This document shows positions 1 to 64,000 of a DNA stretch of 64,000 bases, one piece after another. Position numbers and translations under genes: made by a program. The stretch's first letter is position 1, and every line of letters begins with the position of its first letter. This DNA is from an uncultured Saprospiraceae bacterium. GTDB taxonomy: Bacteria > Bacteroidota > Bacteroidia > Chitinophagales > Saprospiraceae. The stretch covers positions 130,589 through 194,588 of the forward strand of contig CALGLU010000022.1 of the NCBI GenBank assembly GCA_937959275.1, read 5' to 3'. The notes beneath the pieces are model-generated. The model was not told where the DNA came from, searched no databases, and worked only from the letters and a program-made list of their open reading frames with translations.

Positions 1-379
1 AATAGCCTTTATATGGTGATTCTAATTTCAATGATTCTTTACAGCCAAATGCAATCAAGCAACCAGCAACATTCTTATTTTCCTTTTTAGATCCAATGTT
101 GAATGGAGCTAATTCGATCAATTCCATTATTAACATTCCATCATCCTCTACTAATTGAATTACACCATGTATTTTGGTTGAATTTTTCTCTTTCAATGTA
201 AATATTGAATTCGGATTTTCTTGGTATACGTTTAACCAGTTAAATGACCACCCATCCTCCTTCGTTGGTACAAGTTCTTTCGAGATAGACACGATTATGC
301 ACTTTATCGTAAGATTCCCTACTGAACTAATTATTTTCAAGTTGTCATTTTTGTATACTAAATATACAACAAATTTCAT
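1..379 (-). CDS. hypothetical protein, 3' end cut by window edge (possible GNAT-fold acetyltransferase)
   Basis: Absent from the ORF track because it has no in-window stop. A reverse-strand ATG at 379..377 opens a stop-free frame running to position 2 (126 codons, MKFVVYLVYKNDNLK...LIELAPFNIGSKKENKNVAGCLIAFGCKESLKLESPYKGY). The functional guess rests only on remembered similarity to GNAT-like proteins. Confidence 0.4.
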   Translation of the reverse strand, partial: MKFVVYLVYKNDNLKIISSVGNLTIKCIIVSISKELVPTKEDGWSFNWLNVYQENPNSIFTLKEKNSTKIHGVIQLVEDDGMLIMELIELAPFNIGSKKENKNVAGCLIAFGCKESLKLESPYKGY

Positions 380-432
380 TATTTGTCAAGTTGTTATACC
401 TGCAGCATGGCTAAGGTATGAATACCTCCTAC

Positions 433-1842
433 CTAAATTTTAGACCTCCTAGCCTCATCAAGCAGTACCACCAATTCTTTTACTTCAGTTTCAGTCGTCG
501 CATAATTAGTAATGCATGCCCTCAAACACCACTCCCCATTAATTGGATACAACGAAATCCAAGCTCGCTTACTCTTCACAACAAATTCACAGATTCGCCT
601 CAATTCATCTTCCGTATCCGACGCCCCTTTAAAACAGATAATCGGTAAGGCAGAACTATTTTTTATCTCCCATCCATGCTCCACTAATAAGCCCTTCATC
701 AGCTCACCCATATCTATATGATGCTGAATCGTCTTTTCATAACCGGCCCACCCAAAAAACAACAAACTCATATACATCCTCAAACCTAATGAGCGCCTCG
801 ACCATTGTATCGAATGTGTATACGGATCTTCTGCATCAAACTCAGTCCCCTCCTTTGGCATATAATCCGCCGTGATTCTAAAGGTAGAACTGAGGCTTTC
901 CGGATGACTTGTCAAAAATGTACCAGTCCCCATTGGCGCAGCCAACCACTTGTGAATATCGATCGTAATACTATCTGATTCCTCGATGCCGGATAGTAAT
1001 GCCTTCTTCTCGCTATGCAATGCCAGCGCTCCTGCAAACGCACCATCCACATGATACCAGAGACCATACTTCTTAGCAATATCAGCCATGGGCCCAAGCG
1101 GATCAATATTGCCAGGACCCGTCGTCCCAGCTGTTGCCACTAACATAAAGGGAGCAAAGCCATTAGACAAATCATCTTGTATCATCTTATCTAATGCATC
1201 AACATTGATCTGTAGTTGATCATTTTGCACAACATGCCGAACAGCCTCTATACCCAAGCCGCACATCCGCGCCGCCTTGGCTATAGAGTGATGCGTTTCT
1301 GAAGAACAATACAAGACAGGTTGCTTATCTATGCCTCGCAGACCAGTCATAAGATATTGAGGGAAGGCGTGATTCAATGCACAGAGAACGGCTGTTTGAT
1401 TGGCTTCAGCACCTCCGCTACAAAAGGTCCCGTCTGTCTGTTCGTAGCCCATGCGTTTGCCAAGCTCAGCGATCAAATATTCTTCAACAGCAAAGGTGAA
1501 TGGATTATGACTCCAGGCAGCCATTTGTGGATTGGTTGTCGCTGTCATCAAATCAGCAACGATGCCTGGAAAAGCAGGACGCGGATTAAATAGACCAAAA
1601 TAAGAGGGATGTGCGACCTGCACGGCTCGTTTTTCTAAGCCACCAAAGACATGGTCTATAATGGCCTTTGAGTCATGAAGAGGAGCCGTTGCAAAATCTG
1701 ATATATATTCTCGGACTGCATTTATATTTAAATCAGGGCTGACATCTCTCGCCTTAGTGTTTTCATAATACTCTTCTAGTAACTCTGAGGTATACCCAAT
1801 AATATCTTTTCGTTGCTGTGAGTCTAAGTCAAAGAGTGCCAT
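433..1842 (-). CDS. pyridoxal-dependent (group II) amino-acid decarboxylase
   Basis: 469 aa. Has the PLP-lysine context SITIDIHKWLAAPMGTG and an overall group II decarboxylase pattern (NPQMAAWSHNPFTFAVEE, CSGGAEANQTAV, WYHVDGAFAG). Substrate cannot be told from sequence. Confidence 0.85.
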   Translation of the reverse strand: MALFDLDSQQRKDIIGYTSELLEEYYENTKARDVSPDLNINAVREYISDFATAPLHDSKAIIDHVFGGLEKRAVQVAHPSYFGLFNPRPAFPGIVADLMTATTNPQMAAWSHNPFTFAVEEYLIAELGKRMGYEQTDGTFCSGGAEANQTAVLCALNHAFPQYLMTGLRGIDKQPVLYCSSETHHSIAKAARMCGLGIEAVRHVVQNDQLQINVDALDKMIQDDLSNGFAPFMLVATAGTTGPGNIDPLGPMADIAKKYGLWYHVDGAFAGALALHSEKKALLSGIEESDSITIDIHKWLAAPMGTGTFLTSHPESLSSTFRITADYMPKEGTEFDAEDPYTHSIQWSRRSLGLRMYMSLLFFGWAGYEKTIQHHIDMGELMKGLLVEHGWEIKNSSALPIICFKGASDTEDELRRICEFVVKSKRAWISLYPINGEWCLRACITNYATTETEVKELVVLLDEARRSKI

Positions 1843-1927
1843 TTTTTATGTAATTGATTGTTAGCATTTTAAGCAAAAATTAATTGCTTTCCTAAACACT
1901 CAAGGTAAGATTTAGTTTTAAGAGTTG
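1801..1927. repeat. direct repeat copy 1 (paired with 3922..4046)
   Basis: Hand alignment to 3922..4046 gives roughly three quarters identity with two small gaps. Shared exact blocks are AGTCTAAGTCAAAGAG (1821-1836), GTAATTGATTG (1850-1860) and GCTTTCCTAAAC (1886-1897). The repeat covers the first 14 codons of the decarboxylase plus 85 nt upstream. Confidence 0.8.
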
Positions 1928-1930
1928 TCT

Positions 1931-2014
1931 TATCGGTATGCTCTGTCCTTCGCTTCGACGCGATGCATCGCTTCCCTAAGGGAGGACGGGTGGGTGACAG
2001 ACAAGATTTAGGAA
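1931..2014 (-). repeat. possible diverged, inverted member of intergenic repeat family A
   Basis: The reverse complement shares ordered motifs with 3861..3926 (TTCCTAAA ... TTAGGGA ... GCGA..AGCATA..GA). Large indels separate them. It contains a perfect 12-nt palindrome, GCGATGCATCGC (1960-1971). The resemblance is at motif level only. Confidence 0.3.
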
Positions 2015-2106
2015 CCACATCCAAAGCTACCTCGCAGGGAAGCTTTTTTGCTGCGCTTTTTAATTAGTTCTAATACAATAACGATCACTGCTATTTACCA
2101 TCAATA

Positions 2107-3645
2107 TTAATTGCTCGTACAACCGTCAAGAATCGCTTCAAATATAGCTCCCGTTTTCACCTCAAAACCAGTATTTAAATGCACACAATGACCGGCATCG
2201 TAAATAATAGAACCACTGTTTATTGTATTCTCTGCATAGATAAGCTGACTACTCTGGTATTGCTCATTTAAATTGCTAAAGTCATCAGAGAAGAATCTCT
2301 CTTCCAAGCAACGACATTCAGTGTCAACTACACTTACATTGTCAAAGAACAATTTATGTTCTAGTTCACTGCCAACATTAAAGCGTAAACGACTATCAGA
2401 ATTTGTCTCTTCTAACATATTGAACTCGTAAGTATATCGAGTAGGTATATTTGTTATTTGTTGGGTTTTGAAAAAGTATCCTGTGCCTTGACCATCATTC
2501 ATAATAATATCGATCAAGCGAGGATCTTCAGCATGCGCATCAAAAGATAATTGATATCTTTTATCCTGCTCAAGTAAGATATTCGATTGTATTAATCTGA
2601 TATGCCATTGAGCGGTCCCCAAAGTCTGGATGTCAACTTCTGCAATCCCATTGTTAATAGTTAAGCTAGCATCAGAATCACCAAAATTGAAAACATTCCA
2701 AGCTAAATCATTTTGACTGAAACCGCCATTGAGTAGTTCTTCGCAGTCTCGAGCAAGTGGTAAATTAATCAGAGGAAAATTGCTAGGCAAACTAGTAACA
2801 GGATTATTACAATCTGGATATCTCGATGGATTTGTCCAATAGCCATAACTTCTGAAGGTGTCCCAGTCTGCCGAATCAATGTAGATTCTAGCTCGTATTG
2901 ATTGAGCTTCTTCATTTGTTGCTGCGGCTTGATTAATCTGTGCTGTCAAATCGAATTTAGTTAGTAATTCTGTGATGGCAGTTTGTCTTTGTGTTTCATC
3001 ACCATAGATGTATCTCTGCCCTTGTGTTCCTACTTGTAAAGAAGCTTTATCAAACCCGTAGGTATCGCCGATCAAATGAAAAAGCTGGATGATTCGATTT
3101 GGCCCAAAATTTAGTAAGCCCCATGGTTTAGTGTCATCAGGATGAAATGGTGAATGTGTATGATCATCAATGTAAAAGCTATTGGATGAGCCACAGTTGC
3201 CCCCTTCTGTATCAATGATTCCTGCTAGAAAATTTGGATTTCTTACGGCATCTCTTAATAGTTGAGGATCGCCTGGATTACTTCCAGGAATTGCATCAAA
3301 CCAATAATCCCAAGGTTCAAGTATTCGTCTGCGATTCGTCCCTCCATTTGCTAAGACTAGACCCACATCACTTTCTAGTAATCTATCTACGACATCCTTA
3401 TATCTATTGTCAAACTGACTGCCATTAGGACCGGTATATTGGATGCCAGTGAAGTTGTCTAAGTCATTTGGCCTACCATCTCCCCAGATCCATCCAAGCC
3501 ATCTAGAAAAATCTGCTTGTTCTTGTGCGGATAATTCAGCATACGATACTTGTTGTGCGATTAAATCACTACTTATATTTAATACTAGAGTAGATATGAT
3601 AAAGGCGGAATAAAAGATTGTTTTAAAGTGCATCATCTTAAACAT
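2107..3645 (-). CDS. secreted protein with LAGLIDADG-like N-terminal region and CBM4/9-like carbohydrate-binding module
   Basis: 512 aa. N-terminal signal-peptide-like segment (MHFKTIFYSAFIISTLVLNISSDLIAQ). Motifs WLGWIWGDGRP (aa 49-59) and FLAGIIDTEGG (aa 139-149). The C-terminal half fits a CBM4/9-type pattern (LAWNVFNFGD...AQWHIRLIQSNILLEQDKRYQLSFDAHA...LRFNVGSE...FFDNVSV). The tail is IYDAGHCVHLNTGFEVKTGAIFEAIL. Confidence 0.6.
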   Translation of the reverse strand: MFKMMHFKTIFYSAFIISTLVLNISSDLIAQQVSYAELSAQEQADFSRWLGWIWGDGRPNDLDNFTGIQYTGPNGSQFDNRYKDVVDRLLESDVGLVLANGGTNRRRILEPWDYWFDAIPGSNPGDPQLLRDAVRNPNFLAGIIDTEGGNCGSSNSFYIDDHTHSPFHPDDTKPWGLLNFGPNRIIQLFHLIGDTYGFDKASLQVGTQGQRYIYGDETQRQTAITELLTKFDLTAQINQAAATNEEAQSIRARIYIDSADWDTFRSYGYWTNPSRYPDCNNPVTSLPSNFPLINLPLARDCEELLNGGFSQNDLAWNVFNFGDSDASLTINNGIAEVDIQTLGTAQWHIRLIQSNILLEQDKRYQLSFDAHAEDPRLIDIIMNDGQGTGYFFKTQQITNIPTRYTYEFNMLEETNSDSRLRFNVGSELEHKLFFDNVSVVDTECRCLEERFFSDDFSNLNEQYQSSQLIYAENTINSGSIIYDAGHCVHLNTGFEVKTGAIFEAILDGCTSN

Positions 3646-3860
3646 GAAAAATGTTATTTTAAGGTGGCTAATGTTTAATAACTTTTGTAAAAAGAATGAT
3701 CATCGAACAATTCATTATAGAACCGAAACTGTAAAGTTCGTAGAAGGGGAGAAGCATCAAAAATACAAAATATATAATTATACTTAAATGGGCTTGTTAG
3801 AATAGGGTGTATTACATATAGCATTGCTTATAATCAAAATTGCTGCCACGCGCCTTAAAT

Positions 3861-3926
3861 TCCTAAAGCAAATCCGCGCTGCTGTCCATTTAGGGATCAT
3901 AGGGCGAGCCTAGCATATTGAAATTT
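3861..3926 (+). repeat. intergenic repeat family A, copy A1
   Basis: About 53 of 67 aligned columns match 38621..38686 by hand alignment: TCCTAAAG..(T)C.GCGCT..TCC.TTTA.G.GA.CATAGG(G)GCGAGCC.AGC.T.TTGAAATTT. An internal stem CCTAAA/TTTAGG is conserved in both copies. Confidence 0.7.
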
Positions 3927-4046
3927 CTTTCCGTTGTTTTTAGTCTAAGTCAAAGAGGCATTATTTAAGTAATTGATTGCCACCATCCAAAGTAAAATGT
4001 AATCGCTTTCCTAAACGCTCAACGTAAGTTTTCGTTTTGAGATTAG
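3922..4046. repeat. direct repeat copy 2 (paired with 1801..1927)
   Basis: See copy 1. This copy covers the last 28 codons plus stop of phoD (3961-4046) and 39 nt downstream. Confidence 0.8.
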
Positions 4047-5478
4047 ACACATAATACCATTCAACTGATGCTGTCTCTTGCTTTAGTGTTAGAATTGTGT
4101 AGCCGTGATTTCTACCATCGACATACTTGAGGTGAGGATTAGATACTTGGAGCATTTTCTCCCCCATGATGACCTCTTCTGAAGGAGATCTTTCATTCAG
4201 ATTTGATGAGGTGATACTTGGTGTTCCGATTTCAATAGCAACAGGGCGGTAATTATTTTTGTAAGCGGATGCTTTGTACGGTACTTCGAAAGCCCAAGAC
4301 ATGTGTGTATCACCTGTTACGATGACCACATTCGAAATTTCATTCTCATCGATATAAGATATAATGTCATTTCTCTCACTGGCATAACCATCCCAAGCAT
4401 CCATATTAAATTGTTGGTCTCTGACACGAGCCATGTTCAGAGGCGAAAAGATAACCTGATTGCCGATCAGTTTCCATTTAGCTGTAGAAGAGCGTAATTG
4501 ATTTTTAAACCAATCTAATTGTTGAGCTCCGAGCATACTTTGATTGGCGAGTTCTGGTCCAGCCGTTTCGAGTTGTTGCGTACGCCCTTCTAATCGACCA
4601 TCTAACATGATGACATCTACAAGCTTGCCTATGGAGAATTGTCTATACAGCGGATCATTAGCTGTCACATCAGTGGGCATCCATTCGTGATACACTTGCT
4701 TGGCGATGCCAGCACGGGTCATATAATCACCTTCATCATCTTGATGATTTTGAGCGCCAGTTTGGTAGGCATCATTCGAAATTTCGTGATCATCCCAGAT
4801 CATGATAAACGGATGTTTTTGATGGGCCAATTGCAGATCAGGATCCATTCTATATTGAGCATATCGCTGTCTGTAATCACTGAGTGTGAGAATTTCCTTG
4901 GCAGGCAAATGTTTCCTGCTGAGTGTTTTGTCACCATATGTATCAGGACCATACTCATAGATATAGTCACCAAGGTGCATCACAAAGTCTAATGATTTAT
5001 CAGCCAGTGACTCATAGGCATTAAAATAGCCTGCTTCATAATTCGAACAACTGACGACAGCTATCCGAACTTGATCAGCATTGTTAGCCATTGTTGAAGT
5101 TGCCCCAACTTTGGATTTATATTTTTTTGTGGAGAATTGGTAATAGTATGATGTCCCAGGCTCTAAGCCAGTGGCCTTAGCTTTAAAAGTACTGGCTGTT
5201 TGATTGGTCAACGTAGCTGTTCCTGACTGCACGATAGAGTTCATGTCCGCTGTCCGACTGATTTCCCATTTCATTTCATCAGCTAGTTTCTTTTCATTTT
5301 CTGATATTCCGGTCCATAGGATGATGGATGTATTTGTCGGATCACCAGACGCAATGCCATATTTGAAAATAGTAGCAGATTGATTTACATCAATATCAGA
5401 TATTTTTTTTGAGCAAGAAATGAGGAGAAAAACGAAGGAAAGATTGAGGATTAATAGGCGTAAGTTCATCATAATCAA
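3961..5478 (-). CDS. phoD: alkaline phosphatase D family (PhoD-like phosphodiesterase/phosphatase), lipoprotein
   Basis: 505 aa. Lipoprotein-type signal (LLISCSKK). PhoD motifs GIASGDPTNTSIILWT, HLGDYIYEY, WDDHEISND and GDTHMSW. Confidence 0.9.
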   Translation of the reverse strand: MIMMNLRLLILNLSFVFLLISCSKKISDIDVNQSATIFKYGIASGDPTNTSIILWTGISENEKKLADEMKWEISRTADMNSIVQSGTATLTNQTASTFKAKATGLEPGTSYYYQFSTKKYKSKVGATSTMANNADQVRIAVVSCSNYEAGYFNAYESLADKSLDFVMHLGDYIYEYGPDTYGDKTLSRKHLPAKEILTLSDYRQRYAQYRMDPDLQLAHQKHPFIMIWDDHEISNDAYQTGAQNHQDDEGDYMTRAGIAKQVYHEWMPTDVTANDPLYRQFSIGKLVDVIMLDGRLEGRTQQLETAGPELANQSMLGAQQLDWFKNQLRSSTAKWKLIGNQVIFSPLNMARVRDQQFNMDAWDGYASERNDIISYIDENEISNVVIVTGDTHMSWAFEVPYKASAYKNNYRPVAIEIGTPSITSSNLNERSPSEEVIMGEKMLQVSNPHLKYVDGRNHGYTILTLKQETASVEWYYVSNLKTKTYVERLGKRLHFTLDGGNQLLK

Positions 5479-5580
5479 TGGTCTAAATCGGTTAAAAAAG
5501 GTTTATGTCTTGATATAACAATTGTATATTTCTAGCTCAAATTTAAATCAATTTAAAAAAAACGTCTTGGATTATTGGAA

Positions 5581-5724
5581 GTATGGAAAATGTTGCATAA
5601 AATTGAGAAGAATTTGGGGATATAACTTTTAAATAAAATCATTTTCCATACCGATTAAAGATGTAAAGTTGTTCTTTTAAATTGGGGGATTGTGTACCTG
5701 CCAGGGTACATATCCCCTTTTTTT
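5581..5724 (+). promoter_or_regulatory. structured leader or small RNA ending in an intrinsic terminator, directly upstream of pepT
   Basis: A perfect 12-bp inverted repeat, GTATGGAAAATG (5581-5592) / CATTTTCCATAC (5640-5651). GGGGATAT (5616-5623) is complementary to the terminator 3' arm ATATCCCC (5710-5717). The terminator hairpin plus T7 ends 25 nt before the pepT ATG. Confidence 0.45.
5685..5724 (+). terminator. Rho-independent terminator-like hairpin
   Basis: A 13-bp stem with a 1-nt bulge (GGGGATTGTGTACC / GGTACATATCCCC) and a 6-nt loop, followed by TTTTTTT (5718-5724). No plus-strand CDS lies upstream of it. Confidence 0.6.
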
Positions 5725-5748
5725 ATGTCTTAAACTCAATTCTCAACA

Positions 5749-7011
5749 ATGTTGTTGCAACACACTCTCAAAGAACGTTTTCTCAGATATGTACAAATTG
5801 ATACCGAGGCTGATCCATTTTCGACAAGTTCACCATCTAGCGAAAAACAGAAAGATTTATCAAAAATCTTAGTGTCCGAATTACATGAAATGAATGTGAG
5901 TAATGCATTTATGAATGAGTTCGGGTATGTCATGGCTGAAATTCCAGGTCAGGTAGATGATCAAATACCGGGTATATTTTTCTGTGCTCATATTGATACA
6001 GCACCAGATGTGACAGGAAAAGACGTCAAGCCTATTGTCCATACGAATTATCAAGGTCAGGATATCATTTTACCAGATGACTCAGATCAAATAGTCGGCC
6101 CAAAAAAATATCCTCAACTGCTTAATAAAATCGGACACGATATAATCACGGCGAGTGGGACTACGCTTTTAGGTTCAGATGATAAAAGTGGATTGGCCAT
6201 CATTATGGATGCTGTCTATCAGTTGATGAATAGTCGTGCTGATATCAAAAGAGGCCCTGTCAGTATCTTATTCACAACAGATGAAGAAGTGGGGAGAGGT
6301 GTAGCCCATGTTGATATCGATGCGATCAATGCCGAGTATGGATTTACCTTAGATGGAGGCGATGTTGGTGATTATGCAGATGAAAATTTTTCTGCTGATG
6401 GTATAAAGGTAGTGATTAAAGGGCTCAGTGCGCATCCTGGATATGCTAAAGGAAAAATGCAGCATGCGATGAAAATTGCAGCGCGCTTTTTGGCAGCTCT
6501 ACCGATGGATTCGCTGTGCCCTGAGGTGACATCAGGCAAAGAAGGATTTATTCATCCAAGCCATATCGAAGGAGGACTGGAGCAAACAACAGTTGAATTT
6601 ATCATTCGCGATTTTGACACAAGCAAACTGGACGATCATGCTGCGCTTATTGAAAAAACGATTCAAGAAATTCTTGTAGACTTTCCAGACTCCAGTTATG
6701 AGCTCATCAGAGAAGAGCAATATCGGAATATGAAAGACGTTATCGATCGCTATCCACATATCAATGAGATAGCGCTTGCAGCGATGGAGAGAGCGGGTGT
6801 ACATGCTAAGCATAAGGGGATCAGAGGAGGGACTGATGGCGCGGTCTTAAGTCATGAAGGCTTACCATGTCCTAACTTGTTTGCTGGCGAACAAGGCGTC
6901 CATTCACGTACGGAGTGGACAAGTGTGCAGGATATGCAAAAGTCTGTAGAGACAGTGTTACATATTATAGATGTGCATGCTGAAAAGTATTCATCTAGTA
7001 CGAATATTTAA
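5749..7011 (+). CDS. pepT: peptidase T (M20B tripeptide aminopeptidase)
   Basis: 420 aa. The N-terminus LLQHTLKERFLRYVQIDT is typical of PepT. Metal-binding regions are FFCAHIDTAPD, GSDDKSGLAIIMDA and FTTDEEVG. Confidence 0.9.
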   Translation: MLLQHTLKERFLRYVQIDTEADPFSTSSPSSEKQKDLSKILVSELHEMNVSNAFMNEFGYVMAEIPGQVDDQIPGIFFCAHIDTAPDVTGKDVKPIVHTNYQGQDIILPDDSDQIVGPKKYPQLLNKIGHDIITASGTTLLGSDDKSGLAIIMDAVYQLMNSRADIKRGPVSILFTTDEEVGRGVAHVDIDAINAEYGFTLDGGDVGDYADENFSADGIKVVIKGLSAHPGYAKGKMQHAMKIAARFLAALPMDSLCPEVTSGKEGFIHPSHIEGGLEQTTVEFIIRDFDTSKLDDHAALIEKTIQEILVDFPDSSYELIREEQYRNMKDVIDRYPHINEIALAAMERAGVHAKHKGIRGGTDGAVLSHEGLPCPNLFAGEQGVHSRTEWTSVQDMQKSVETVLHIIDVHAEKYSSSTNI

Positions 7012-7901
7012 AAGCAGGACAAAACATTTTCTAGAATTGGATTTTTCCTTTCTGTATTCCACGCGATTGATAGAATTGCCTTTTGTGGAATGGATTTTAA
7101 CTGGATCACTTTAATACCGATTGATTGACCAATATCAAGTGTTAATGAGTGAGGCACAATCGCTACACCTAATCCATTTTCAACCAATCTAAAAATCGTA
7201 TTGGCATGAATTGATTTGTGGGAAACCTTTGGATAAAAACCGGCATCTGAAAAGATACTCATAATCTTAGTGTAATACGTAGAGCTGTAATCACTCGAAA
7301 ATAGAATAAACGAATCTTCACTAAATTGATCCACACTTTTAAATGTCTTTTGATGAATCGGATGATCTTTTGGAATAACCAAAGAGAAATGTTCTTCAGC
7401 AATTTGATCTAAGTGAATACCCTCTGGTGTTTTGTCTAGTCTCACAAACGCTAAATCTAGTTGATGCTTTTGCAAGGCTTCTATTTGAGAATGATTAGCC
7501 ATCTCATTGAATTCAAAATGGATGTTGGGTAGCTTGGTATTACAGGTTTTTATAAGCTGAGGTATGACGGTTTGCATGGCAGATCCGACAAATCCAATCT
7601 GTAATTCTCCTTCTACACCTTCTGCGATATTCTTCAGTTTTGCACTGGTTTTAGTTAAGAACCCACTAAGTATTTCAACCTGTTGTTTTAAGTAATGACC
7701 GCAGGGCGTCAAACTCACATTCCGTTGATTCCTATCTAACAGTGTAACACCTAATTGATTTTCAAGTAACTGGATTTGTTTGCTCAGTCCAGGCTGTGAT
7801 AGGAATAGTTTCTCTGCTGCTTTTCTGAAATGCAATTCTTCAGAAAGAACTAAAAAAGAATACAAGTGTCGAAGTTCTGTTTGATAATTCATAGTTATCA
7901 A
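7008..7901 (-). CDS. LysR family transcriptional regulator
   Basis: 297 aa. N-terminal HTH (LRHLYSFLVLSEELHFRKAAEKLFLSQPGLSKQIQLLE) plus a LysR substrate-binding domain. It is divergent from hutH and overlaps the pepT stop by 4 nt in convergent orientation. Confidence 0.9.
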   Translation of the reverse strand: MITMNYQTELRHLYSFLVLSEELHFRKAAEKLFLSQPGLSKQIQLLENQLGVTLLDRNQRNVSLTPCGHYLKQQVEILSGFLTKTSAKLKNIAEGVEGELQIGFVGSAMQTVIPQLIKTCNTKLPNIHFEFNEMANHSQIEALQKHQLDLAFVRLDKTPEGIHLDQIAEEHFSLVIPKDHPIHQKTFKSVDQFSEDSFILFSSDYSSTYYTKIMSIFSDAGFYPKVSHKSIHANTIFRLVENGLGVAIVPHSLTLDIGQSIGIKVIQLKSIPQKAILSIAWNTERKNPILENVLSCF

Positions 7902-7955
7902 TTAATACTATAATGAATTTATTGGTTATCAATTTTAAGAATACTTTTGGTCAAA

Positions 7956-9527
7956 ATGAAATCTATTTTTTCCTACGGCAAAGATCACTTGACCGCAAGC
8001 AAAGCGTTACAGCTCGCACGAGGTGAATTAAGTGGCACTCTCGAGCGAGAGGAGATTGAAAAAATCCAACACTCTAGGTCAATCGTCGAGTCCATAGCTA
8101 ATGGCTCTACTGTTGTTTATGGAATCAACACTGGATTTGGGCCGCTGTGCAGCACCTTAATCTCTGCAGAAGACACCTCTAAGCTGCAACATAATATCTT
8201 AAAAAGCCATAGCGTTGGTGTGGGAAATCCAATCCCAAAAGAGATTGCCAAACTTATGCTGATCTTAAAAGTGCATTCGCTAGCACAAGGATTTTCAGGC
8301 ATCAGTAAAAGCACATTAGACCGCATCCTTTGGCACATTGAGCATGACGTGATTCCTGTCGTTCCCGAAAAGGGTTCTGTCGGTGCATCAGGTGATCTGG
8401 CTCCATTAGCCCATTTATTTTTACCCTTGATTGGATTGGGACAGGTTTGGTTTGATAATAAGATTCAGTCAACTCAGAGCGTATTTCAAAAAAAAGGAAT
8501 AACAGGATTGCAGCTAGGCGCTAAAGAAGGTTTGGCCTTAATCAATGGCACCCAATTTATCGCTGCTCACGCTGTAAAAGTTATCGAAAAGCTACACAGC
8601 TGTTTGAGTCAAGCAGATATAATTGCAAGCATGATGATTGAAGGACTGCTAGGCTCAGCAAGCCCTTTTTCAGCAAGGCTTCACCAACTCAGACCCTTCA
8701 AAGGGAATCAACATGTTGCTGCTAGAGTCTCTCATTTACTAGCACAATCAGATATTGTCACTTCTCATGCTGACTGTGACAGAGTGCAAGATCCGTATTC
8801 TTTGAGATGCATCCCGCAGGTCCATGGCTCTTCGCGGACCAGTTGGTTGCACTTGAAAGAGTTACTTGAGATAGAACTAAACTCAGTTACTGATAACCCA
8901 GTTATTTTTCGAGATGGGTTAACAATAAGTGGTGGCAACTTTCATGGCCAACCTCTTGCCATACCTTTGGATTATGCCTGCATTGCTGCATCAGAAGTCG
9001 GTAACATTTCTGACCGCAGAACATATCTCTCTCTTGGAGGCATGGCCGCTGGAGTGCCTAAACTCTTAATGAAACAAGCTGGTATTAACTCTGCATTTAT
9101 GATGTTGCAATACACAACTGCAGCACTGGCAAGTGAGAACAAAGGCCTGTGTTTCCCTGCAAGCGCAGATAGTATACCGACCTCACTCGGACAAGAAGAC
9201 CATGTCAGTATGGGATCCATCGCTGGCAGAAAAGCGCTAACCGTTATTGAGAATGTTGAAAAAATATTAGCTATAGAATTAATCTGTGCTGCGCAATCTT
9301 TTGACTATCACAAACCAAAACAGTCAGGTGAAATAATAGAAGAGGTACACCACTTTATTCGCACGAAAATCAAACATGCCGAAGAAGACCGCGTCTTTGC
9401 ACATGACATCGATAAAGCCATCCAGATCATCGAGGATCGCACTATATTAGAGATTGTAAGGGATGTCAATCAAAAATCTAATCTCCAATTTGAAACAGAA
9501 TATGACGATTTATTTGAGACCTATTAA
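7956..9527 (+). CDS. hutH: histidine ammonia-lyase
   Basis: MIO-forming motif GSVGASGDLAPLAHL, with full-length HAL-like sequence. The ORF track starts at a TTG (7947). I prefer the ATG at 7956 (MKSIFSYGKD). Confidence 0.95.
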   Translation: MKSIFSYGKDHLTASKALQLARGELSGTLEREEIEKIQHSRSIVESIANGSTVVYGINTGFGPLCSTLISAEDTSKLQHNILKSHSVGVGNPIPKEIAKLMLILKVHSLAQGFSGISKSTLDRILWHIEHDVIPVVPEKGSVGASGDLAPLAHLFLPLIGLGQVWFDNKIQSTQSVFQKKGITGLQLGAKEGLALINGTQFIAAHAVKVIEKLHSCLSQADIIASMMIEGLLGSASPFSARLHQLRPFKGNQHVAARVSHLLAQSDIVTSHADCDRVQDPYSLRCIPQVHGSSRTSWLHLKELLEIELNSVTDNPVIFRDGLTISGGNFHGQPLAIPLDYACIAASEVGNISDRRTYLSLGGMAAGVPKLLMKQAGINSAFMMLQYTTAALASENKGLCFPASADSIPTSLGQEDHVSMGSIAGRKALTVIENVEKILAIELICAAQSFDYHKPKQSGEIIEEVHHFIRTKIKHAEEDRVFAHDIDKAIQIIEDRTILEIVRDVNQKSNLQFETEYDDLFETY

Positions 9528-9533
9528 AGCCAC

Positions 9534-10922
9534 ATGACAGAATCAACAGCATATAAATTTGATGGTCTATTACAGCATGATGGCTGGATGATGCCTGCCT
9601 ATATCAGTTTAGACCAACAAGGCACGATTGAATCAATTAGCGAAACGGCTGACCCAAATATATTCTATTCCGAAATCAGTGGTTATGCCTTACCAGGCAT
9701 GCAAAACGCGCACTCCCATGCTTTTCAATATGCCATGGTAGGCCTCACAGAACATCATCATGCCGCTAGTGGACAAGATGATTTTTGGGGATGGAGAAAC
9801 GCCATGTATCAATTGGCATTATCCATCAATCCAGATCAAATGCAGGCCATCGCTGCAGCACTATATCTGGAAATGCTCAAACATGGGTATACAGAAGTTG
9901 CAGAGTTTCACTATGTCCATCATGACCTCTCAGGCCATCCATATGCCAATCAATCAGAACTTGGTGAACGTCTAATCGCAGCAGCAAAAGAGGTTGGCAT
10001 TAAAATAACTCTCATCCCCATTTTTTATCAACTAGGTGGATTTGGAAAAGCCGCTCATGATCATCAAAGACGATTTATATCACAATCAGTCGATGATTAT
10101 GAAACGCTCTTCGCTTCAAGTCGTCAGTCTTGTTCCTTTTATGAAAATGCGAGCATTGCTTACGGCATCCATTCCTTAAGGGCAGTAGAGCCATCTATTG
10201 TCAAGGAGTATTGTCAATCAGATTTTGAAGGTCTACCATTTCATATGCACATCGCTGAGCAATTAGGAGAAGTCAAAGAAAGCAGCAAGTATTTAGGTCA
10301 GCGACCTGTTGAATGGTTGTTAGAAAACCTGAATGTATCCGAGCAATATCATCTAGTGCACTCGACCCACATGACAGATGATGAGACGACAGCATTAGCT
10401 AAATCAGGAGCTCGGGTTGTTCTTTGTCCCAGTACAGAGGGCAATCTTGGTGATGGTCTATTTCCCTTACCACTGTTTCAAGAAGCTGGAGGGAAGTGGA
10501 GTATTGGTACAGACAGCCAAATCGGGATTAATCCATTTGAAGAATTGCGCATGCTTGATTATAGGCAACGAATAAACTCTCACAAACGGGATACGTTTAC
10601 AAACGAATCCAATAGTGATAGTGGCTTAGCTTCTATTGAACATTTAGTCACAAATGGCAGAATAGCTATGGGCAAACCACGAGATCACTTCTTCCAAATA
10701 GGGCATTCTTTCGACGCTCTCATTATGGATGCACAACATCCACTCTTAGCAGTATGTAGCAAAGAACATCTATGTTCCACAATCGTCTATGGCTCAACGA
10801 TAGACATGCATTTGGGTACACTAGTTAATGGACAATGGTTGATCGAAAAAAATAAGCATCAAAAAGAAAGTGAGATCAAGCAAACATTTATACAAACACT
10901 AAAGACTCTGAATAATCGCTAA
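9534..10922 (+). CDS. hutF: formimidoylglutamate deiminase
   Basis: 462 aa amidohydrolase. Carries LPGMQNAHSHAFQYAM...DDFWGWRNAMY...EVAEFHYVHH, the pattern I associate with HutF. It sits inside the hut operon. Confidence 0.8.
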   Translation: MTESTAYKFDGLLQHDGWMMPAYISLDQQGTIESISETADPNIFYSEISGYALPGMQNAHSHAFQYAMVGLTEHHHAASGQDDFWGWRNAMYQLALSINPDQMQAIAAALYLEMLKHGYTEVAEFHYVHHDLSGHPYANQSELGERLIAAAKEVGIKITLIPIFYQLGGFGKAAHDHQRRFISQSVDDYETLFASSRQSCSFYENASIAYGIHSLRAVEPSIVKEYCQSDFEGLPFHMHIAEQLGEVKESSKYLGQRPVEWLLENLNVSEQYHLVHSTHMTDDETTALAKSGARVVLCPSTEGNLGDGLFPLPLFQEAGGKWSIGTDSQIGINPFEELRMLDYRQRINSHKRDTFTNESNSDSGLASIEHLVTNGRIAMGKPRDHFFQIGHSFDALIMDAQHPLLAVCSKEHLCSTIVYGSTIDMHLGTLVNGQWLIEKNKHQKESEIKQTFIQTLKTLNNR

Positions 10923-10925
10923 AGT

Positions 10926-12164
10926 ATGACAGACTATACGATAATAGGTCCCTTCACCCAAGTACTCCCGATGACCAATCTCGCTGTCAAAGGACCCTTA
11001 AAAGATGACGAGCTTGAGATCATTCCAAACGGAGCAATTTTAGTTAATAATGATCGCATTGTCGACATGGGGGACTTTGACTCTTTGCGCAAATCTTCAG
11101 CATTACTGAATCCAAAAATAGAAGAACTCAATCAGGCAGCAGTTGCACTACCTGGTTTTGTAGATGCACATACACACCTTTGTTTTGCTGGCTCTAGAGC
11201 GAAAGACTTCGCCATGAGAAATGCAGGTAAATCATATTTGGATATTGCTAAGTCTGGAGGAGGCATTTGGGATACAGTGACAAAGACACGTGGAGAATCT
11301 CAAGAGCAACTAACAGCAGGAATTTTGGCAAGAGCAGAACAACATATTCGTAATGGCGTGACAACGATAGAAGTCAAAAGTGGATATGGATTGTCTGTAC
11401 AAGAAGAATTAAAAATGTTGCGCGCCATTAAAAGCGCAGATCTGTCTTGCGCTGCTGACCTACTGCCAACCTGCTTGGCTGCACATATATTTCCCAAAGA
11501 TTATAACGGAGATATCCAACAATATTTAGAGGAGATTGCAGTCCATTTATTTCCAATCCTAAAAGAAGAAAAATTAGCTTCAAGAATTGATGCATTTATT
11601 GAAGAGGAGGCCTATTCCTCTGATGTGATTCGACCTTATCTAGACAAAGCAAGATCTATGGGTTTTGATATTTGCTTGCATGCTGATCAATTTAGTCCTG
11701 GCGGCACGCAAGTCGCTGTAGAACATGCTGCGATTAGTGCTGATCACTTAGAGGCAAGTGGGGATCAGGAGATTGAACTCTTGGCAAAAAGTGATGTTAT
11801 TCCGATTGCATTACCTGGAGCATCCATAGGTCTTGGTTGCGGATTTACACCGGCCAGAAAACTATTGGATGCAGGGACAAGCCTGGCTATTGCAAGTGAC
11901 TGGAATCCAGGCTCTGCGCCAATGGGTGACCTGTTAACACAAGCAAGTATATTATCCACGTTTGAAAAATTGTCGAGTGCGGAAGTATTTGCTGCCTTAA
12001 CTTGTCGTGCTGCTGCAGCGCTGGGATTAACAGATCGGGGCCAATTAAAAGAAGCTTGTCTTGCTGATTTTATTGCCTTTCCGACTTCTGATTACAGAGA
12101 GATATTATATCACCAAGGCCAACTCAAACCAACACAGGTTTGGAAAAAAGGAATGCTCATTTAA
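10926..12164 (+). CDS. hutI: imidazolonepropionase
   Basis: 412 aa. Motifs LPGFVDAHTHLCFAGSRA, EVKSGYGL, HADQ and ASDWNPGS. Confidence 0.95.
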   Translation: MTDYTIIGPFTQVLPMTNLAVKGPLKDDELEIIPNGAILVNNDRIVDMGDFDSLRKSSALLNPKIEELNQAAVALPGFVDAHTHLCFAGSRAKDFAMRNAGKSYLDIAKSGGGIWDTVTKTRGESQEQLTAGILARAEQHIRNGVTTIEVKSGYGLSVQEELKMLRAIKSADLSCAADLLPTCLAAHIFPKDYNGDIQQYLEEIAVHLFPILKEEKLASRIDAFIEEEAYSSDVIRPYLDKARSMGFDICLHADQFSPGGTQVAVEHAAISADHLEASGDQEIELLAKSDVIPIALPGASIGLGCGFTPARKLLDAGTSLAIASDWNPGSAPMGDLLTQASILSTFEKLSSAEVFAALTCRAAAALGLTDRGQLKEACLADFIAFPTSDYREILYHQGQLKPTQVWKKGMLI

Positions 12165-12174
12165 AAGACAGATT

Positions 12175-14202
12175 ATGAATACAGATCATTCAGATTTTAA
12201 AGCTGCGATTCTTCAAGGCATTCCAAATGAATTGCCAGAAAAAAGAGCTTATCCTGAGTATGCCAATCGGGCTCCTAAACGAAAAGACGTTCTATCAACA
12301 GTAGAAAAACGATTAGCTGTTGAAAATGCGTTGAGATATTTTCCTGAGGAATGGCACAAAACCTTAGCTAAAGAATTCGCTGAGGAACTTAAAGAATTTG
12401 GTCGAATCTATATGTACAGATTCCAACCAAGCTATGAGATGTACGCCCGTCCAATTGATGAATATCCTGCCAATATAAAAAGTGCTGCGGCTATTATGTT
12501 GATGATTCAAAATAACCTTAACCCAGCTGTCGCACAGCATCCAAATGAATTGATTACGTATGGTGGCAATGGTAGTGTATTCCAAAATTGGGCACAGTAC
12601 CTCTTGACGATGCAATACCTTGCCACCATGACATCAATGCAAACCTTGCACATGTATTCTGGTCATCCACTTGGCCTGTTTCCTTCCCCAACATCTGCCC
12701 CTCGAGTTGTTGTTACAAATGGCCTAATGATTCCGAATTATTCAAAACCGGATGATTGGGAAAAGTACAATGCCTTAGGTGTCACTCAATACGGGCAAAT
12801 GACAGCTGGCTCATTTATGTATATCGGTCCTCAAGGTATTGTTCATGGGACGACCATCACTGTCTTAAATGCGTTTAGAAAACAATTGAAGTCAGGAGAG
12901 AAGATTGCTGGGAAGATTTTTTTAACGGCTGGCTTGGGAGGGATGAGCGGTGCACAACCAAAGGCGGGCAACATTGCAGGATGCATTACCGTCTGCGCAG
13001 AAGTCAACCCAAAAGCTGCACATAAGAGACATCAACAAGGCTGGGTAGATCTCCTGTTTGATGATTTGAATGAATTAGTAGCACGTGTCAATGAAGCTAT
13101 TCGTCAAGAAGAGGTTGTCTCTATTGCCTATGTAGGGAATGTTGTTGATGTATGGGAGCGATTTTATGAAGAAGAGATATTTATTCATTTAGGCTCCGAT
13201 CAAACATCTTTACATAATCCATGGTCTGGAGGATACTATCCAGTTGGTTTGTCATTTGATGAGGCCAATATAGTCATGACTCAAGATCCAAAGGGTTTTA
13301 AAAGTAAAGTTCAATCGTCCTTGTGCAGGCATGCGGAGGCGATTCAACGACACACAGCTAAAGGCACGTACTTTTTCGATTATGGAAATGCCTTTTTGTT
13401 GGAAGCATCTAGGGCAGGTGCTGATGTGATGGCGTCTAATGGGATTGATTTTAAATATCCGTCATATGTTCAGGACATTCTTGGGCCCATGTGTTTTGAT
13501 TATGGCTTTGGGCCTTTCCGTTGGGTTTGCACCTCTGGTCTCACAAGTGATTTAGATAAAAGTGATGCGATTGCCTTAGGGATAATGGAAGGCTTAGCTA
13601 AGGATGCTCCAACAGAGATCAAACAGCAGCTATCAGATAATATCAAGTGGCTTCGGGAAGCGAAAGAGAACAAACTTGTTGTGGGTTCAAAAGCACGAAT
13701 CCTTTACGCAGACGCTCAAGGAAGAATTAAGATTGCAGAGGCCTTTAATCAAGCGATTACAAACGGAATCATATCGGGCCCAATTGTCCTCGGCAGAGAC
13801 CATCATGATGTGAGTGGGACGGACTCGCCTTATCGAGAAACAAGTAACATCTATGACGGCAGCAAATTTACAGCCGATATGTCTGTTCATAATGTTATTG
13901 GAGATAGCTTTAGAGGGGCCACATGGGTGTCCTTGCATAATGGAGGCGGTGTCGGTTGGGGAGAAGTGATGAATGGGGGATTTGGCTTGTTATTGGATGG
14001 GAGTGAAGATGCCGAGTCGAGGCTTAAGAGTCTATTATTTTATGATGTGAATAATGGTATCGCTCGACGCAGCTGGGCCAGAAATCCAGAGGCTATGTTT
14101 GCTGCTAAGCGCGAGATGAAGAGAAGCCTAGACTTACAGATTACGATGCCACATTTAGTAAAGGATGATCTTTTAGACTTTATTCTCATACTTGACGATT
14201 AA
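12175..14202 (+). CDS. hutU: urocanate hydratase (long ~675 aa form)
   Basis: Urocanase sequence throughout (TYGGNGSVFQNW, GLGGMSGAQPKA, GRDHHDVSGTDSPYRETSN). The ORF-track start at 12061 overlaps hutI. The ATG at 12175 (MNTDHSDFKAAIL) lies 10 nt after the hutI stop. Confidence 0.95.
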   Translation: MNTDHSDFKAAILQGIPNELPEKRAYPEYANRAPKRKDVLSTVEKRLAVENALRYFPEEWHKTLAKEFAEELKEFGRIYMYRFQPSYEMYARPIDEYPANIKSAAAIMLMIQNNLNPAVAQHPNELITYGGNGSVFQNWAQYLLTMQYLATMTSMQTLHMYSGHPLGLFPSPTSAPRVVVTNGLMIPNYSKPDDWEKYNALGVTQYGQMTAGSFMYIGPQGIVHGTTITVLNAFRKQLKSGEKIAGKIFLTAGLGGMSGAQPKAGNIAGCITVCAEVNPKAAHKRHQQGWVDLLFDDLNELVARVNEAIRQEEVVSIAYVGNVVDVWERFYEEEIFIHLGSDQTSLHNPWSGGYYPVGLSFDEANIVMTQDPKGFKSKVQSSLCRHAEAIQRHTAKGTYFFDYGNAFLLEASRAGADVMASNGIDFKYPSYVQDILGPMCFDYGFGPFRWVCTSGLTSDLDKSDAIALGIMEGLAKDAPTEIKQQLSDNIKWLREAKENKLVVGSKARILYADAQGRIKIAEAFNQAITNGIISGPIVLGRDHHDVSGTDSPYRETSNIYDGSKFTADMSVHNVIGDSFRGATWVSLHNGGGVGWGEVMNGGFGLLLDGSEDAESRLKSLLFYDVNNGIARRSWARNPEAMFAAKREMKRSLDLQITMPHLVKDDLLDFILILDD

Positions 14203-14307
14203 AAATGTAAGCTTTGGTATTTAAAAATAAAATTAAGTTTCCAAAGACTTTTGTGAGCCCGTATACAATTTTGTACATTTAATTTTATAAATCTACAAAA
14301 GACCAAC

Positions 14308-15182
14308 ATGACAACCTATTACAAACCATCTGGATTTTATTCTCCAATATCAATTCTCTTTTTCATTCTTACTTGTCTTATCGTTATTCCTATTCTGGCA
14401 ACAGCATATTCGTATGCGATTTGGTACATTCCAATTCCGTATATCAATTTATTTATCACTATTGGTTTTGGTATTTTGGTAGGGTATACAGTGAGCTTAC
14501 TTGCTGTTAAGTATGGTAAAGTGAGAAGCGGCAAAGTGGCATCAATCTTCGGTTTATTAGCTGGTCTATTGGCTCTTTATGTACATTGGGCTGTTTGGGT
14601 AGATCTAGTCATAAATGTCAGTGGTGTAGGAGGAACTGAAGAGTATGGTTTCGCCATAAGTAATATCAAAATAGTACAAGTTATACAACTCATATTGTCA
14701 CCAAGTGCACTATTCGAAATTATAGGCCAGATACGTGAGACAGGAACTTGGGGTATTAAAAGCAAAGCCATAAGTGGTACACCATTAACTATCATTTGGG
14801 TTTTAGAAGCGCTTATAATCGTTATAGCTTCTTTCGCTACACCAGGTAGACAATCAAGGGAACCATTTTGTGAACTTAATCAGAAGTGGTTTGAGAAAAA
14901 GAACTTGCATTTTCATTTTTAGATAACCCTCTTGACGTCCTCAATAATCTAAAAAGTGGTTCACAGAATGTTTTTGACAATTTGACACGCGCTGGAGATA
15001 TAAAGAAAGACAGTCATAGTATTTTCACCTTGTATGCCAATGACACGAATGAAAATTATCTTACAATCGAAAATAAGCAGGCCAAGCTTACAGACAGGAA
15101 AGAGATTAAATTCAATGATGTTCAGGTAACAAAATATATGTCCATTTCTGAAGAACTGAGCCGTAAGATAGAGGCTATTTAA
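14308..15182 (+). pseudogene. polytopic membrane protein gene split by a -1 frame change at an A-run (frameshifted gene, assembly error or recoding)
   Basis: Frame-1 ORF 14308..14922 encodes several predicted TM helices. Frame-0 is open from 14895 to 15182. The two frames overlap only across 14895-14919, which contains GAGAAAAAG (14893-14901). One extra base there gives a continuous protein of about 290 aa (...CELNQKWFEKKELAFSFLDNPLD...). Confidence 0.5.
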
Positions 15183-15368
15183 ATGACTTTTAATAATTGG
15201 CTTTTATGATTATAAAGCTTGGCCTTTTGCGTAAACATGCTCTTTTTTTCCCCGCCGAGACCAAATTCAATAGAAACAGCATCTATTATGTTATGGATGA
15301 TTGACATTTAAGAGTTCAAAAACATTCATCATGCAACTTTTATAAAAAATGTCTCGTTTTCCCTATAT

Positions 15369-16091
15369 ATGAGAGTCTTTTCTCTATTCATACTTTCCAT
15401 TTGCTTTTGTTCTGTACTCTACGGACAATCGGCAACTAAAGACACGTCAGTGTTTATAGAGCCAGACACGGCCTTTGTCGTCACGGATGGTATTGGTGTT
15501 CTGACGACAATGCGTGGCGAAAAAAGGGAATATGTCAGTATCAAAGGAAAGGTCTATCCTGTATTGATTGCGAATGGAGACACCATGGTCTTGGCGAGTA
15601 TTGAAGATGTGTCTGTGACCTCTCCCAGAGCATTTGCAAATGAAGATGAATACAAACGATATAGGAAGTACAAGTACTACGCATCGAGAGTCTACCCTTA
15701 TGCAGCAGAAGCGATCAAAATATTCCGTAAAATGGAATATGCGACGAAGCATATGAAAAGGAGAAAGCGTAAAAAATATATAAAACAGCTATCCGAGGAG
15801 TTAAAAGTAGAGTTTGAACAGCCTTTGATGAAGCTGTCCAAAACGCAAGGTAAAATATTGGTTAAGATGATTGAGCGCGAGTTGGATACACCGATGTATT
15901 CATTGATCAGCGAATTGCAAGGGAAATTCAAAGCTTTTTACTGGAATCAATCGAGTAAGCTCTATGGTTACAGATTAAAAGATGGATATACAGTAGGAGA
16001 AAACCATATATTAGATGCTGTGTTACAAGACTTGAATATCTCCTATGAGATTGATGAAGATTATGAAGATTTTATGAACGAAGGCAAATAA
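15369..16091 (+). CDS. hypothetical secreted protein (DUF4294-like)
   Basis: 240 aa with a signal peptide (MRVFSLFILSICFCSVLYGQ) and a basic KR-rich central segment. The family name comes from memory of similar Bacteroidota proteins. Confidence 0.5.
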   Translation: MRVFSLFILSICFCSVLYGQSATKDTSVFIEPDTAFVVTDGIGVLTTMRGEKREYVSIKGKVYPVLIANGDTMVLASIEDVSVTSPRAFANEDEYKRYRKYKYYASRVYPYAAEAIKIFRKMEYATKHMKRRKRKKYIKQLSEELKVEFEQPLMKLSKTQGKILVKMIERELDTPMYSLISELQGKFKAFYWNQSSKLYGYRLKDGYTVGENHILDAVLQDLNISYEIDEDYEDFMNEGK

Positions 16092-16094
16092 GAA

Positions 16095-17159
16095 TTGGAA
16101 AAGAATAGACACGCGGGACAGATAGGTTGGAGGAGCCCTTCCAATATTGCAATCGTCAAATATTGGGGTAAGTACGGAAATCAATTGCCAAGAAATCCTT
16201 CGATCAGCTTTACCTTATCTCAGGCATTTACAGAAACCATTATTCGATATCGTACAAAAGAAGATACTTCAGGAATCAGTCTAGATTTTAGTTTTGAAGG
16301 ACAGCCAAACGATGGCTTTAAAAATCGGATTGCACAGTTTTTGGAAAAAAACAAAGAGGAGTTTGGTGCTTTGCAACAGTTTCATTTGGATATTGAGAGC
16401 AAAAATTCATTTCCTCATTCTTCAGGTATTGCATCTTCAGCATCATCTATGAGTGCCCTGGCGCTAGGGCTTTGTAGTGTTGAAAATAGTATTGCTGATA
16501 ACACATTGAGTGGCACTGAATTACTCAAGCGTGTTTCTCATATCTCTCGGTTGGCAAGTGGGAGCGCTTGTCGATCTGTTTATCCACATCTGGCAGCTTG
16601 GGGACAACTAGATGACATTCCAGGATCTAGTCAAGATTATGCCGTTGAGTTAGATGGCATTCATCCTGTGTTCCATGACTTTCATGATGATATATTGATT
16701 GTCAGCAAAGAGGAAAAGTCAGTATCTTCATCAGCTGGTCACCGGCTTATGGATGGTAATGTTTATGCCGCTTCTAGATATCAACAAGCTAAAGATCGAA
16801 CAGCAATTTTATATGCTGCTTTAAAGAGTGGTGATGTAGAAGCTGTAGGAAAAATTGCGGAGGATGAGGCATTGACCCTTCATGCTTTGATGATGTGTTC
16901 TGAACCATCTTTTGTCTTAATGAAGCCCAACTCACTAGAGATGATATCTCGCATTAAAGATATAAGGCAGCGTAAAAAACTTCCTATTTATTTTACACTT
17001 GACGCTGGACCAAATATACATGTGCTCTATCCTGATGCGATCGCTTCGCAAGCAAAAGAGTTTATCGATTCAGAACTAATTCAACTCTGTGAAGAGGGGC
17101 GAGTTATTCGAGATCGTGTCGGCCATGGTCCAGAGCAAATCCAAAATTTTAGTTTATGA
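16095..17159 (+). CDS. mvaD: diphosphomevalonate decarboxylase
   Basis: 354 aa. Motifs WRSPSNIAIVKYWGK, FPHSSGIASSASSMSALA, SGSACRS and FTLDAGPN. Apparent TTG start at 16095. Confidence 0.9.
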   Translation: MEKNRHAGQIGWRSPSNIAIVKYWGKYGNQLPRNPSISFTLSQAFTETIIRYRTKEDTSGISLDFSFEGQPNDGFKNRIAQFLEKNKEEFGALQQFHLDIESKNSFPHSSGIASSASSMSALALGLCSVENSIADNTLSGTELLKRVSHISRLASGSACRSVYPHLAAWGQLDDIPGSSQDYAVELDGIHPVFHDFHDDILIVSKEEKSVSSSAGHRLMDGNVYAASRYQQAKDRTAILYAALKSGDVEAVGKIAEDEALTLHALMMCSEPSFVLMKPNSLEMISRIKDIRQRKKLPIYFTLDAGPNIHVLYPDAIASQAKEFIDSELIQLCEEGRVIRDRVGHGPEQIQNFSL

Positions 17160-17671
17160 GACAGTTAATTATCTTTTGTGTGTTTGTGTTGACAGCAGCT
17201 AGTCTGAGTGCACAACTTAATCGAACAACAAACCCGAAGTTTGAGAAAAAGATCGATAGACTGCTCAGCGAAACAGTACCTTTTGTATACGTCGAGGAGT
17301 TAGCAAAAAAAGATAAGTCTGAGCTTGTATTGCTTGATGCTCGCGAATGGGAAGAATATAACATAAGCCACATTCCAGAAGCTCACTATATCGGCTATGA
17401 CCGCCCTACAATGGATGTCTTAAGTGGTGTTGAAAAAGATAAGGAAATCGTCGTCTATTGCTCGATCGGATATCGAAGTGAAAAGATAGCTGAGCGTCTA
17501 AAAGATATGGGATATGAAAATGTGACAAATTTATATGGCAGCATATTCGAGTGGGTCAACCAAGGACACGAGATTGAAAATAGTAACGGAGAAGTGACCA
17601 AAAAGATTCATACCTATGACAAAAGCTGGAGCCGCTGGATGATCAATAAAGACTATGAAAAGGTCTGGTAA
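17156..17671 (+). CDS. rhodanese-like domain protein with signal peptide
   Basis: 171 aa. N-terminal signal (IFCVFVLTAASLSAQ). Rhodanese fold with the active-site loop VVYCSIGYRS. The ATG overlaps the mvaD stop (ATGA). Confidence 0.8.
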   Translation: MRQLIIFCVFVLTAASLSAQLNRTTNPKFEKKIDRLLSETVPFVYVEELAKKDKSELVLLDAREWEEYNISHIPEAHYIGYDRPTMDVLSGVEKDKEIVVYCSIGYRSEKIAERLKDMGYENVTNLYGSIFEWVNQGHEIENSNGEVTKKIHTYDKSWSRWMINKDYEKVW

Positions 17672-17674
17672 CAG

Positions 17675-18382
17675 TCAAAGGTGGAGATCAACAAATAGAG
17701 GCATGTGGTCACTCAACGAGATCCAATCTTTAAATGCTCCTATTGTCATCTGACAATTGTTCAATAATGATTTTGAGGCGAAGCAATAATCCATATGATA
17801 AGGTTTTATTTCATTCTTATACATGTAAAACGTAGGATCGATTTCATCTCCAGCCTTGATATCATTGACAGTATGATAGGCACTTAAAATATGTCTTTCC
17901 TTTAAAAAATTAACGACTCCTGAATGATTGCCAGGACGTCGTTCTTTATCCCACATGACATGACTATTAAAATCACCGATTAGGATAGAATCATGAGCAA
18001 GCAGCTCCTCATAATATTGGATCGCATTCCAAATTTGGCCAACATATGATTTTGATTTAATCCTGTGCGGCATAGCCCAAATTACAAACAGATTAATCGG
18101 TTGATCTGAGATAGTGCACTGGTATGGAATGATGTATTTAAACTCAGGATTGTATCTGGCATTTAGACTTAACTTGTAGTTTTGAAAACTCATGAGAGCT
18201 ATGCCCTTATGTTTATTATCACCATGCCAAAAGAATTGATCTGGATCCAAATCAGGAACTGAGGCTAGTATTTTTTCTTGGTATTCACACTCCTGCAAAA
18301 TTAAAAGATCAGGTTTGAATGTCTTTATGTGTTCATATTTTTTGCGAAATGCCATATTACAATTCCAAGAAATAAGTTTCAC
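17675..18382 (-). CDS. endonuclease/exonuclease/phosphatase (EEP) family protein
   Basis: 235 aa. MKLISWNCN...DLLILQE...GDFN...SDHMPL matches the ordered EEP catalytic motifs. Confidence 0.75.
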   Translation of the reverse strand: MKLISWNCNMAFRKKYEHIKTFKPDLLILQECEYQEKILASVPDLDPDQFFWHGDNKHKGIALMSFQNYKLSLNARYNPEFKYIIPYQCTISDQPINLFVIWAMPHRIKSKSYVGQIWNAIQYYEELLAHDSILIGDFNSHVMWDKERRPGNHSGVVNFLKERHILSAYHTVNDIKAGDEIDPTFYMYKNEIKPYHMDYCFASKSLLNNCQMTIGAFKDWISLSDHMPLFVDLHL

Positions 18383-18415
18383 ATTAATGTGTCTAAATGA
18401 AGATAAGTAGAGAAC

Positions 18416-19882
18416 TTAGGACTGTTTCCAAAAATAAGTCGTAAATAAGATAAGCACTGTAAATATTTCTAAACGACCTATTATCATAATAACCGATAAA
18501 AAGACTTTTGGAAAATTGGCCAATGGAGCAAATGTATGCGAAGGTCCAAAGTCTGCAATGGATATGCCAACATTCCCAATACAAGTTGCTGTCGCTGCAA
18601 AACTACTGATGAGTGGTTGACTAAAATCTTGCATAAAAAAGGACATCACGATTGATCCAATAAAAAACGTGATAAAATAAAACAGAATAAATACCAAAAT
18701 ATGTGTGAGTGTAGCACCTGAAACTAAATGACTATCTAGCTTGAGGCGAATAAATGCCTTAGGATGTAAGATTCTTTTAAATTCATATAAGCCATTTTTA
18801 ATAAAGACCATATGACGAATAATTTTTATTCCTCCGCTCGTGGATCCTGCACAACCCCCTATAAAAAATAAGATGAAAAAGAAAACACTTGCTGGATGTC
18901 CCCAGGTGGTATAATCAACCGTCAGGTAGCCAGTCGTTGTTACCGCTGATACAACTGAAAATAAATTATATCGAAAAGCTTCTTCAAACGAAAAGTCTGA
19001 ATGAATATATAAAATAGTCGTAGAGATAACTAGGATGGCAAGCATGAGCCTCAAATAAAACTGTAATTCGTCACTGCTTAATGCGCGCTTAAATTTTCCT
19101 TTTAGAAAAAAATAAAGCAAGGTGTAATTGAGACTACCGATAAACATAAATAGAATAATAACGTACTCAAGGATAGGATTGTTAAAATGTCCTATGCTCG
19201 CATTTTTTGTTGAAAATCCACCTGTGGCCGCCGTTGTGAAGGCATGATTTATTGCATCAAATGAACTCAGATTACAAAAGCTAACAAAAAGGATGAAAAT
19301 TACGAGCGTGATACATAAGTACATATACCAAAGTCGTTTGGCAACTTCTTTAATTCTGGGATGTAGTTTTTGGGCTGTCGGTCCGGGGGCTTCTGCGACA
19401 AATAGCTCTACACCACCAATACCTAATATTGGAAATATAGCAACTGTAAACACAATGATTCCCATTGCACCTATCCATTGTGACAGGCTCCGCCAGATGA
19501 GAAGAGATTTTGGTAAGGATTCGACATCATCAAATATAGTGGCTCCTGTCGTTGTTAATCCTGAGGTGCTTTCGAATATTGCATTTGCAAAATTAATATC
19601 AAGTCCAGCAAATAAATAAGGTAATGAACCAAATAGGCACATCATGATCCAACTTAAGGCGACAATTAAATACCCTTCTCGCTTAGCTAATTTATTTTTT
19701 CCTTTAAATAATAAAAAAGACGGAACGCCGAATAAATAACAAATGAATATTGACAATAGAAAACCCATAGAACAGTCTTCCTGATAATAAAGACTAAAAG
19801 CGAAGGGGAGCCATAAAAATGTTCCTAACAACACGATGATAAAACCAATGGTTTTAACGACAATTTTAAAATTGATTCCCAT
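18416..19882 (-). CDS. trkH: Trk-type potassium uptake protein, membrane subunit
   Basis: 488 aa polytopic protein with repeated pore-loop-like TTTG/GGF segments (SGLTTTGAT, ATGGFST, VTTTGY, GCAGSTSGGIK). Confidence 0.9.
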   Translation of the reverse strand: MGINFKIVVKTIGFIIVLLGTFLWLPFAFSLYYQEDCSMGFLLSIFICYLFGVPSFLLFKGKNKLAKREGYLIVALSWIMMCLFGSLPYLFAGLDINFANAIFESTSGLTTTGATIFDDVESLPKSLLIWRSLSQWIGAMGIIVFTVAIFPILGIGGVELFVAEAPGPTAQKLHPRIKEVAKRLWYMYLCITLVIFILFVSFCNLSSFDAINHAFTTAATGGFSTKNASIGHFNNPILEYVIILFMFIGSLNYTLLYFFLKGKFKRALSSDELQFYLRLMLAILVISTTILYIHSDFSFEEAFRYNLFSVVSAVTTTGYLTVDYTTWGHPASVFFFILFFIGGCAGSTSGGIKIIRHMVFIKNGLYEFKRILHPKAFIRLKLDSHLVSGATLTHILVFILFYFITFFIGSIVMSFFMQDFSQPLISSFAATATCIGNVGISIADFGPSHTFAPLANFPKVFLSVIMIIGRLEIFTVLILFTTYFWKQS

Positions 19883-21222
19883 TAATTAAAAATAGATTCA
19901 AGTTTTTTTATACTCCCAGGCAGTGCAAATATGACAATGTTATCCCCTTGAATTAATTGAAAACTAGATTTTGGAATAATCCCTTTTTGATCTCTAACGA
20001 TGCCTACAATAACTGCATTCTTAGGAAGTCCTAGTTCTTTTATCGGTTTATGAGTTATGTGATTTGTATACTGAATATAAAACTCTATTATTTCTCCTTC
20101 AACACCATGGAATGACGCAATGGCTTTAACCTTGCCCGTCCGTACATGTTTAAAAATTTCATTTGCAGCTAATAATTTCTTATTAATAATTGTATCTATT
20201 CCAATGCTTTGTGATATATGCATGTAAGCTGAATTATCAACAAGTGAAATCGTCTTAACCACATTCTCTTTTTCTGCCATTAAACTCGATATGATATTCG
20301 TTTCAGAATTATCCGTTAAGGCAATAAAGGCATCCATTTGGTCCAGCCCTTCTTCCTTCAATAGAGTTGTGTTATTAGGATTTCCTTTAACGATGAGTGT
20401 GTTGTTGAGACTCTTCGAAAATCGTTTACAATTGCTCGTACCAGAAACAATAATTTTTACATTCCTTGAGTCTTCCAATGATTTGGCTGTGGCTAAGGCA
20501 AGCGGCGTATGACCTGTGATCATCACATTATTGATGCGATTTAGATCTCTACCAATATACCTATTCACAAGTTTAACACCTGATGCATCAGCAGCTATGT
20601 AGATGTGGTCGTCAACAAGAATAATATCGTCTTTGGGTACAATTAAGGTTTGATTATCTCTTAACACACAAACGACTTTCACATGATAGTCAGTAGACTC
20701 TTCATTTAAGTATGAAAAGGGCTTGCCTATGAGAGCTGAAGGATTATGAACAACAAACCCTAATAAAGAAATTAAGCCATTCTCTATCTCAAAAACGTCT
20801 GTTGCAGATACCCGATTGAGCAAGCGTCCAATCTCCTGAACAGCTAAGTCTTTGGGAGAGAATAATTCATCTACGCCTAAGTCGATAAAATGTTTTAGGT
20901 GTTCTGGGGCAAGATATTCTGCTGTGTTCGTCCGAGCGATTGTCTTCTTTGCACCTAATTTTTTGGCTAGTGAACAAGAGAGGATATTCGTCGTGTGACT
21001 GGTGGTGACAGCAATAAATAGCTGTGCCTCTGAGACATCAGCATTCACCAATATTTCTGGAGAACTACAATCACCAAGTATAGTGTTTACATCTAGATGC
21101 TGAGCAGCATACTCTAGGGCATCCTCGTCTTCATCCATTAAGATAATATCTTGTTCATTTTTGACAAGCATTTCTGCTAAATGAAAGCCGACATCTCCTG
21201 CACCTGCAATAACGATCTTCAT
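19882..21222 (-). CDS. trkA: Trk system NAD-binding subunit
   Basis: 446 aa with two RCK/TrkA-N Rossmann units (MKIVIAGAGDVGFHLA; VMITGHTPLAL). Its stop abuts the trkH start. Confidence 0.9.
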   Translation of the reverse strand: MKIVIAGAGDVGFHLAEMLVKNEQDIILMDEDEDALEYAAQHLDVNTILGDCSSPEILVNADVSEAQLFIAVTTSHTTNILSCSLAKKLGAKKTIARTNTAEYLAPEHLKHFIDLGVDELFSPKDLAVQEIGRLLNRVSATDVFEIENGLISLLGFVVHNPSALIGKPFSYLNEESTDYHVKVVCVLRDNQTLIVPKDDIILVDDHIYIAADASGVKLVNRYIGRDLNRINNVMITGHTPLALATAKSLEDSRNVKIIVSGTSNCKRFSKSLNNTLIVKGNPNNTTLLKEEGLDQMDAFIALTDNSETNIISSLMAEKENVVKTISLVDNSAYMHISQSIGIDTIINKKLLAANEIFKHVRTGKVKAIASFHGVEGEIIEFYIQYTNHITHKPIKELGLPKNAVIVGIVRDQKGIIPKSSFQLIQGDNIVIFALPGSIKKLESIFN

Positions 21223-21475
21223 GAAATCATTGATTTGATAAATGCTTCACGAGGATTAAGTAAAATCATTTAAGTCAGTGCCTCGTTGAATATGCATAAC
21301 AGGCGCAAATGTATGCTTAGTTTATTGCTAATTCAATACTTTTCTTAGTATTCTGTCACTTGAGCGTTTATAGATAAGTGCCTAATCTTCGGGCTTTTAT
21401 CAAATAAGTTGATTACTTTAGTTATAGTAGTAAAATAATGTAAAGCCAATTGCATTAGAATTGCCTTCTAGCAAA

Positions 21476-21511
21476 AAAGCCATATCAGAAGTGAATGTTT
21501 GATATGGCTTT
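21476..21511. terminator. orphan terminator-like hairpin in a divergent intergenic region
   Basis: A 12-bp perfect stem (21476-21487 / 21500-21511) with a 12-nt loop. On the minus strand it reads AAGCCATATCA-loop-TGATATGGCTTTTTTGC. On the plus strand it is followed by TACTTTTCTG. No CDS ends nearby. Confidence 0.4.
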
Positions 21512-21595
21512 ACTTTTCTGACTGGTTTTATTTCACATTTGTTTCCTATGTATTCGCAACAATTGTTATCTTACTAAAGGTCACAAATCTTTCCT

Positions 21596-24208
21596 ATGCG
21601 ACAAATATCTATTGTTTTAGTGCTTCTTATACTGCTCATGATTTTTCATTCTTGTGGATCAGAACAAGAAGAAAAAGAGATTGAATTTTCTCTGCCAACA
21701 GGCTTTGAATTAGAAGATCTTTATTCGCCATCTACATCTAGTCAAGGCTCTTGGGTATCATTGACTGAAGGAAGAAATGGTACTTTTTATGCTTGTGACC
21801 AATATGGAGATATTTTCAAGTTTCAAATGCCTGATATTGGAGCTACGTTGGATTCTCTGGACGTTGACTCTATTGATTTAAATATTGGTTGGGCACACGG
21901 CTTATTGTATGCCTTCGAAAGTTTGTATGTCGTTGTCGTCAAAGATGTCGATGAAGACAATCCGAATGATCCAACTAGTGGTGTCTTTCGTTTACAAGAT
22001 TTGAATGGCGATGGTGAGTTTGAATCACAAGAAAAGATATTGGATTTGGACGGGCAAGGGGAGCATGGCCCGCACACCTTGCGCGTCAGCCCAGATGGTG
22101 AGTCGCTCTATCTCATCGCAGGTAATTTTAATACGGTTCCTGATCATTTTACATCTAGATTGCCTCGGACATGGGGAGAGGATAATTTGTTTCCTCAATA
22201 CCTGGATGCTCGAGGACATGCTAATGATCTTGTTGCGCCAGGTGGATGGATAGCTAAGACAGATCCAGCAGGGCAAGCTTGGGAGCTTGTAGCTGCGGGC
22301 TTTAGGAATCCATTTAGCATGGGCTTTAATCAGGATGGTGAGCTCTTTGCGTATGATGCGGATATGGAATGGGACTTTGGCATGCCTTGGTATCGACCAA
22401 CCCGAATTTTACATGTGACGAGTGGAGCAGAATTTGGATGGCGGACGGGTTCTGGCAAGTGGCCGGTATACTATCCAGATAACCTCCCAGCTGTCCAGGA
22501 TATGGCGCAAGGCTCTCCAACAGCTGTGATTATGGGTAAGGATCTAAAGTTTCCTCAGCAGTTTAGAAATGGCTTATTTGCCTGTGACTGGAGTTTTGGT
22601 ACAATCTATTATGTAGACCTAAAACCAGTCGGGAGTAGCTATGAAGGATCGCGAGAAGAGTTTTTATCTGGTATCCCTTTACCGATCTCTAATGCGATTG
22701 CAGGAAGTGATGGGAATTTATATTTTTTGACTGGTGGGCGGCGATTGGATTCTCATATGTACCGACTCAGATATGTGGGAGAAGAAGCTATCGAAAATAG
22801 CTCTTTGACGGCGAACGAAGCAGTTAAAAACTTGAGGAAGATCAGACAGTCTTTAGAAGCATATCATACTCCAAATTCAAATGCTGATCTGTCAGAGCTC
22901 TGGTCATATCTGGATCATGAGGATAGACATATTCGCTATGCTGCGCGCATTGCTTTGGAGCATCAGCCACTAAGGTCTTGGCAGAATAAAATATGGAAAG
23001 AGAACAACACAAGTAAAGCTTTAGAGTCAAGCCTGGCTTATGCTAGAGCTGGCGGTGCGTTTAACCAAAAGATTGTTTCTGTTGTGACATCGTTTAATTG
23101 GGGACAGTTGTCCAATCAAGAACGGATTTCATTAACTCGAATTGTTGCTTTGCTCTTTATCCGAAACGATCCGCCTAATCAAGATTTAATTCAATCACTA
23201 AGCCAATACTTTGGACCACAGTATCCATCAAGCAATGATGCCTTAAATAGAGAATTGAGCCAACTGCTGATCAAACTCAATCATCCTCAAGCCGTAGCTA
23301 ACACGATGGCATTATTAGAAAAGACCAGTACAAAAATCATTGATGCAGATAAAGAGGTCTTGTCTACAGATATACTTGATAGGAGTGAACGATATGGACC
23401 TAAGATTATGGATATGCTGGCGAATATGCCACCGACAGAGGCCATACATTATGCCATGATTCTGAGTCATGCCAAAGAAGGTTGGACGAAAGAATTACGA
23501 GAGCAATATTTTGTTTGGTATGAAAATGCCTTTCAGAAAAAAGGTGGAAATAGCTACAAAGTCTTTCTTGATAATATGAAGTCAAAAGCCCTAGAACATG
23601 TGCCAGAAGAAGACTATGAATATTTTAGGGAGAAATCAGGCTTTTATTCTCCGTTAAAGAATTTGGCTTCGATTGCCCAACCGATTGGTCCTGGAGGCAC
23701 CTATAATCATTATGATATTGGAGATATTGTCAAATGGGGTGATGACCATCGCGATGAGTATAACGGCACAATTGCTGATGGCCAACGAGCTTTCGAAGCG
23801 GCATTGTGCTCTAGCTGTCATCGGATACATGGTGATGGTGGAGATAGCGGTCCTGATTTATCAAATATTAATACTCGCTTTAAACGAGGCGAAATCACAG
23901 ATGCTATCTTAAGTCCGAATGAAGAAATATCTGATCAATATGCCTTTACACGATTCGTCATGAAAAGCAATGAATCAATAGCTGGTCGCTTACTCGAAGA
24001 GACTGATGGCAGTTATATCATTTATCAGAGTCCGTATGATATGACGCAGACCACGGAAATTAAAAAAGATGATGTTGTCAAAAAATCCCTTTCGGCCATA
24101 TCTCCCATGCCTGCCAAATTGATCGACCGACTGAATGAAGACGAGGTCAGAGATTTATTTATTTACTTGCTGACAGGGGCTGATGAGGAACATGCATATT
24201 ATAATTAG
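21596..24208 (+). CDS. beta-propeller/HEAT-repeat protein with C-terminal cytochrome c domain (membrane-bound dehydrogenase-domain family)
   Basis: 870 aa. Signal or anchor at the N-terminus. Glucose/sorbosone-dehydrogenase-like propeller (GFRNPFSMGFNQDGELFAYD), HEAT-like middle (HEDRHIRYAARIALEH) and heme c site CSSCHRIHGDGG near the C-terminus. Confidence 0.8.
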   Translation: MRQISIVLVLLILLMIFHSCGSEQEEKEIEFSLPTGFELEDLYSPSTSSQGSWVSLTEGRNGTFYACDQYGDIFKFQMPDIGATLDSLDVDSIDLNIGWAHGLLYAFESLYVVVVKDVDEDNPNDPTSGVFRLQDLNGDGEFESQEKILDLDGQGEHGPHTLRVSPDGESLYLIAGNFNTVPDHFTSRLPRTWGEDNLFPQYLDARGHANDLVAPGGWIAKTDPAGQAWELVAAGFRNPFSMGFNQDGELFAYDADMEWDFGMPWYRPTRILHVTSGAEFGWRTGSGKWPVYYPDNLPAVQDMAQGSPTAVIMGKDLKFPQQFRNGLFACDWSFGTIYYVDLKPVGSSYEGSREEFLSGIPLPISNAIAGSDGNLYFLTGGRRLDSHMYRLRYVGEEAIENSSLTANEAVKNLRKIRQSLEAYHTPNSNADLSELWSYLDHEDRHIRYAARIALEHQPLRSWQNKIWKENNTSKALESSLAYARAGGAFNQKIVSVVTSFNWGQLSNQERISLTRIVALLFIRNDPPNQDLIQSLSQYFGPQYPSSNDALNRELSQLLIKLNHPQAVANTMALLEKTSTKIIDADKEVLSTDILDRSERYGPKIMDMLANMPPTEAIHYAMILSHAKEGWTKELREQYFVWYENAFQKKGGNSYKVFLDNMKSKALEHVPEEDYEYFREKSGFYSPLKNLASIAQPIGPGGTYNHYDIGDIVKWGDDHRDEYNGTIADGQRAFEAALCSSCHRIHGDGGDSGPDLSNINTRFKRGEITDAILSPNEEISDQYAFTRFVMKSNESIAGRLLEETDGSYIIYQSPYDMTQTTEIKKDDVVKKSLSAISPMPAKLIDRLNEDEVRDLFIYLLTGADEEHAYYN

Positions 24209-24217
24209 ACGGCGTAT

Positions 24218-25774
24218 TTAATTCTTAATAAATTTTTTGATCGCAAATATATCAATGCTCGTTTTCAGCTGTAAGAAATAAAGCCCAGATGCCATTGATG
24301 AAACATCAATCTTGCTTTTTCGCAAGGCTGTATTCTGTACATGTTGCCTCCCATCGATGGAATAGATTGAATAATAAATGGGTTCGTTTATGAGGTCATC
24401 TACATCGACTTGTAAAATATTATTTGTTGGATTCGGGTAAACTGCAATTTGATTCGAAAGAGTCAGGTCGTCATTCGATACAATAAAATCACAGGCGACC
24501 GATGGATTCTTTTGGTAAACTAATTCATCAGAATTGGAATAGCATCTAAATGGTCCGCCATCAGCGAAATCTGCAAATGTTGGAGGACTATGCCAAGGCA
24601 AAATGTACCTTGAAATGTTACCAATGTGTCTGACAATAGTGTCAATTTGATAATCTTCGACGTATTCTCCATCAAAATTTAAATAATCATAGCGAACAGA
24701 AAAATAATCATAAGCCAATCCCTCAATGCCTAGTTCTATCTGGCCTTTATCTTCAATCGTGTGCTTAACGGTAATATCGATATCCAAGTTTTCGAAATTT
24801 AGAATGGTATTAGTCCAACTGTCTCCAACATCCCCGCTAAAATTATATAAGGTGTCAAATTCATTGTTAATTAAGATTTCGACAAGATCATTTGAGCCGA
24901 ATATGATTATTGCAGATCGTTCTACTGTATCAATCGATTGAGAACCATCAGCGTGATTGATAAATACCTGTGTTCTCTTTAGTGTATTTGCCACTCTGTC
25001 ATTTATGAGTGTATCATTGCCATACTCAATTAAATGATATCCCAAGTCTCTCCAACCATTACTGTATTGATAAATCCAATTGGAAAATTTAGTCATCCCT
25101 AGTACAGACTTACTACTTAAGATGACATGAGAGTTGATGATGCTGTCGCAGGCAATTGATTCACTTCGATTAAATGTAAGCTCGCTATCAGAATAGCAGC
25201 GAATTGGCCCTCCTCTATGCCCATCTAGATCAGAATGAAATCTATCCCATGGCAATATGAATTGAGCTAGGCTCCCAATTCTTTCTACAATGGTATCTAT
25301 ATAAAATTGATTTTTAGGAAATCCTTCAATCGTTATATCGTACCTTCCATGTTCTTCAATGTCTACTACATACATTGATAAACTGTCTAGTCCAATAGTA
25401 TAGACACCTTTCTCTTTTACTGTGGATTTAATCCAAACAGACTGATACATGGGATCGATCGCATCATAAATAATCCAGCTATCGCCAATGTCTGCATTGA
25501 AATTATATAATGTATCCAACTCTCCCGATCGATACATTTGGACCAGTCCATTTTCGTGACAAGTGATTAATCTAAGATCATACAATTCACCTAAAACCTG
25601 ACATGTCATTTGATCAACAATCGTATCTTTTTCGTGAGTTAAGTCGATTAAATAATTACCACTAAGAGTAGAATGTTCGAAAGTCCAATTTGCTCCTGCT
25701 GGTGCCCATTCGATTTGTGCAGAAATACTATTTATACTAAAACACGATATTAATATGACGACGAGAGCTTTCAT
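24218..25774 (-). CDS. T9SS-sorted secreted protein with an internally duplicated domain
   Basis: C-terminal Por/T9SS sorting domain (VYPNPTNNILQVDV...SGLYFLQLKT). Two units of about 200 aa share DTLYNF..D.GDSW and IDTIV..IG.....ILPW...GGP.RCYS.S. The signal peptide begins at the ATG at 25774 (MKALVVILISCFSINSISAQ). The ORF-track start at 25822 is TTG. Confidence 0.8.
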   Translation of the reverse strand: MKALVVILISCFSINSISAQIEWAPAGANWTFEHSTLSGNYLIDLTHEKDTIVDQMTCQVLGELYDLRLITCHENGLVQMYRSGELDTLYNFNADIGDSWIIYDAIDPMYQSVWIKSTVKEKGVYTIGLDSLSMYVVDIEEHGRYDITIEGFPKNQFYIDTIVERIGSLAQFILPWDRFHSDLDGHRGGPIRCYSDSELTFNRSESIACDSIINSHVILSSKSVLGMTKFSNWIYQYSNGWRDLGYHLIEYGNDTLINDRVANTLKRTQVFINHADGSQSIDTVERSAIIIFGSNDLVEILINNEFDTLYNFSGDVGDSWTNTILNFENLDIDITVKHTIEDKGQIELGIEGLAYDYFSVRYDYLNFDGEYVEDYQIDTIVRHIGNISRYILPWHSPPTFADFADGGPFRCYSNSDELVYQKNPSVACDFIVSNDDLTLSNQIAVYPNPTNNILQVDVDDLINEPIYYSIYSIDGRQHVQNTALRKSKIDVSSMASGLYFLQLKTSIDIFAIKKFIKN

Positions 25775-25902
25775 GACTGTAAAACGTTCAAACATTTGAT
25801 CTTGCTGTTTATAGTAAACCAATCTATGGCACGCACAAACTAGTTAAAATGTCTATAGGTATATAGACTAGTCAGAATGAATAAAAAGTTGGTCGGGCTT
25901 CT

Positions 25903-27030
25903 CTATATTTCTAATTGTATAAGCTTTGCCAACTGATTTTGAGCTACTTTCTGAGGAGTTATTCGCAAGATCATATTTCTGAGCTTTCGGCTAATGGATG
26001 AATCGAGTTGTGCAATTTTTCCAATTCGCCAACTTGTATTAACAATTGTCTTCACCTTACGAATCCGTAATTTTTGAAACCGCTTAAAGGCTTCCGAGAC
26101 ATCGTTGTCTTTCAAACAATGTGCTAAAATATAAGCATCCTCAATGCCTTGTCCTGCACCCTGTCCCATATTGGGAGTCATAGCATGGCAGGCATCGCCG
26201 ATCAAACAAACATCTCCTTTATACCAAGTATTCTGCCAAGCTAATTGACTAATCTCTCCGCGATGAATTGTATCATCCGGAGTCAATCTTAATAAATCCA
26301 CAACGACAGGATGAAAGGAATTAAATCCTTGCTTCCAATCCTCGCCATCCCACTCCGAAACTGATGCCTTATATTTACTCAAAGCAAACCAATACACTTG
26401 TCGCTCATTAATTTGACCAAAGCCAAAACGCACACTTGGACCCCATGCTTCATTAAACTGATAAGCTAATGAGTCTGGCAACTGATAATCAACCACTCCC
26501 CGCCAACAGACCTGCCCAGCTTCTTGAATCGGGACTTCCCCAAAGAGCGCTGCCCTCACTTGCGAATGAATCCCATCTGCACCAATCAACACATCAACCT
26601 TATGCTTAGTCCCACCTGAAAATGAAAGCTCATTATCCGAAATTGACTCAACTCGTTTATTTAGATGTACCTGATCAGCATTTAATCGATTCAATAAGCT
26701 AGCTTGTAAATCCGCGCGATGTATGGCGATGTTTTTGACACCATATTTCGATTCGAAAGGAGAGAGGTCAGAACTCGTTAGTATGTTAAGCTGCTCGTCG
26801 ACTAGATTTAAATAGGAAACTCGTCGCCCTTTTTCTGAAAGCTCTTCTGCTAGCCCTAATTTTAGAAAAACTTGCATCGCATTATTAGCTAAAATAATGC
26901 CTGCACCAACTGTTTTAAAATTGGGTGCTTGCTCAAACACAGTATAAGGCGTTCCGCTTTTTTGTAAATGACAGGCAAGTGTTAATCCAGCAATACCACC
27001 ACCAACAATACTGACATGTCTGTCCATCAT
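25903..27030 (-). CDS. FAD-dependent monooxygenase (salicylate hydroxylase/UbiH-like class A flavoprotein)
   Basis: 375 aa. Motifs VSIVGGGIAGLTLA, GADGIHSQVR and LIGDACHAMTPNMGQGAGQGIEDA. Confidence 0.85.
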   Translation of the reverse strand: MMDRHVSIVGGGIAGLTLACHLQKSGTPYTVFEQAPNFKTVGAGIILANNAMQVFLKLGLAEELSEKGRRVSYLNLVDEQLNILTSSDLSPFESKYGVKNIAIHRADLQASLLNRLNADQVHLNKRVESISDNELSFSGGTKHKVDVLIGADGIHSQVRAALFGEVPIQEAGQVCWRGVVDYQLPDSLAYQFNEAWGPSVRFGFGQINERQVYWFALSKYKASVSEWDGEDWKQGFNSFHPVVVDLLRLTPDDTIHRGEISQLAWQNTWYKGDVCLIGDACHAMTPNMGQGAGQGIEDAYILAHCLKDNDVSEAFKRFQKLRIRKVKTIVNTSWRIGKIAQLDSSISRKLRNMILRITPQKVAQNQLAKLIQLEI

Positions 27031-28233
27031 TTAGATACTTTTTAATACATCAATTGTTTGATTGATATCCTCTTGACTTGAGTATATAGACAGGCCCATG
27101 CGCGTGACGCCGCCTTTCTCCTGCATGCCTAATCTCTCTGAGGCACGTATCGCATAAAAATGACCACTCCAAGCACAAATGTTTTCTGCGGCAAGTTTTC
27201 TGCACAACTCATCTGCACTGTAATCAGTAGAATAAAATGAAAGGGTTGGCGCTCTCTTGCCATTAAAGGATGGTCCGACAAGTTCATATTTTTCTGACCC
27301 ATTTAAGAACTCATAAAGTTCTTTTGCCAGCTCTCTTTCGTGCGCTTCTATGCCGGCAAGAGCGCGTATTAATTTATCTCGTAATTTATCTCCTTCGCCA
27401 GTACTTGCCATAAATTCTATAGAAGCTTTCACGCCTGCTAAAGCTGCATGATTCAATGTTCCCGTCTCAATTTTATAGGGCGCATGCTGATACGCCGTCC
27501 GCAATCTATCCGTATCTAACATATCTAATAAACCAGTCTTAGAATATAAAACACCAATGTGTGGACCATAGAATTTATAAGCCGAACAAAGAAGAAAGTC
27601 ACATCCTATGGCCTGCACATCAATACTAAAGTGAGGTGCATAGTGAACAGCATCCAACAACAACCACGCTCCGTAATTATGCGTGATTTTCCTTGCAAAA
27701 GCGACATCATTGACGGTGCCAGTATAATTAGAAGCCATTCCCATAGCCACTAATTTTGTCTTCGTTGATATCTTTTCTTTGAAGTCTTCGTAATCCAATT
27801 TACCATTCTCCGTTATGGCAATTTCTTTGATGATAATCCCAAGTTCAGCCAAACGCAGCCAAGGCCCTCTGTTTGATTCATGATCTAATTGAGTGATTAG
27901 AATCTCATCTCCTGCCTGTAGGTAGCGTCCAATGGCTCTGCTCAACTTGATGTTCATGCTGGTCATGTTGTGACCAAAAGAGATATTTTTTTGACTTGGT
28001 GCATTGAGGAATGCTGCGCAAGCATCGCGCGTAGCCAACATCATCTCATCTGTCTCTTGTGTCGTGATAAAGGCACCGTGAAGATTGGCATTTGACATAC
28101 GGTAATAATTGGAGATGGCATCAATTACTTTATCTGGCACCTGTGTTCCGGCAGGGCCATCTAGAAAGGTAAGTGGCTTGCCTTGATGAGTTCTCTGGAG
28201 AGAAGGGAATTGATTGCGGATTGTTGAATTCAT
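27031..28233 (-). CDS. class V aminotransferase / cysteine desulfurase-like PLP enzyme
   Basis: 400 aa. Class V fold pattern with the PLP-lysine context CSAYKFYGPH. Its stop directly abuts the start of the monooxygenase. Confidence 0.85.
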   Translation of the reverse strand: MNSTIRNQFPSLQRTHQGKPLTFLDGPAGTQVPDKVIDAISNYYRMSNANLHGAFITTQETDEMMLATRDACAAFLNAPSQKNISFGHNMTSMNIKLSRAIGRYLQAGDEILITQLDHESNRGPWLRLAELGIIIKEIAITENGKLDYEDFKEKISTKTKLVAMGMASNYTGTVNDVAFARKITHNYGAWLLLDAVHYAPHFSIDVQAIGCDFLLCSAYKFYGPHIGVLYSKTGLLDMLDTDRLRTAYQHAPYKIETGTLNHAALAGVKASIEFMASTGEGDKLRDKLIRALAGIEAHERELAKELYEFLNGSEKYELVGPSFNGKRAPTLSFYSTDYSADELCRKLAAENICAWSGHFYAIRASERLGMQEKGGVTRMGLSIYSSQEDINQTIDVLKSI

Positions 28234-28315
28234 AGTGCCTCAATTTAATGAATACAAAATAAGATAAATTCTGTCCATGGTCGATAGTCAATAGTCAATT
28301 GATGATTCTTTGTTT

Positions 28316-28379
28316 AACCAACAGCATTGACATATTTAAGTCTCGTTGGATCGGAGTCCAAAGAGGGCGTGTTTTAGAT
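28316..28379 (+). repeat. intergenic repeat family B, copy B1
   Basis: 51 of 64 positions are identical to 60261..60324 without gaps. The core is AACCAAC.GCATTGA...TCTC.TTGGA.CGGAGTCCAA.GAGGG.GT.TTTT. It contains a 9-bp stem (one mismatch) with a 6-nt loop. Confidence 0.75.
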
Positions 28380-28402
28380 CTATAATGTACAGCCGCAAAT
28401 TT

Positions 28403-31400
28403 TTAATCACTCAAAGCTTCAAGTTGATCAGACAAATTTTTAAATCGAGAATATGCATCAGCTCCTGGTCTCTGGTCAGCTTGCTTAAGCATGGAGAACA
28501 GATAAGATATTTGACTAATTAGTGTTGGCCTTTGGTACCTGCCTTCGCTTGTTTTGTATTGATTAATTTTTTCTTGTATCGAACTGATGGCTTCTGCCTT
28601 GCTCTCCTTTTCTCCTTTTTTTAATGCTGCTAGCTCATCTTCTAGCATAACAAGATTGCGCTTAGCACGATTCAAGAGTGAAACTGTCTGCAATGCCAAA
28701 GACTCCTGTGCCACTAAATCATCCTGATTGATACCACCAGATGCTACCCTTGGATTCATTTTAATTTTGAAATCTTGAACATATGATTTTCCATCAATTG
28801 TCAATCTTACTTTGTATGCGCCGGGCGATACGAGTGGTCCACTTTTAAAGGCTTTGGTATCTGATTTATCCCAAGGTCCAGCGTGGCGCATATCCCAATG
28901 GATTCTGTGCATCCCTTGCGTTGATTTAAGAACCGGGGTACTTCCTTCTTTGATAAACCCTGTAGCCATATCTGCCTCCTTGGGTTCATCATCATCAGCT
29001 GCCTTTGGCGCTTGACTAAATAAACTACGCAATATTTTATCCTCAGTGTTTAGGATGTCCAGTCTAATTTGCGTGCTTACATCTTTCGGTAAATAGTAAT
29101 CAAATGTGATAGATGGGGCTTTGTATGTCGGAATCGAAGATTTAGCTGTCGCTCGATGTCTAGTGCGAACATCATTTTTGGGTTTGAGCAAAACGACGTC
29201 ATCTTCAAATGTTGATTCTTGGTATAAGGGTGATAGATTATCCATTACCCAAAAGCCTCGGCCCATTGTTGAAATCACTAAATCATATCGATGGAGTTTG
29301 ATGTCAGTAATTGGAGTGACGGGAAGGTTTTGTTGAAATGAGGTCCATTCTTCTCCATTATTAAATGAGATGAACATCCCATATTCTGTACCGGCATAAA
29401 GGAGACCTTCGCGATTAGGATCTTCTCTGACGACTCGTACAGGTTGATCATTTGGTATTCCGGTAGTAATCAATTTCCAAGTTTGGCCGTAATCTGTTGT
29501 CATATAAATATATGGGGACCAATCTCCCAGTTGATATCTGAGCGATGTGATGATGGCTTTTCCGGCTTGATGAGGGGAAGGTTCGACACTATCTATGCGA
29601 CCGCCAGGCTTAAGCGATGGTGGTGTGACATCAGTCCAACTTTTGCCTCCGTCAAGAGTTACATGTACTGGGCCGTCATTTGAACCAACCCAAATGACTC
29701 CTGCTTGTACAGGCGATTCGCGAATGGAGTATATGGTACTATAAAACTCTTCACCTGTGATATCTCGAGTGATTGGAGAGCCAGAGATCGTTTGCGTTTC
29801 AGGAGTGAAGGCTGTTAAGTCTGGTGAGATGGTTTGCCAGGTCTTGCCTTCATCGGTTGTTTTATGTACGAATTGTGAGCAGTGATAGATGACATTGGGA
29901 TCATGAGGGCTGATGTGAATGGGAGAGACTCTTTGAAATCTATATTCTAAGTCTTTGGGGTTATGGCCATACATGTTGGATGCACCGACATAATAGCGCT
30001 TCTCTTGCCCAGTGATTTTATTGAATACGCCGAATCGACCTTTACAATTTGAGTAGATAATATTAGGGTTATTTGGCCTAGGTACTGCTGGCCCTGTTTC
30101 ACAACCGCCTGTATTTCTAACATAGGCGATAGGTCCTCCTTGCACACCAAAAGGTGGTTGGCTCGGCACAGAAATTGTAGTTGAGTTATCCTGTTGACCG
30201 GCATATAACCAGTAGGGATAATCATGATCCACTTCGACTTGATATAATTCTGCGGTCGATTGATTGAGTTGGCTAGACCAGCTTTTGCCACCGTTAAATG
30301 TCACATTTGCGCCACCATCATTGCCTTGTATAAAAAGATCTGAGTTGCTGGGATGAATCCACATATCGTGATTGTCTCCATGAGGTGTTCTGATCATAGA
30401 CCAGGACTTGCCGCCATCTTCTGACTTATGAAATCGTGTTGAATTGACGTAGACGATATCTGCATTATTGGGATCTGCATCAACATTACAATAATAGAAA
30501 GGTCGATCAAGCAATTGTTTTTTGGTAGAGACGAGTTTAAAGCTATCTCCTTTCATCTCTGAGGCGTATAAGCCACCACTCCCAACTGGAGCTTCGATTA
30601 AGGCATATACTTTGTCAGGTTGTGCAGCACTAACGGCAAGATCTATTTTGCCTATAATGCCTGTCGGCAAACCTTGATCTAGTTTTGTCCAGTTTGCACC
30701 AGCATCGGTTGAGCGATAAATTCCACCTATCTGTCCACCTGAAATAATGGTCCATGGTTTTCTTTCAGCTCGCCATGCACCAGCATACAGGATCTGTGGA
30801 TTACTTGGATGTAACTCTACATCAGAGAAACCAACAGTATCATTAATGTATAAGATCTTATTCCAGCTTTGCCCTCCATCTATGGTTTTGAAAACGCCTC
30901 TTTCCTTATTTGGTACGAAGGCATTTCCAATAGCAGCCACGTAGGCAATGTCAGGGTTGTCCGGATGGATTTCAACAGCGCCAATATGTCTTGTTTCGTC
31001 CAAACCAATATGGGACCAACTTTGTCCAGCATCAGTAGATTTATAGACTCCATTACCACTAATCACATTACTGCGAAGGCCATCAGAACCAGTGCCGACA
31101 TAGACAATATCAGGATTTGAAGGACTCACACGAATGGCACCGATAGAGGGTGTTTTAAAAAAGCCATCAGATACATTTTTCCAAGATGTGCCATAATCTT
31201 CAGTTTTCCAGACACCGCCTCCAGTAGCGCCCATATAATAATTGGACGGCTGGGATGCGATACCAGCGACTGTTGTGACTCGACCACCTCTCGTTGGACC
31301 TATATTTCTGTAGTCTAATAGGGCAGTCGGTGATTGCTGGGCAATACTGATCTCAAAAAAACTTATAAAAAAAACAGCAAACAGAACAATATTCTTAGAA

Positions 31401-31408
31401 CTCTTCAT
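28403..31408 (-). CDS. BNR/Asp-box repeat (sortilin/VPS10-like) secreted protein
   Basis: About ten Asp-box repeats (e.g. STDAGQSWSHI, TIDGGQSWNKI, STDAGANWTKL, SEDGGKSWSMI, TTDEGKTWQTI, TLDGGKSWTDV, TTDYGQTWKLI). I prefer the ATG at 31408 (MKSSKNIVLFAVFFISFFEISIAQ) over the track start at 31477. Confidence 0.8.
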   Translation of the reverse strand: MKSSKNIVLFAVFFISFFEISIAQQSPTALLDYRNIGPTRGGRVTTVAGIASQPSNYYMGATGGGVWKTEDYGTSWKNVSDGFFKTPSIGAIRVSPSNPDIVYVGTGSDGLRSNVISGNGVYKSTDAGQSWSHIGLDETRHIGAVEIHPDNPDIAYVAAIGNAFVPNKERGVFKTIDGGQSWNKILYINDTVGFSDVELHPSNPQILYAGAWRAERKPWTIISGGQIGGIYRSTDAGANWTKLDQGLPTGIIGKIDLAVSAAQPDKVYALIEAPVGSGGLYASEMKGDSFKLVSTKKQLLDRPFYYCNVDADPNNADIVYVNSTRFHKSEDGGKSWSMIRTPHGDNHDMWIHPSNSDLFIQGNDGGANVTFNGGKSWSSQLNQSTAELYQVEVDHDYPYWLYAGQQDNSTTISVPSQPPFGVQGGPIAYVRNTGGCETGPAVPRPNNPNIIYSNCKGRFGVFNKITGQEKRYYVGASNMYGHNPKDLEYRFQRVSPIHISPHDPNVIYHCSQFVHKTTDEGKTWQTISPDLTAFTPETQTISGSPITRDITGEEFYSTIYSIRESPVQAGVIWVGSNDGPVHVTLDGGKSWTDVTPPSLKPGGRIDSVEPSPHQAGKAIITSLRYQLGDWSPYIYMTTDYGQTWKLITTGIPNDQPVRVVREDPNREGLLYAGTEYGMFISFNNGEEWTSFQQNLPVTPITDIKLHRYDLVISTMGRGFWVMDNLSPLYQESTFEDDVVLLKPKNDVRTRHRATAKSSIPTYKAPSITFDYYLPKDVSTQIRLDILNTEDKILRSLFSQAPKAADDDEPKEADMATGFIKEGSTPVLKSTQGMHRIHWDMRHAGPWDKSDTKAFKSGPLVSPGAYKVRLTIDGKSYVQDFKIKMNPRVASGGINQDDLVAQESLALQTVSLLNRAKRNLVMLEDELAALKKGEKESKAEAISSIQEKINQYKTSEGRYQRPTLISQISYLFSMLKQADQRPGADAYSRFKNLSDQLEALSD

Positions 31409-31540
31409 ATGCAGAGGATTATATATTGAATATACTTCATAATTGTTAAATACTGCTATGTGAAACATTTTCGGCACAATATTTCATGTATAGTACTTGT
31501 TTAACTATCACGATGTATTTCTTTATTAAAAATTGTTTAT

Positions 31541-31780
31541 ATGAAGCAAACTTACACGCAAAATCACATCGTGCGGTATATTTACAAAGATGCTTCTTTG
31601 ACTGAGCAGTTCGAAATCGAACATGCAATCCATGAAGACAAGTCTTTATGGAAGGAATACAAAAGCCTAATGAAAGCCGTTAAGCTTTTACCTAAAGTCA
31701 GCTTTTTGCCATCGAAGAATGTTCTTCAAGATTTGATGGTGTATAGTAGCATTACAGCATTAGAAGCAAAGCTTCAGTAA
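31541..31780 (+). CDS. hypothetical small protein
   Basis: 79 aa ORF followed 20 nt later by a strong intrinsic terminator. No recognisable motif. Confidence 0.5.
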   Translation: MKQTYTQNHIVRYIYKDASLTEQFEIEHAIHEDKSLWKEYKSLMKAVKLLPKVSFLPSKNVLQDLMVYSSITALEAKLQ

Positions 31781-31800
31781 AACCGCATTAAATGTTGATT

Positions 31801-31837
31801 AAAACCCTTAATAAGATTCTTGTTAAGGGTTTTTTTA
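31801..31837 (+). terminator. Rho-independent terminator
   Basis: AACCCTTAA (31803-31811) pairs with TTAAGGGTT (31823-31831) across an 11-nt loop, followed by a T-run to 31836. Confidence 0.75.
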
Positions 31838-32079
31838 TTGATTATTTTTTTGATAATCCACTCTATCGTTGATGGATTTCAATTTTAATTGAAGACTAAG
31901 GGATGGATTAAAAACATAGTAAAAAAAATTACATTTGTTGCAGACAAAATTAACCTTGTTTCGTATGTTTAGGCCTTCGAATCAATACAAAAATTGACTC
32001 AAATTTTACTCAATCATTAATAGGCTCGATCCCAAATCGGGCCTATTTTATTTGATAGAAGTTCGACTAACTTTAAAAG

Positions 32080-34497
32080 TTAAATAGAGAGTATCAGTTC
32101 TCCAAAATTAGCATCTACAACAACTTCAAAGTGGCCGTTCTTGTTGACTTCAGATTGCTGAATAGAACCGATCCCTTTTACGTCCATTACCTCAAATGGT
32201 AATCCAATGAAAATGAGCTTGTATTTCGAATAGGATGCTTTGTAATGGCCCGATATGTCTTGCTTGATAGATACAGCTGTATCTGTGCTGTCTTGAGTAA
32301 ATGTTTTGAGAGTGTAGATACCTTTTTCATAATCATATCCCTCACCCTCATCCTCATAAACTTCACTTTTGACAACCTCACTATCTTTGAAATACACCAT
32401 CAAGGTTAATTGATCAATCTCTTTCTCACCAACATATTGCTGGATTGGATAATGAGGAATGACAGCTCCTGCCCTCATAAACAAAGGCATATCTTCTAAT
32501 GGTGCATCTACCCATTGCTCGTCACCACCTTGGACCAACTCGGCTGTCCAGTAATTATACCATTCTCCCCGAGGGAAATAAACATATCGACCTTTTGAAT
32601 TAGCCTCTACAATTGGGCAGATAAGGATGTGATCACCATGCATAAATTCATCCTCTCTATGCAATACATTTGGATCTTCCTGATCGACAAAGGCAAGTGG
32701 TCTCAGTATCGGATAGCCATCACGGATATATTGATAAAAGCTCGTGTATAAATACGGTAATAATCGATACCTCAGCTCAATAAATTTTCTAACTATATCC
32801 AAGGTGCGGTCTCCAAATGACCAAGGTTCTTGGTCTCCGTGGTCACCTGATGAATGCGTCCTGCACAAAGGATGAAATATCGCGATCTGAATCCAACGAG
32901 CATATAACTCTGGCGTTGGTTGGTCAATAAAGCCACCGATATCCGAACCAATGAAGGATAGACCTGAAATACTTGATCGCTGGCATTGCATATTCGCGAC
33001 CCATAGATGCTCCCAAGTGGCGATATTGTCTCCTGTCCATCCACTAGAATAGCGTTGAATCCCAGAGTAACAAGATCGTGTGATCAAGAATGGTCTTTTA
33101 TTCCCAGAATATTTTTTAACCCCTTTATATGTTGCCCGAGTCATTTGCATGCCATAGACATTATGAGCCTTACGGTGACTGCAGGGGTTGCCATCGTAGT
33201 CATGCCGCACATCGTTGGGGAATGTTTTACTTTCAACTTCCATGACAGCGGGTTCGTTCATGTCGTTCCAAACACCTGCGATATCAACATCCTCTATTAA
33301 TTCTTGAAATAAATCAATCCACCATTCTCTAACTTTAGGGTTTGTGAAATCAGGGAAATAACAATCTCCTGGCCACACCTTGCCTTTCATAAACGGGCCA
33401 TCTGCTCTTCTACAAAAGACATCATGTTTAATGCCATCTTGAAAGACACTATAATTTTTATCAACTTTGATTCCTGGGTCTATAATCACAACAGTTTTGA
33501 AGCCTTGTTCCTTAAGATCTGCCACCATTTTCTTTGGCTCTGCAAACTTTACAGGATCCCAAGTAAAACATCTAAACCCGTCCATGTAATCGATGTCCAA
33601 ATAAATGGCATCACAAGGAATAGCGAGTTCTCTCATCTTCGTAGTCACTTCTCTAACTTGAGACTCTGGTGTATAACTCCATTTACATTGGTGGTAACCC
33701 AAAGCCCACATCGGTGGCATCTCTGGTGCACCTGTCAGTTTTACATATTTTGCAGAGACATCCATCAGTTGAGGGCCATTGATGAAATAGTAGTTCATCT
33801 CTCCTCCATGCGCCCAAAAAGAGGTCGTCAAGCCACGCTCATGTCCAAAATCAAAAAAGGACTCAAAACTGTTATCAAAAAATATACCGTAGGCTAGATT
33901 GTCATGAATGGCCATATAGAATGGAATATTCTTATACAACGGATCTTGATCTTTACCAAAGCCATATACATCTGATCCCCAATTTTGGAATCGCCTGCCG
34001 CGCATATTAGATTTGACTGGTTTGTCTCCTAATCCATAGAAGCACTCTGTTCCCTGGATGGTTTTACTCATTTCGACGATATGCCCGCCATATTTGGGAT
34101 TGTCCTCCCAGTGAAAGCCTTTCTCATCTTCATTAATAATTTGACCCTCTTTATTCTTAATTGAAATGGCAGAATTATGCTTATTAACTTCAATATCGAG
34201 AGTTTCAGTTTGAATAATATACGTGTCATCACTTTCTGATGTGTCAAGGCTATTGATTTTAGCTTGAAATGTCTTGCTGATGGCGTATGAAAAATCCTTC
34301 TCCAGAACATTATCAATGCCATATCTAAAACGAATGATGTCATCAGTAAGAATCGTCAGTTGGATGGACACTTGATTGGAACATTCTATTAAAAATGTCG
34401 TTTTCTCAAAGCTTATCTTAACAACATTTCCAGGGTAAAATTCTGGATTATGAGACGATTGATTGGAATTTACTGTGGCAATACTGTGATCTTCCAT
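32080..34497 (-). CDS. GH31 alpha-glucosidase
   Basis: 805 aa. GH31 catalytic region GVWNDMNEP and downstream GSDIGGF, with typical N-terminal beta-sandwich and C-terminal domains. Confidence 0.9.
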   Translation of the reverse strand: MEDHSIATVNSNQSSHNPEFYPGNVVKISFEKTTFLIECSNQVSIQLTILTDDIIRFRYGIDNVLEKDFSYAISKTFQAKINSLDTSESDDTYIIQTETLDIEVNKHNSAISIKNKEGQIINEDEKGFHWEDNPKYGGHIVEMSKTIQGTECFYGLGDKPVKSNMRGRRFQNWGSDVYGFGKDQDPLYKNIPFYMAIHDNLAYGIFFDNSFESFFDFGHERGLTTSFWAHGGEMNYYFINGPQLMDVSAKYVKLTGAPEMPPMWALGYHQCKWSYTPESQVREVTTKMRELAIPCDAIYLDIDYMDGFRCFTWDPVKFAEPKKMVADLKEQGFKTVVIIDPGIKVDKNYSVFQDGIKHDVFCRRADGPFMKGKVWPGDCYFPDFTNPKVREWWIDLFQELIEDVDIAGVWNDMNEPAVMEVESKTFPNDVRHDYDGNPCSHRKAHNVYGMQMTRATYKGVKKYSGNKRPFLITRSCYSGIQRYSSGWTGDNIATWEHLWVANMQCQRSSISGLSFIGSDIGGFIDQPTPELYARWIQIAIFHPLCRTHSSGDHGDQEPWSFGDRTLDIVRKFIELRYRLLPYLYTSFYQYIRDGYPILRPLAFVDQEDPNVLHREDEFMHGDHILICPIVEANSKGRYVYFPRGEWYNYWTAELVQGGDEQWVDAPLEDMPLFMRAGAVIPHYPIQQYVGEKEIDQLTLMVYFKDSEVVKSEVYEDEGEGYDYEKGIYTLKTFTQDSTDTAVSIKQDISGHYKASYSKYKLIFIGLPFEVMDVKGIGSIQQSEVNKNGHFEVVVDANFGELILSI

Positions 34498-34550
34498 AGA
34501 ATAATATTCTTAATTAGTGAATGTCAACTGGCTAAACAGAATATTATTCT
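34498..34550 (-). promoter_or_regulatory. perfect 13-bp inverted repeat abutting the GH31 start codon
   Basis: AGAATAATATTCT (34498-34510) and AGAATATTATTCT (34538-34550) are exact reverse complements 27 nt apart. They occupy positions -1 to -53 relative to the minus-strand ATG at 34497. Confidence 0.35.
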
Positions 34551-34840
34551 GCTCGCGCAAAATACGAAACGAACTGAAATCGATAAAACAATGAGTAATT
34601 TAATATTCCTTTATCTGATTTGGATTCTTATGAGATGGAATGCATGAACTTAGATCTATGCGATTTGATAGGAATGTTGCATATCTATCAGGCAAAAGGG
34701 TATAAAGTTCTGTCGTACGCACAAGAAGTGTCCATCGATCACTTTAGATAAATTGTATGTTTAGTGCAGTTTTAATTCATACATTTGCAAATAAAATTCG
34801 AAAAATCAGATATTTTCTAATTTAAATCTAAGCTAAATGT

Positions 34841-36778
34841 ATGGCTAACAAAGCATTCTCCAAGACTTTACTTGCTATATGCTTTTTAGTTTTTGCTTTA
34901 ACAAGTATCTGCCAAACAAGGTATAAATCTGAAAAATCAGCCATTGAGTTACTTAAACTGGGCAATCTACTACAATTTTCGGATCCAGATAGTAGTCTTA
35001 TACTACTTAACAAAGCCTTGATTCTTTCTCTTGAATCAACAGATTCTCTTACCGCTATTACTGTTCTAGGAAAGCTATCGGTTATAAATGGAAACTTGGG
35101 CAGATACTACAAGTCGCACAAGAACCTAATCCATAAAATCCAACTCACAAAAGAGTTAAACTTGCAGGATGAACTGATTGAAGCTTATAGTGTCTTAGGC
35201 CTACATTATGGCTATTTGAAAAGGAAGGACGAAGCCTTATTCTATATAGATAAAGCTCAAAAATTGGCGGAATCCCTGTACAAAAACAATAAAGAGAGTA
35301 AAAACATATTATATTATCCCTATTTCGCCAAAGCTTCATTTTATGGAGAAATTGGTGCGTTTGCTGAGTCACAAATGTACTTGGACAGCACCTACATGGT
35401 TGGTGATCCTGATGTCAGAAAAGGGATGTCTGTTATTCTTCCTATAAAACAAGCAGTAATATTAATAGCTAAGAAAGATTATCGAGAAGCTATTGATTTG
35501 TTAATGGAATTAATCCCAGTAGCGTCTAAAAATTATCCGAGTACCTTAATTATACTTCATAAAAATCTTGGAGATGCTTATATGGGAATCAATGAGCCGA
35601 ATAGAAGTATTGAAGAATATAATAAAGCAATCGAATATACTGATCAATTAAATAGGCATCAAGATTATTCTGTTTTGATCTATGAAAAGCTGTCTGAAGT
35701 GTATGAGCAAATTGGAGATCATCAAGCAGCCCTATCCACTTTCCGAAGAGGTCAGGAAGTTGACTTTAGAATATTTGATAGTCGTTCAGAGAATAATGTA
35801 CACTTATTAGAGGTCCAGGATCAGCTCTTAAAATATGAAGAGCAGCAATTGAAATTGCAACGGGAGCAAAAGCTAACACAATTAGAAAATGAGGAAAAAC
35901 TAATGCGTTTACAACAACGGAGTTTGTTAGGCGGGATTTGTTTAATGTTTCTGATCGGCTATTTGGCATATAAGTCTCAAAAGCAAAAGCAAGAATCTCA
36001 ACACCAATTAAATAAAGAGCTTCGATACAAAATGGAGAAGGAGGCAGAGTATACGACAAAAATAGAGGAAAAGAATAAGCAGTTTCTTGCTTTTTCGAGT
36101 ATTATGACGCATGACCTTAAGTCTCCATTACGAACCATTCAGTCCTTTTCTTCATTGATTTTAAGAAAGGCAGAAAAAGACAACACTTCGCCAGACATCA
36201 TCAAAAACCTAGGATTTATATCTAATTCAGCCTCTAGAATGTCTAAATTAGTTGATGATCTTCTTGTTTATTCAAGGGTTGAAATAGATAAAGTCCAACT
36301 CACTAACATACGATTAAATGACTTGATCGATGAAATATTTTCTTCACTTCAATATGACATCGAAAGGCAAAACGTCATCTCCGAGATAGGGATATTGCCT
36401 GAAGTATTAGGTGATGAATCTATATTAAAAACAGTCTTTCAAAACATAATTTCTAATGGAATAAAATACCAGCCACGAGACAACAGTAACCATATTCCTA
36501 AAATCACGATTTGGGCGGATAGTAAAAATGATCGCCATGATATTTTTATCCAAGACAACGGTATAGGCATCTCTGAGGACTATGTTGATAAGTTATTTAC
36601 ACCATTTAATCGATACCATTCGACTAGCGAATATGAAGGAACAGGCTTGGGACTATCTATATGCAAAAGCATTATGAAGAAACATAAGGGCAACATTATT
36701 TTGCATCACACCTCGGCTGATGGAAGTATTTTTAAGATCCAGTTTCCGAAACAGAAACAAAATGATCAATTAAGTTAG
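34841..36778 (+). CDS. sensor histidine kinase with N-terminal TPR-like repeats
   Basis: 645 aa. Signal or anchor, TPR-like repeats, coiled coil and a TM segment (LLGGICLMFLIGYLAY). H-box FSSIMTHDLKSPL. HATPase N/G boxes (ISNGIKY, DNGIGI, GTGLGLSICK). Confidence 0.85.
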   Translation: MANKAFSKTLLAICFLVFALTSICQTRYKSEKSAIELLKLGNLLQFSDPDSSLILLNKALILSLESTDSLTAITVLGKLSVINGNLGRYYKSHKNLIHKIQLTKELNLQDELIEAYSVLGLHYGYLKRKDEALFYIDKAQKLAESLYKNNKESKNILYYPYFAKASFYGEIGAFAESQMYLDSTYMVGDPDVRKGMSVILPIKQAVILIAKKDYREAIDLLMELIPVASKNYPSTLIILHKNLGDAYMGINEPNRSIEEYNKAIEYTDQLNRHQDYSVLIYEKLSEVYEQIGDHQAALSTFRRGQEVDFRIFDSRSENNVHLLEVQDQLLKYEEQQLKLQREQKLTQLENEEKLMRLQQRSLLGGICLMFLIGYLAYKSQKQKQESQHQLNKELRYKMEKEAEYTTKIEEKNKQFLAFSSIMTHDLKSPLRTIQSFSSLILRKAEKDNTSPDIIKNLGFISNSASRMSKLVDDLLVYSRVEIDKVQLTNIRLNDLIDEIFSSLQYDIERQNVISEIGILPEVLGDESILKTVFQNIISNGIKYQPRDNSNHIPKITIWADSKNDRHDIFIQDNGIGISEDYVDKLFTPFNRYHSTSEYEGTGLGLSICKSIMKKHKGNIILHHTSADGSIFKIQFPKQKQNDQLS

Positions 36779-36855
36779 TATATAAGAATCTAATGCCTTT
36801 GAGTCAAAGCAGTTGTAAAGCTCTTAGATGTTGCTTTTAAAGTAAATACTGAGGG

Positions 36856-37029
36856 TTAGGCGTCGCTTTTCTCTTCTTTCATCCCTTCTTTGAGTTCTGA
36901 TTCTATAGAAGCTCGGGCATTATTGAATTCTTTGATGCCTTTGCCTAAGCCTTTCATCAATTCAGGTATTTTTTTACCTCCAAAAAGCAAAAGAATGGCG
37001 AAAAAGATGACGATCATCTCTGGACCCAT
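36856..37029 (-). CDS. tatA: twin-arginine translocase subunit TatA/E
   Basis: [38 protein letters not shown] is the canonical TatA TM-hinge-amphipathic helix. The track start at 37056 adds 9 residues and is possible. Confidence 0.85.
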
Positions 37030-37105
37030 GAAACTTAATAAGACAAATAACTCCATTTTCTACAGTTTTAAGACACTCAAAAGTATGGCAATATTAGGAA
37101 AGATA

Positions 37106-38074
37106 CTATTTTTTTAAGCCTATTTCTCGAAGACGCTCATCCAAATAGTCACCTGCTGTGATAGGTTCATAAGCCAAAGGCTGATTATCTGACACACAAC
37201 TAGCTAAACAATTGAGATCCATGCTGCCTTTAGGGTGTAAAAAGAAGGGAAGTGACATCCTAGGCACATGCCAAAATTGTTTTGGAGGATTAATCACTCT
37301 ATGAGTAGTCGATTTTAAATAATTATTGGTCAATCGCTGTAGCATATCACCGACATTGATCACAATCTCATCCTCTTCAGGTGTGATATCTAACCATTCA
37401 TCTTGTGTGTTGAGGAGCTGAAGACCTCCAGCAGAAGCACCAACGAGAAGCGTAATGAGATTGATATCTTCATGTTGCTCGGATCGGATAGCTGTCTTGG
37501 GTTCTTCTGTAATTGGTGGATAGTGAATCGCTCTTAGTATACTGTTTCCATCTTCTATCCAATTGTCGAAATAATCTTCTGGCAAATCTAAATGAAGGGC
37601 TATAGCTCTTAAAAGGGACCCACCTGCTTTTTCAAACGCCTGATACAATTCTTTACCAATCTCAAAATATTCAGGAATCTCAGTCACGTTTATGTTATCA
37701 GGGTACTCGGATTTCATAGGATGATCTGCGGCGACAAATTGACCGATTTGATAAAATTCTTTTAAATCTGGCACATTCGAGTGTTTAGCGTGCTCTTTCC
37801 CAAATGAGGTATACCCACGTTGCCCACCTAATCCTGTTACTTCATAGGATCGCTTTGTTTCAATAGGTAATGAGAAGAATGCCTTTGCACTGGCATAAAA
37901 GCGTTCGACCAGCTCTTTTGGGATGCCATGATTGGTAACTCCAACAAATCCGACAGTATGAAATGCTGCTCCTAATTGTTTAACAAAGGCTAGTCTTTCA
38001 CTCTCGTTACCTTCTGTAAATTGGCTTAGATTGACTACAGGAATTGTTCTTTCTTTTATCAACTGGTCCTCCAT
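37106..38074 (-). CDS. 2-oxoglutarate/Fe(II)-dependent oxygenase (isopenicillin N synthase family)
   Basis: 322 aa. HxD...H facial triad context (SEQHEDINLITLL ... KSTTHRV) and an N-terminal DIOX_N-like segment. Confidence 0.85.
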   Translation of the reverse strand: MEDQLIKERTIPVVNLSQFTEGNESERLAFVKQLGAAFHTVGFVGVTNHGIPKELVERFYASAKAFFSLPIETKRSYEVTGLGGQRGYTSFGKEHAKHSNVPDLKEFYQIGQFVAADHPMKSEYPDNINVTEIPEYFEIGKELYQAFEKAGGSLLRAIALHLDLPEDYFDNWIEDGNSILRAIHYPPITEEPKTAIRSEQHEDINLITLLVGASAGGLQLLNTQDEWLDITPEEDEIVINVGDMLQRLTNNYLKSTTHRVINPPKQFWHVPRMSLPFFLHPKGSMDLNCLASCVSDNQPLAYEPITAGDYLDERLREIGLKK

Positions 38075-38219
38075 ATTTTAGTACACTTACTTTTTAATTG
38101 ACAATCTTATTTAGAGTAAACAACAAAGATAAGGTCTTGTTTTTAAATTGGCCATAAGGAATCGCATCCTGTTTGTAAAATTTTCATTTGTAAAAGCTAT
38201 TCTCCCATATAGGCTCAAA

Positions 38220-38389
38220 CTAGTGCCTCAAGAACTAAATATCTAGCCATATTAAATTGTTCTTTTCCGCCTTCTCTGCGTTACAGAACCGACCTTGATA
38301 GCCATGGCTATCAAAGTGAACCTGTGCCTTGAGTAGACGAAAAATAACTACTTTTAGACAGCCATTTATTTAGTGCTTGAGACACTAGC
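38220..38389. repeat. ~170-bp imperfect palindromic element (MITE-like or structured RNA)
   Basis: Terminal arms CTAGTGCCTCAAGAACTAAATA (from 38220) and the reverse complement of TATTTAGTGCTTGAGACACTAG (ending 38389) match at 21 of 23 positions. At the centre is a perfect 20-bp palindrome, TTGATAGCCATGGCTATCAA (38295-38314). It lies in a 690-bp non-coding gap. Confidence 0.5.
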
Positions 38390-38620
38390 TTCTCATCTTT
38401 ACAATCTTACCCAAGAATACTTTACGCCTAGCCATCACCGCTGGCTGCTATTTGATAGAGAATGATTACATATGACGCCTAGCTTTTTTCAAACAATAGT
38501 TACACACAGCCAAATGTTCAAAAGTAGAGCCGAAGGTGAGACTTAGATCAACGTGTATACTTAGTGAGTATCACAACTTGCATTTCTTTGTTATCATATT
38601 TTTCTCCATGTGACATAATT

Positions 38621-38686
38621 TCCTAAAGGGTTTCTGCGCTTCTTCCTTTAAGAGACCATAGGGGCGAGCCGAGCTTGTTGAAATTT
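38621..38686 (+). repeat. intergenic repeat family A, copy A2
   Basis: See copy A1 (3861..3926). This copy lies about 80 nt upstream of the first gene of the low-GC island. Confidence 0.7.
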
Positions 38687-38764
38687 TATATGTTTGTCCA
38701 ATTTGCCATACGCAGGTATACTTATGAAGTTTGGCTTTGTAATTTTAATACTTAATTTTGATAC

Positions 38765-40609
38765 ATGCCGTCTGCTTTAAAGTATGTGATTATTTCAATA
38801 CTAATTTTTCTGATAAGTGTTCAATTTCTTGTCCTCCCTTGGAAATATCATGTACTATCATATGTCGAAAAGCAATTAGCAATTGCAATTGGATTGGGCA
38901 TTATTTCTCTTTTATTAGCAGTAAAAAAGAAACTATATCTACCAAAGACTTCTTTTACTTGGATCTTTCTTGCCTTTATTTTTTGGATACTAGTTTCTAG
39001 TTTTTGGGCAGTTAATAGTTCGTTGATTTGGCCTGTGTTTATAGTATGGATCATATTCTTCATGGCATATCTGGTTGCTGTATCATTACCAATGGAGATC
39101 TTAAATGCATCAATTCTAACTACGTTCATTTTGGTAATTATCACATTAAATGTAATGGAAGTATATTTTGTATTAATTAGAGCGACAGTAAGAAATGACT
39201 GGAGTTTGTCATTGGTTTTGATAGAAAATACAGTAAAAACATTTAATTTAAATACGAACTATATCGGTTCATTATTCTTATTGTATGTACCTGTACTTAG
39301 AGCTATTCCATATAAAGCTTGGCAACAAGCAATGTCAAGAACTACTATTTTTTTGATCGTTTGTTTAATTCCTTTACTCAACAGTAGAGCCGTTTCACTA
39401 GCTCTTATTTTTCTTGTTATATTTTATGGTTTACATGGCTTCAAGGAAGGTTATTTAAAAAAATATTTAGCTTTTCTCTTTTTGTCTTTAGGTTTATCCT
39501 TTTTCATATATCAGTCATTAATAGCCAATAAAAAAAACTTTAAAGATAAGTACAATCCAATAAGATCTTATAAACTAAATACAGGTGACGACAGATTAAA
39601 ACTATGGTCGAATACTCTTTTGCTCGTTAAAGAGAAACCAATTCTGGGTTCTGGTGCTGGTAACTGGTTTGTCGAAATAAAAAAGTATGGGCTCAATGAG
39701 TACAGCGGCGGTAGTAGCTATGCACAGGCTCATAATGTATGGCTTGAGACCGCAGCTGAACTGGGTTTGATTGGATTATTATTGTTAATAGGAATAGGAA
39801 TAAGTTGCTTCGCAATAATTTTGAGAATAATGAATTGGCATTTAATTGCTTTTTTTCTCTCTATTTCAATTCTCTTAAGTTTTTATGGACTATATAAGCC
39901 GAGAGGCAATTATTTATCATCGTATTATCTGATATCTTTTATTTGGATTGGTCTTCAATTAAGAAAAATAAATACATTCAGAATTTCTCATCTTTGTGGA
40001 TTTATTTATTGTTTGCTTGTTACGTTTTCTATTTATTTGATTTTTAATTTTGTAAGATTTAGTCAGTATACAGATAGACTAAACAAAGCTGAGAAGCAGA
40101 CTTTAGCAGACGAAATTTTGAACTGGGACAACTATTATATGCCTTGGCTAACGACACTCTATAGGGGTAAACCGGCTTTAGATTTAAAATCAAATTGCTT
40201 ATGGAAAATAGGTTTAAGAGAACAAGCTATTAATGTTCAAAAGGCTGCACATAGAATTGATCCGTATAATCAGTCTAGTTGGTTTAAATTGGGAAGAAGA
40301 TATCAGCTGAATAAAGATTTTGAGAATGCTGGTAATGCTTATTTGGAAGTTTTGAATTTATATGAAGATGACGCAGACGCATCACTAGCACTTACTAATC
40401 TTGGTATAAAAACAGGAAATGATTTACTTTATAACCAAGGCGTAAAATTGTATTATGAACGTATCGCTCCCGATTTCAGTATAAATTATTCAGATCATCA
40501 TCTTACAAGCGAAAATTTGCGGATATCAAAGTTTTGGAAAAAGAGATGTCGTGACATTGATACTTACCAAAAATATATCGAACAATGGGAGACTAAATCA
40601 TTGAGATAG
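38765..40609 (+). CDS. O-antigen ligase/polymerase-like (Wzy_C) polytopic membrane protein with C-terminal TPR region
   Basis: 614 aa with about 10-12 TM segments. Wzy_C-type loop and helix (GSGAGNWF...YAQAHNVWLETAAELGLIGLLLL). C-terminal soluble TPR-like repeats (AINVQKAAHRIDPYNQSSWFKLGRRYQLNKDFENAGNAYLEVL). Confidence 0.7.
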   Translation: MPSALKYVIISILIFLISVQFLVLPWKYHVLSYVEKQLAIAIGLGIISLLLAVKKKLYLPKTSFTWIFLAFIFWILVSSFWAVNSSLIWPVFIVWIIFFMAYLVAVSLPMEILNASILTTFILVIITLNVMEVYFVLIRATVRNDWSLSLVLIENTVKTFNLNTNYIGSLFLLYVPVLRAIPYKAWQQAMSRTTIFLIVCLIPLLNSRAVSLALIFLVIFYGLHGFKEGYLKKYLAFLFLSLGLSFFIYQSLIANKKNFKDKYNPIRSYKLNTGDDRLKLWSNTLLLVKEKPILGSGAGNWFVEIKKYGLNEYSGGSSYAQAHNVWLETAAELGLIGLLLLIGIGISCFAIILRIMNWHLIAFFLSISILLSFYGLYKPRGNYLSSYYLISFIWIGLQLRKINTFRISHLCGFIYCLLVTFSIYLIFNFVRFSQYTDRLNKAEKQTLADEILNWDNYYMPWLTTLYRGKPALDLKSNCLWKIGLREQAINVQKAAHRIDPYNQSSWFKLGRRYQLNKDFENAGNAYLEVLNLYEDDADASLALTNLGIKTGNDLLYNQGVKLYYERIAPDFSINYSDHHLTSENLRISKFWKKRCRDIDTYQKYIEQWETKSLR

Positions 40610-41273
40610 AAAAAATCAAAAGAGATTCATTGTGTACTTCTTCTTCATGGACTTTTGATATAACAAAGTCGGGTGTGCCAAAATGCGAGAGTATGCAGTC
40701 AAGAGCGCTGTTCTTTGTTAGAATCATATAAATGATGCCGATAGAGTGGCGACGTTCAATTAATTGTGTCACTAAGTTTTTAAAGTAAATAAAATTCTCA
40801 CCAGTATTAAATGCATATTCATCTATGCTTTTGATGCTTGAATTATAGAATGGAGGGTTTAGAATGACGACATCAAACGTTGTCTTCGGGATATCATTGA
40901 ATAAGTTGGAATAATAAGAAATAATATCTACTTGATGAGTAAGGCTATTAATTTGTACGCCTTTAATCGCACTGGGGTTGATGTCTGAAACATGCGCATT
41001 AACCTCATTGAATTTGGACAAGAATAAAGATATTGCAGCGCTTCCGCAACCAAGTTCTAAGGTTGATTTTCCTTTTAAATCAATTGATAATAGAAAGTTT
41101 AATAGTGTTTCAGTTGTTAGGTAAAGTTGAGGATGAAAAACAGAAGGCAGCAGCTGTAAGGTCATACCTCTAAATCTAATGCTGCGCTGTTTACGAAAAT
41201 AGTATTTAATCGCAGAGTAGATAGGTTTATTTAGCCGTGATGGCAGGGCATATATAATTCTATTCAGAAGCAA
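40593..41273 (-). CDS. class I SAM-dependent methyltransferase with NPPF/Y motif (N-methyltransferase type)
   Basis: 226 aa. SAM-binding LELGCGSAAISLFLS and catalytic-type motif VVILNPPFY. The start overlaps the upstream radical SAM gene by 14 nt. Confidence 0.7.
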   Translation of the reverse strand: MLLNRIIYALPSRLNKPIYSAIKYYFRKQRSIRFRGMTLQLLPSVFHPQLYLTTETLLNFLLSIDLKGKSTLELGCGSAAISLFLSKFNEVNAHVSDINPSAIKGVQINSLTHQVDIISYYSNLFNDIPKTTFDVVILNPPFYNSSIKSIDEYAFNTGENFIYFKNLVTQLIERRHSIGIIYMILTKNSALDCILSHFGTPDFVISKVHEEEVHNESLLIFSISMI

Positions 41274-42789
41274 ATCCTTCTATTTCTGGTTGACGGTATT
41301 TAAGCCAAAATTTTTGTAATATTTTTAATTCATAAGGAAATTTGAAAAAGCCTGACTTGTAACGCCATGACGAAACCATTTTCATAACTTTAGTTTGTAA
41401 TGGTGTAATTTTAGCGTCAGTCGTAGTCGGATATTGTGCATTAAGTACGGTCTCAAAATTTTTCACTTTGTCAACCATAGCAGGCGTAAGCCATGGGGTC
41501 AGTGGATTTTTCCTTAAGTCGAATTTTTCCCAACTGGGATCAAGCCAATCGTTTAGAGTCGAAGGAAAAGAAAAACCAGCAGCTACTATCTTTTTGTAAA
41601 GTTCTGAACCTTGAGTAGGCACAGGACTATATAAATAAATGATAATTTCGGTAGCCGGATTGATGGATTTAATATCCTTAATAAATGCAATTTCGCTATC
41701 AATTTGTTTCATGACTTGTGACTCACTTTCTCCCGGAAATCCTAGTACGAAGGAATATTCAGGAATAATGCCAAAGCGTCCAATCCGATCAGCAAATGCT
41801 TTAATTTGAGCACCTGTTTGTTTGCCTCCTTTATCAATACTATCTAAGATATCGTCACTCCCGCTTTCAGCCCCAAGGAATATCATTTTGCAGCCAGAAT
41901 TGGCCATTATTTGTAGTGACTCGTCAGAGTATTTGTCAATAGTGTCAATCCTCCCTTCGCCCCACCAAGTCATATTATAGGGTGTAATAAGTTTTGAAAA
42001 CTCAACAGTTCTTTTTTCTGAGACAAAAAAGTTATTGTCATGAAATTCAATTGAATCACCTCCATATGTTGACCTTATTAATTCAATGTCTTCTATAATT
42101 TTTTGTGCAGATTTTCCTTTCCATCGTGCTTCAAAAATAGGAACGACAGCACAAAAAGAGCAAGAAAATGGACATCCAATACTTGAGTGATAAGCAATTG
42201 TTTCCTTTCCTAAATGTGTAGGGCGCAAATAATTTTTTATTGAGTAAAAGTCATTCAGTTTGTCATAAGGTAATCGGGGTAGTTCGTCTTGTAAAACGAG
42301 TGTTTGTTTTTCAGTTTTTACAATGTCGCCGTTTTCAAGTTGGTAGATCAGATTTGGTATGAATTCGAAAGAACTGTCAGTTTCCAACGAATTTAGGAGA
42401 AACGGGAATGCATTGTCTCCCGGACCATTGATAATAAAATCAACGATATCACTTTTTATACAGACCTCGTATTGGTTAGATGCGAAATAGCCGCCCCATA
42501 TATTGGTAATGTTAGGGTAGTGTTCTCTGATTTTATTTGTTATTGGAATGGCTTGCTTGAGTTGTGGACCAGGCATTACAGTACAACCAAAGTAGGCAAA
42601 GGAGTCAGTATCTAAATATTGTTTTATCTTAAGCCATGGATTATCTTCTCGATTTCCATCAACGATTACCCAATCCCATGTCTCATTTATACTTGCCGCA
42701 ATTTGCAAAATAGAATTAGGAATTCTAAAATTTGCGTTAGAGACAGCTCTAGGGTTAAATAAAAGAACTCTTCCAGATTTGGTGGACAT
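41260..42789 (-). CDS. B12-binding domain radical SAM protein
   Basis: N-terminal Rossmann-like cobalamin-binding-type region (RVLLFNPRA...VMPGPQL...IWGGYFAS). Radical SAM cluster motif IGCPFSCSFC (CxxxCxxC) and GAESGSD. I prefer the ATG at 42789 (MSTKSGRVLLF) over the track TTG at 42810. Confidence 0.85.
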   Translation of the reverse strand: MSTKSGRVLLFNPRAVSNANFRIPNSILQIAASINETWDWVIVDGNREDNPWLKIKQYLDTDSFAYFGCTVMPGPQLKQAIPITNKIREHYPNITNIWGGYFASNQYEVCIKSDIVDFIINGPGDNAFPFLLNSLETDSSFEFIPNLIYQLENGDIVKTEKQTLVLQDELPRLPYDKLNDFYSIKNYLRPTHLGKETIAYHSSIGCPFSCSFCAVVPIFEARWKGKSAQKIIEDIELIRSTYGGDSIEFHDNNFFVSEKRTVEFSKLITPYNMTWWGEGRIDTIDKYSDESLQIMANSGCKMIFLGAESGSDDILDSIDKGGKQTGAQIKAFADRIGRFGIIPEYSFVLGFPGESESQVMKQIDSEIAFIKDIKSINPATEIIIYLYSPVPTQGSELYKKIVAAGFSFPSTLNDWLDPSWEKFDLRKNPLTPWLTPAMVDKVKNFETVLNAQYPTTTDAKITPLQTKVMKMVSSWRYKSGFFKFPYELKILQKFWLKYRQPEIEGFASE

Positions 42790-42875
42790 ATATCCAGTAT
42801 TTTGGTACAAAATAACGAACTTTCGCTCTTTGATTGCAGAGTTTATAAATTTTATCTATATCATTGATTTAAGCT

Positions 42876-43568
42876 ATGAACCGATTGATCATTTTTTTGA
42901 AGTGGTGTGATTATTACCTTCAGAAAATATTACCAAATTTTATATCGTCTGGGTTTAGAAGGATTTCATCAGCTTTTATTACACCATTTCATTTCTCATA
43001 TGCTACTGGACATTTTTGGAGTAGTCTACTAAAAAAGTCAATAAACAAGAAGGGTAGCCCGATTCCTTGGTATACGTACTCATTAATTTCTTATTTGGAG
43101 GGACTTGATTTTAATGAATGTACGGTCTTAGAAATTGGTGCAGGCAATTCTTCGTACTGGTGGGCAGAAAGAGCAAAGCAAGTCATCAGTTTAGAAAGTG
43201 ATCGTAAGTGGTATGACAAGCTTACGACAGGCAATACGTTTGGCAATCTAAAATTTAGATTTTTGAATAATTTGAGTTCGAATAATTTGCTGAATGAATT
43301 CGAGGACCTGAAGAGTTCAACTTATGACATTGTTATTCTGGATGGTATGGATAGATTGGGCCTGATGAGCAATTGTTTAGAGATGCTTTCTCCTAGAGGT
43401 ATATTGATAGCCGATGATACAGATCGATATGATTATTCTACTATACTAGAGGGAACAGGAATAAATAAAATTGATTTTCATGGTTATTCTCCATCTGTTG
43501 TTTTACCAAAAACAAGTAGCATTTACTTTTATCAATCTTGTAATCTTCTATTAAATTATGAGCGCTAA
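42876..43568 (+). CDS. probable class I methyltransferase-fold protein
   Basis: 230 aa. VLEIGAGNSSYWWAERAKQVISLESDRKWYDKL and IVILDGMDR ... ILIADDTDRY resemble a Rossmann SAM-binding core. The pattern recalls polysaccharide O-methyltransferase-like (DUF579-type) proteins, from memory only. Confidence 0.45.
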   Translation: MNRLIIFLKWCDYYLQKILPNFISSGFRRISSAFITPFHFSYATGHFWSSLLKKSINKKGSPIPWYTYSLISYLEGLDFNECTVLEIGAGNSSYWWAERAKQVISLESDRKWYDKLTTGNTFGNLKFRFLNNLSSNNLLNEFEDLKSSTYDIVILDGMDRLGLMSNCLEMLSPRGILIADDTDRYDYSTILEGTGINKIDFHGYSPSVVLPKTSSIYFYQSCNLLLNYER

Positions 43569-44709
43569 AGTTTCGATCATTGCATGTCTGCTAAGTTGTG
43601 TTTTTATACTGTCTCATTGTGCAACAGCTAAAAAGCACGCTAGTAAAGAGTATGATTTAATAATTAATTTGAGGTGGGTAAAATCTTATAAACAAGAAAC
43701 AAGAGATAAGGTAGAAATAGGATTAAAATGGGTGCTTTCTTATTTGGGGGCGATGTTACCAAAAGATCCTCAAGAACAAGTTTTCGTTTGGAATGACAAT
43801 AATGATTTGGAATTGAATCTTTCCGGAGCCGGATTTACAGTTTCTTCTCAAAGGTCTCTGAATAGAATTTTAAAAGAGTATAAATTGACTGAAGAATATC
43901 AATTACTTGGCAGTATGGATGTAGGTCGGTTTGTTATGTTGAGTTTTAATTTTAGCGATAATTATTATGCCATTACAGGAGTGGAAAAAAAGTATAATAA
44001 ATTCAAACAAAAATATAAATTCAATCCACAAGATCAAACGCACCTCTTACCTGGACAATCTGGTGTCACTAATGGTTTGCGAAAGCTGTATTTTTCAAAT
44101 GGAAAATCAGTTAATGAGCTTGCTCATATTGCAGAAGAAGGTCATGGTGATAATTTAGAAGAGTTTTATCCTAAGGAGTTCGAGGTCTTTGATTTTATGA
44201 GTAATGGACAACCAAGATTTGCAGTATATAATTCACAGGGTAATTTAAAGCAAGGAGGAGACCCATTCATATCTTTTGCAGGAAAACCTTCAAAATGTAT
44301 GTGGTGCCATGAATCAGGCGTTCAATTACCATTTAGATTGATAAATGAATACCCAGAGAATCCAGAATTGTTAGCCGATTTTAAAAATCTTGTAAGCAAT
44401 CAGAATAGGCTATTATTCAACTATTATGAAGGATTGACTACGGAAGTAGATACGTTTAGGTTCGATAAACGCAGCCATTATTTAGCAGAGCTTCTTTACA
44501 TTACATATCAAGACCCGCCTAAATTAAGAGCAGTAAATGAACTAAAATTGATTGGGCAAATAGGCAAAAGAAAAGACTTGAAAGTAGTTGACAGTGTACA
44601 TCATGAGTTTAAGTTTTTAAAAAACCTAGTGTCAAGAAATGAACTTGACAAACATCTACCTTATAAGTCGGTATTGGGTTTTGATGCTAGAGAGACTAAG
44701 CTGAATTAG
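43558..44709 (+). CDS. hypothetical lipoprotein with single CXXCH motif
   Basis: 383 aa. Lipoprotein-like signal (IIACLLSCVFILSHC). One heme c-type motif, KCMWCHESG. Its start overlaps the preceding gene by 11 nt. Confidence 0.5.
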   Translation: MSAKVSIIACLLSCVFILSHCATAKKHASKEYDLIINLRWVKSYKQETRDKVEIGLKWVLSYLGAMLPKDPQEQVFVWNDNNDLELNLSGAGFTVSSQRSLNRILKEYKLTEEYQLLGSMDVGRFVMLSFNFSDNYYAITGVEKKYNKFKQKYKFNPQDQTHLLPGQSGVTNGLRKLYFSNGKSVNELAHIAEEGHGDNLEEFYPKEFEVFDFMSNGQPRFAVYNSQGNLKQGGDPFISFAGKPSKCMWCHESGVQLPFRLINEYPENPELLADFKNLVSNQNRLLFNYYEGLTTEVDTFRFDKRSHYLAELLYITYQDPPKLRAVNELKLIGQIGKRKDLKVVDSVHHEFKFLKNLVSRNELDKHLPYKSVLGFDARETKLN

Positions 44710-44720
44710 CTGGGTGTATA

Positions 44721-46256
44721 TTAAAGTTGAATTAAATAGACTGCATAATTTTCTCGCTTTACGATTCCTTCACTAAAGGTTTTAAGGAGCGTTACGGTTG
44801 CTGAGTTAAGCTTAAATTCTTTTTCTGTAGCTTCAAAGAAAATATCCTCTCCATGATACAGTAAAACACTTTTCCTTAGATTTTCCTTCTTCATGTAAGC
44901 CATGGTTTCATCAACTGATTTTTTAAGATCAAACTGCTTGTCTAAGCCTCTTGCTTTAAAAAGTTGATCCCATTCGCAAAAAATCACGCTGTCTTGTATA
45001 TTTAAAAAATACACTGGTTGACTATGGTAGTTTCTAATAGAGATACAATTACAGTATGCATTTGATACTAAGGGATAATCCTGATAGCCATTGTTATCCA
45101 AAAATTCATAAATAGATTTAGTAGCAGAAAAGGGTCTTTTTATATCTGAAATTGTATGGTAGACCCCAGAGGCAATCTGAACAATAAGAATAATTCCTAG
45201 AAGTAAAGGTCTATACTTGAGAATAAAGGGTGAAGGAATCCAAACGAAGTTTTCTGTGGATTCATTAGAATCCATCCATTTAAGAGTGATTAGGAAAAGT
45301 AACAATACACCTCCATACCTTACTCCTGCATGTAATTGCGTTATTATATATATAACAACAATAGTAATAGCTAATACGTACCATACAGATAACAACCAAC
45401 TACTTTGCCATCTAAACATAAATGGAAATAACCAAGACAACAAAACCAAGGGTGCAATGAACCATTTAAACTGATATGTTAAGATATTGGTATTCCAAAA
45501 AAATGATGATCCAATATCTGGTACAGGCATTAACGCTTTGAAGAACAGCATGAGCGCATCAGCTAGTTTTTCAAAAGAGATAGAAAAACCAGTGTTTGAA
45601 ACAAATGGATTATCAAATGGGGGAAGGATTGAGAATAATGACATTAGGAGCATGACAACTAAAATGAGTATTCCAGTTTTTGACCCTTTTATTTCATGTA
45701 GCTTAGATAGTCCGGTTTTAGTAATGATGGCGTTTGCAAAAAGCGAAGAAAATATTAAACCGAAAATGTGTGTATTTGCAATTAGTCCTAGGACAATACT
45801 AATTTTAATCCATGACTGTTTGTAATTTTTGTAATAGATAGACAAGCAAAATAGTAGTAGTATAAGGAGACCATAATTTCTTGTTATTACACCATATTCG
45901 TAGAGAGGGAAATAACTAAAAGCACAGGCATACTTTAAATAAGAGGGAAATGGAGCTTTTTTTACAAATAGTAGGACACCTGAAAATGTAATCATTCCAT
46001 GAATGAGTTGTATAAGTAAGGTGTTTTCAGAAATGTAAGAAGCCGCATACATAATAAGAACCCATAAGAAAGGGTGACCGTCATACCTATAATTGTGGAT
46101 TAATTCAACAAGACTGTTTGATTCTCTTGCTACTAACCAATGATGACTTTCATCCATCCACATCTCATGATTTATGATGCCGACAAATAGACACACAGCA
46201 TAAATTAATAAGATGAATGAATTTGTATATTTATGTGTAATTATATTCTTTAGCAT
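44721..46256 (-). CDS. polytopic membrane protein, GT-C-fold glycosyltransferase-like (ArnT/PMT-like)
   Basis: 511 aa with about 11 TM segments. An acidic DE motif follows the first TM (HEMWMDESHHWLVARE), as in GT-C enzymes. Soluble C-terminal domain of about 120 aa. Confidence 0.5.
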   Translation of the reverse strand: MLKNIITHKYTNSFILLIYAVCLFVGIINHEMWMDESHHWLVARESNSLVELIHNYRYDGHPFLWVLIMYAASYISENTLLIQLIHGMITFSGVLLFVKKAPFPSYLKYACAFSYFPLYEYGVITRNYGLLILLLFCLSIYYKNYKQSWIKISIVLGLIANTHIFGLIFSSLFANAIITKTGLSKLHEIKGSKTGILILVVMLLMSLFSILPPFDNPFVSNTGFSISFEKLADALMLFFKALMPVPDIGSSFFWNTNILTYQFKWFIAPLVLLSWLFPFMFRWQSSWLLSVWYVLAITIVVIYIITQLHAGVRYGGVLLLFLITLKWMDSNESTENFVWIPSPFILKYRPLLLGIILIVQIASGVYHTISDIKRPFSATKSIYEFLDNNGYQDYPLVSNAYCNCISIRNYHSQPVYFLNIQDSVIFCEWDQLFKARGLDKQFDLKKSVDETMAYMKKENLRKSVLLYHGEDIFFEATEKEFKLNSATVTLLKTFSEGIVKRENYAVYLIQL

Positions 46257-46339
46257 TTCATCAATAAATTGAAGCTAGTTAAACGACTGTCACTCTCTTT
46301 TTGAAAAGTGAATAACATAGGTAAATATGATACTAATTT

Positions 46340-47221
46340 ATGACGAATAGACTTGTTTCAATTATTACACTTACCTATAATAGAAGAAATATTTTAGGTA
46401 AAAGTATAAAAAGTGCTTTAGAACAAACATATACTAATTTTGAGCTACTCATCTTAGACGATGGGTCAGATGATGGTACTTCAGAATTCATGCAGACATT
46501 TTCTGATAGCCGGATTAGCTATAAGTATTTAAATCACAGTGGGAATGTAGCAGCATTGCGTAACAAAGGAATGAAGCTAGCCAAAGGCGAATATATTGCC
46601 TTCTTAGATTCAGATGATTTATGGTCGCCCAATAAATTAGAAGTTCAGGTAAATTGCTTAGAAGATAACCCAGAGACAGGAATTACATTTTGTGGCACTA
46701 AGCGTTGGGATTCTTATGGTAACATCAAAGAAAATCATTTTAAGCACTTGGAGTATGATTCTGTGCCACAGAATCTTTTTAATGATTTTATAGTTAACAA
46801 ATTTATCGTTGTTCCTTCCGCCTGTTTATTCAGAAAATCTGTTCTTAATCAATCTGGTTATTCCAATGAAAATCTAATAACTGGTGACACTGAGTTTATA
46901 TCTCGAATACTTATTAATGAATTAGCGATAGTAGATAAAGATGCTTATGTTGAAATGACGCAAAATGGTGACAATATGACTAACTATATTCAAAAAGATA
47001 GTTACCATGAATATCAGTATATGCTCGATTACAATTTTGAAAGGAATCTGATCTCTCAGCCGATATACACAAAGATGTCAGCTCGTATGTCGTATTTATT
47101 AGCAAAACAATTGTTAGTTGAAAATAAGCTTAAGGAATCGCGCAAAGTTTTCGGTAAGACAATTCGAATGAATAAGTTGAATTATAAAGCGTGGTTTTAT
47201 TACTTAAAATCTTATTTATAA
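46340..47221 (+). CDS. family 2 glycosyltransferase
   Basis: 293 aa. Motifs VSIITLTYNRRN, ILDDGSDDGT and AFLDSDDLW. Confidence 0.9.
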   Translation: MTNRLVSIITLTYNRRNILGKSIKSALEQTYTNFELLILDDGSDDGTSEFMQTFSDSRISYKYLNHSGNVAALRNKGMKLAKGEYIAFLDSDDLWSPNKLEVQVNCLEDNPETGITFCGTKRWDSYGNIKENHFKHLEYDSVPQNLFNDFIVNKFIVVPSACLFRKSVLNQSGYSNENLITGDTEFISRILINELAIVDKDAYVEMTQNGDNMTNYIQKDSYHEYQYMLDYNFERNLISQPIYTKMSARMSYLLAKQLLVENKLKESRKVFGKTIRMNKLNYKAWFYYLKSYL

Positions 47222-47242
47222 CAAGATTGAATTAATTTATAT

Positions 47243-47983
47243 ATGGCATCATTGAATAAACTCGCGAAAAGAATAGGGAAGCGATTCCTTCCACGATTTT
47301 ATGCGTATTTGAAAGAGCAAAAAATGATGCGCTTTTATTCTACATTAATTAGTCAAGGAGATTTGTGTTTTGATATAGGTGCGAATATGGGGAATCGTAC
47401 ATCAGTGTTTTTAAAACTAGGCGCAACAGTTGTTGCAGTTGAGCCTCAAGCAAAGTGCATCTCGCATTTGGAAGAACTGTATAAAAATGATCAAAATGTC
47501 TCAGTAGAAACTTGCGCATTAAATGAAACATCAGGTAGTTCTATCATGTATATTTCAGATTTTGACCAAATTTCAACCTTGTCGCAAGAATTTGTTCAAA
47601 AATTTGGAGAGGGAAATGAATTAAGCTGGCCTTCGAAAGAAACGGTTGAAATGAAAACATTTGATCAGTTGATTGAACAATATGGTGTCCCTGATTTTAC
47701 AAAAATTGATGTGGAAGGTTTTGAGTTAAATGTACTAAAAGGCTTGTCTGTTTCTATACCTTCTCTTTCTTTTGAATTTACAACGCCAATGAAATATAAA
47801 AGTATAGAATGCATTAAGCAATTGATGAGTTTGGGAGAGTATCAGTTTAAGCTTTCTTACTACGAAACGATGAAGTTCGACAGCCCCAAATGGCTTGATG
47901 ATAAGCAAATCTTACAGCAACTCAATGTGATTCCAAAACACATTGTACATGGTGATGTCTATGCCAAATTAGTTAAGCATTAG
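47243..47983 (+). CDS. FkbM family methyltransferase
   Basis: 246 aa. Motifs CFDIGANMGNRTSVF, VVAVEP and TKIDVEGFELNVLKG. Confidence 0.85.
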   Translation: MASLNKLAKRIGKRFLPRFYAYLKEQKMMRFYSTLISQGDLCFDIGANMGNRTSVFLKLGATVVAVEPQAKCISHLEELYKNDQNVSVETCALNETSGSSIMYISDFDQISTLSQEFVQKFGEGNELSWPSKETVEMKTFDQLIEQYGVPDFTKIDVEGFELNVLKGLSVSIPSLSFEFTTPMKYKSIECIKQLMSLGEYQFKLSYYETMKFDSPKWLDDKQILQQLNVIPKHIVHGDVYAKLVKH

Positions 47984-48836
47984 CTTCATATTTTTCATAG
48001 AATTCAAAGATCTCATTTTCACTATAGAAGTGCTTTGTATACTTTGATTCTAACATGTTTGTTAAATAATCTTGGTTAAAAAAGATCTTCTTTTTAAACT
48101 TGTTGTATAGCTCTGCATATGGTTTTTGTTCTCCAATATTATGGGAATTTAAAGTAAATGTAGAAACGCCGAGAAAACGCCTAATCTCTTCTGACATCTT
48201 GTTATCGTTTAGGTCTGTGCGAAGTAATAGAACCTCAATGTTTTTATCTGTATAAGTGATAGATTTTTTAGTTACATCGAAAGACTTTTCAAATACATTA
48301 ATTGATGTCATTCGAAGAAACTCTTTGTCAAACCATTCTAAAGGAAATTCATGTGGCAAGTATTTATAGTAGGCTTGTACTAATTGATCGATGTCTCCCT
48401 CCCACAGTTTTGGAGGGATGCCAAGATAATATTCGAAAGCCTCAAAGAAAGCAGAAATGTTTCTTTCTATTGGTTCTCTGACACTTGTAATGATTTTTAA
48501 TGGTCTATTTGCTTTTATTCTAAACTGGTAGATAAGGTCTCCAACAGGCCTGCTCGCGGGCACAATTCCTCTTTCTTGACAACTTAGTTCGGCTTGTTCA
48601 TTTATTTTCTTGTCTAGTGTATGTATATGATAAACAGGGATTGTTGTCTGATTATTTATAGAATGGTATATTGAACTAGAAGCTACCTTGGCCATGGTAT
48701 ACACTGCTACAGGAGTAATTTCTTGTTGTAATACTCGACAAGCTTTTCGATAGTTATATCGATCTATTATTTGATAACGCGCTATGGACTTTAGTTTTTT
48801 AATGTTTAAATATTTAGTTTTCTTATCGTATAGCAT
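47973..48836 (-). CDS. sulfotransferase-like protein
   Basis: 287 aa. 5'-PSB-like TMAKVASSSIYHS and 3'-PB-like SVREPIERNISAF motifs in the expected order. The assignment is by pattern only. Confidence 0.45.
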   Translation of the reverse strand: MLYDKKTKYLNIKKLKSIARYQIIDRYNYRKACRVLQQEITPVAVYTMAKVASSSIYHSINNQTTIPVYHIHTLDKKINEQAELSCQERGIVPASRPVGDLIYQFRIKANRPLKIITSVREPIERNISAFFEAFEYYLGIPPKLWEGDIDQLVQAYYKYLPHEFPLEWFDKEFLRMTSINVFEKSFDVTKKSITYTDKNIEVLLLRTDLNDNKMSEEIRRFLGVSTFTLNSHNIGEQKPYAELYNKFKKKIFFNQDYLTNMLESKYTKHFYSENEIFEFYEKYEANA

Positions 48837-50371
48837 CCTGGTGCTCTACCAGTATCTGTTAAAAAGATGACTGTCGATTCATTAATAATGTAGGGACTTA
48901 TTTTTTTATCTTTTGTGTTAGTCAATTGCCTGTTTTTATAATAGATTTGATTATCAGTTACGTTAATGTCATCAGTACTGTAAGTCGATACTTGAATCCC
49001 TGTCTTTCTCAATGTTTCACCAGTAATGCTCCAATAATAATATTGTAATTCTCCTTCTACTATTTTTAAATTGCTCATTATGAGTGGTGGTTTATGATTT
49101 AATTCGAAGTATTGATAGGCGCTAGTTAAATTCTTATTTGAGAAGCCTTGAATTGAAAACACAATGATAAAACCGACTACATAGTTAAAAGGCATACGAT
49201 AGGCGTGTAGGCCTGAGATTAATACAAACACAATAAATAGCAATAAAATTTTTATAAAATTAAAGGGTAAGGCTAGATTGATTAAGTAATGAGTCGGGAA
49301 GGTGGTTACGAAAAGCAATAATGTAAGTATTATAAGTAAGGTACTTTGTTTTATTTTGTAATGAAAAAGTGATAGAATAGGAATGATAAGTATAAGTTTA
49401 GAATAACTACTGCTAGTCGGAGCAATTAATAAGCCAGCAATAATCCAAAGGGAAAATGAATATAGAATGTATGTTTTATTAAGCCGTGTTGCAGAAGCAG
49501 CTAGTGCAAAGATCAAAGACTTATATAAAACGAAGCTTAATGTATACAAGAAAGTACTGCTAATGAAAGGACTAGGATTTAGCAGGTCGTCTTTCACAAA
49601 TGTGTTTTTAAAAAGCATAACAGTTGATTTTGCTTGAACTGTAAATCCATCATATATTAGACCGGCACTAGATGAGGGAAAAACATCTGCAAAATAATAG
49701 TGTAAGGTTTCAAAACTAATAAGCAGAGAAGAAGCTAAGATTAGTAATCCACAGGTAACAAAAATGTAACAAATGGTAGCAAAGTCTTTTTTGAAAAACA
49801 ACCAAAATAATATGATTATTGGAAAAACTTTAATTAAAATTGCCACAGACCATAAAAGTGCAGCTAATGGTTTACGATTTTTTTCATAGGATAGTAGACC
49901 TTCAGCTAATAGAAAGAAAATAAAAAAATAGGTCTGGCCAAAGAGCAGAGTGTTTTTAATGGCTACCGCTGTTAGAATTATGATTATCGCATAGTGCCAA
50001 GCGTTAAGTTTATAGTAAGAGAAAAGACGGCATAGAGCTAAAAGGAATAATGATGCTCCAATTATATTATGTATTAATTTAGCTTCTGGCCAATCAAAAT
50101 AACTGAGAGGTAAATATGCAATTGCAATAAAGGGGGTGTTAGGATAAAAATTTACAAACAGCTTGTTAATCCCAACGTCTTCGAAAAGCTGATTAAAATG
50201 AAGAGCATCATAAATGTCTGGTGTAAAATTATTTGCTAATATAGCCTTTCCACCTAAATAATAATTAGCAAAGTCATGTATTTGAAACGTATATGACTTC
50301 CAAAGATAAAAGGCAACCAAAATTATACTAGCTAACACAAAGCCTAGATATTTAGTGCGTTCACTTAGCAT
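48806..50371 (-). CDS. polytopic membrane protein, GT87/DUF2029-like glycosyltransferase
   Basis: 521 aa. N-terminal HDFANYYLGGKAIL after TM1 resembles the DUF2029/GT87 signature. About 10 TM segments plus a C-terminal extracytoplasmic domain of about 120 aa. Confidence 0.55.
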   Translation of the reverse strand: MLSERTKYLGFVLASIILVAFYLWKSYTFQIHDFANYYLGGKAILANNFTPDIYDALHFNQLFEDVGINKLFVNFYPNTPFIAIAYLPLSYFDWPEAKLIHNIIGASLFLLALCRLFSYYKLNAWHYAIIIILTAVAIKNTLLFGQTYFFIFFLLAEGLLSYEKNRKPLAALLWSVAILIKVFPIIILFWLFFKKDFATICYIFVTCGLLILASSLLISFETLHYYFADVFPSSSAGLIYDGFTVQAKSTVMLFKNTFVKDDLLNPSPFISSTFLYTLSFVLYKSLIFALAASATRLNKTYILYSFSLWIIAGLLIAPTSSSYSKLILIIPILSLFHYKIKQSTLLIILTLLLFVTTFPTHYLINLALPFNFIKILLLFIVFVLISGLHAYRMPFNYVVGFIIVFSIQGFSNKNLTSAYQYFELNHKPPLIMSNLKIVEGELQYYYWSITGETLRKTGIQVSTYSTDDINVTDNQIYYKNRQLTNTKDKKISPYIINESTVIFLTDTGRAPGCYTIRKLNI

Positions 50372-51743
50372 ACCTCATTTTATTTCTAAAATAAAATGCC
50401 TTTAACACATGTTTAAGAGCGGTTACATTTAGATAGTTCTTAGCCACAAGAAATTGATGCCATCTTGTTTCATTATCTACCCACCTCAACGCGTAGTCAT
50501 AATACTGTCGTGAATATGTTCGTTTAAAATCTCGATCACGGTCTGTAGACGTGGCCCAGTCTTTATCATATACTTGATCAGCTTCTATCTCTTGGTACAT
50601 TGAGGTACCCTTAATGGGATAAGCTACTGTTATTGTAAAATGATTTGGTTGGCAATCTTTTAAATAGTCTACGGTCATAAAAATGTCTTCTTCTGTTTCA
50701 CCTGGATAACCTAGCATAATAAACGTACCTGCTTCAATGCCTTTTTTCTTTGTTAGTTTAATCATGTCACTTACATAATTAACATCAACCCTTCTATCCA
50801 TTAAATTGATGACTCGTTGAGATCCACTTTCTGCGCCAATCCATATTCTAAAACATCCTGCTTCTACAAGCCAATCGATTACCTCCTCTGTCATTCGATC
50901 TGCTCTTGTGATACATTCAAAAGGTATAATGGCATCCTGTTTTTTGAGCTCGTCTTTAAAATCCTCCAGCCATTTATGACTGACTGAGAAGACATCATCT
51001 ACAAACCAAATGGTGTCTGGATTATAGTTGTCTTTAAGTGTCTTCATTTCTTGAGCTACGAGGGCTGGCGATCGCCTGCGGTAACTTTGGCCATACACTG
51101 CAGTGCTACACCATTTACATGTATAGGGACATCCTCGTTGTGTACTTATGGTCATTGCACTTTTGCCATGATTTTGCTTCCAAGTGTCTAGATATGGTTG
51201 CATATCTATCATTTTCCTGTTTGGCAAGGGGAGATCATCAATAGGTCTGATTCTGGTCCTCTCTTTGGTTTGTATGACTTCTCCTTGACTGCGGTAAGCT
51301 AAGCCGTCGATGTGAGCGAATTCCTGATCGTTGCCTTGCTGAATAGTTTGTATGATCTCCAACATTGTTTGTTCGCCTTCTCCAATCACGATAATATCTG
51401 CACCAATATTTAGATAATCTTCAACATTGTGTCTCACATCAGGACCACCCAAGACTATTTTTGTGCCCGCACTATGCTTTTTTGTATGTTGAATCGTTTC
51501 ATTAATATTTACCTTCGTCATCAAATTAGTATACAAGGCTAATATGCTAGGCTGCTGTTTTTTGATGTGATCTTTGAATATTTCTTTTTTGGAAAATGTG
51601 GTGTCAAAGACCTCGTGTTGCAATCCATGTTTTTCTAGCCACGCAGAGATATACAGTATCCCAAGCGGAGGATATGGCTTCATGATCTTCTGCTCTTTAG
51701 CATCTTCATAAATATAATAACCGTGGGATAGAATGACTGTCAT
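50361..51743 (-). CDS. B12-binding domain radical SAM protein (paralogue of 52509..53948)
   Basis: 460 aa. N-terminal B12-binding-type Rossmann region (PPLGILYISAWL ... VLGGPDV ... VIGEGEQT). Radical SAM motif RGCPYTCKWC and IGAESGSQRV. Confidence 0.85.
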   Translation of the reverse strand: MTVILSHGYYIYEDAKEQKIMKPYPPLGILYISAWLEKHGLQHEVFDTTFSKKEIFKDHIKKQQPSILALYTNLMTKVNINETIQHTKKHSAGTKIVLGGPDVRHNVEDYLNIGADIIVIGEGEQTMLEIIQTIQQGNDQEFAHIDGLAYRSQGEVIQTKERTRIRPIDDLPLPNRKMIDMQPYLDTWKQNHGKSAMTISTQRGCPYTCKWCSTAVYGQSYRRRSPALVAQEMKTLKDNYNPDTIWFVDDVFSVSHKWLEDFKDELKKQDAIIPFECITRADRMTEEVIDWLVEAGCFRIWIGAESGSQRVINLMDRRVDVNYVSDMIKLTKKKGIEAGTFIMLGYPGETEEDIFMTVDYLKDCQPNHFTITVAYPIKGTSMYQEIEADQVYDKDWATSTDRDRDFKRTYSRQYYDYALRWVDNETRWHQFLVAKNYLNVTALKHVLKAFYFRNKMRYAK

Positions 51744-52507
51744 TTAATTTTTTGCAAATGAATTAGAAAATGATCCGATTTATCAGGCCTATAATTTAAC
51801 AGGTACAAAATCTTGTCGATCAACAAAAGTGGGAAAAGTAATTTACTATTATTTAAAAAGGAAGGTACATATCCTATTGATTTTATCTTAACAATATCAA
51901 AACCTTTAAATGCAGTCGCTACAGCATTAGGCCCAAAGTAGTAAGTTTTGATCGTTTGCCCGTCAACATTAACGGCTAACACTTTATCTTTTTCTCTAGT
52001 TTTTGAAATAGTCGCTTGCCGGTTGACCACACGGTACCAGTTATCTATGATCGATTTAGTGGGCATGATGACTAAAACAATATGTGCCTTGTCATTCAGA
52101 TGCTCATTAAGCCAGGTACTAATGAATGCCAATTGATTGTAGTCGATGCAATTGAGCCCACCAAAGTTTGAAAAGACAAGGTCAAATTTTGTCTTTTTAT
52201 CTAAAGAAGGTTGCCTTAAATCAAGTTGGGAAAAAGTAACTTCAAGCTTGTTTTGTTTTGATTTTGCCTTTGCAATATTGAGCATTGCATCTGAAATGTC
52301 AGTAGCTAAGACACGATAACCCAAGCGTGTAAGAAATTGTGCATCTTCACCAGTCCCACAGTTCAGCTCTAAGACATTGCGATTCGAATGTTTGGCTTTA
52401 AGTTTTAATATATAATCCCATACTCGTTTGCGCTGCACTTGTCCAATTTTCGAATATGTAAACTCTCGATCATAGGCTTCTGCAGCATTGTCAAAGTCCG
52501 CACTCAT
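51740..52507 (-). CDS. class I SAM-dependent methyltransferase
   Basis: 255 aa. Motif VLELNCGTGEDAQFL...DISDAML...DLVFSNFGGLN. There is a 4-nt overlap with the downstream gene and a 1-nt gap to the upstream gene. Confidence 0.85.
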   Translation of the reverse strand: MSADFDNAAEAYDREFTYSKIGQVQRKRVWDYILKLKAKHSNRNVLELNCGTGEDAQFLTRLGYRVLATDISDAMLNIAKAKSKQNKLEVTFSQLDLRQPSLDKKTKFDLVFSNFGGLNCIDYNQLAFISTWLNEHLNDKAHIVLVIMPTKSIIDNWYRVVNRQATISKTREKDKVLAVNVDGQTIKTYYFGPNAVATAFKGFDIVKIKSIGYVPSFLNNSKLLFPLLLIDKILYLLNYRPDKSDHFLIHLQKIK

Positions 52508-52508
52508 C

Positions 52509-53948
52509 TTAAATATAGCTTTGAAGCTTTCTTTTATTCAGCAGTGCTAATGGAAAATGATAAACCATCCTAGCTATATCTTTCAAAAAAGAGTCTTGCT
52601 TAGAATTCAATTTTCCGGTGGCCCTCATGAAACCTTTCTTGATTCGATAACGATTATGGACATAACGATGTAGTACTTTGTAAAATATTGGTGGATATGT
52701 ATTTTGAAACATCATATCAAGATCGTCTGAATCTGTCCAGTTCGATTTGAGCACTAAGTCCGCTTTGACCTTTTCATAAAAGGAAGTCCCTGGTAGGGGA
52801 TAAGAAACTGATATGCCGATATCGTCGGGCATTAGATCCAGCACCATATTAATGGTTTGTTGGACTTCTTCCCACGTTTCAGTGAGGTAACCGAATTGGA
52901 GGAAGAACGCGACGTTTACATTTCTTTCTTTGAGTTTACGAGTTGCCGTGTAAATCTGGTCTACGGTTGTGCCTTTGTCCATGGCATCCAATATTCTTTG
53001 AGAACCACTCTCTGCACCTAGCCAAATAGTATCTACGCCACTTTCGGCTAATGCATCCAAGTTGTCATCTTTGAGCATCAGGTCAGCTCGTGACTGGATT
53101 TTATATTTAAAGTCTAGTCCTTTCTCATTTTTTAAATCTCTAAACCGTTGTACCCAGCCTGGCTTAAGACCAAAAATATCATCGCACATCCAAAAGTAAT
53201 CAACACCATATGTCCTTATCAAATAGTCTATTTCTTGAATAACATCTTCAGGAGATCGGCTATTATATCGGTTACCATAAATCGGTTTGGCACACCAATT
53301 ACATTTATACGGACACCCTCTTGTCGTTGCAATGTTAAGCTGCAGGGCTTGGCCTTTTGTAGACCAAATAGAGCGATACGCTTCTATATCTATATCTTCT
53401 CTACTTGGAAAGGATAGCTGATCAAGATTTTTCGTTACTTGACGATTAGCATTTTTTGATACACCATTTTTATCGTTGCGACTAATTCCTAAAACCGCAT
53501 TAAGGTCGCCATCCTTTTTTATGGTTTCCAATAATTCGATTAGCGTTAATTCACCTTCTCCGTGAATAATAAAGTCTGCTCCTTTTTCATGATAGAGTTG
53601 AAAGTGATCCGTCGCGTCGGAGCTATTACAGATGACAAGGCATCCATGTTCTTTTGCTTTAGCAATGATATCAAATGTAGCCTGCTGCATGGTTGACAGG
53701 CACATCTTAGTCAGGTAGTTAAACCCATCATCATATAGTATAAGGTGAGTTGGTTTTAGTGAAGTTATTTCTTCATAGATCTCCTCATGACTTTTTACCA
53801 AATTGTTGTCAAAGACCGTTGTCTCAAAGCCAGCTTTTCTAAGTTCAGATGCCGCATAAAGAGTGCCTAAGGGTGTATAGGGTTGAGCTATTTGCCATTG
53901 TTTAACATCATATTGATAATAGTATGTATTTGCAATCAGAATGCGCAT
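52509..53948 (-). CDS. B12-binding domain radical SAM protein (paralogue of 50361..51743)
   Basis: 479 aa. Motifs TPLGTLYAASEL ... IHGEGELT, RGCPYKCNWC and LGAESGSQRI. Confidence 0.85.
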   Translation of the reverse strand: MRILIANTYYYQYDVKQWQIAQPYTPLGTLYAASELRKAGFETTVFDNNLVKSHEEIYEEITSLKPTHLILYDDGFNYLTKMCLSTMQQATFDIIAKAKEHGCLVICNSSDATDHFQLYHEKGADFIIHGEGELTLIELLETIKKDGDLNAVLGISRNDKNGVSKNANRQVTKNLDQLSFPSREDIDIEAYRSIWSTKGQALQLNIATTRGCPYKCNWCAKPIYGNRYNSRSPEDVIQEIDYLIRTYGVDYFWMCDDIFGLKPGWVQRFRDLKNEKGLDFKYKIQSRADLMLKDDNLDALAESGVDTIWLGAESGSQRILDAMDKGTTVDQIYTATRKLKERNVNVAFFLQFGYLTETWEEVQQTINMVLDLMPDDIGISVSYPLPGTSFYEKVKADLVLKSNWTDSDDLDMMFQNTYPPIFYKVLHRYVHNRYRIKKGFMRATGKLNSKQDSFLKDIARMVYHFPLALLNKRKLQSYI

Positions 53949-53953
53949 AAGAG

Positions 53954-54865
53954 CTAAGCAGGTGTTTTAGTAATATTGGAATTATACTTTCTAAGTGTAT
54001 TTTTTTGGTGATTCGAATCATGCACTTTGATTTGATCAAATGTAGACCTGTACATTAATTCGAAATCTTTGTTTTTTTTGTTATTATACTTTAAGTGATT
54101 TCTTAAAACGGAAGCAGACCTAATTATGTAATTGAGAATCGATCCCAAGGGATTATTCAAAATGAGTTCAGTCCAGCGTTTGATTTTACTTTTATTGAAT
54201 GGTCGTTCAATATAATTCGTATCGTCGATACTGATATTGGGCAAATAGGTCTTGTACCATGTATTGGCAAGCAACAACTGATCATATAAGTTTTTACTAC
54301 TGATTGGTATTAGTGTCGCAAGCTCAGTTGCCGTATATAGGTTTTGCTCTTCAATAGTTAAATTCTCATCAGAGATAAAGTAGTTTGTACAGAAAAGCTC
54401 TTTTCGGTTTTTTAGAATTAAGAACTTGTATGCTTTAACAAAGAACTTTGCTAGCCAAATTTTTCCGCTTTTTGCAAAAATAAAGTAGTCGATATCTGCA
54501 TCATCTTTCATAACTCCTTTGGATAAACTTCCAGAAATACAAACGCCTGAAACAAATGGAATATTCAATATTATATGACCATGCTTCACACTCGTCTCAT
54601 GATGTCCAAATGCATTCTTTTCATACTTTATTCTATCATGAACCTTTTTTTCAAGATGCAGGAGTCCGTAATAATCTTGAAATGAATATGCTGAATTAGT
54701 AGCGATAAGTTTTTGAAGAGCTATTTTAATTTCTGATTCTTCGGCCTTAGATTGTAAAAATCGATGAATCTCTGAAACGTTCAAAGGGTGATCAAATAAA
54801 TCAAAATAATGCAGGCATTTTAGTACCTGAAGTTCCAATTCACTTATTTTTTTCTTTGAACTCAA
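53954..54865 (-). CDS. Pol-beta-superfamily nucleotidyltransferase-like protein with N-terminal winged-helix-like segment
   Basis: 303 aa. ISGSLSKGVMKDDADIDYFIF fits the G[SG]x9-13DxD nucleotidyltransferase motif. Apparent TTG start. It is the first gene of a tightly packed six-gene minus-strand operon. Confidence 0.55.
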   Translation of the reverse strand: MSSKKKISELELQVLKCLHYFDLFDHPLNVSEIHRFLQSKAEESEIKIALQKLIATNSAYSFQDYYGLLHLEKKVHDRIKYEKNAFGHHETSVKHGHIILNIPFVSGVCISGSLSKGVMKDDADIDYFIFAKSGKIWLAKFFVKAYKFLILKNRKELFCTNYFISDENLTIEEQNLYTATELATLIPISSKNLYDQLLLANTWYKTYLPNISIDDTNYIERPFNKSKIKRWTELILNNPLGSILNYIIRSASVLRNHLKYNNKKNKDFELMYRSTFDQIKVHDSNHQKNTLRKYNSNITKTPA

Positions 54866-55087
54866 TGATAATATTTACAAAAACGGAAATGTACTTATTT
54901 ACTAATAGTCAACCAGATATTTGACATGGGCTCTGTAGGAATTATTAGTGTACGATTGACAATTCTTAGTATCAAAAGTACAATTTTTTAAACCATTATT
55001 GTACGGCTTGTGCTAGCACTCCATTTTTGTAAAAATACAAGGATTATAGCTGTTTTGATGTAAAATTAGGTCAAAAAAGAAGGCTTA

Positions 55088-56110
55088 CTACTTTGGCTTA
55101 TACTTAGACTGATCTAAAAGTGCCTGATTATCCTCCCATTCGATAAGTTCATTCACAGTCACTTCTGGATGTCTAGCCATAAAGGCTTTCACAACTTTCC
55201 ACCCGATAAAATTAGCTGTTCGTCCTGGAGCATCGCTAGGCATACCAGGGCTGTCAGGACTAGGATTGATTAATTTATTGATTTGTTTAAAGTTAGTCTC
55301 GTAAAAGAGATTTTCTCTGAGGAGGTGTGACCAGATTTGGGCTTGGTTTTGCTCACACCAGTCGAATTGAGCTGCTGTGTATTCCATGATAATGCTGTCA
55401 TGAGCAAAGGGAATAAACTGTTCGAGTAAATAGGCTTTCTTGCCATGATGGATCATATGATCTAGCAGCCGGTTTCCTTTAGGTCGACCCATGCGGTCAT
55501 CTAAAATGGTCTCCATCACCTTCTTTGTTAGATGATCCTTATTGAATGTGCGTGTGATGTATGCAGAGAATGCTGAATTTTGAGGAGACAGCTGTTCATA
55601 AGGGAAGGCATCGCCTAAAAACATATCCAAGCCAATCCCAATCCCATCTACTCCATTGTCATCAAACACAAAACATTGGTATGATAAACCACCAATAAAA
55701 GTATAGAAATTTGGTATCGTTGTTTTACCAGTCGCCTGCTGAAATAGATCAATACTAGCTGCTAATTCTTTTTCAATATTTGTTAAGTCTGGATATAATG
55801 AGTCTGTTTTTACCTTTAACTCAGCGATGAATTCGTCTTCTCTGAATACATCCAATTGTGTTTCATCTATGCTCCCATCTTCGCTCTGAAGTTGGATAAT
55901 ATTTTTAAAATAAATATCTGAAAAGGCTGGATACGATTCTCTTATTTTCTGAATAGTAGAAGTAAATAATTCTTGATCAACTCTGTCGATTTTTATATCA
56001 AGATCTGATTGTGGGACTGGAATTTTATCCTCTGTACAGGAATAGATGAGGGCACATACGATTAGCACCAAACATCTCCTCAATGTATATTTATAATCTG
56101 CTTTTTTCAC
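55088..56110 (-). CDS. gldB: gliding motility lipoprotein GldB
   Basis: 340 aa lipoprotein (LIYSC). IKIDRVDQELF near the N-terminus and the C-terminal GRTANFIGWKVVKAFM...LLDQSKYKPK closely recall Flavobacterium johnsoniae GldB (from memory). Confidence 0.85.
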   Translation of the reverse strand: MKKADYKYTLRRCLVLIVCALIYSCTEDKIPVPQSDLDIKIDRVDQELFTSTIQKIRESYPAFSDIYFKNIIQLQSEDGSIDETQLDVFREDEFIAELKVKTDSLYPDLTNIEKELAASIDLFQQATGKTTIPNFYTFIGGLSYQCFVFDDNGVDGIGIGLDMFLGDAFPYEQLSPQNSAFSAYITRTFNKDHLTKKVMETILDDRMGRPKGNRLLDHMIHHGKKAYLLEQFIPFAHDSIIMEYTAAQFDWCEQNQAQIWSHLLRENLFYETNFKQINKLINPSPDSPGMPSDAPGRTANFIGWKVVKAFMARHPEVTVNELIEWEDNQALLDQSKYKPK

Positions 56111-56426
56111 ATGGGATAAAACGATAATAAGTGTGTTTTAAGTGCATGTAAAAGAAAAACACGTAAGGCACATAAGTCTAGTTGAGCTTTTACAAGGTAC
56201 TTAAGGAGTCAAGTGTCGTTTCAAAATCAATAAAAAGTCTAAGTTATCGGTGTTAAACTGAGAACAAAAGTTCCCGTTTTTAGGACAATGCATGGGGTTT
56301 GTCTTCAAATGAACCCACCAAACCTTCCTTAAAAAGGGAAGCCTTATCCTCCTTCCTCAATGTATTCTGAAGTCGATTCAGATCAGTCTTCTCAACAGTG
56401 ATTTAAACGTGATATCAAAATGGTAA

Positions 56427-57482
56427 CTAATCCAACCAAGCAGGACGCTCAGTTCCTGCCCCTTCTAGGAATAGACATTCACAACACTCCGGTGGCCAAT
56501 TACGCCGATTGAAAATAGAACACGGGACAATGCCATTAAAATTAGCTCTGTATTCAGATGCGATAACTCGAGCACGAACGGTATCCACAGCTGCAACATC
56601 AAAATAGCCCAGCACTAGTTCATCTTCGTCGTTGATATTTATAATGTTGCCTGGCAAGGGTGCTGGCGGTAAATCGAAAACTGTTCCAGCTTGATTTGCC
56701 AATGACTTCAATCGACTCCAATAGATAAAACTTTCTTTTGTGATTGAAAATTGATACGTATTAAACACATAGAGTGCTCTAAAGTCATTAGGAATGTGAT
56801 CACTTTTTTGTGAGACTTTCTGTTCGATTAGACGATTACCTGAGATGTTTTCTGAACTTTGTAATGTCAAATTTTGCGCATTTGGCGGATCATAAACGTA
56901 ACAACTTTTAGACATATGCAGAGGCCCACAAAATTCTTCTGGGAAAACGGATAGGCCGTCCGTGACCCACCGTAAATATGTTTCTTGCCCATTTGTATTC
57001 ATTGGTAAGGGCGTATCAACATACACATTTATAGCCTTTGAAGATCGCTCTATACCTTGAGCTGTTGTAAATATTTCTTCTTCAAACCTTACATAATTAC
57101 TATCCGCCTTCACAGGTATTGGCATCTTTGTGGGCAATGATCTATAAACTTCTCCATCTGCTAAAGTAATCTCTATACTATATTCTTGTCCTACTTCTAT
57201 CGGGACATTCTCCAAAACATACACACCATTTGATGATTCAATGTATTCATATTCGTTATTAAGTATAATATTAGCGTTTGTAACCGGATCGTTAAATTTT
57301 AGTCCAAAACGTTGTGTTCTAGTCAAGATGATTTCATGTGGACCACTCGAGTTAGATAACACGCCATCGACAACTAATAGCTTTTCAACATCCTCTTCAT
57401 TAATATCAAATTCGAAGGGTTCAAGACATTGCGAAAATATCAAACAAATCAATATGCCGTAGAATGAGATTCGCATTACCAT
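56427..57482 (-). CDS. DUF4249-like lipoprotein partner of the TonB-dependent receptor
   Basis: 351 aa with an N-terminal signal ending in C (LIFSQC). It overlaps the upstream TonB-dependent receptor stop by 7 nt, the usual arrangement for DUF4249 proteins (family name from memory). Confidence 0.5.
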   Translation of the reverse strand: MVMRISFYGILICLIFSQCLEPFEFDINEEDVEKLLVVDGVLSNSSGPHEIILTRTQRFGLKFNDPVTNANIILNNEYEYIESSNGVYVLENVPIEVGQEYSIEITLADGEVYRSLPTKMPIPVKADSNYVRFEEEIFTTAQGIERSSKAINVYVDTPLPMNTNGQETYLRWVTDGLSVFPEEFCGPLHMSKSCYVYDPPNAQNLTLQSSENISGNRLIEQKVSQKSDHIPNDFRALYVFNTYQFSITKESFIYWSRLKSLANQAGTVFDLPPAPLPGNIININDEDELVLGYFDVAAVDTVRARVIASEYRANFNGIVPCSIFNRRNWPPECCECLFLEGAGTERPAWLD

Positions 57483-60172
57483 TTAAAATTATAACTGATC
57501 GAAGGGACTGGTGAACCAACGACTGATAATTTCAGCGCATTCGTTCGAGAGCCTAATTCTTGTTGATAAAAAATCGAGAACGGATTACGACGACCATAGA
57601 CATTGTATATTGAAATATTGATGTCACTTTGCCAACGGGCACTTTTTAATCGATTCACTGTAAAGGTATAACTCAAGTCAAGTCTGTGATAATCGGGTAG
57701 GCGAAAATTGTTCCGACTGGTAAAGTTAGTCACGACAATGCCTTGTAGAAAATAATTGGAAGAGACACCCGTAATTGGCCGACCGCTATTGTATACAAAG
57801 TTCATACTAAATCGATCACGCTTCGTCGCCTGCCAATCTAGCGACATTTTGGCTGAGTGTGGTTGATCAAAATTTGAAGGAAACCAGTTACCAAAGTTGA
57901 TTTGCGCAGTCCCTTGTGGTGTGCGGTGCTGGGATCTGGAATAACTGTAAGACATGCGACCAGTAAATGGGCCTTTCGTTTTATTAAGACTAACTTCTGC
58001 TCCTACCACTCTCCCTTCTCCTCGGACAACTGATGTTTCTAAATGAGGGTTAAGGATTAACTCTGCGAAGTCTTCGTAATCTAATGTATTATCTAATGTC
58101 TTATAATAGCCTTCTGCTGAAAAATCATAACCTGACTCCAAGGTGAAAAAGAATCCTCCCGTCACTCCACGCAGGTGCAGTGGTTTTAAATGTGTATTAC
58201 TAACTTGCCAAATGTCAACCGGAGTGGGAGTAGCTGTATTGGATATTAAGTGCATGTATTGATTAAGGACATTATAGCTCAGTTTAATTGATGAATGTTT
58301 AGTTAGGGAATATCGTAAAGAAAGCCGTGGTTCGAGTCCGCTGTATTGATTTACTTTTCCTGAGCTGATTATGGTTTGACCAATAATATCTTCCAGTTCT
58401 AGATTTGAAGTTTCGCTGTATTGATTAATGGTAGCAGGGCCGATTTGTTGAAAAAGACTATAGCGAAGACCCCCATTTAGGCTAAGGTTTTTTCCAATTT
58501 CAAATTCATCATTGATGTAGATGGCAAACTCTTGTCCATTTTCCTTGGGCACCGATCGTTCTTTAATGATTGAATTTGGAACAGCTATGAGATCTTCATC
58601 TTTGGTTGTGTAGCGGATAGCATCTAGACCAAACTTTAAGACATGTTGACCAATAGAATTTAATACTTGGGCTTTAGCATTCACATATTGTATCCCTGAG
58701 GTGAGAGAAAAAGCAAGTGTTCCAGATGGTTCGAATTGTTCATTATCTAAGCGACCATAGGCAAGGTCTGTTGAGATAGACAGTTGATCATTTAGGATAT
58801 GTTTGAATTGAATATTGCCGATTCGATTTTGCCAGGCATAGCCAAATTCATCAGAAAATTGAAAGAGGTCACTGCTCTGAAAGTAGGCGGCATTTAGTTT
58901 TGTGTTTTCGCTAAACTTATGGCTTAACTTAACATTCATGTCGTTGAACTTGGCTTTGCTTTGAGCGATGTCAAGGTCACTAAGATCTCTGATTAACCAT
59001 TTTGCGTAGGATACTCTTCCGGCTAACAAGAGCGATGTCTTTTCTTTTGCAAGAGGAATTTCTGCAGTTAACTTACTAGAGATTAACCCTAAAGAACCTG
59101 AAACACTGACTTGGTCCATGCGGGCATCTTTAAAGGTCACATCTAACACTGAGGCTACTCTTCCACCATAGTTGGCAGGAATATGGCCTTTATTGAGTGA
59201 GCTTAACTTAATGATGTCAGGGTTAAAGGACGAGAAAAAACCAAGGACGTGAGATGGATTGAAGACAAGCGCATTGTCTTGTAGAATCAAGTTTTGATCT
59301 ATCGATCCGCCTCTAACATTGTAGCCAGAAGAGCCTTCCCCAATGGTGCTGACGCCGGACAAGCTTAACAAGCTTTTGACTATATCTGCCTCTCCCATAA
59401 ATGTCGGCAGTTTTTTGATTTCCTTTTTATTCAAGACCTCAAGTCCGGTAATTGTCTCATTTACATTATGCTCTGTGCCTTTTCCAGAGATGACAACTTC
59501 TTCTATCAAGTGAGCTTTTTGGTCTGCCATAATCTCCCAATAATCTGACGAATACACATCGATGGGTTGAATAATGGTCTCATGAGAAAGAGATGAAATA
59601 GTAATACTATACTTGCCTGCAGGTAAAGTAAATTCAAAGTCACCATAGCTATCCGTCACAGTGAAAGCACCAGTGGTTTGATTCATGATTAAGGCATCTG
59701 CTATCGCTTCGAAGGTGATCTTATCTTGGATGCGTCCTTTAATGACAATATCTTTTTTGGAGGGATTCGTTTTGTCACCAATGGTTATCGTCTCACTTGA
59801 AGTTGACGTTTGCTTATCATCTGCTAGCTGAGTTTTCTTTTCGCCTTGATTATTCGTGACGATCTTTTGTGGTGCGATTACAATTTTATCATACCGATTC
59901 ACGACATAATCAAAGGGGACATCTTTTAAAATGACATTCAAGACATCTCTTATTCTAGCATCCTTGAAGCTAAATGTCACTCGGTTGTCCGGAAATAGAT
60001 CTGCATTGTATTTTATATCAAGACGGTGACGCAGATTAAGATCTCTCAGTACAAATTCAATCGTTTCATCTTCATAACCACCTTTGACTCGGGAATCCAA
60101 AATGTTAGAATCTTGGGCTTGGAGAATCAAACTGCAGCAAATGAGTAAGAAAGACCACACGATTTGTTTCAT
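57476..60172 (-). CDS. TonB-dependent receptor with N-terminal STN-like and CarboxypepD_reg-like domains
   Basis: STN-like segment (IEFVLRDLNLRHRLDIKYNAD...IRDVLNVILKDVPFDYVV). CarboxypepD_reg-like segment (IKGRIQDKITFEAIADALI...GDFEF), then plug and barrel. The C-terminal residue is aromatic (YNFKW). I prefer the ATG at 60172 (MKQIVWSFLLICCSLILQAQ) over the track TTG at 60202. Confidence 0.85.
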   Translation of the reverse strand: MKQIVWSFLLICCSLILQAQDSNILDSRVKGGYEDETIEFVLRDLNLRHRLDIKYNADLFPDNRVTFSFKDARIRDVLNVILKDVPFDYVVNRYDKIVIAPQKIVTNNQGEKKTQLADDKQTSTSSETITIGDKTNPSKKDIVIKGRIQDKITFEAIADALIMNQTTGAFTVTDSYGDFEFTLPAGKYSITISSLSHETIIQPIDVYSSDYWEIMADQKAHLIEEVVISGKGTEHNVNETITGLEVLNKKEIKKLPTFMGEADIVKSLLSLSGVSTIGEGSSGYNVRGGSIDQNLILQDNALVFNPSHVLGFFSSFNPDIIKLSSLNKGHIPANYGGRVASVLDVTFKDARMDQVSVSGSLGLISSKLTAEIPLAKEKTSLLLAGRVSYAKWLIRDLSDLDIAQSKAKFNDMNVKLSHKFSENTKLNAAYFQSSDLFQFSDEFGYAWQNRIGNIQFKHILNDQLSISTDLAYGRLDNEQFEPSGTLAFSLTSGIQYVNAKAQVLNSIGQHVLKFGLDAIRYTTKDEDLIAVPNSIIKERSVPKENGQEFAIYINDEFEIGKNLSLNGGLRYSLFQQIGPATINQYSETSNLELEDIIGQTIISSGKVNQYSGLEPRLSLRYSLTKHSSIKLSYNVLNQYMHLISNTATPTPVDIWQVSNTHLKPLHLRGVTGGFFFTLESGYDFSAEGYYKTLDNTLDYEDFAELILNPHLETSVVRGEGRVVGAEVSLNKTKGPFTGRMSYSYSRSQHRTPQGTAQINFGNWFPSNFDQPHSAKMSLDWQATKRDRFSMNFVYNSGRPITGVSSNYFLQGIVVTNFTSRNNFRLPDYHRLDLSYTFTVNRLKSARWQSDINISIYNVYGRRNPFSIFYQQELGSRTNALKLSVVGSPVPSISYNFKW

Positions 60173-60260
60173 GAGAAGGCAAGATATGATTTGTCGTCGC
60201 AAAAAAGCAAATAAAGACCTAAGCGATTCACTTCTTTATGGCTGCCGCTGTAGGTCTCCG

Positions 60261-60324
60261 AACCAACGGCATTGATATTATTAGATCTCCTTGGAACGGA
60301 GTCCAACGAGGGTGTATTTTGGAA
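60261..60324 (+). repeat. intergenic repeat family B, copy B2
   Basis: See copy B1 (28316..28379). Confidence 0.75.
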
Positions 60325-60542
60325 AAGCAACTTTATCATAAAGCCTGACTAACTTAGGTCTCTTGCTCATCAACTTGATGCCTATCTCTTTTGTCATGCG
60401 ATTGATGTCTGGCGAGGTTTCGCGAATGACCTCATCTAAGTTTCTCGGAATAAGCCTGAACTTTTGTAAATTAGAATTTTAAAATTGTCAACATGAGTTC
60501 TTTTAGAGTAGAATTCGAGATAAGAAGATTAAATCTATACAA

Positions 60543-61415
60543 ATGAAACAATACCTACTACTAACTGCGAGCATCCTCTTTATAGCCTCTTGTTCAACTT
60601 CACAAAAAGTCGTAGATCAGGTCATGGAGGAACAGCCAATCGAAGTGATTCAATTGGATTGGGATGAATTGAGTAAGACAGAGCCTTATAAATTGACAGA
60701 GCAATGGGAGCCGGTGCCTGAGAAGGTGACGCCAGGCTATTTTACAGCACCGCCTTCAGATGCGGTCGTGTTATTTGATGGTTCGGACTTGAGTGCATGG
60801 CAACACCCCGAGCATGGCTATGGCGCGCGTATGGATCAGGTTGAGTCAATATTGAACGCTAGATTAAAAGCACCAAAATACACAGCTGCAGATTGGACCG
60901 TAAAAGATGGGGCGATGATTGTGAAGCCAGGGACAGGGGCGCTAGAGACGAAGCAAAATTTTGGAGATATTCAATTGCATGTTGAGTGGTTAGCTCCAGT
61001 CGACCCAGGCAAGGAGGATCAGGGCTATAGTAATAGTGGCATTTTTTTTATGGGATTATATGAGATACAGGTTTTGAATTCTTATGAAAATGCGACTTAT
61101 TCGAATGGGCAGGCTGGTGCGTTATATAAGCAGCATATGCCATTGGTCAATTCGAGTCGACCACCTGGAGAATGGCAATCTTATGACATTGTTTTTAATG
61201 CTCCTCGGTTTGATGCAGCAGGAGAAGTGACAAAACCGGCAAGCTTAACGGCGTTTCACAATGGTGTGCTAATACAGAATCATACTGAGCTTGAAGGGCC
61301 ATGTGTATATATTGGGAAGGCGCATTATATTCCACATCCGGAGAAGATGCCTTTGTTGCTACAAGACCATGGTAATTTAGTGCGGTTTCGGAATATTTGG
61401 GTGAGGGAGTTATAA
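60543..61415 (+). CDS. DUF1080 (3-keto-disaccharide hydrolase-like) lipoprotein
   Basis: 290 aa. Lipoprotein signal (LFIASC). WTVKDGAMIV ... SNSGIFFMGLYEIQVLNS ... LQDHGNLVRFRNIWVREL matches the DUF1080 pattern. Confidence 0.8.
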   Translation: MKQYLLLTASILFIASCSTSQKVVDQVMEEQPIEVIQLDWDELSKTEPYKLTEQWEPVPEKVTPGYFTAPPSDAVVLFDGSDLSAWQHPEHGYGARMDQVESILNARLKAPKYTAADWTVKDGAMIVKPGTGALETKQNFGDIQLHVEWLAPVDPGKEDQGYSNSGIFFMGLYEIQVLNSYENATYSNGQAGALYKQHMPLVNSSRPPGEWQSYDIVFNAPRFDAAGEVTKPASLTAFHNGVLIQNHTELEGPCVYIGKAHYIPHPEKMPLLLQDHGNLVRFRNIWVREL

Positions 61416-61594
61416 AAGAGAAATCAAAATGAAAATTGGATACTGATGCGAGGTAGAAAACCTCGTAATTCCGTTTCTGTGAAGAAGGATCAAACGGCTG
61501 GCGGGTTGATATTTTTAGGGGACTACGAATTTACGAGCGTCACTCCTTCGCGGAATGCCTTTCGTAAGAAGCTAAGTTTGAGCAGAACTGAAGC

Positions 61595-62701
61595 TTATTC
61601 ATCTTCTTCAAGTTCGTTTAATTTGTTAATGAGAATTAATTTATCATCTACTTTCTTCGGCAGCTTCACGTATTCAGTTATCAGCTCGTTATGTGGTTCC
61701 AATAATTGGTTCATGTATTCATCTTTGAGATGTTTAATTGTCCCAGTTTTTGTATCAAGGATATAGGCCCTCTCTTTATTAGAAGCAATGGCGCCTATGG
61801 CACCAAAAGCGGCACTTGCATTTGGATCAGAGAATTTTGACCTGAAGAAAAGAAATCTACCACGATTTTCACACTTCACAAATGATTGCGCATTATATTG
61901 AAACGCTACTACATTTAAATACAAGTCAGTACCATCTGAATAAAACAAGTCTTTTATTTTTTTCTTAGTACTTGCTCTTTTAATAATATAGGATTTATGT
62001 TTTTTACCCTTTTCTTTCATTGTGATATTACCATAACTTACGGCGACCCCATTTAATAGATCTGACTCATTTGCATAAAAGCCCTCCTTTAGATGGTTAG
62101 CATTAAAGTCGTAATATTCAACGTTGAGATCTTTGGTGGCTGATAGGCCCATAGGAACAACGTCATCTTTTGTTTCGTTAAATTCTATTAGACATTCCTG
62201 AATTGCTTTTGTAATTCTTTTCCCGTGACCTTTTGTGACATCCATCCCACCTTTCTCGACTTCTTTTGAACAAATTCCATAATCCATCATGACATTATCT
62301 TGCTCTTTAAAAAATTGTAATTCTAAGAAGCCGATCTCTTTTGTCATTCTTATTTGTTCGCTAATCCAGAGTTTATTAACGGATAAGATGTATTTGTCTT
62401 CTGGATTTGATTTAACAAAGGAACGACCTATGAATGTAGACAATGATTTGACTAAGGAATCTTCTGTAACGGCATCTCGTTTTTTATTCATCATGCCTTT
62501 ATTTACTTGTCCTATGTATTCCTTATTTATTCGATTATCTAGGACTTTTGATATTTGATAATCTAATAAAAGTTCATCTGATTGAATAAAGGGTAATTTG
62601 ACAACATGCAATTTCTGTGCTTTGCAAATTTGAGTTAAGCTAATGAATAGAAAACAAAAAATAATATGTTGTGTGCATCTTGTAAAGAGAATTCTTTTCA
62701 T
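61595..62701 (-). CDS. hypothetical secreted protein
   Basis: 368 aa with a signal peptide (IIFCFLFISLTQICKAQ). No recognised motif. Confidence 0.5.
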   Translation of the reverse strand: MKRILFTRCTQHIIFCFLFISLTQICKAQKLHVVKLPFIQSDELLLDYQISKVLDNRINKEYIGQVNKGMMNKKRDAVTEDSLVKSLSTFIGRSFVKSNPEDKYILSVNKLWISEQIRMTKEIGFLELQFFKEQDNVMMDYGICSKEVEKGGMDVTKGHGKRITKAIQECLIEFNETKDDVVPMGLSATKDLNVEYYDFNANHLKEGFYANESDLLNGVAVSYGNITMKEKGKKHKSYIIKRASTKKKIKDLFYSDGTDLYLNVVAFQYNAQSFVKCENRGRFLFFRSKFSDPNASAAFGAIGAIASNKERAYILDTKTGTIKHLKDEYMNQLLEPHNELITEYVKLPKKVDDKLILINKLNELEEDE

Positions 62702-62982
62702 AACGTAAAAATTAGATTTTTTTTGTTCTACTTAAACGTGTTTGTTCTAACGCAAAGTAAGTTATTTACAAAATAGAAAAAAATTAAATAAAAATGGAGT
62801 GTTTTAACAAATCCAATTTGACATGATCTAGTTGCAACCTTTAGTGTCAATTTCCAACCTTGTCCCTAATGACCGTGTAAACCCAGCTTCTAAGCCTATA
62901 AAGTTTTTGGCACTTAATCGCAATTCAGATGGAACTATCATTTTAATTCGATGCTAGAATACACTTAATTGGCTAATATTTT

Positions 62983-63474
62983 CTAAGCATTCAGCCTCAA
63001 TAAAAACCGTTCAATCTGCCGTCTATGACGAAGAATGTGCACAATTGCGTGTTCCATTAATTGCTCTACGTCGTACCGCTGTCCCCAACTCACATGCATT
63101 TTTTCATCTTCTCTATATTCTTCTAACGAGATCTCAGGATAGTCATGAAACAGCGATTCTACAGACCTAAACATTTTATCTAAGCCAGCACAAAATCCTG
63201 TCGTTGTTTGAAATGAAGCAGAAGTCGCTGGCTCTAATTTTTCACCTTGGTGATTTCTAATAGTGATACTATAATTATGCCCAGCTCTAATAACATGGAC
63301 TAAGATTGTCTCTATTGATCGACAATCTTCATCTGTTGTTTCATAATCGACAATGTCTGTTAATTCTGTTGGACTAATTGGCCGGATGAGCTTTTTTAAT
63401 GACTCAATAGCTCGTTCATATTCATCTAAAAGGGCACCAATCGCTCCGTTTGTTCTGTATTGTTTCGCTTCCAT
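62983..63474 (-). CDS. DinB family protein
   Basis: 163 aa with a four-helix-bundle His pattern (ILVHVIRAGHNY ... MEHAIVHILRHRRQI). Confidence 0.8.
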   Translation of the reverse strand: MEAKQYRTNGAIGALLDEYERAIESLKKLIRPISPTELTDIVDYETTDEDCRSIETILVHVIRAGHNYSITIRNHQGEKLEPATSASFQTTTGFCAGLDKMFRSVESLFHDYPEISLEEYREDEKMHVSWGQRYDVEQLMEHAIVHILRHRRQIERFLLRLNA

Positions 63475-63479
63475 AATTC

Positions 63480-64000
63480 TTATTGCTTTGATGGTTGATT
63501 TAGTGAATAAATTTTGGCTTGCTCATTGTTGATTCCAAAAATAAATTGTCCATTTCCAATTGGTTGAATACTCCGAATAACTCCATTGATAAAGAGTCCA
63601 CTTTCAGTATTGCTAAGTGCTCTATATGTCTTGTCTGCTTGTTGTAATAGAACTAAACCATACGAAGCGTCCTTATTTCCAAAGCTACTTGTAAATCCCA
63701 TTTCGTTACCACCAATAATTAAGTCGGTTCGGTTGTCACCATTTAGATCTGCTACTACAATTGCATTGCTTGTTGAATATTGTGCTTCGATAGGTAAGGC
63801 TTGTTTTGTGAAATTAAATTGTCCATCATGTTTAAAAATTACAGAGCGAAGTTCAGTCGCCTGACCCACAAGCCGAGTTTGGGCAGAAAATGAATCTGAT
63901 ATTAGCCACCGAGCAAATCGAGCGTTAGAACTCAATTGTTTTTTTAATTGTGGCACCTGTTTTATGAGTTCGTCTATGCTAGCTAAATGTTGCTGTTCGT
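63480..64000 (-). CDS. FG-GAP/VCBS-repeat protein, C-terminal part (5' end beyond window)
   Basis: FG-GAP-like repeat VVADLNGDNRTDLIIGGN. I checked that the frame stays open upstream of the track's GTG start (63956) all the way to position 64000, so the gene is cut by the window edge. Confidence 0.7.
   Translation of the reverse strand, partial: EQQHLASIDELIKQVPQLKKQLSSNARFARWLISDSFSAQTRLVGQATELRSVIFKHDGQFNFTKQALPIEAQYSTSNAIVVADLNGDNRTDLIIGGNEMGFTSSFGNKDASYGLVLLQQADKTYRALSNTESGLFINGVIRSIQPIGNGQFIFGINNEQAKIYSLNQPSKQ

Follow-up and report, generated by a model that had tools for sequence, protein, structure and literature searches.

A conserved radical SAM, methyltransferase and nucleotidyltransferase cassette in a probable envelope-glycan island of a Saprospiraceae bacterium

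A densely packed gene island is evident in the window analyzed here, a 64-kb stretch of DNA (64,000 nucleotides) from an uncultured Saprospiraceae bacterium: at 38765-54865, 14 ORFs lie back to back over 16 kb with hardly any DNA between them. Adjacent ORFs share 4-31 nt or lie at most 21 nt apart, except at two divergent junctions, where the gaps are 65 nt (g3/g4) and 83 nt (g6/g7). Domains were assigned by Pfam/NCBIfam profile searches of the island proteins, with the following result:

g1, 38765..40609, plus strand: Wzy_C (O-antigen ligase/polymerase/O-OTase superfamily) membrane protein with C-terminal TPR (PF04932, 76 bits)
g2, 40593..41273, minus strand: MTS/PrmC-like methyltransferase (MTS/PrmA-type) with an NPPF motif (PF05175, 51 bits)
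g3, 41260..42810, minus strand: third B12-type radical SAM enzyme, motif IGCPFSCSFC (Radical_SAM 42 bits, B12-binding weak)
g4, 42876..43568, plus strand: probable class I methyltransferase (Methyltransf_24, 21.8 bits vs. a cut-off of 26.3)
g5, 43558..44709, plus strand: exported, probably a lipoprotein; K-C-x-W-C-H-E motif invariant among homologs
g6, 44721..46256, minus strand: polytopic membrane protein, ~8 TM segments, with an N-terminal-proximal invariant HE.W.DE.HHW motif
g7, 46340..47221, plus strand: soluble GT2 of the TuaG/WcaA-like type, no TM segment (PF00535, 113 bits)
g8, 47243..47983, plus strand: accessory FkbM-family methyltransferase (PF05050, 55 bits; TIGR01444, 85 bits)
g9, 47973..48836, minus strand: accessory NKWYS protein, 'putative capsular polysaccharide synthesis protein' (PF10364, E 1.6e-25)
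g10, 48806..50371, minus strand: GT87 (PimE-like) polytopic glycosyltransferase, ~10 TM segments (PF09594, 72 bits)
g11, 50361..51743, minus strand: second B12-type radical SAM enzyme, motif RGCPYTCKWC (B12-binding 49 bits, Radical_SAM 83.5 bits)
g12, 51740..52507, minus strand: core class I SAM methyltransferase (Methyltransf_25/31/11 matches)
g13, 52509..53948, minus strand: B12-type radical SAM enzyme, motif RGCPYKCNWC (Radical_SAM 82.6 bits, B12-binding weak)
g14, 53954..54865, minus strand: winged helix, Pol-beta-type nucleotidyltransferase and helical C-terminal domain; opens the conserved core operon

The island holds in total three B12-type radical SAM enzymes (rSAMs), four methyltransferases (three solid, one weak), a GT2 and a PimE-like GT87. 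Its other membrane or exported proteins are the Wzy_C+TPR protein, one more polytopic protein and the probable lipoprotein, in which CxxCH is invariant; the NKWYS protein and the Pol-beta-type nucleotidyltransferase (NTase) complete the set. Of these proteins, g1, g6 and g10 are predicted to be polytopic and g5 to carry an N-terminal signal, and the rSAMs, methyltransferases and NTase have neither TM segments nor a signal. A first-pass annotation made from the sequence alone had listed fourteen consecutive genes, three B12 radical SAM enzymes (all three motifs are intact), one GT2, a Pol-beta NTase-like protein and a CXXCH lipoprotein, all of which we recover. It had also noted that Wzx, an ABC exporter, an initiating phosphoglycosyltransferase and nucleotide-sugar genes are missing, and we found none of these across the 64-kb window. 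From its upper estimate of five methyltransferases, four are supported (g4 below threshold) and the fifth is lost; its trio of polytopic Wzy_C/GT-C/GT87-like proteins is reduced to g1 (Wzy_C) and g10 (GT87); and the 'sulfotransferase-like' protein proposed to serve a sulfated product is g9, which matches NKWYS only.

The neighborhood comparison suggested at the time for the rSAM-MT-rSAM-NTase core reveals that exactly this part of the island is conserved in Bacteroidota, and also in Ignavibacteriales. Of 185,579 species genomes, 422 from Bacteroidota and Ignavibacteriales encode a relative of the NTase; the order g14-g13-g12 on a single strand is retained in roughly 80 species-level loci, followed by g11 (48 loci) or by a second methyltransferase, which occupies the place of g11 in Cytophagales-type loci. 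Core order, strand and 50-65% identity are held across Flavobacteriales, Cytophagales, Chitinophagales/Saprospiraceae and Ignavibacteriales. One relative, 63% identical, retains 10 of the 14 island genes, and a compact Cytophagaceae locus consists of only GT87-g5-g3-g2 and g11-g12-g13-g14. The linkage of the island genes, conserved across orders and two phyla, is not due to chance.

The association of this core with glycan genes was counted in the 58 loci that have enough flank. A glycosyltransferase (GT2, GT4 or GT87) is present in 50 of them and an ABC or Wzx-like exporter in 27, and Wzy_C, GT87 or the CxxCH protein is also found in many; together with the NTase fusions described below, this bears out the earlier proposal of a linked envelope-glycan-type system. 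The glycosyltransferase set differs by lineage, and the rSAMs (54-61% median identity across orders) are much more conserved than the glycosyltransferases around them; such a contrast between core and surroundings is characteristic of sugar-precursor cassettes embedded in variable glycan loci. Cassettes of the rmlABCD type likewise have a small conserved cytoplasmic enzyme set in fixed gene order, surrounded by glycosyltransferases, polymerase/ligase and exporter that vary with lineage, but they are built from an RmlA-type nucleotidyltransferase, an SDR and a cupin, whereas the island has a Pol-beta-fold NTase, B12-rSAMs and SAM methyltransferases. Family, structure and literature searches found no curated family, solved structure or paper describing the cassette, in agreement with the earlier statement that no characterized pathway has this gene set.

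Class B radical SAM enzymes such as GenK/GenD1 (aminoglycoside C-methylation), HpnJ (hopanoid glucosamine ring contraction), OxsB and AprD4 carry out chemistry on unactivated carbons of carbohydrate-like substrates. The island rSAMs share with this class an N-terminal B12-type domain and a CxxxCxxC radical SAM core, and their nearest solved relatives by sequence are QCMT (9CCB), AprD4 (6FD2), OxsB, TokK and CysS; they differ in that they score 41-74 bits to solved enzymes and fall 3-6 times under NCBIfam cut-offs, in that three distinct orthologous groups occur together, and in their setting, which is a surface-glycan locus and not an antibiotic or hopanoid pathway. The NTase is accompanied most constantly by g13, an ortholog of which lies directly downstream of it in almost all loci (median 54% identity); among NCBIfam models g13 scores highest against BchE (147 bits) and HpnJ (119 bits), both far under cut-offs, and its nearest PDB entry is 9CCB/QCMT (68 bits). 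The g13 paralog g11 (33% identity), whose B12-binding and Radical_SAM scores each pass the cut-off, has a median identity of 57% in the 48 loci where it is the fourth core gene. A separate orthologous group is formed by g3, which is 25% identical to g11 and g13 and makes up a two-gene module with g2: g3 is found in 27 loci (median 61% identity), and g2 was detected beside most. Database relatives of g3 number in the thousands and carry generic names only. Genes adjoining g3 relatives encode Sulfotransfer_3, GT4, PMT_2 or polysaccharide deacetylase, a further link to glycan genes. The earlier hypothesis of carbon methylation by the rSAMs is not demonstrated: none of the three comes near the cut-off of an NCBIfam subfamily, and their closest families include the non-methylating BchE, HpnJ and AprD4; since no island enzyme reaches the cut-off of any characterized subfamily, the reactions of these enzymes are not fixed by family.

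Among the methyltransferases, g12 is found in 56 of the 58 loci. NPPF is a signature motif of amino-group (N-) methyltransferases, and 15 out of 16 g2 homologs have NPP[FY]. A glycine-rich LEIGAGNSS motif is visible in g4, a rare accessory gene recovered again only in the relative locus L002. Among relatives, the distribution of the accessory genes g4, g8 and g9 is patchy; g9 is present in 5 of the 58 loci and has no sequence match in the PDB.

The NTase matches NTP_transf_2 at only E 0.011, and despite this its motif SGSLSKG-x7-DxD is invariant, along with 33 further columns, in 19 sequences that are 31-61% identical to g14. A homolog search returned 217 matches, and the family comprises 1591 proteins at E<=1e-30 in a representative library with one protein per 50%-identity cluster; at about 33% identity, the NTase is the core protein with the lowest conservation. 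The AF2 model (pLDDT 89) has no close structural relative in the PDB, with nothing at E<1e-3 by Foldseek and weak matches only to the IclR/HrcA wHTH, MNT, AAD(9) and LinB, the last three being the only NTase folds recovered. With ANT/AAD, LinB and MNT it shares a G-S-x-x-x-G-x7-D-x-D motif and a minimal NTase core followed by a helical domain; unlike them, it has an additional N-terminal winged helix, stands in an operon with B12-rSAMs, and belongs to a family fused to glycan enzymes. These fusions, taken as given by database gene calls and found in other organisms, join the NTase in frame and with its catalytic motif intact to a phosphoglycosyltransferase (Bac_transf), a GT4, an SDR epimerase/dehydratase (two independent representatives) or a class I methyltransferase. 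The database gene call for g14 itself starts 9 codons downstream of ours and gives a protein of 294 aa.

The exported protein g5 has 410 homologs, every one 'hypothetical', and 24 aligned sequences all keep C247, C250, H251 and H307; g5 invariably adjoins GT87, a polytopic protein, Wzy_C or a B12-rSAM. Its AF2 model (pLDDT 88) has no Foldseek match in the PDB (best E 0.08, TM<=0.13), and searches gave no PDB sequence match and no Pfam/NCBIfam family. The CxxCH region is a candidate c-type heme or metal site that may bind heme.

The remaining genes are of the assembly type. The TPRs of g1 lie at 476-571 and were confirmed against consensus-TPR structures (E 4e-15). The GT87 gene g10 recurs in 13 of the 58 loci and in the compact locus L093, and the GT87 family profile matches 9dm5, a 'Mannosyltransferase', in the PDB (E 7e-10). 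The polytopic protein g6 has no family match in the Pfam/NCBIfam search; seven homologs were aligned, three of which match EpsG weakly, and in Flavobacteriaceae loci g6 adjoins g5 and GT87. No relation of g6 to GT87 was detected (hhalign against the GT87 family, probability 1%), so an assignment to GT-C is not supported, and g7 is not an ArnC/GtrB-type supplier of polyprenyl-phosphate sugar to a GT-C enzyme, its ArnC-type match reaching only E 1.5e-4. The island resembles the ArnC/ArnT, GtrA/B/C and PimE systems in combining a polytopic transferase of GT-C type (GT87) with a GT2 and with cytoplasmic modifying enzymes; it differs in that its GT2 is not ArnC/GtrB-like, no GtrA/ArnEF-type flippase was seen, and, unlike those systems, it carries rSAMs, an NTase and a CxxCH protein.

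Because the core recurs beside sugar-assembly genes in hundreds of species, an unusually modified surface sugar chain is the most likely product, and we consider it probable, with real room for doubt, that the island encodes an uncharacterized, widely conserved envelope-glycan pathway in which a cytoplasmic sugar-tailoring cassette feeds lineage-variable glycan assembly. Gene content, domain assignments, linkage, the company of glycan genes and the NTase fusions are observed; what we infer is which substrate is used, what each rSAM does to it, what part the NTase plays, the binding of heme by g5 and the nature of the acceptor. The cytoplasmic core of g14, g13, g12 and g11, with the g3/g2 pair, would prepare or tailor one unusual sugar, presumably nucleotide-activated or on undecaprenyl (pyro)phosphate while the core acts on it. 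The NTase may make the nucleotide-activated substrate or nucleotidylate a sugar hydroxyl; the B12-rSAMs would perform radical chemistry at unactivated carbons, most likely C-methylation, with the kind of ring contraction or dehydration seen in HpnJ, OxsB and AprD4 also conceivable; and the class I methyltransferases would attach O- or N-methyl groups. Lineage-specific assembly genes, here the GT2, the PimE-like GT87, g6 and the Wzy_C-TPR protein, would then use the modified unit, with g1 predicted to act as a ligase- or polymerase-like enzyme at the periplasmic face, g5 as a putative periplasmic partner, FkbM, NKWYS and g4 as likely sources of further decorations, and flipping and initiation presumably provided from elsewhere in the same genome. 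Modification had earlier been placed at the periplasmic face; the tailoring itself is better assigned to the cytoplasm because the rSAMs, methyltransferases and NTase all lack TM segments and signal peptides, while a periplasmic step is credible from the GT87 profile match to a solved mannosyltransferase and the export signal of g5. Several points count against this pathway: the family scores fix no reaction for any of the enzymes; the window has no gene for a flippase, an exporter, an initiating transferase or nucleotide-sugar synthesis; the GT2 is not of the ArnC/GtrB type; the NTase is the least conserved of the core proteins, and its winged-helix domain could instead have a regulatory role; the fusions rest on database gene calls; and we know of no precedent for a Pol-beta-fold sugar-1-phosphate nucleotidyltransferase. 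The cassette is a good experimental lead.

Protein O-glycosylation, which departs from the envelope-glycan pathway only by naming the acceptor, is less likely but deserves weight. Here g1 would be a PglL-like O-oligosaccharyltransferase that transfers a cassette-built methylated oligosaccharide, its TPR domain recruiting protein targets, possibly T9SS cargo. The union of Wzy_C and TPR repeats in g1 fits this, as do the Wzy_C genes that abut the NTase (in Saprospiraceae and Ignavibacteria loci, g1 homologs of ~600 aa adjoin the core; in Cytophagales, the gene immediately upstream of the NTase encodes a shorter Wzy_C), the PglK-like fused ABC exporter in 19 of the 58 loci, and T9SS cargo genes adjoining the cassette in several loci. 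Methylation is common in the O-glycans of Bacteroidota, whose OTase and ligase await identification (PMC12871550). The resemblance to PglL/WaaL systems with a PglK-like flippase lies in the Wzy_C beside the core and the fused TMD-NBD ABC exporter of many Cytophagales loci, but the Wzy_C of the window, a putative transferase, has a C-terminal TPR and no exporter near it. Moreover, the Wzy_C domain does not separate ligase, polymerase and O-OTase, and Wzy_C is within reach in only 15 of the 58 loci; T9SS cargo genes are numerous in carrier genomes, so that their adjacency may be chance; and a cassette in so few species genomes cannot be the general O-glycosylation system, which is phylum-wide.

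It is rather unlikely that the island is an ordinary strain-variable O-antigen or capsule locus in which the rSAMs are one more exotic tailoring set and nothing marks the cluster as a system in its own right. The island has a G+C content of 0.32-0.35, below the 0.38-0.42 of its flanks, the flanking genes differ among relatives (GldB in the window vs. a phosphoribosyltransferase in L002), and the patchy accessory genes and lineage-dependent glycosyltransferases are as expected; yet core order, strand and identity are held across four orders, unlike hypervariable serotype genes, and the window is without any canonical Wzx/Wzy or ABC-pathway hallmark.

Membrane-lipid tailoring, in which the B12-rSAMs would methylate, cyclize or ring-contract an isoprenoid, ether-lipid or glycolipid head group on the model of HpnJ, HpnR and ladderane-type rSAMs, with the GT/GT-C genes adding or moving the head group, is more improbable still. 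The best NCBIfam matches do include HpnJ (112-133 bits), HpnR and 'lipid biosynthesis B12-binding/radical SAM protein' (105-129 bits), and the solved GT87 example acts on lipid-anchored glycans, but those scores are 3-6 times under cut-offs and not above the BchE, PhpK or RiPP methylase matches, no lipid-synthesis gene recurs among the 80 loci, and the NTase fusion partners are glycan-assembly enzymes.

Several B12-rSAMs with an NPPF-type N-methyltransferase recall polytheonamide-type clusters, and there are matches to ApyD and 'RiPP maturation radical SAM C-methyltransferase' (70-149 bits) and a SPASM rSAM in 11 of the 58 loci, but a proteusin-like RiPP cluster, in which these enzymes would modify a ribosomal precursor peptide, is hardly to be entertained: no small ORF is conserved near the core across loci, none was found in the g14-gldB gap or upstream of g1, the RRE/PqqD, protease and peptide-exporter pattern is absent, the scores are far under cut-offs, and glycan genes and glycan-enzyme fusions predominate.

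Gene calling together with Pfam and NCBIfam scans bears out the first-pass annotation of a 14-gene island with three B12-type radical SAM (rSAM) enzymes carrying the motifs listed here. The island holds 14 ORFs of 226-614 aa, here numbered by rising coordinate, with most adjacent pairs overlapping by 4-31 nt; they fall into six same-strand units, g1 (+), g3>g2 (-), g4>g5 (+), g6 (-), g7>g8 (+) and g14>g13>g12>g11>g10>g9 (-), the last of which, with six genes, is the largest.

Genes of the island (38765-54865), with strand and assignment from the Pfam and NCBIfam scans
g1, +, Wzy_C protein; TPRs at the C-terminus confirmed (476-571)
g2, -, MTS/PrmC-like methyltransferase (MT) with NPPF
g3, -, Radical_SAM with an N-terminal B12-type domain, IGCPFSCSFC
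g4, +, Methyltransf_24 match only, sub-threshold
g5, 43558-44709, +, CxxCH protein; no family above threshold
g6, -, polytopic protein; no family above threshold
g7, +, glycosyltransferase (GT) of family GT2
g8, +, FkbM
g9, -, NKWYS
g10, -, GT87
g11, -, Radical_SAM with an N-terminal B12-type domain, RGCPYTCKWC
g12, -, class I MT
g13, -, Radical_SAM with an N-terminal B12-type domain, RGCPYKCNWC
g14, -, nucleotidyltransferase (NTase); no family above threshold

Some of the individual labels require revision. Four of the five methyltransferases counted earlier are supportable; the sulfotransferase-like g9 matches no sulfotransferase family, its one match even at E<=5 being NKWYS (PF10364), and has no sequence match in the PDB; and the GT-C label on g6 is unsupported, since hhalign rules out a GT87 paralogue and the protein matches nothing in the PDB or Pfam. 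The earlier remark that canonical O-antigen and capsule hallmarks are missing extends to the surroundings: there is no flippase, ABC exporter, initiating phosphoglycosyltransferase or nucleotide-sugar gene, either in the island or in the rest of the 64-kb window, which sets it apart from a Wzx/Wzy- or ABC-dependent O-antigen or capsule locus. Such genes do appear in related loci.

The G+C content of the island is 0.32-0.35, versus 0.38-0.42 in its surroundings, and this dip, the only sign of lateral transfer, hints at such an origin; a mobile island was rejected, there being no flanking repeats, no tRNA in the Rfam results and no integrase in the Pfam scans of the neighbours. The island is flanked by a 2OG-Fe(II) oxygenase gene and gldB, and the remaining window is housekeeping in character (hut genes, Trk, the mevalonate pathway and T9SS cargo); gldB and the T9SS-type proteins mark the DNA as that of a Bacteroidota member. 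The bordering DIOX_N/2OG-Fe(II) oxygenase (37106-38074) and a TPR-containing histidine kinase (34841-36778) were considered as members of the system and left out because neither recurs in any related locus; they probably lie outside it. Upstream of g1 is an unusually long non-coding gap of 690 nt (38075-38764), the sole sizeable intergenic stretch at the island edge, which contains no ORF of more than 35 aa and no Rfam match. Rfam searches at gathering thresholds of the window and four loci returned nothing, including no cobalamin or SAM riboswitch, and a promoter and terminator scan of the DNA, a method unsuited to Bacteroidota promoters, gave nothing above shuffled expectation.

A conserved core is evident from the analysis of related loci. 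A database search returned 217 relatives of g14, an exhaustive profile search (one representative per 50%-identity cluster) returned 1591 at E<=1e-30, and a scan of one genome per species placed NTase relatives in 422 species, among Saprospiraceae and other Chitinophagales, Cyclobacteriaceae, Fulvivirgaceae and other Cytophagales, Flavobacteriaceae (including Aquimarina, Winogradskyella and Flavivirga) and Ignavibacteriales; the closest species representatives are Saprospiraceae MAGs with 48% NTase identity. ORFs were called in the best 80 of the 422 species' loci and matched to the 14 island proteins. Nearly all of these 80 loci have g14-g13-g12 in the same order on a single strand; the fourth core gene is a g11 orthologue in 48 of them and otherwise a second class I MT, mainly in Cytophagales, and g3 is linked in 27, usually with g2 adjoining. 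Recurrent in Flavobacteriaceae loci are g5, g6, GT87 and NKWYS, and g4, FkbM and NKWYS behave as patchy accessory genes across loci. In a metagenomic relative (L002), 10 of the 14 island genes are retained; a Cytophagaceae MAG (L093) has a stripped-down set, GT87-g5-g3-g2 facing g11-g12-g13-g14. The rSAM-MT-rSAM-NTase core to which the first-pass annotation had drawn attention is conserved in order and strand across Bacteroidota and Ignavibacteriales, and the gene set is more than a chance juxtaposition.

Each of the three rSAMs forms an orthologous group of its own, with 33% identity between g11 and g13 and about 25% between g3 and either of them. Compared across orders, rSAM orthologues have a median identity of 54-61% to the window copies, against about 33% for the NTase, with the GTs likewise far below the rSAMs. 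All three pass Radical_SAM (PF04055) at 42-83 bits (cut-off 29.5) and contain CxxxCxxC, which is kept in 159/166 rSAM homologues. For the cobalamin-binding domain PF02310 (cut-off 32.1 bits), g11 scores 49, with g3 (23) and g13 (21) both below; many g3 and g13 orthologues have precomputed PF02310 matches. None reaches the NCBIfam curated cut-off of a B12-rSAM subfamily (BchE, HpnJ, HpnR, PhpK, RiPP C-methylases, MgmA/QCMT, AprD4 and BzaD among others): the best scores are 172 bits versus 600 for PhpK, 155 versus 481 for BchE and 133 versus 578 for HpnJ, all scores are 3-6 times below cut-off, and the nearest curated families include non-methylating enzymes. To our knowledge, nearly all B12-dependent rSAM enzymes described so far belong to antibiotic, cofactor, pigment, hopanoid or RiPP pathways. 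The g2 methyltransferase has NPP[FY] in 15/16 homologues, which we take to mark an amino-group methyltransferase type (HemK/RsmC/N6-MTase class).

In the AF2 model of g14 (pLDDT 89), a winged helix at the N-terminus is followed by a minimal Pol-beta NTase core and then by a helical domain at the C-terminus. The invariant SGSLSKG-x7-DxD of its alignment sits in this core, which has the alpha-beta-alpha-beta-alpha-beta order, and the protein conforms to the Pol-beta superfamily motif hG[GS]-x(9-13)-Dh[DE]h. Despite the confident model, Foldseek gave no PDB match at E<1e-3, the weak matches being to IclR/HrcA winged helices and to the MNT, AAD(9) and LinB NTases; Pfam NTase matches are sub-threshold for g14 and pass in one fusion relative. 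Among the top 150 NTase-family representatives, five database gene calls are fusions with an intact catalytic motif (P0373, P0418, P0425, P0467 and P0470): Bac_transf-NTase, GT4-NTase, MT-NTase and, twice, NTase-SDR epimerase/dehydratase, Bac_transf being an initiating phosphoglycosyltransferase. These fused NTases offer handles on the NTase substrate.

Like the fusions, the neighbourhoods point to glycan assembly. In the 58 species loci having at least 8 kb downstream, a GT2, GT4 or GT87 enzyme is present in 50, a fused ABC exporter or Wzx-like protein in 27, Wzy_C in 15 and GT87 in 13. In one complete genome (L094) the g3 orthologue adjoins Sulfotransfer_3, two GT4 genes and a PMT_2 GT-C enzyme, and in another (L095, 8911-14011) a polysaccharide deacetylase and an acetyltransferase precede the g3-g2 pair; the deacetylase agrees with N-methylation of the freed sugar amine by the NPPF methyltransferase. 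After that pair come an enolase-superfamily (MR_MLE_C) gene and a VanY-type peptidase. A conserved cytoplasmic core amid variable GT, polymerase and exporter sets is the pattern of sugar-precursor cassettes in O-antigen and capsule loci. On these three lines, neighbourhood, gene fusions and conservation pattern, we judge it reasonably probable that the island is a glycan cassette, and we class it as a surface-glycan pathway with an unprecedented B12-rSAM tailoring core. The methylated, sulfated envelope glycan put forward earlier is upheld as far as the glycan system and the conserved core go; its methyl and sulfate chemistry and its periplasmic site of modification are not.

The membrane proteins are consistent with a glycan pathway. 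With about 10-12 TM segments and a Wzy_C score of 76 bits (cut-off 31.7), g1 belongs to the Wzy_C superfamily (WaaL/Wzy/PglL). The g10 protein matches PF09594 at 72 bits (cut-off 25), has an invariant H32-D33 in its first loop, and its GT87 family profile finds 9dm5, a mannosyltransferase of known structure, at E 7e-10; on these grounds it is assigned to GT87, the PimE-like GT-C mannosyltransferases. The GT2 enzyme g7 is most like TuaG/WcaA, has no TM segments and scores 21 bits against the ArnC model (E 1.5e-4, cut-off 529), and no GtrA-like gene is present; three-component and Arn-type systems, in contrast, pair the GT-C enzyme with an ArnC/GtrB-type GT2 and a small flippase, both lacking here.

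The CxxCH protein g5 has 410 homologues, all annotated 'hypothetical', and is always found with GT87, polytopic or Wzy_C genes. It has an N-terminal signal or signal-like helix with a conserved Cys, and AGKPxKCxWCHE, H307, E311 and Y314 are invariant in 24 sequences. Its AF2 model, though confident (pLDDT 88), has no structural relative in the PDB (Foldseek, none at E<1e-3), nor has the protein a PDB sequence relative or any similarity to a cytochrome fold or family. Its conserved residues suggest either a c-type haem protein of new fold or a Cys2His2 metal protein; the invariant C247, C250, H251 and H307 might just as well make up a metal site. Whatever the island does, the family may represent a novel kind of periplasmic protein that binds haem or metal.

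In the mechanism that we propose, the NTase, the three B12-rSAMs and at least two SAM-dependent MTs would tailor one nucleotide-activated or undecaprenyl-linked sugar in the cytoplasm, a location suggested by the fusions and by tailoring proteins free of TM segments and signals. The NTase would either generate the activated substrate, consistent with its gene coming first and with the SDR fusions, or nucleotidylate a hydroxyl. For the rSAMs, C-methylation of an unactivated carbon is most probable; ring contraction or dehydration are kept as alternatives because the nearest families include non-methylating enzymes and the scores are so far below cut-off. The GT2 would build the lipid-linked glycan, and in the periplasm, as topology and family suggest, GT87, g6 and the Wzy_C-TPR protein, with g5, would extend, polymerise or ligate it. 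FkbM, NKWYS and g4 would be accessory decorators, with initiation and flipping presumably encoded elsewhere in the genome.

A bolder proposal, which we hold to be rather unlikely, is that the core (NTase, three B12-rSAMs and MT) is a self-contained pathway to a type of envelope sugar not yet described, C-alkylated at unactivated carbons or carbocyclic, with the Pol-beta-fold enzyme as a non-canonical sugar NTase and the new-fold periplasmic CxxCH (haem) lipoprotein installing the sugar with the GT-C enzymes. Profile matches place the parts in established superfamilies (class B rSAM, Wzy_C, GT87, GT2, Pol-beta NTase and class I MT). None of them attains a characterised subfamily, and g5, g6 and g14 are without Pfam families. 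No NCBIfam equivalog exists for the core and a full-text literature search found no description of the gene set, so that the search for an already characterised pathway, by profile or literature, ended without one. According to a 2025 review, the OTase and ligase of Bacteroidota O-glycosylation are still undiscovered and the O-glycans are commonly methylated (PMC12871550); the cassette, found in 422 species, is too sporadic to represent the general O-glycosylation system. As to lipid synthesis, no such genes recur in related loci. A RiPP pathway of proteusin type was rejected: clustering of 25-95-aa ORFs across 94 loci gave no conserved precursor near the core, and the window gaps contain none. 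Anti-phage defence was likewise dismissed, as PADLOC gives only generic rSAM- and MT-domain matches and nothing for g14, g3, g5, g6 or g9.

A conserved B12-rSAM trio inside a surface-glycan cassette, present in no fewer than 422 species, would give envelope glycobiology a new field. If the surface-glycan reading is right, new sugar structures are predicted, three large 'hypothetical' families (the NTase, the CxxCH lipoprotein and the g6 membrane protein) would gain functions, and surface composition would be tied to cobalamin availability in communities that trade B12 between microbes; were the new-sugar proposal true, many marine and soil Bacteroidota and Ignavibacteria would depend on B12 supply for their surface chemistry. 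The finding is directly testable because culturable named strains are among the carriers of the cassette, including Winogradskyella endarachnes HL2-2, Aquimarina sp. LLG6339-5, Chryseolinea serpens DSM 24574 and Ohtaekwangia koreensis DSM 25262.

Some 170-1500 nt upstream of their NTase operons, seven Cytophagales/Fulvivirgaceae loci share a conserved motif in non-coding DNA, about 45 nt long (GTGATAAAATTCTAYYCTTTTTCYSGAAATTCAAAT), in which AAATTC occurs twice, 20 nt apart. The window lacks this motif, which has no Rfam match in the four motif-bearing loci scanned and may serve the cassette as an operator or promoter in these lineages. T9SS cargo genes (Por_Secre_tail or CHU_C domains) adjoin the cassette in several unrelated loci, and one carries Laminin_G_3 and N-glycanase_C domains; as such genes are numerous in these genomes, the adjacency could be chance, or it could hint at the glycan acceptor.

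Positions of the conserved motif and of cassette-adjacent T9SS cargo genes in related loci
Motif: L043, 9040-9068
Motif: L040, 5125-5153
Motif: L042, 2307-2335
Motif: L045, 9769-9797
Motif: L070, 8540-8568
Motif: L086, 8550-8578
Motif: L089, 9804-9832
T9SS cargo: L004/L005, 1143-aa gene ending 3 nt before the NTase
T9SS cargo: L010, 842-2743
T9SS cargo: L092, 18747-20450
T9SS cargo: L094, 132-3168 and 13316-15808

Two further observations concern the rest of the window. An 870-aa protein (21596-24208) has as its sole family match a short cytochrome c domain at the C-terminal end (residues 726-775), its first ~700 residues being without one. The listed urocanase ORF (12061-14202) opens with a TTG that lies about 100 nt within the amidohydrolase gene before it; its Pfam match starts at residue 127, and the true start is therefore probably further downstream.

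Follow-up and report, generated by a model that had tools for sequence, protein, structure and literature searches.

Among enzymes with solved structures, OxsB acts on nucleotides and AprD4, from apramycin biosynthesis, is a diol dehydratase that carries out no methyl transfer. MgmA is the glutamine C-methylase of MCR (PMC11796369), and C-methylation of sugars is known from GenK, GenD1 and MoeK5, B12-binding-domain radical SAM (B12-rSAM) enzymes of antibiotic pathways (PMC9204698). The class B rSAM enzyme Fom3 methylates 2-hydroxyethylphosphonate only once it has been cytidylylated by Fom1 (PMC8158854), a precedent for nucleotidylation preceding rSAM methylation; in a sequence-similarity network Fom3 groups together with MoeK5 and HpnJ (PMC9204698). 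Here we analysed a window of 64,000 nucleotides (the whole stretch of DNA studied) in which a nucleotidyltransferase (NTase) gene is followed by genes for a B12-rSAM protein (rSAM A), a methyltransferase (MT) and a second B12-rSAM protein (rSAM B). This order is a conserved core found in hundreds of species, and we found no published description of it in the literature.

Exactly six minus-strand open reading frames (ORFs) fill positions 47973-54865 of the window, in the 5' to 3' order NTase, rSAM A, MT, rSAM B, GT87 and NKWYS (Table 1). An earlier note on this DNA had drawn the boundary around these six genes. That limit proved too narrow, as the cluster reaches 38765 and includes a third B12-rSAM protein (rSAM C), a HemK-like MT, a Wzy_C protein with TPR repeats, a soluble GT2 glycosyltransferase and more. 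Judged by their layout, the six genes are a predicted single operon within a locus of approximately 16 kb, 38765-54865, of a Bacteroidota chromosome.

Table 1 Features of the cluster, with positions in the window
Feature	Coordinates	Strand	Basis
Promoter -7 candidate TACTTTTG	54973..54980	-	exact TAnnTTTG match, in 222-nt gap upstream of NTase
Winged-helix, Pol-beta-type NTase with helical C-terminal domain	53954..54865	-	motifs, PF01909 in homologues, AF2, Foldseek
rSAM A, B12-binding-domain radical SAM	52509..53948	-	479 aa; PF04055 82.6 bits (cutoff 29.5)
MT, class I SAM-dependent methyltransferase	51740..52507	-	255 aa; Methyltransf_25, _31, _11, _12 above Pfam cutoffs
rSAM B, B12-binding-domain radical SAM	50361..51743	-	460 aa; PF04055 83.5 bits (cutoff 29.5)
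GT87-family polytopic membrane glycosyltransferase	48806..50371	-	521 aa; PF09594 72.3 bits (cutoff 25)
NKWYS (PF10364), sulfotransferase-like	47973..48836	-	287 aa; PF10364 90.1 bits (cutoff 25.1)
FkbM-family methyltransferase	47243..47983	+	PF05050 55 bits; TIGR01444 84.9 bits (cutoff 37.7)
Soluble GT2 glycosyltransferase	46340..47221	+	PF00535 113 bits; no TM segment
Polytopic membrane protein, 511 aa	44721..46256	-	at least 8 TM-like segments
Lipoprotein-signal protein with CxxCH	43558..44709	+	AGKxxKCxWCHE invariant in alignment of 11 homologues
Methyltransf_24-like (weak assignment)	42876..43568	+	PF13578 E = 3.6e-4, sub-cutoff
rSAM C, B12-binding-domain radical SAM	41260..42810	-	PF04055 42.3 bits
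HemK/PrmC-like (MTS) methyltransferase	40593..41273	-	PF05175 50.9 bits
Wzy_C membrane protein with C-terminal TPR repeats	38765..40609	+	PF04932 76 bits; 10 TM-like segments

The NTase carries S111-G112-S113 and D124-x-D126 motifs that are invariant across 88 homologues; no residue could be assigned as the third catalytic carboxylate. All 22 aligned homologues matched PF01909 at E < 1 (best 1e-6), and the window protein on its own scored 16.6 bits against a cutoff of 21, with no significant match in Pfam. In the AF2 model (pLDDT 92.7) the N-terminal 70 residues form a winged helix, for which Foldseek returned partial matches to IclR, HrcA and AF1382-type DNA binders, and the NTase domain partially matched MntA, ANT(4'), AAD(9), LinB and DrrA, all of these matches being weak (E > 1e-3). 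Fusions of the NTase with a Bac_transf, GT4, SDR epimerase or methyltransferase partner occur in certain genomes.

All three rSAM proteins contain a cysteine motif (CPYKCNWC at residue 212 of rSAM A, CPYTCKWC at 205 of rSAM B and CPFSCSFC at 213 of rSAM C), and the B12-binding family PF02310 (cutoff 32.1) scored above its cutoff in rSAM B (49.1 bits) and below it in rSAM A (21 bits). The peptide stretches from which rSAM A and rSAM B had been called paralogues are present, and the two proteins share 33% identity across 451 aligned residues (E = 7e-87), rSAM C being 25-26% identical to either. The three fall into clean, separate orthologue groups whose members, across phyla, are at least 46% (A) or 52% (B) identical to the window copy; because each is its own group, with identities within it exceeding the 33% between the window copies, the A/B duplication is ancient. 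None of rSAM A, B or C scored up to the NCBIfam cutoff of a characterised orthologue group. For rSAM A the scores were 90 bits against 650 for HpnR, 119 against 578 for HpnJ and 105 against 360 for TIGR04072, and the best resemblance of rSAM B was to PhpK P-methyltransferases (172 bits, cutoff 600); HpnJ was among the better sub-cutoff resemblances of all three. The best solved-structure relative of rSAM A is MgmA, which C-methylates a protein glutamine, followed in the PDB by OxsB; that of rSAM B is AprD4, followed by MgmA. With AprD4 and MgmA as the nearest solved relatives, neither methylation nor a sugar substrate is established for these proteins.

To place the core in a wider context, we scanned species-representative genomes, in which at least 599 stretches matched and at least 561 of them encode an NTase relative; a profile of the NTase detected 1929 representative proteins at E <= 1e-30. 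The taxa are Bacteroidota, Ignavibacteriales and one metagenome-assembled genome labelled Methylacidiphilales. Among the best-scoring 80 loci, a choice that skews the figures to close relatives, the NTase is followed immediately by rSAM A, the gene with the closest linkage to it, in 77 of 79 (identity 46-78%); it has the MT within 3 kb downstream in 67 of 74, and rSAM B on its own strand at a distance of up to 4.5 kb in 40 of 63. Some loci of the NTase family have no rSAM at all, so the NTase is not strictly dependent on them. Of the six genes, only the four of the core are widely conserved together. GT87 and NKWYS are accessories of particular lineages: they follow rSAM B only in the lineage of the window and in L085, a close relative, and in other loci are on the opposite strand, distant or missing.

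The surroundings of the core are rich in glycan genes. We compared 84 loci, the window and 83 that were fetched; in 63 of them the fetched flanks contain at least one glycosyltransferase (GT), Wzy_C, ABC or flippase gene. Neighbours include Wzz, Wzy_C, initiating phosphoglycosyl transferases, flippases, ABC exporters and GT2, GT4 and GT9 enzymes, with GT9 heptosyltransferase, PMT_2/EpsG and PF13469 sulfotransferase genes recurring. By Pfam labels, the order is NTase-rSAM-MT-rSAM-CxxCH lipoprotein-GT2-GT87-flippase-rSAM C-MTS in L082, GT2-GT2-Wzy_C-NTase-rSAM-MT-MT-ABC-GT2-GT4 in L084 and Wzz-Wzy_C-[MT+NTase]-rSAM-MT-rSAM in L089, brackets marking fusions. Bac_transf, DUF1972, Wzy_C-TPR, RgpF and Wzy_C precede a [GT4+NTase]-rSAM pair in L090; Wzy_C, Bac_transf, NTase and epimerase are fused or neighbouring in L086 to L088; and in L083 an rSAM adjoins GT2 and GT8.

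The assignments of a class I MT flanked by the two rSAM genes and of a GT87 protein both stood up to profile searches (Table 1). GT87, with 9 TM-like segments and a soluble C-terminal extension of about 140 aa, is present in 7 of 44 full-length related loci. In L082 the GT2 gene sits immediately upstream of it, and the sole PDB match of its product is dolichol-phosphate mannose synthase (E = 1.9e-11). Members of the Dpm1-like GT2 sequence cluster to which this gene belongs are also present in seven related loci. No Dpm1-type polyprenol-phosphate sugar synthase that could supply GT87 was found in the window. In NKWYS, the residues K50 (in AKVASSS) and R120-x-P122-x-x-R125-x-x-S128 are invariant, and these stretches resemble the 5'-PSB and 3'-PB PAPS-binding motifs. 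The AF2 model (pLDDT 92.3) gave SULT7A1 and SULT1A1 as best Foldseek matches at E of only 0.02-0.1. The sulfotransferase reading of the earlier note draws on these motifs and weak fold matches, and we call the protein sulfotransferase-like.

In the rest of the locus, the FkbM gene is convergent with NKWYS, their 3' ends overlapping by 11 nt; in L085 an FkbM methyltransferase lies downstream of NKWYS on the same strand, and the Methyltransf_24-like gene is conserved there in the position that it has in the window. The nearest NCBIfam resemblances of the soluble GT2 are TuaG, WcaA and EpsE, all sub-cutoff. The 511-aa polytopic protein, which matched no Pfam or NCBIfam family and has homologues downstream of rSAM B in four loci (L036, L052, L061 and L070), may be a second GT-C-type enzyme. 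The CxxCH lipoprotein likewise matched no family, and its motif suggests a periplasmic haem c. The genes for rSAM C and the HemK-like MT overlap by 14 nt and are constantly paired in related loci; the sub-cutoff NCBIfam resemblances of this MT are to PRK14968 and PrmC families. Of 44 full-length loci, 14 have an rSAM C orthologue (55-66% identity) less than 10 kb from the NTase. Wzy_C is the O-antigen ligase/polymerase family; of the 84 loci, 12 have its TPR-bearing form close to the NTase and 14 others a shorter form directly upstream. Within the window we found no initiating phosphoglycosyl transferase and no SDR epimerase. A mevalonate-pathway gene also lies in the window (16095-17159), far from the cluster.

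We consider it reasonably probable that this locus makes and decorates a polyprenol-linked glycan for the cell surface (O-antigen, LOS, EPS or protein glycan), with the core cassette as a tailoring module. The earlier suggestion of a lipid-linked or membrane-associated substrate gains support from the fusions of the NTase to glycan enzymes and from its Wzz, Wzy_C, flippase and ABC exporter neighbours. The substrate and chemistry of the cassette are inferred as follows. The NTase would place an NMP on a sugar or sugar-phosphate precursor, both activating it and giving it a recognition handle. rSAM A and rSAM B would then act by radical chemistry on unactivated carbons of the tagged precursor, most likely by C-methylation or alternatively by dehydration or ring rearrangement, with O- or N-methylation by the class I MT falling between the reactions of rSAM A and rSAM B, and rSAM C and its HemK-like partner making further modifications. 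GT2 and GT4 enzymes may incorporate the tailored unit into a lipid-linked oligosaccharide. After flipping, GT87 (GT-C type) and the second polytopic protein could add sugars from polyprenol-phosphate donors on the periplasmic side, NKWYS, if truly a sulfotransferase, would add sulfate, and the Wzy_C-TPR protein would polymerise the glycan or ligate it to an acceptor.

The NTase might instead be a regulator, binding DNA through its winged helix or switching the pathway by nucleotidylylating a protein, while the rSAM and MT enzymes act directly on ordinary nucleotide sugars or undecaprenyl-linked intermediates. The DNA-binder matches of the winged helix, the partial match to MntA-type minimal NTases, which modify proteins, and the position of the gene at the head of the operon all fit such a role, which we nonetheless judge unlikely: its catalytic GS and DxD motifs do not vary across the 88 homologues, the fusion partners are typical of enzymes of one pathway rather than of transcription factors, and in L084, within a long operon, the NTase gene starts before Wzy_C has ended. 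We think it quite improbable that the product is a diffusible glycosylated secondary metabolite akin to the aminoglycosides or moenomycin; the NTase would then serve, like ANT/Lnu enzymes, for self-resistance or activation. The kinship to AprD4 and OxsB, the fold fragments shared with ANT(4'), AAD(9) and LinB, and the antibiotic-pathway sugar C-methylases point that way; yet those Foldseek matches are all weak, the genes nearby encode Wzz, Wzy_C, Bac_transf, flippases and GT9 heptosyltransferases, and no aminocyclitol, NRPS or PKS gene appears in the Pfam-labelled loci, many ORF clusters of the fetched flanks being unlabelled. A core syntenic in several hundred species-representative genomes, mostly of one phylum, is also a better fit to an envelope trait.

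A similarly small chance attaches to modification by the rSAMs of a membrane lipid or isoprenoid (hopanoid-like, ether-lipid or carrier lipid), as by HpnP, HpnR, Tes and GrsA, with GTs then glycosylating the lipid. In favour of this are the polytopic GT-C proteins, the resemblances to HpnJ, HpnR and TIGR04072 ('lipid biosynthesis B12-binding/radical SAM protein') and the mevalonate-pathway gene, which, though distant, attests to isoprenoid metabolism in the genome. Against this, those scores are all well under the family cutoffs, the fusion partners of the NTase are glycan enzymes, and the 84 loci share no conserved gene for a squalene-hopene cyclase, a polyprenyl synthase or ether lipids. The kinship of rSAM A and rSAM B to MgmA, resemblances to ApyD and RiPP C-methyltransferase families, the PrmC/HemK-like (protein glutamine methylase) partner of rSAM C and a SPASM rSAM in 13 loci would suit a peptide or protein substrate, in a RiPP pathway or by MgmA-like C-methylation. 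We hold this to be very unlikely, as every family score is well under its cutoff, the 84 loci contain no conserved small ORF (the largest small-ORF cluster comprises 5 closely related Aquimarina loci) and no protease, leader-recognition or cyclase gene was seen. Slimmer still is the prospect of phosphonate or phosphinate tailoring at the cell surface, in which PhpK-like P- or C-methylation would come after nucleotidyl activation. Such activation is reported to dominate bacterial cell-surface phosphonate tailoring (PMC6697681), and PhpK is the best resemblance of rSAM B; however, that score is far from its 600-bit cutoff, the PEP-mutase signature motif is absent from all 1199 ORFs of the related loci and from all frames of the window, and none of the scanned window ORFs of at least 120 aa matched a PEP-mutase family.

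For the six-gene run itself, all ORFs and spacings of the tight packing reported earlier were reproduced exactly, with junctions of +5, +1, -4, -11 and -31 nt. Of the 23 pairs of same-strand neighbours that the window has beyond the operon, 10 are spaced by 5 nt or less, giving a probability of about 0.016 for five successive tight junctions if junctions are independent; since close spacing is frequent here, the packing is what an operon normally shows and is nothing anomalous. The single terminator-like site on the coding strand is at 54829-54812, at the 5' end of the NTase gene, with no other from there to the end of NKWYS. TAnnTTTG is the Bacteroidota -7 promoter consensus, and TACTTTTG is a weak indication of a promoter for the run, the motif occurring at 0.59 per kb per strand in the window with 8 more copies within the operon. 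The 31-nt GT87/NKWYS overlap is robust: beyond the ATG at 48836 there is no further ATG, GTG or TTG before K50, the conserved lysine of the P-loop-like motif, save codons whose use as a start would cost that motif. The NTase ORF of 303 aa begins with TTG, and public gene calls place the start at a TTG nine codons downstream, giving 294 aa.

The earlier note had described six minus-strand genes as one tightly coupled operon acting on a lipid-linked or membrane-associated substrate. A mechanical ORF list reproduced these six ORFs exactly, and their close packing was borne out, with junctions of +5, +1, -4, -11 and -31 nt. The first ORF, which encodes the nucleotidyltransferase-like protein (NTase), starts at a TTG; public gene calls use a TTG nine codons later, giving 294 aa, and the choice of start alters nothing else. 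In the last gene, which encodes a PF10364 protein (NKWYS), the sequence ahead of the conserved lysine K50 offers no other start codon, and the 31-nt overlap at the last junction is therefore real. Tight spacing is ordinary in this genome: 10 of the 23 same-strand neighbour pairs outside the operon in the window are spaced by 5 nt or less, so the packing is a normal operon signature and not an oddity. Scanning the six genes, we found no terminator-like site on the minus strand between 54812 and 47973, the only one on the coding strand lying at the 5' end of the first gene (54829-54812), and the genes combine a shared strand, short or negative spacing and freedom from internal terminators, as expected of an operon. 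An exact TAnnTTTG motif is present in the 222-nt gap upstream of the first gene; the motif is frequent in the window, and internal promoters could conceivably arise from the eight copies inside the operon. Identical six-gene order was found in L085, the closest relative among the related loci fetched from other genomes, with an NTase that is 63% identical.

Features of the operon, of the surrounding cluster and of two other parts of the window (window positions)
Feature	Position	Strand	Length (aa)	Remark
NTase-like ORF	53954-54865	-	303	
rSAM A	52509-53948	-	479	B12-type radical SAM protein
Class I methyltransferase (MT)	51740-52507	-	255	
rSAM B	50361-51743	-	460	B12-type radical SAM protein
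GT87	48806-50371	-	521	
PF10364 (NKWYS)	47973-48836	-	287	
Wzy_C protein with TPR repeats	within 38765-54865			Pfam Wzy_C
rSAM C with HemK/PrmC-like methyltransferase (MTS)	40593-42810	-		third B12-type rSAM; genes overlap by 14 nt
Methyltransf_24 protein	within 38765-54865			weak match
CxxCH protein	43558-44709	+	383	lipoprotein-type signal, invariant CxxCH; no family match
Polytopic membrane protein	44721-46256	-	511	at least 8 TM-like segments
GT2	within 38765-54865			soluble
FkbM methyltransferase	within 38765-54865			
Histidine-utilisation block	7947-14202	+		urocanase ORF as listed 12061-14202
Cytochrome c-domain protein	21596-24208	+	870	sole Pfam match C-terminal, residues 726-775

The six genes form one arm of a larger cluster (38765-54865). 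Within it, the CxxCH lipoprotein carries a predicted haem-c site in the motif AGKxxKCxWCHE, which is invariant in 11 of 11 homologues; judged by its sequence, it is probably a haem protein of the periplasm that belongs with the cassette. Its gene lies directly after rSAM B in Flavobacteriaceae loci, for example at 14518-15642 of L082. The 511-aa polytopic protein has no Pfam or NCBIfam match. An acidic 'MDESHHW' stretch after its first TM segment suggests a second GT-C-type transferase, and homologues are kept after rSAM B in Aquimarina-type loci. Two gene pairs converge with overlapping 3' ends, FkbM with NKWYS by 11 nt (47973-47983) and Wzy_C-TPR with MTS by 17 nt (40593-40609), an arrangement without space for terminators between the genes. 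In L085, unlike in the window, FkbM and NKWYS share a strand.

To place the operon among its relatives, we began from the NTase. A word index returned 217 homologues of about 300 aa, some with weak PF01909 or PF18765 matches, and a profile built from 88 homologues retrieved 1929 representative proteins at E <=1e-30. A scan of species-representative genomes gave at least 599 matching stretches, at least 561 of which encode an NTase relative. We fetched the 80 best-scoring of these at least 561 and scored gene presence by tblastn with the window proteins, so that the frequencies are biased towards close relatives. In this best-scoring set, rSAM A lies directly downstream of the NTase in 77 of 79 loci, MT within 3 kb of it in 67 of 74, and rSAM B on the same strand within 4.5 kb in 40 of 63; Cyclobacteriaceae-type loci have a second methyltransferase in place of rSAM B. 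Among the 44 full-length loci, the fetched flanks contain rSAM C in 14, less than 10 kb from the NTase and usually accompanied by its methyltransferase partner, and GT87 in 7, making GT87 an accessory gene outside the conserved core. Carriers among the 80 loci belong to Saprospiraceae, Cyclobacteriaceae, Flavobacteriaceae, Chitinophagales, the Chryseolinea/Ohtaekwangia group and Ignavibacteriales, with one further carrier, a metagenome-assembled genome labelled Methylacidiphilales. The interpretation of the earlier note was largely right and its six-gene unit keeps its operon-like packing, but only the four-gene core NTase-rSAM A-MT-rSAM B is widely conserved, the cluster exceeds six genes, and co-transcription and the sulfotransferase identity stand as predictions.

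Judged by the Pfam labels of its neighbours, the core sits inside glycan-assembly operons (see the gene orders listed below). De novo clustering of all ORFs from 84 loci (83 fetched and the window) identified GT4, GT2, Wzy_C, an ABC exporter, a flippase-like protein, a GT9 heptosyltransferase, PMT_2/EpsG and a PF13469 sulfotransferase as recurrent. The strongest evidence for a glycan context is the natural fusions of the NTase found by profile search (P0300, P0417, P0337, P0339 and P0405; loci L086-L090). The fusion partners are an NAD-dependent SDR sugar epimerase/dehydratase (two proteins), Bac_transf, which is an initiating polyprenol-phosphate sugar-1-phosphate transferase, a GT4 enzyme and a class I methyltransferase. 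Three of these loci (L086, L087 and L088) have no rSAM, indicating that the NTase is a general component of these glycan loci and that rSAM-MT-rSAM is one among alternative sets of partners for it. In L003, L012, L015 and L077 (at 19212-19952 in L077), a genuine PF13469 sulfotransferase lies near the cassette. As PF13469 is found in loci that do not contain NKWYS, sulfation may recur through different enzymes.

Gene order around the NTase in related loci (square brackets, fused domains)
Locus	Gene order	Remark
L082	NTase-rSAM-MT-rSAM-CxxCH lipoprotein-GT2-GT87-flippase-rSAM C-MTS	Pfam labels
L083	MT-MT-rSAM-GT2-GT8	divergent from NTase; Pfam labels
L084	GT2-GT2-Wzy_C-NTase-rSAM-MT-MT-ABC exporter-GT2-GT4	Pfam labels
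L086	GT4-GT4-Wzy_C-[Bac_transf+NTase]-epimerase	no rSAM
L087/L088	flippase-Wzy_C-GT4-GT4-[Wzy_C+Bac_transf]-[NTase+epimerase]	no rSAM
L089	Wzz-Wzy_C-[MT+NTase]-rSAM-MT-rSAM	
L090	Bac_transf, DUF1972, Wzy_C-TPR, RgpF, Wzy_C, then [GT4+NTase]-rSAM	

In the AlphaFold2 model of the NTase (pLDDT 92.7), a winged helix at the N terminus and a long helix precede a Pol-beta-type core, and the C-terminal domain is helical. Two motifs are invariant in 88 sequences, S111-G112-S113 and D124-x-D126, corresponding to the Pol-beta motifs hG[GS] and [DE]x[DE]; in the model the former lies at and just after the end of strand 105-111, and strand 126-131 starts at the latter. Against PF01909/PF18765 the window protein reaches 16.6 bits, short of the cutoff of 21, and 22 of 22 homologues match PF01909 at E <1, the best at 1.1e-6. 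A Foldseek search with the model gave no full-length relative and no match at E <1e-3. The partial matches were to winged-helix regulators, MntA, ANT(4'), AAD(9), LinB and DrrA, those to nucleotidyltransferase entries having E >=0.08, and nucleotidyltransferases were no more than marginal matches when the PDB was searched with a sequence profile. Like the NTase, ANT(4'), AAD(9), LinB and MntA join a Pol-beta core carrying GS and DxD motifs to a helical domain behind it, although the structural matches to them are partial and weak (E about 0.1 or above). The winged helix and the conserved C-terminal residues K280, H282, N285 and Q287 are particular to the NTase family, and a HEPN partner is absent.

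All three rSAMs exceed the PF04055 cutoff of 29.5 bits (A, 82.6; B, 83.5; C, 42.3) and have a CxxxCxxC cluster motif (CPYKCNWC, CPYTCKWC and CPFSCSFC, respectively). For the B12-binding domain PF02310 (cutoff 32.1 bits), B passes with 49.1 bits, and A (21) and C (23.1) fall short; many rSAM A orthologues have a precomputed PF02310 match. Pairwise alignment upheld the paralogy of A and B proposed from inspection (33% identity over 451 residues, E = 7e-87), and C is 25-26% identical to both. Orthologues fall cleanly into a group of 82 members at >=46% identity for A and one of 49 members at >=52% for B, with C separate, which indicates that A and B are ancient paralogues and not a recent duplication. 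rSAM C is 55-66% identical across phyla, and a fourth rSAM type, 24-29% identical to C, lies beside it in L020, L035, L037, L048 and L074. Pfam likewise agrees with the class I methyltransferase domains assigned to the MT between A and B.

The earlier note had set its reading against the case of both rSAMs belonging to a well-characterised orthologue group with a function unrelated to the neighbouring genes. By curated NCBIfam cutoffs, no rSAM of the window reaches the threshold for BchE, HpnJ, HpnR, PhpK, MgmA, BzaD, AprD4, KedN5, TsrM-type enzymes or RiPP C-methylases, and all of these known groups were rejected as far below cutoff. The best scores were 146.8 bits against 481 for A (BchE), 172 against 600 for B (PhpK family) and 112.4 against 578 for C (HpnJ), and the best resemblances overall (BchE, PhpK, HpnJ, ApyD, MgmA and TIGR04072) reach one fifth to two fifths of the required score. 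Source databases name rSAM A homologues generically or, automatically, 'anaerobic Mg-protoporphyrin IX monomethyl ester cyclase', a label that we consider an over-annotation given the BchE score of 147 bits against 481. The nearest solved structures by phmmer were AprD4 (1e-19 with B), MgmA (5e-18 with A, 3e-17 with B) and OxsB (1e-12 with A), which share with A and B an rSAM core and an N-terminal Rossmann-like domain; these matches are of modest strength (51-74 bits), and several of them are confined to the C-terminal half of the query. AprD4 catalyses diol dehydration and is no methylase, MgmA methylates a protein glutamine at carbon and OxsB contracts a nucleotide ring, so resemblance to them does not fix the rSAM reaction.

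The GT87 assignment held up well: the protein matches PF09594 (GT87, formerly DUF2029) with 72.3 bits against a cutoff of 25 over 237 of 237 profile positions, and it is polytopic with 9 TM-like segments. It has no PDB sequence match. In L082, the gene immediately before GT87 encodes a GT2 that matches only dolichol-phosphate mannose synthase in the PDB; genes of this Dpm1-like GT2 cluster are present in seven related loci, and none is present in the window. These occurrences give indirect support to the idea that GT87 may take its sugar from a polyprenol-phosphate donor. Systems that couple a polyprenol-phosphate-sugar synthase of the Dpm1 or GtrB type to a GT-C enzyme (PimE/GT87, Gtr, ArnT) resemble the window GT87 as a polytopic protein and the L082 GT2-GT87 pair, but the window lacks the Dpm1-like GT2, and about 140 additional residues extend its GT87 at the C terminus. 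A mycobacterial phosphatidylinositol mannoside can certainly be discounted as the acceptor. For NKWYS, Pfam describes PF10364 as a putative capsular polysaccharide synthesis protein. Across 32 sequences K50 (in 'AKVASSS'), R120, P122 and S128 are invariant and R125 nearly so, and by eye these residues resemble the PAPS-binding 5'-PSB (PKxGTT-like) and 3'-PB (RxPxxRxxS-like) motifs of sulfotransferases. The window protein has no Sulfotransfer_* match and no PDB sequence match; one homologue matches PF00685 at E = 0.024. With its confident predicted model, the top Foldseek matches were SULT7A1 and SULT1A1, which are not significant (E 0.02-0.1, TM about 0.3). From motifs and model, 'sulfotransferase-like' is a reasonable but unproven description.

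Against this observed background of anatomy, conservation, glycan context and fusions, we propose that the cassette is quite probably a tailoring module of a surface-glycan assembly locus. In the proposed scheme, the NTase would nucleotidylylate a sugar-type precursor, which rSAM A, then MT and then rSAM B would tailor in the cytoplasm, with rSAM C and its partner making further changes. GT2 and GT4 enzymes would build the tailored unit into a polyprenol-linked oligosaccharide. On the periplasmic side GT87 and the second polytopic protein would add residues, sulfate may be added by NKWYS, and Wzy_C-TPR would polymerise or ligate the product. As an overall best explanation we hold this scheme with moderate confidence; the particular sequence of a nucleotide handle followed by radical C-methylation is a tentative element of it.

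That sequence has a precedent in fosfomycin biosynthesis, where Fom3 methylates 2-hydroxyethylphosphonate only after cytidylylation by Fom1, such that an NMP handle is placed on a small substrate before a class B rSAM methylates an unactivated sp3 carbon (PMC8158854). The adjacency of NTase and rSAM A fits this logic. The likeness to Fom3 is one of reaction order, however, and here there is no PEP mutase or phosphonate gene, two to four rSAM paralogues stand in place of one, and the context is a glycan assembly locus rather than an antibiotic cluster. The cytidylyltransferase domain of Fom1 is presumably not of the Pol-beta fold, unlike the window NTase. B12-type rSAMs that C-methylate carbohydrate carbons include GenK and GenD1 (gentamicin) and MoeK5 (moenomycin), and a published similarity network places Fom3, MoeK5 and HpnJ in one group (PMC9204698). 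HpnJ is also among the better resemblances of the window rSAMs. GenK, GenD1 and MoeK5 are, however, actinomycete secondary-metabolite enzymes, whereas the window rSAMs fall below every curated cutoff and are at most candidate methylases. MoeK5 acts on a lipid-phosphate-linked sugar. For the setting, the closest likeness is to Wzy-dependent O-antigen and exopolysaccharide loci: related loci have Wzz, Wzy_C, Bac_transf, Polysacc_synt and GT4/GT2 around the NTase, and the window shares Wzy_C-TPR and GT2, but its cluster has no initiating transferase, Wzz or flippase. In the literature searched we found no Pol-beta NTase or B12-type rSAM in classical Wzy-dependent loci.

The main rival reading makes the NTase a regulator, for which its winged helix speaks; its fusions and invariant catalytic motifs argue instead for an enzyme. 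If the locus made a diffusible glycosylated natural product, a core so broad, syntenic and mostly confined to one phylum would be unexpected, as would Wzz, Wzy_C and an initiating transferase as neighbours, and we disfavour this reading. We likewise disfavour a lipid or isoprenoid substrate for the rSAMs, since scores for the hopanoid and lipid families stay far under their cutoffs and lipid genes are not conserved.

Against a RiPP or protein substrate stands the lack of a conserved precursor ORF: when 1578 small intergenic ORFs from the 84 loci were clustered, the most widespread family occurred in just 5 loci, all close relatives. The absence of PEP mutase disfavours phosphonate tailoring; none of 1199 locus ORFs and none of the six frames of the window contains the PepM signature motif, and no Pfam match to the PEP mutase family was found among the window ORFs scanned. 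Anti-phage defence is disfavoured too, PADLOC having given only weak, partial matches to PDC-M51A (an rSAM-containing candidate model) and to the methyltransferase part of mad2, with no match for NTase, GT87, NKWYS or rSAM C.

Surface-polysaccharide loci with tailoring enzymes are well known. A literature search, with subscription journals outside its coverage, found no description of the present gene combination, and the conserved association between a Pol-beta NTase and multiple B12-type rSAMs in surface-glycan loci appears undescribed. Because the rSAMs lie outside every characterised orthologue group compared by curated NCBIfam cutoff, they are candidates for new B12-radical SAM reactions, and the strict pairing of NTase and rSAM A offers a testable hypothesis of substrate recognition. 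The cassette points to C-methyl or other radical-derived sugar groups beyond the reach of ordinary SAM methyltransferases. In its fullest form, our model has the Pol-beta NTase producing a nucleotide-tagged sugar that two to four B12-rSAMs C-methylate or rearrange, the product entering a polyprenol-linked envelope glycan. We regard this full version as rather unlikely. If true, it would represent an unrecognised, widespread way in which Bacteroidota and Ignavibacteriota make branched-chain sugars for their surface polysaccharides, and the first B12-radical SAM chemistry in primary cell-envelope glycan assembly, as opposed to antibiotics, pigments and lipids. In marine and soil Bacteroidota, surface glycans influence susceptibility to phages, gliding and adhesion, and the colonisation of particles, yet little is known of their chemistry. 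Through a cassette with several B12-dependent radical enzymes, conserved in several hundred species-representative genomes, envelope structure would be linked to the supply of cobalamin.

The window gave no match to any Rfam family and no tRNA, and a cobalamin riboswitch or other RNA element was accordingly rejected. The flanks of the cluster and the remainder of the window are ordinary Bacteroidota chromosome, with histidine-utilisation, GH31 and Trk genes among others, and the window genes for GldB, a protein with a T9SS C-terminal sorting domain and a CarboxypepD_reg/TonB-dependent receptor indicate a chromosomal Bacteroidota origin. The 870-aa protein with a cytochrome c domain appears unrelated to the cluster. 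The histidine-utilisation block comprises an aromatic amino acid lyase, two amidohydrolases and urocanase; because the listed urocanase ORF overlaps the ORF before it by 104 nt, its true start probably lies further downstream.
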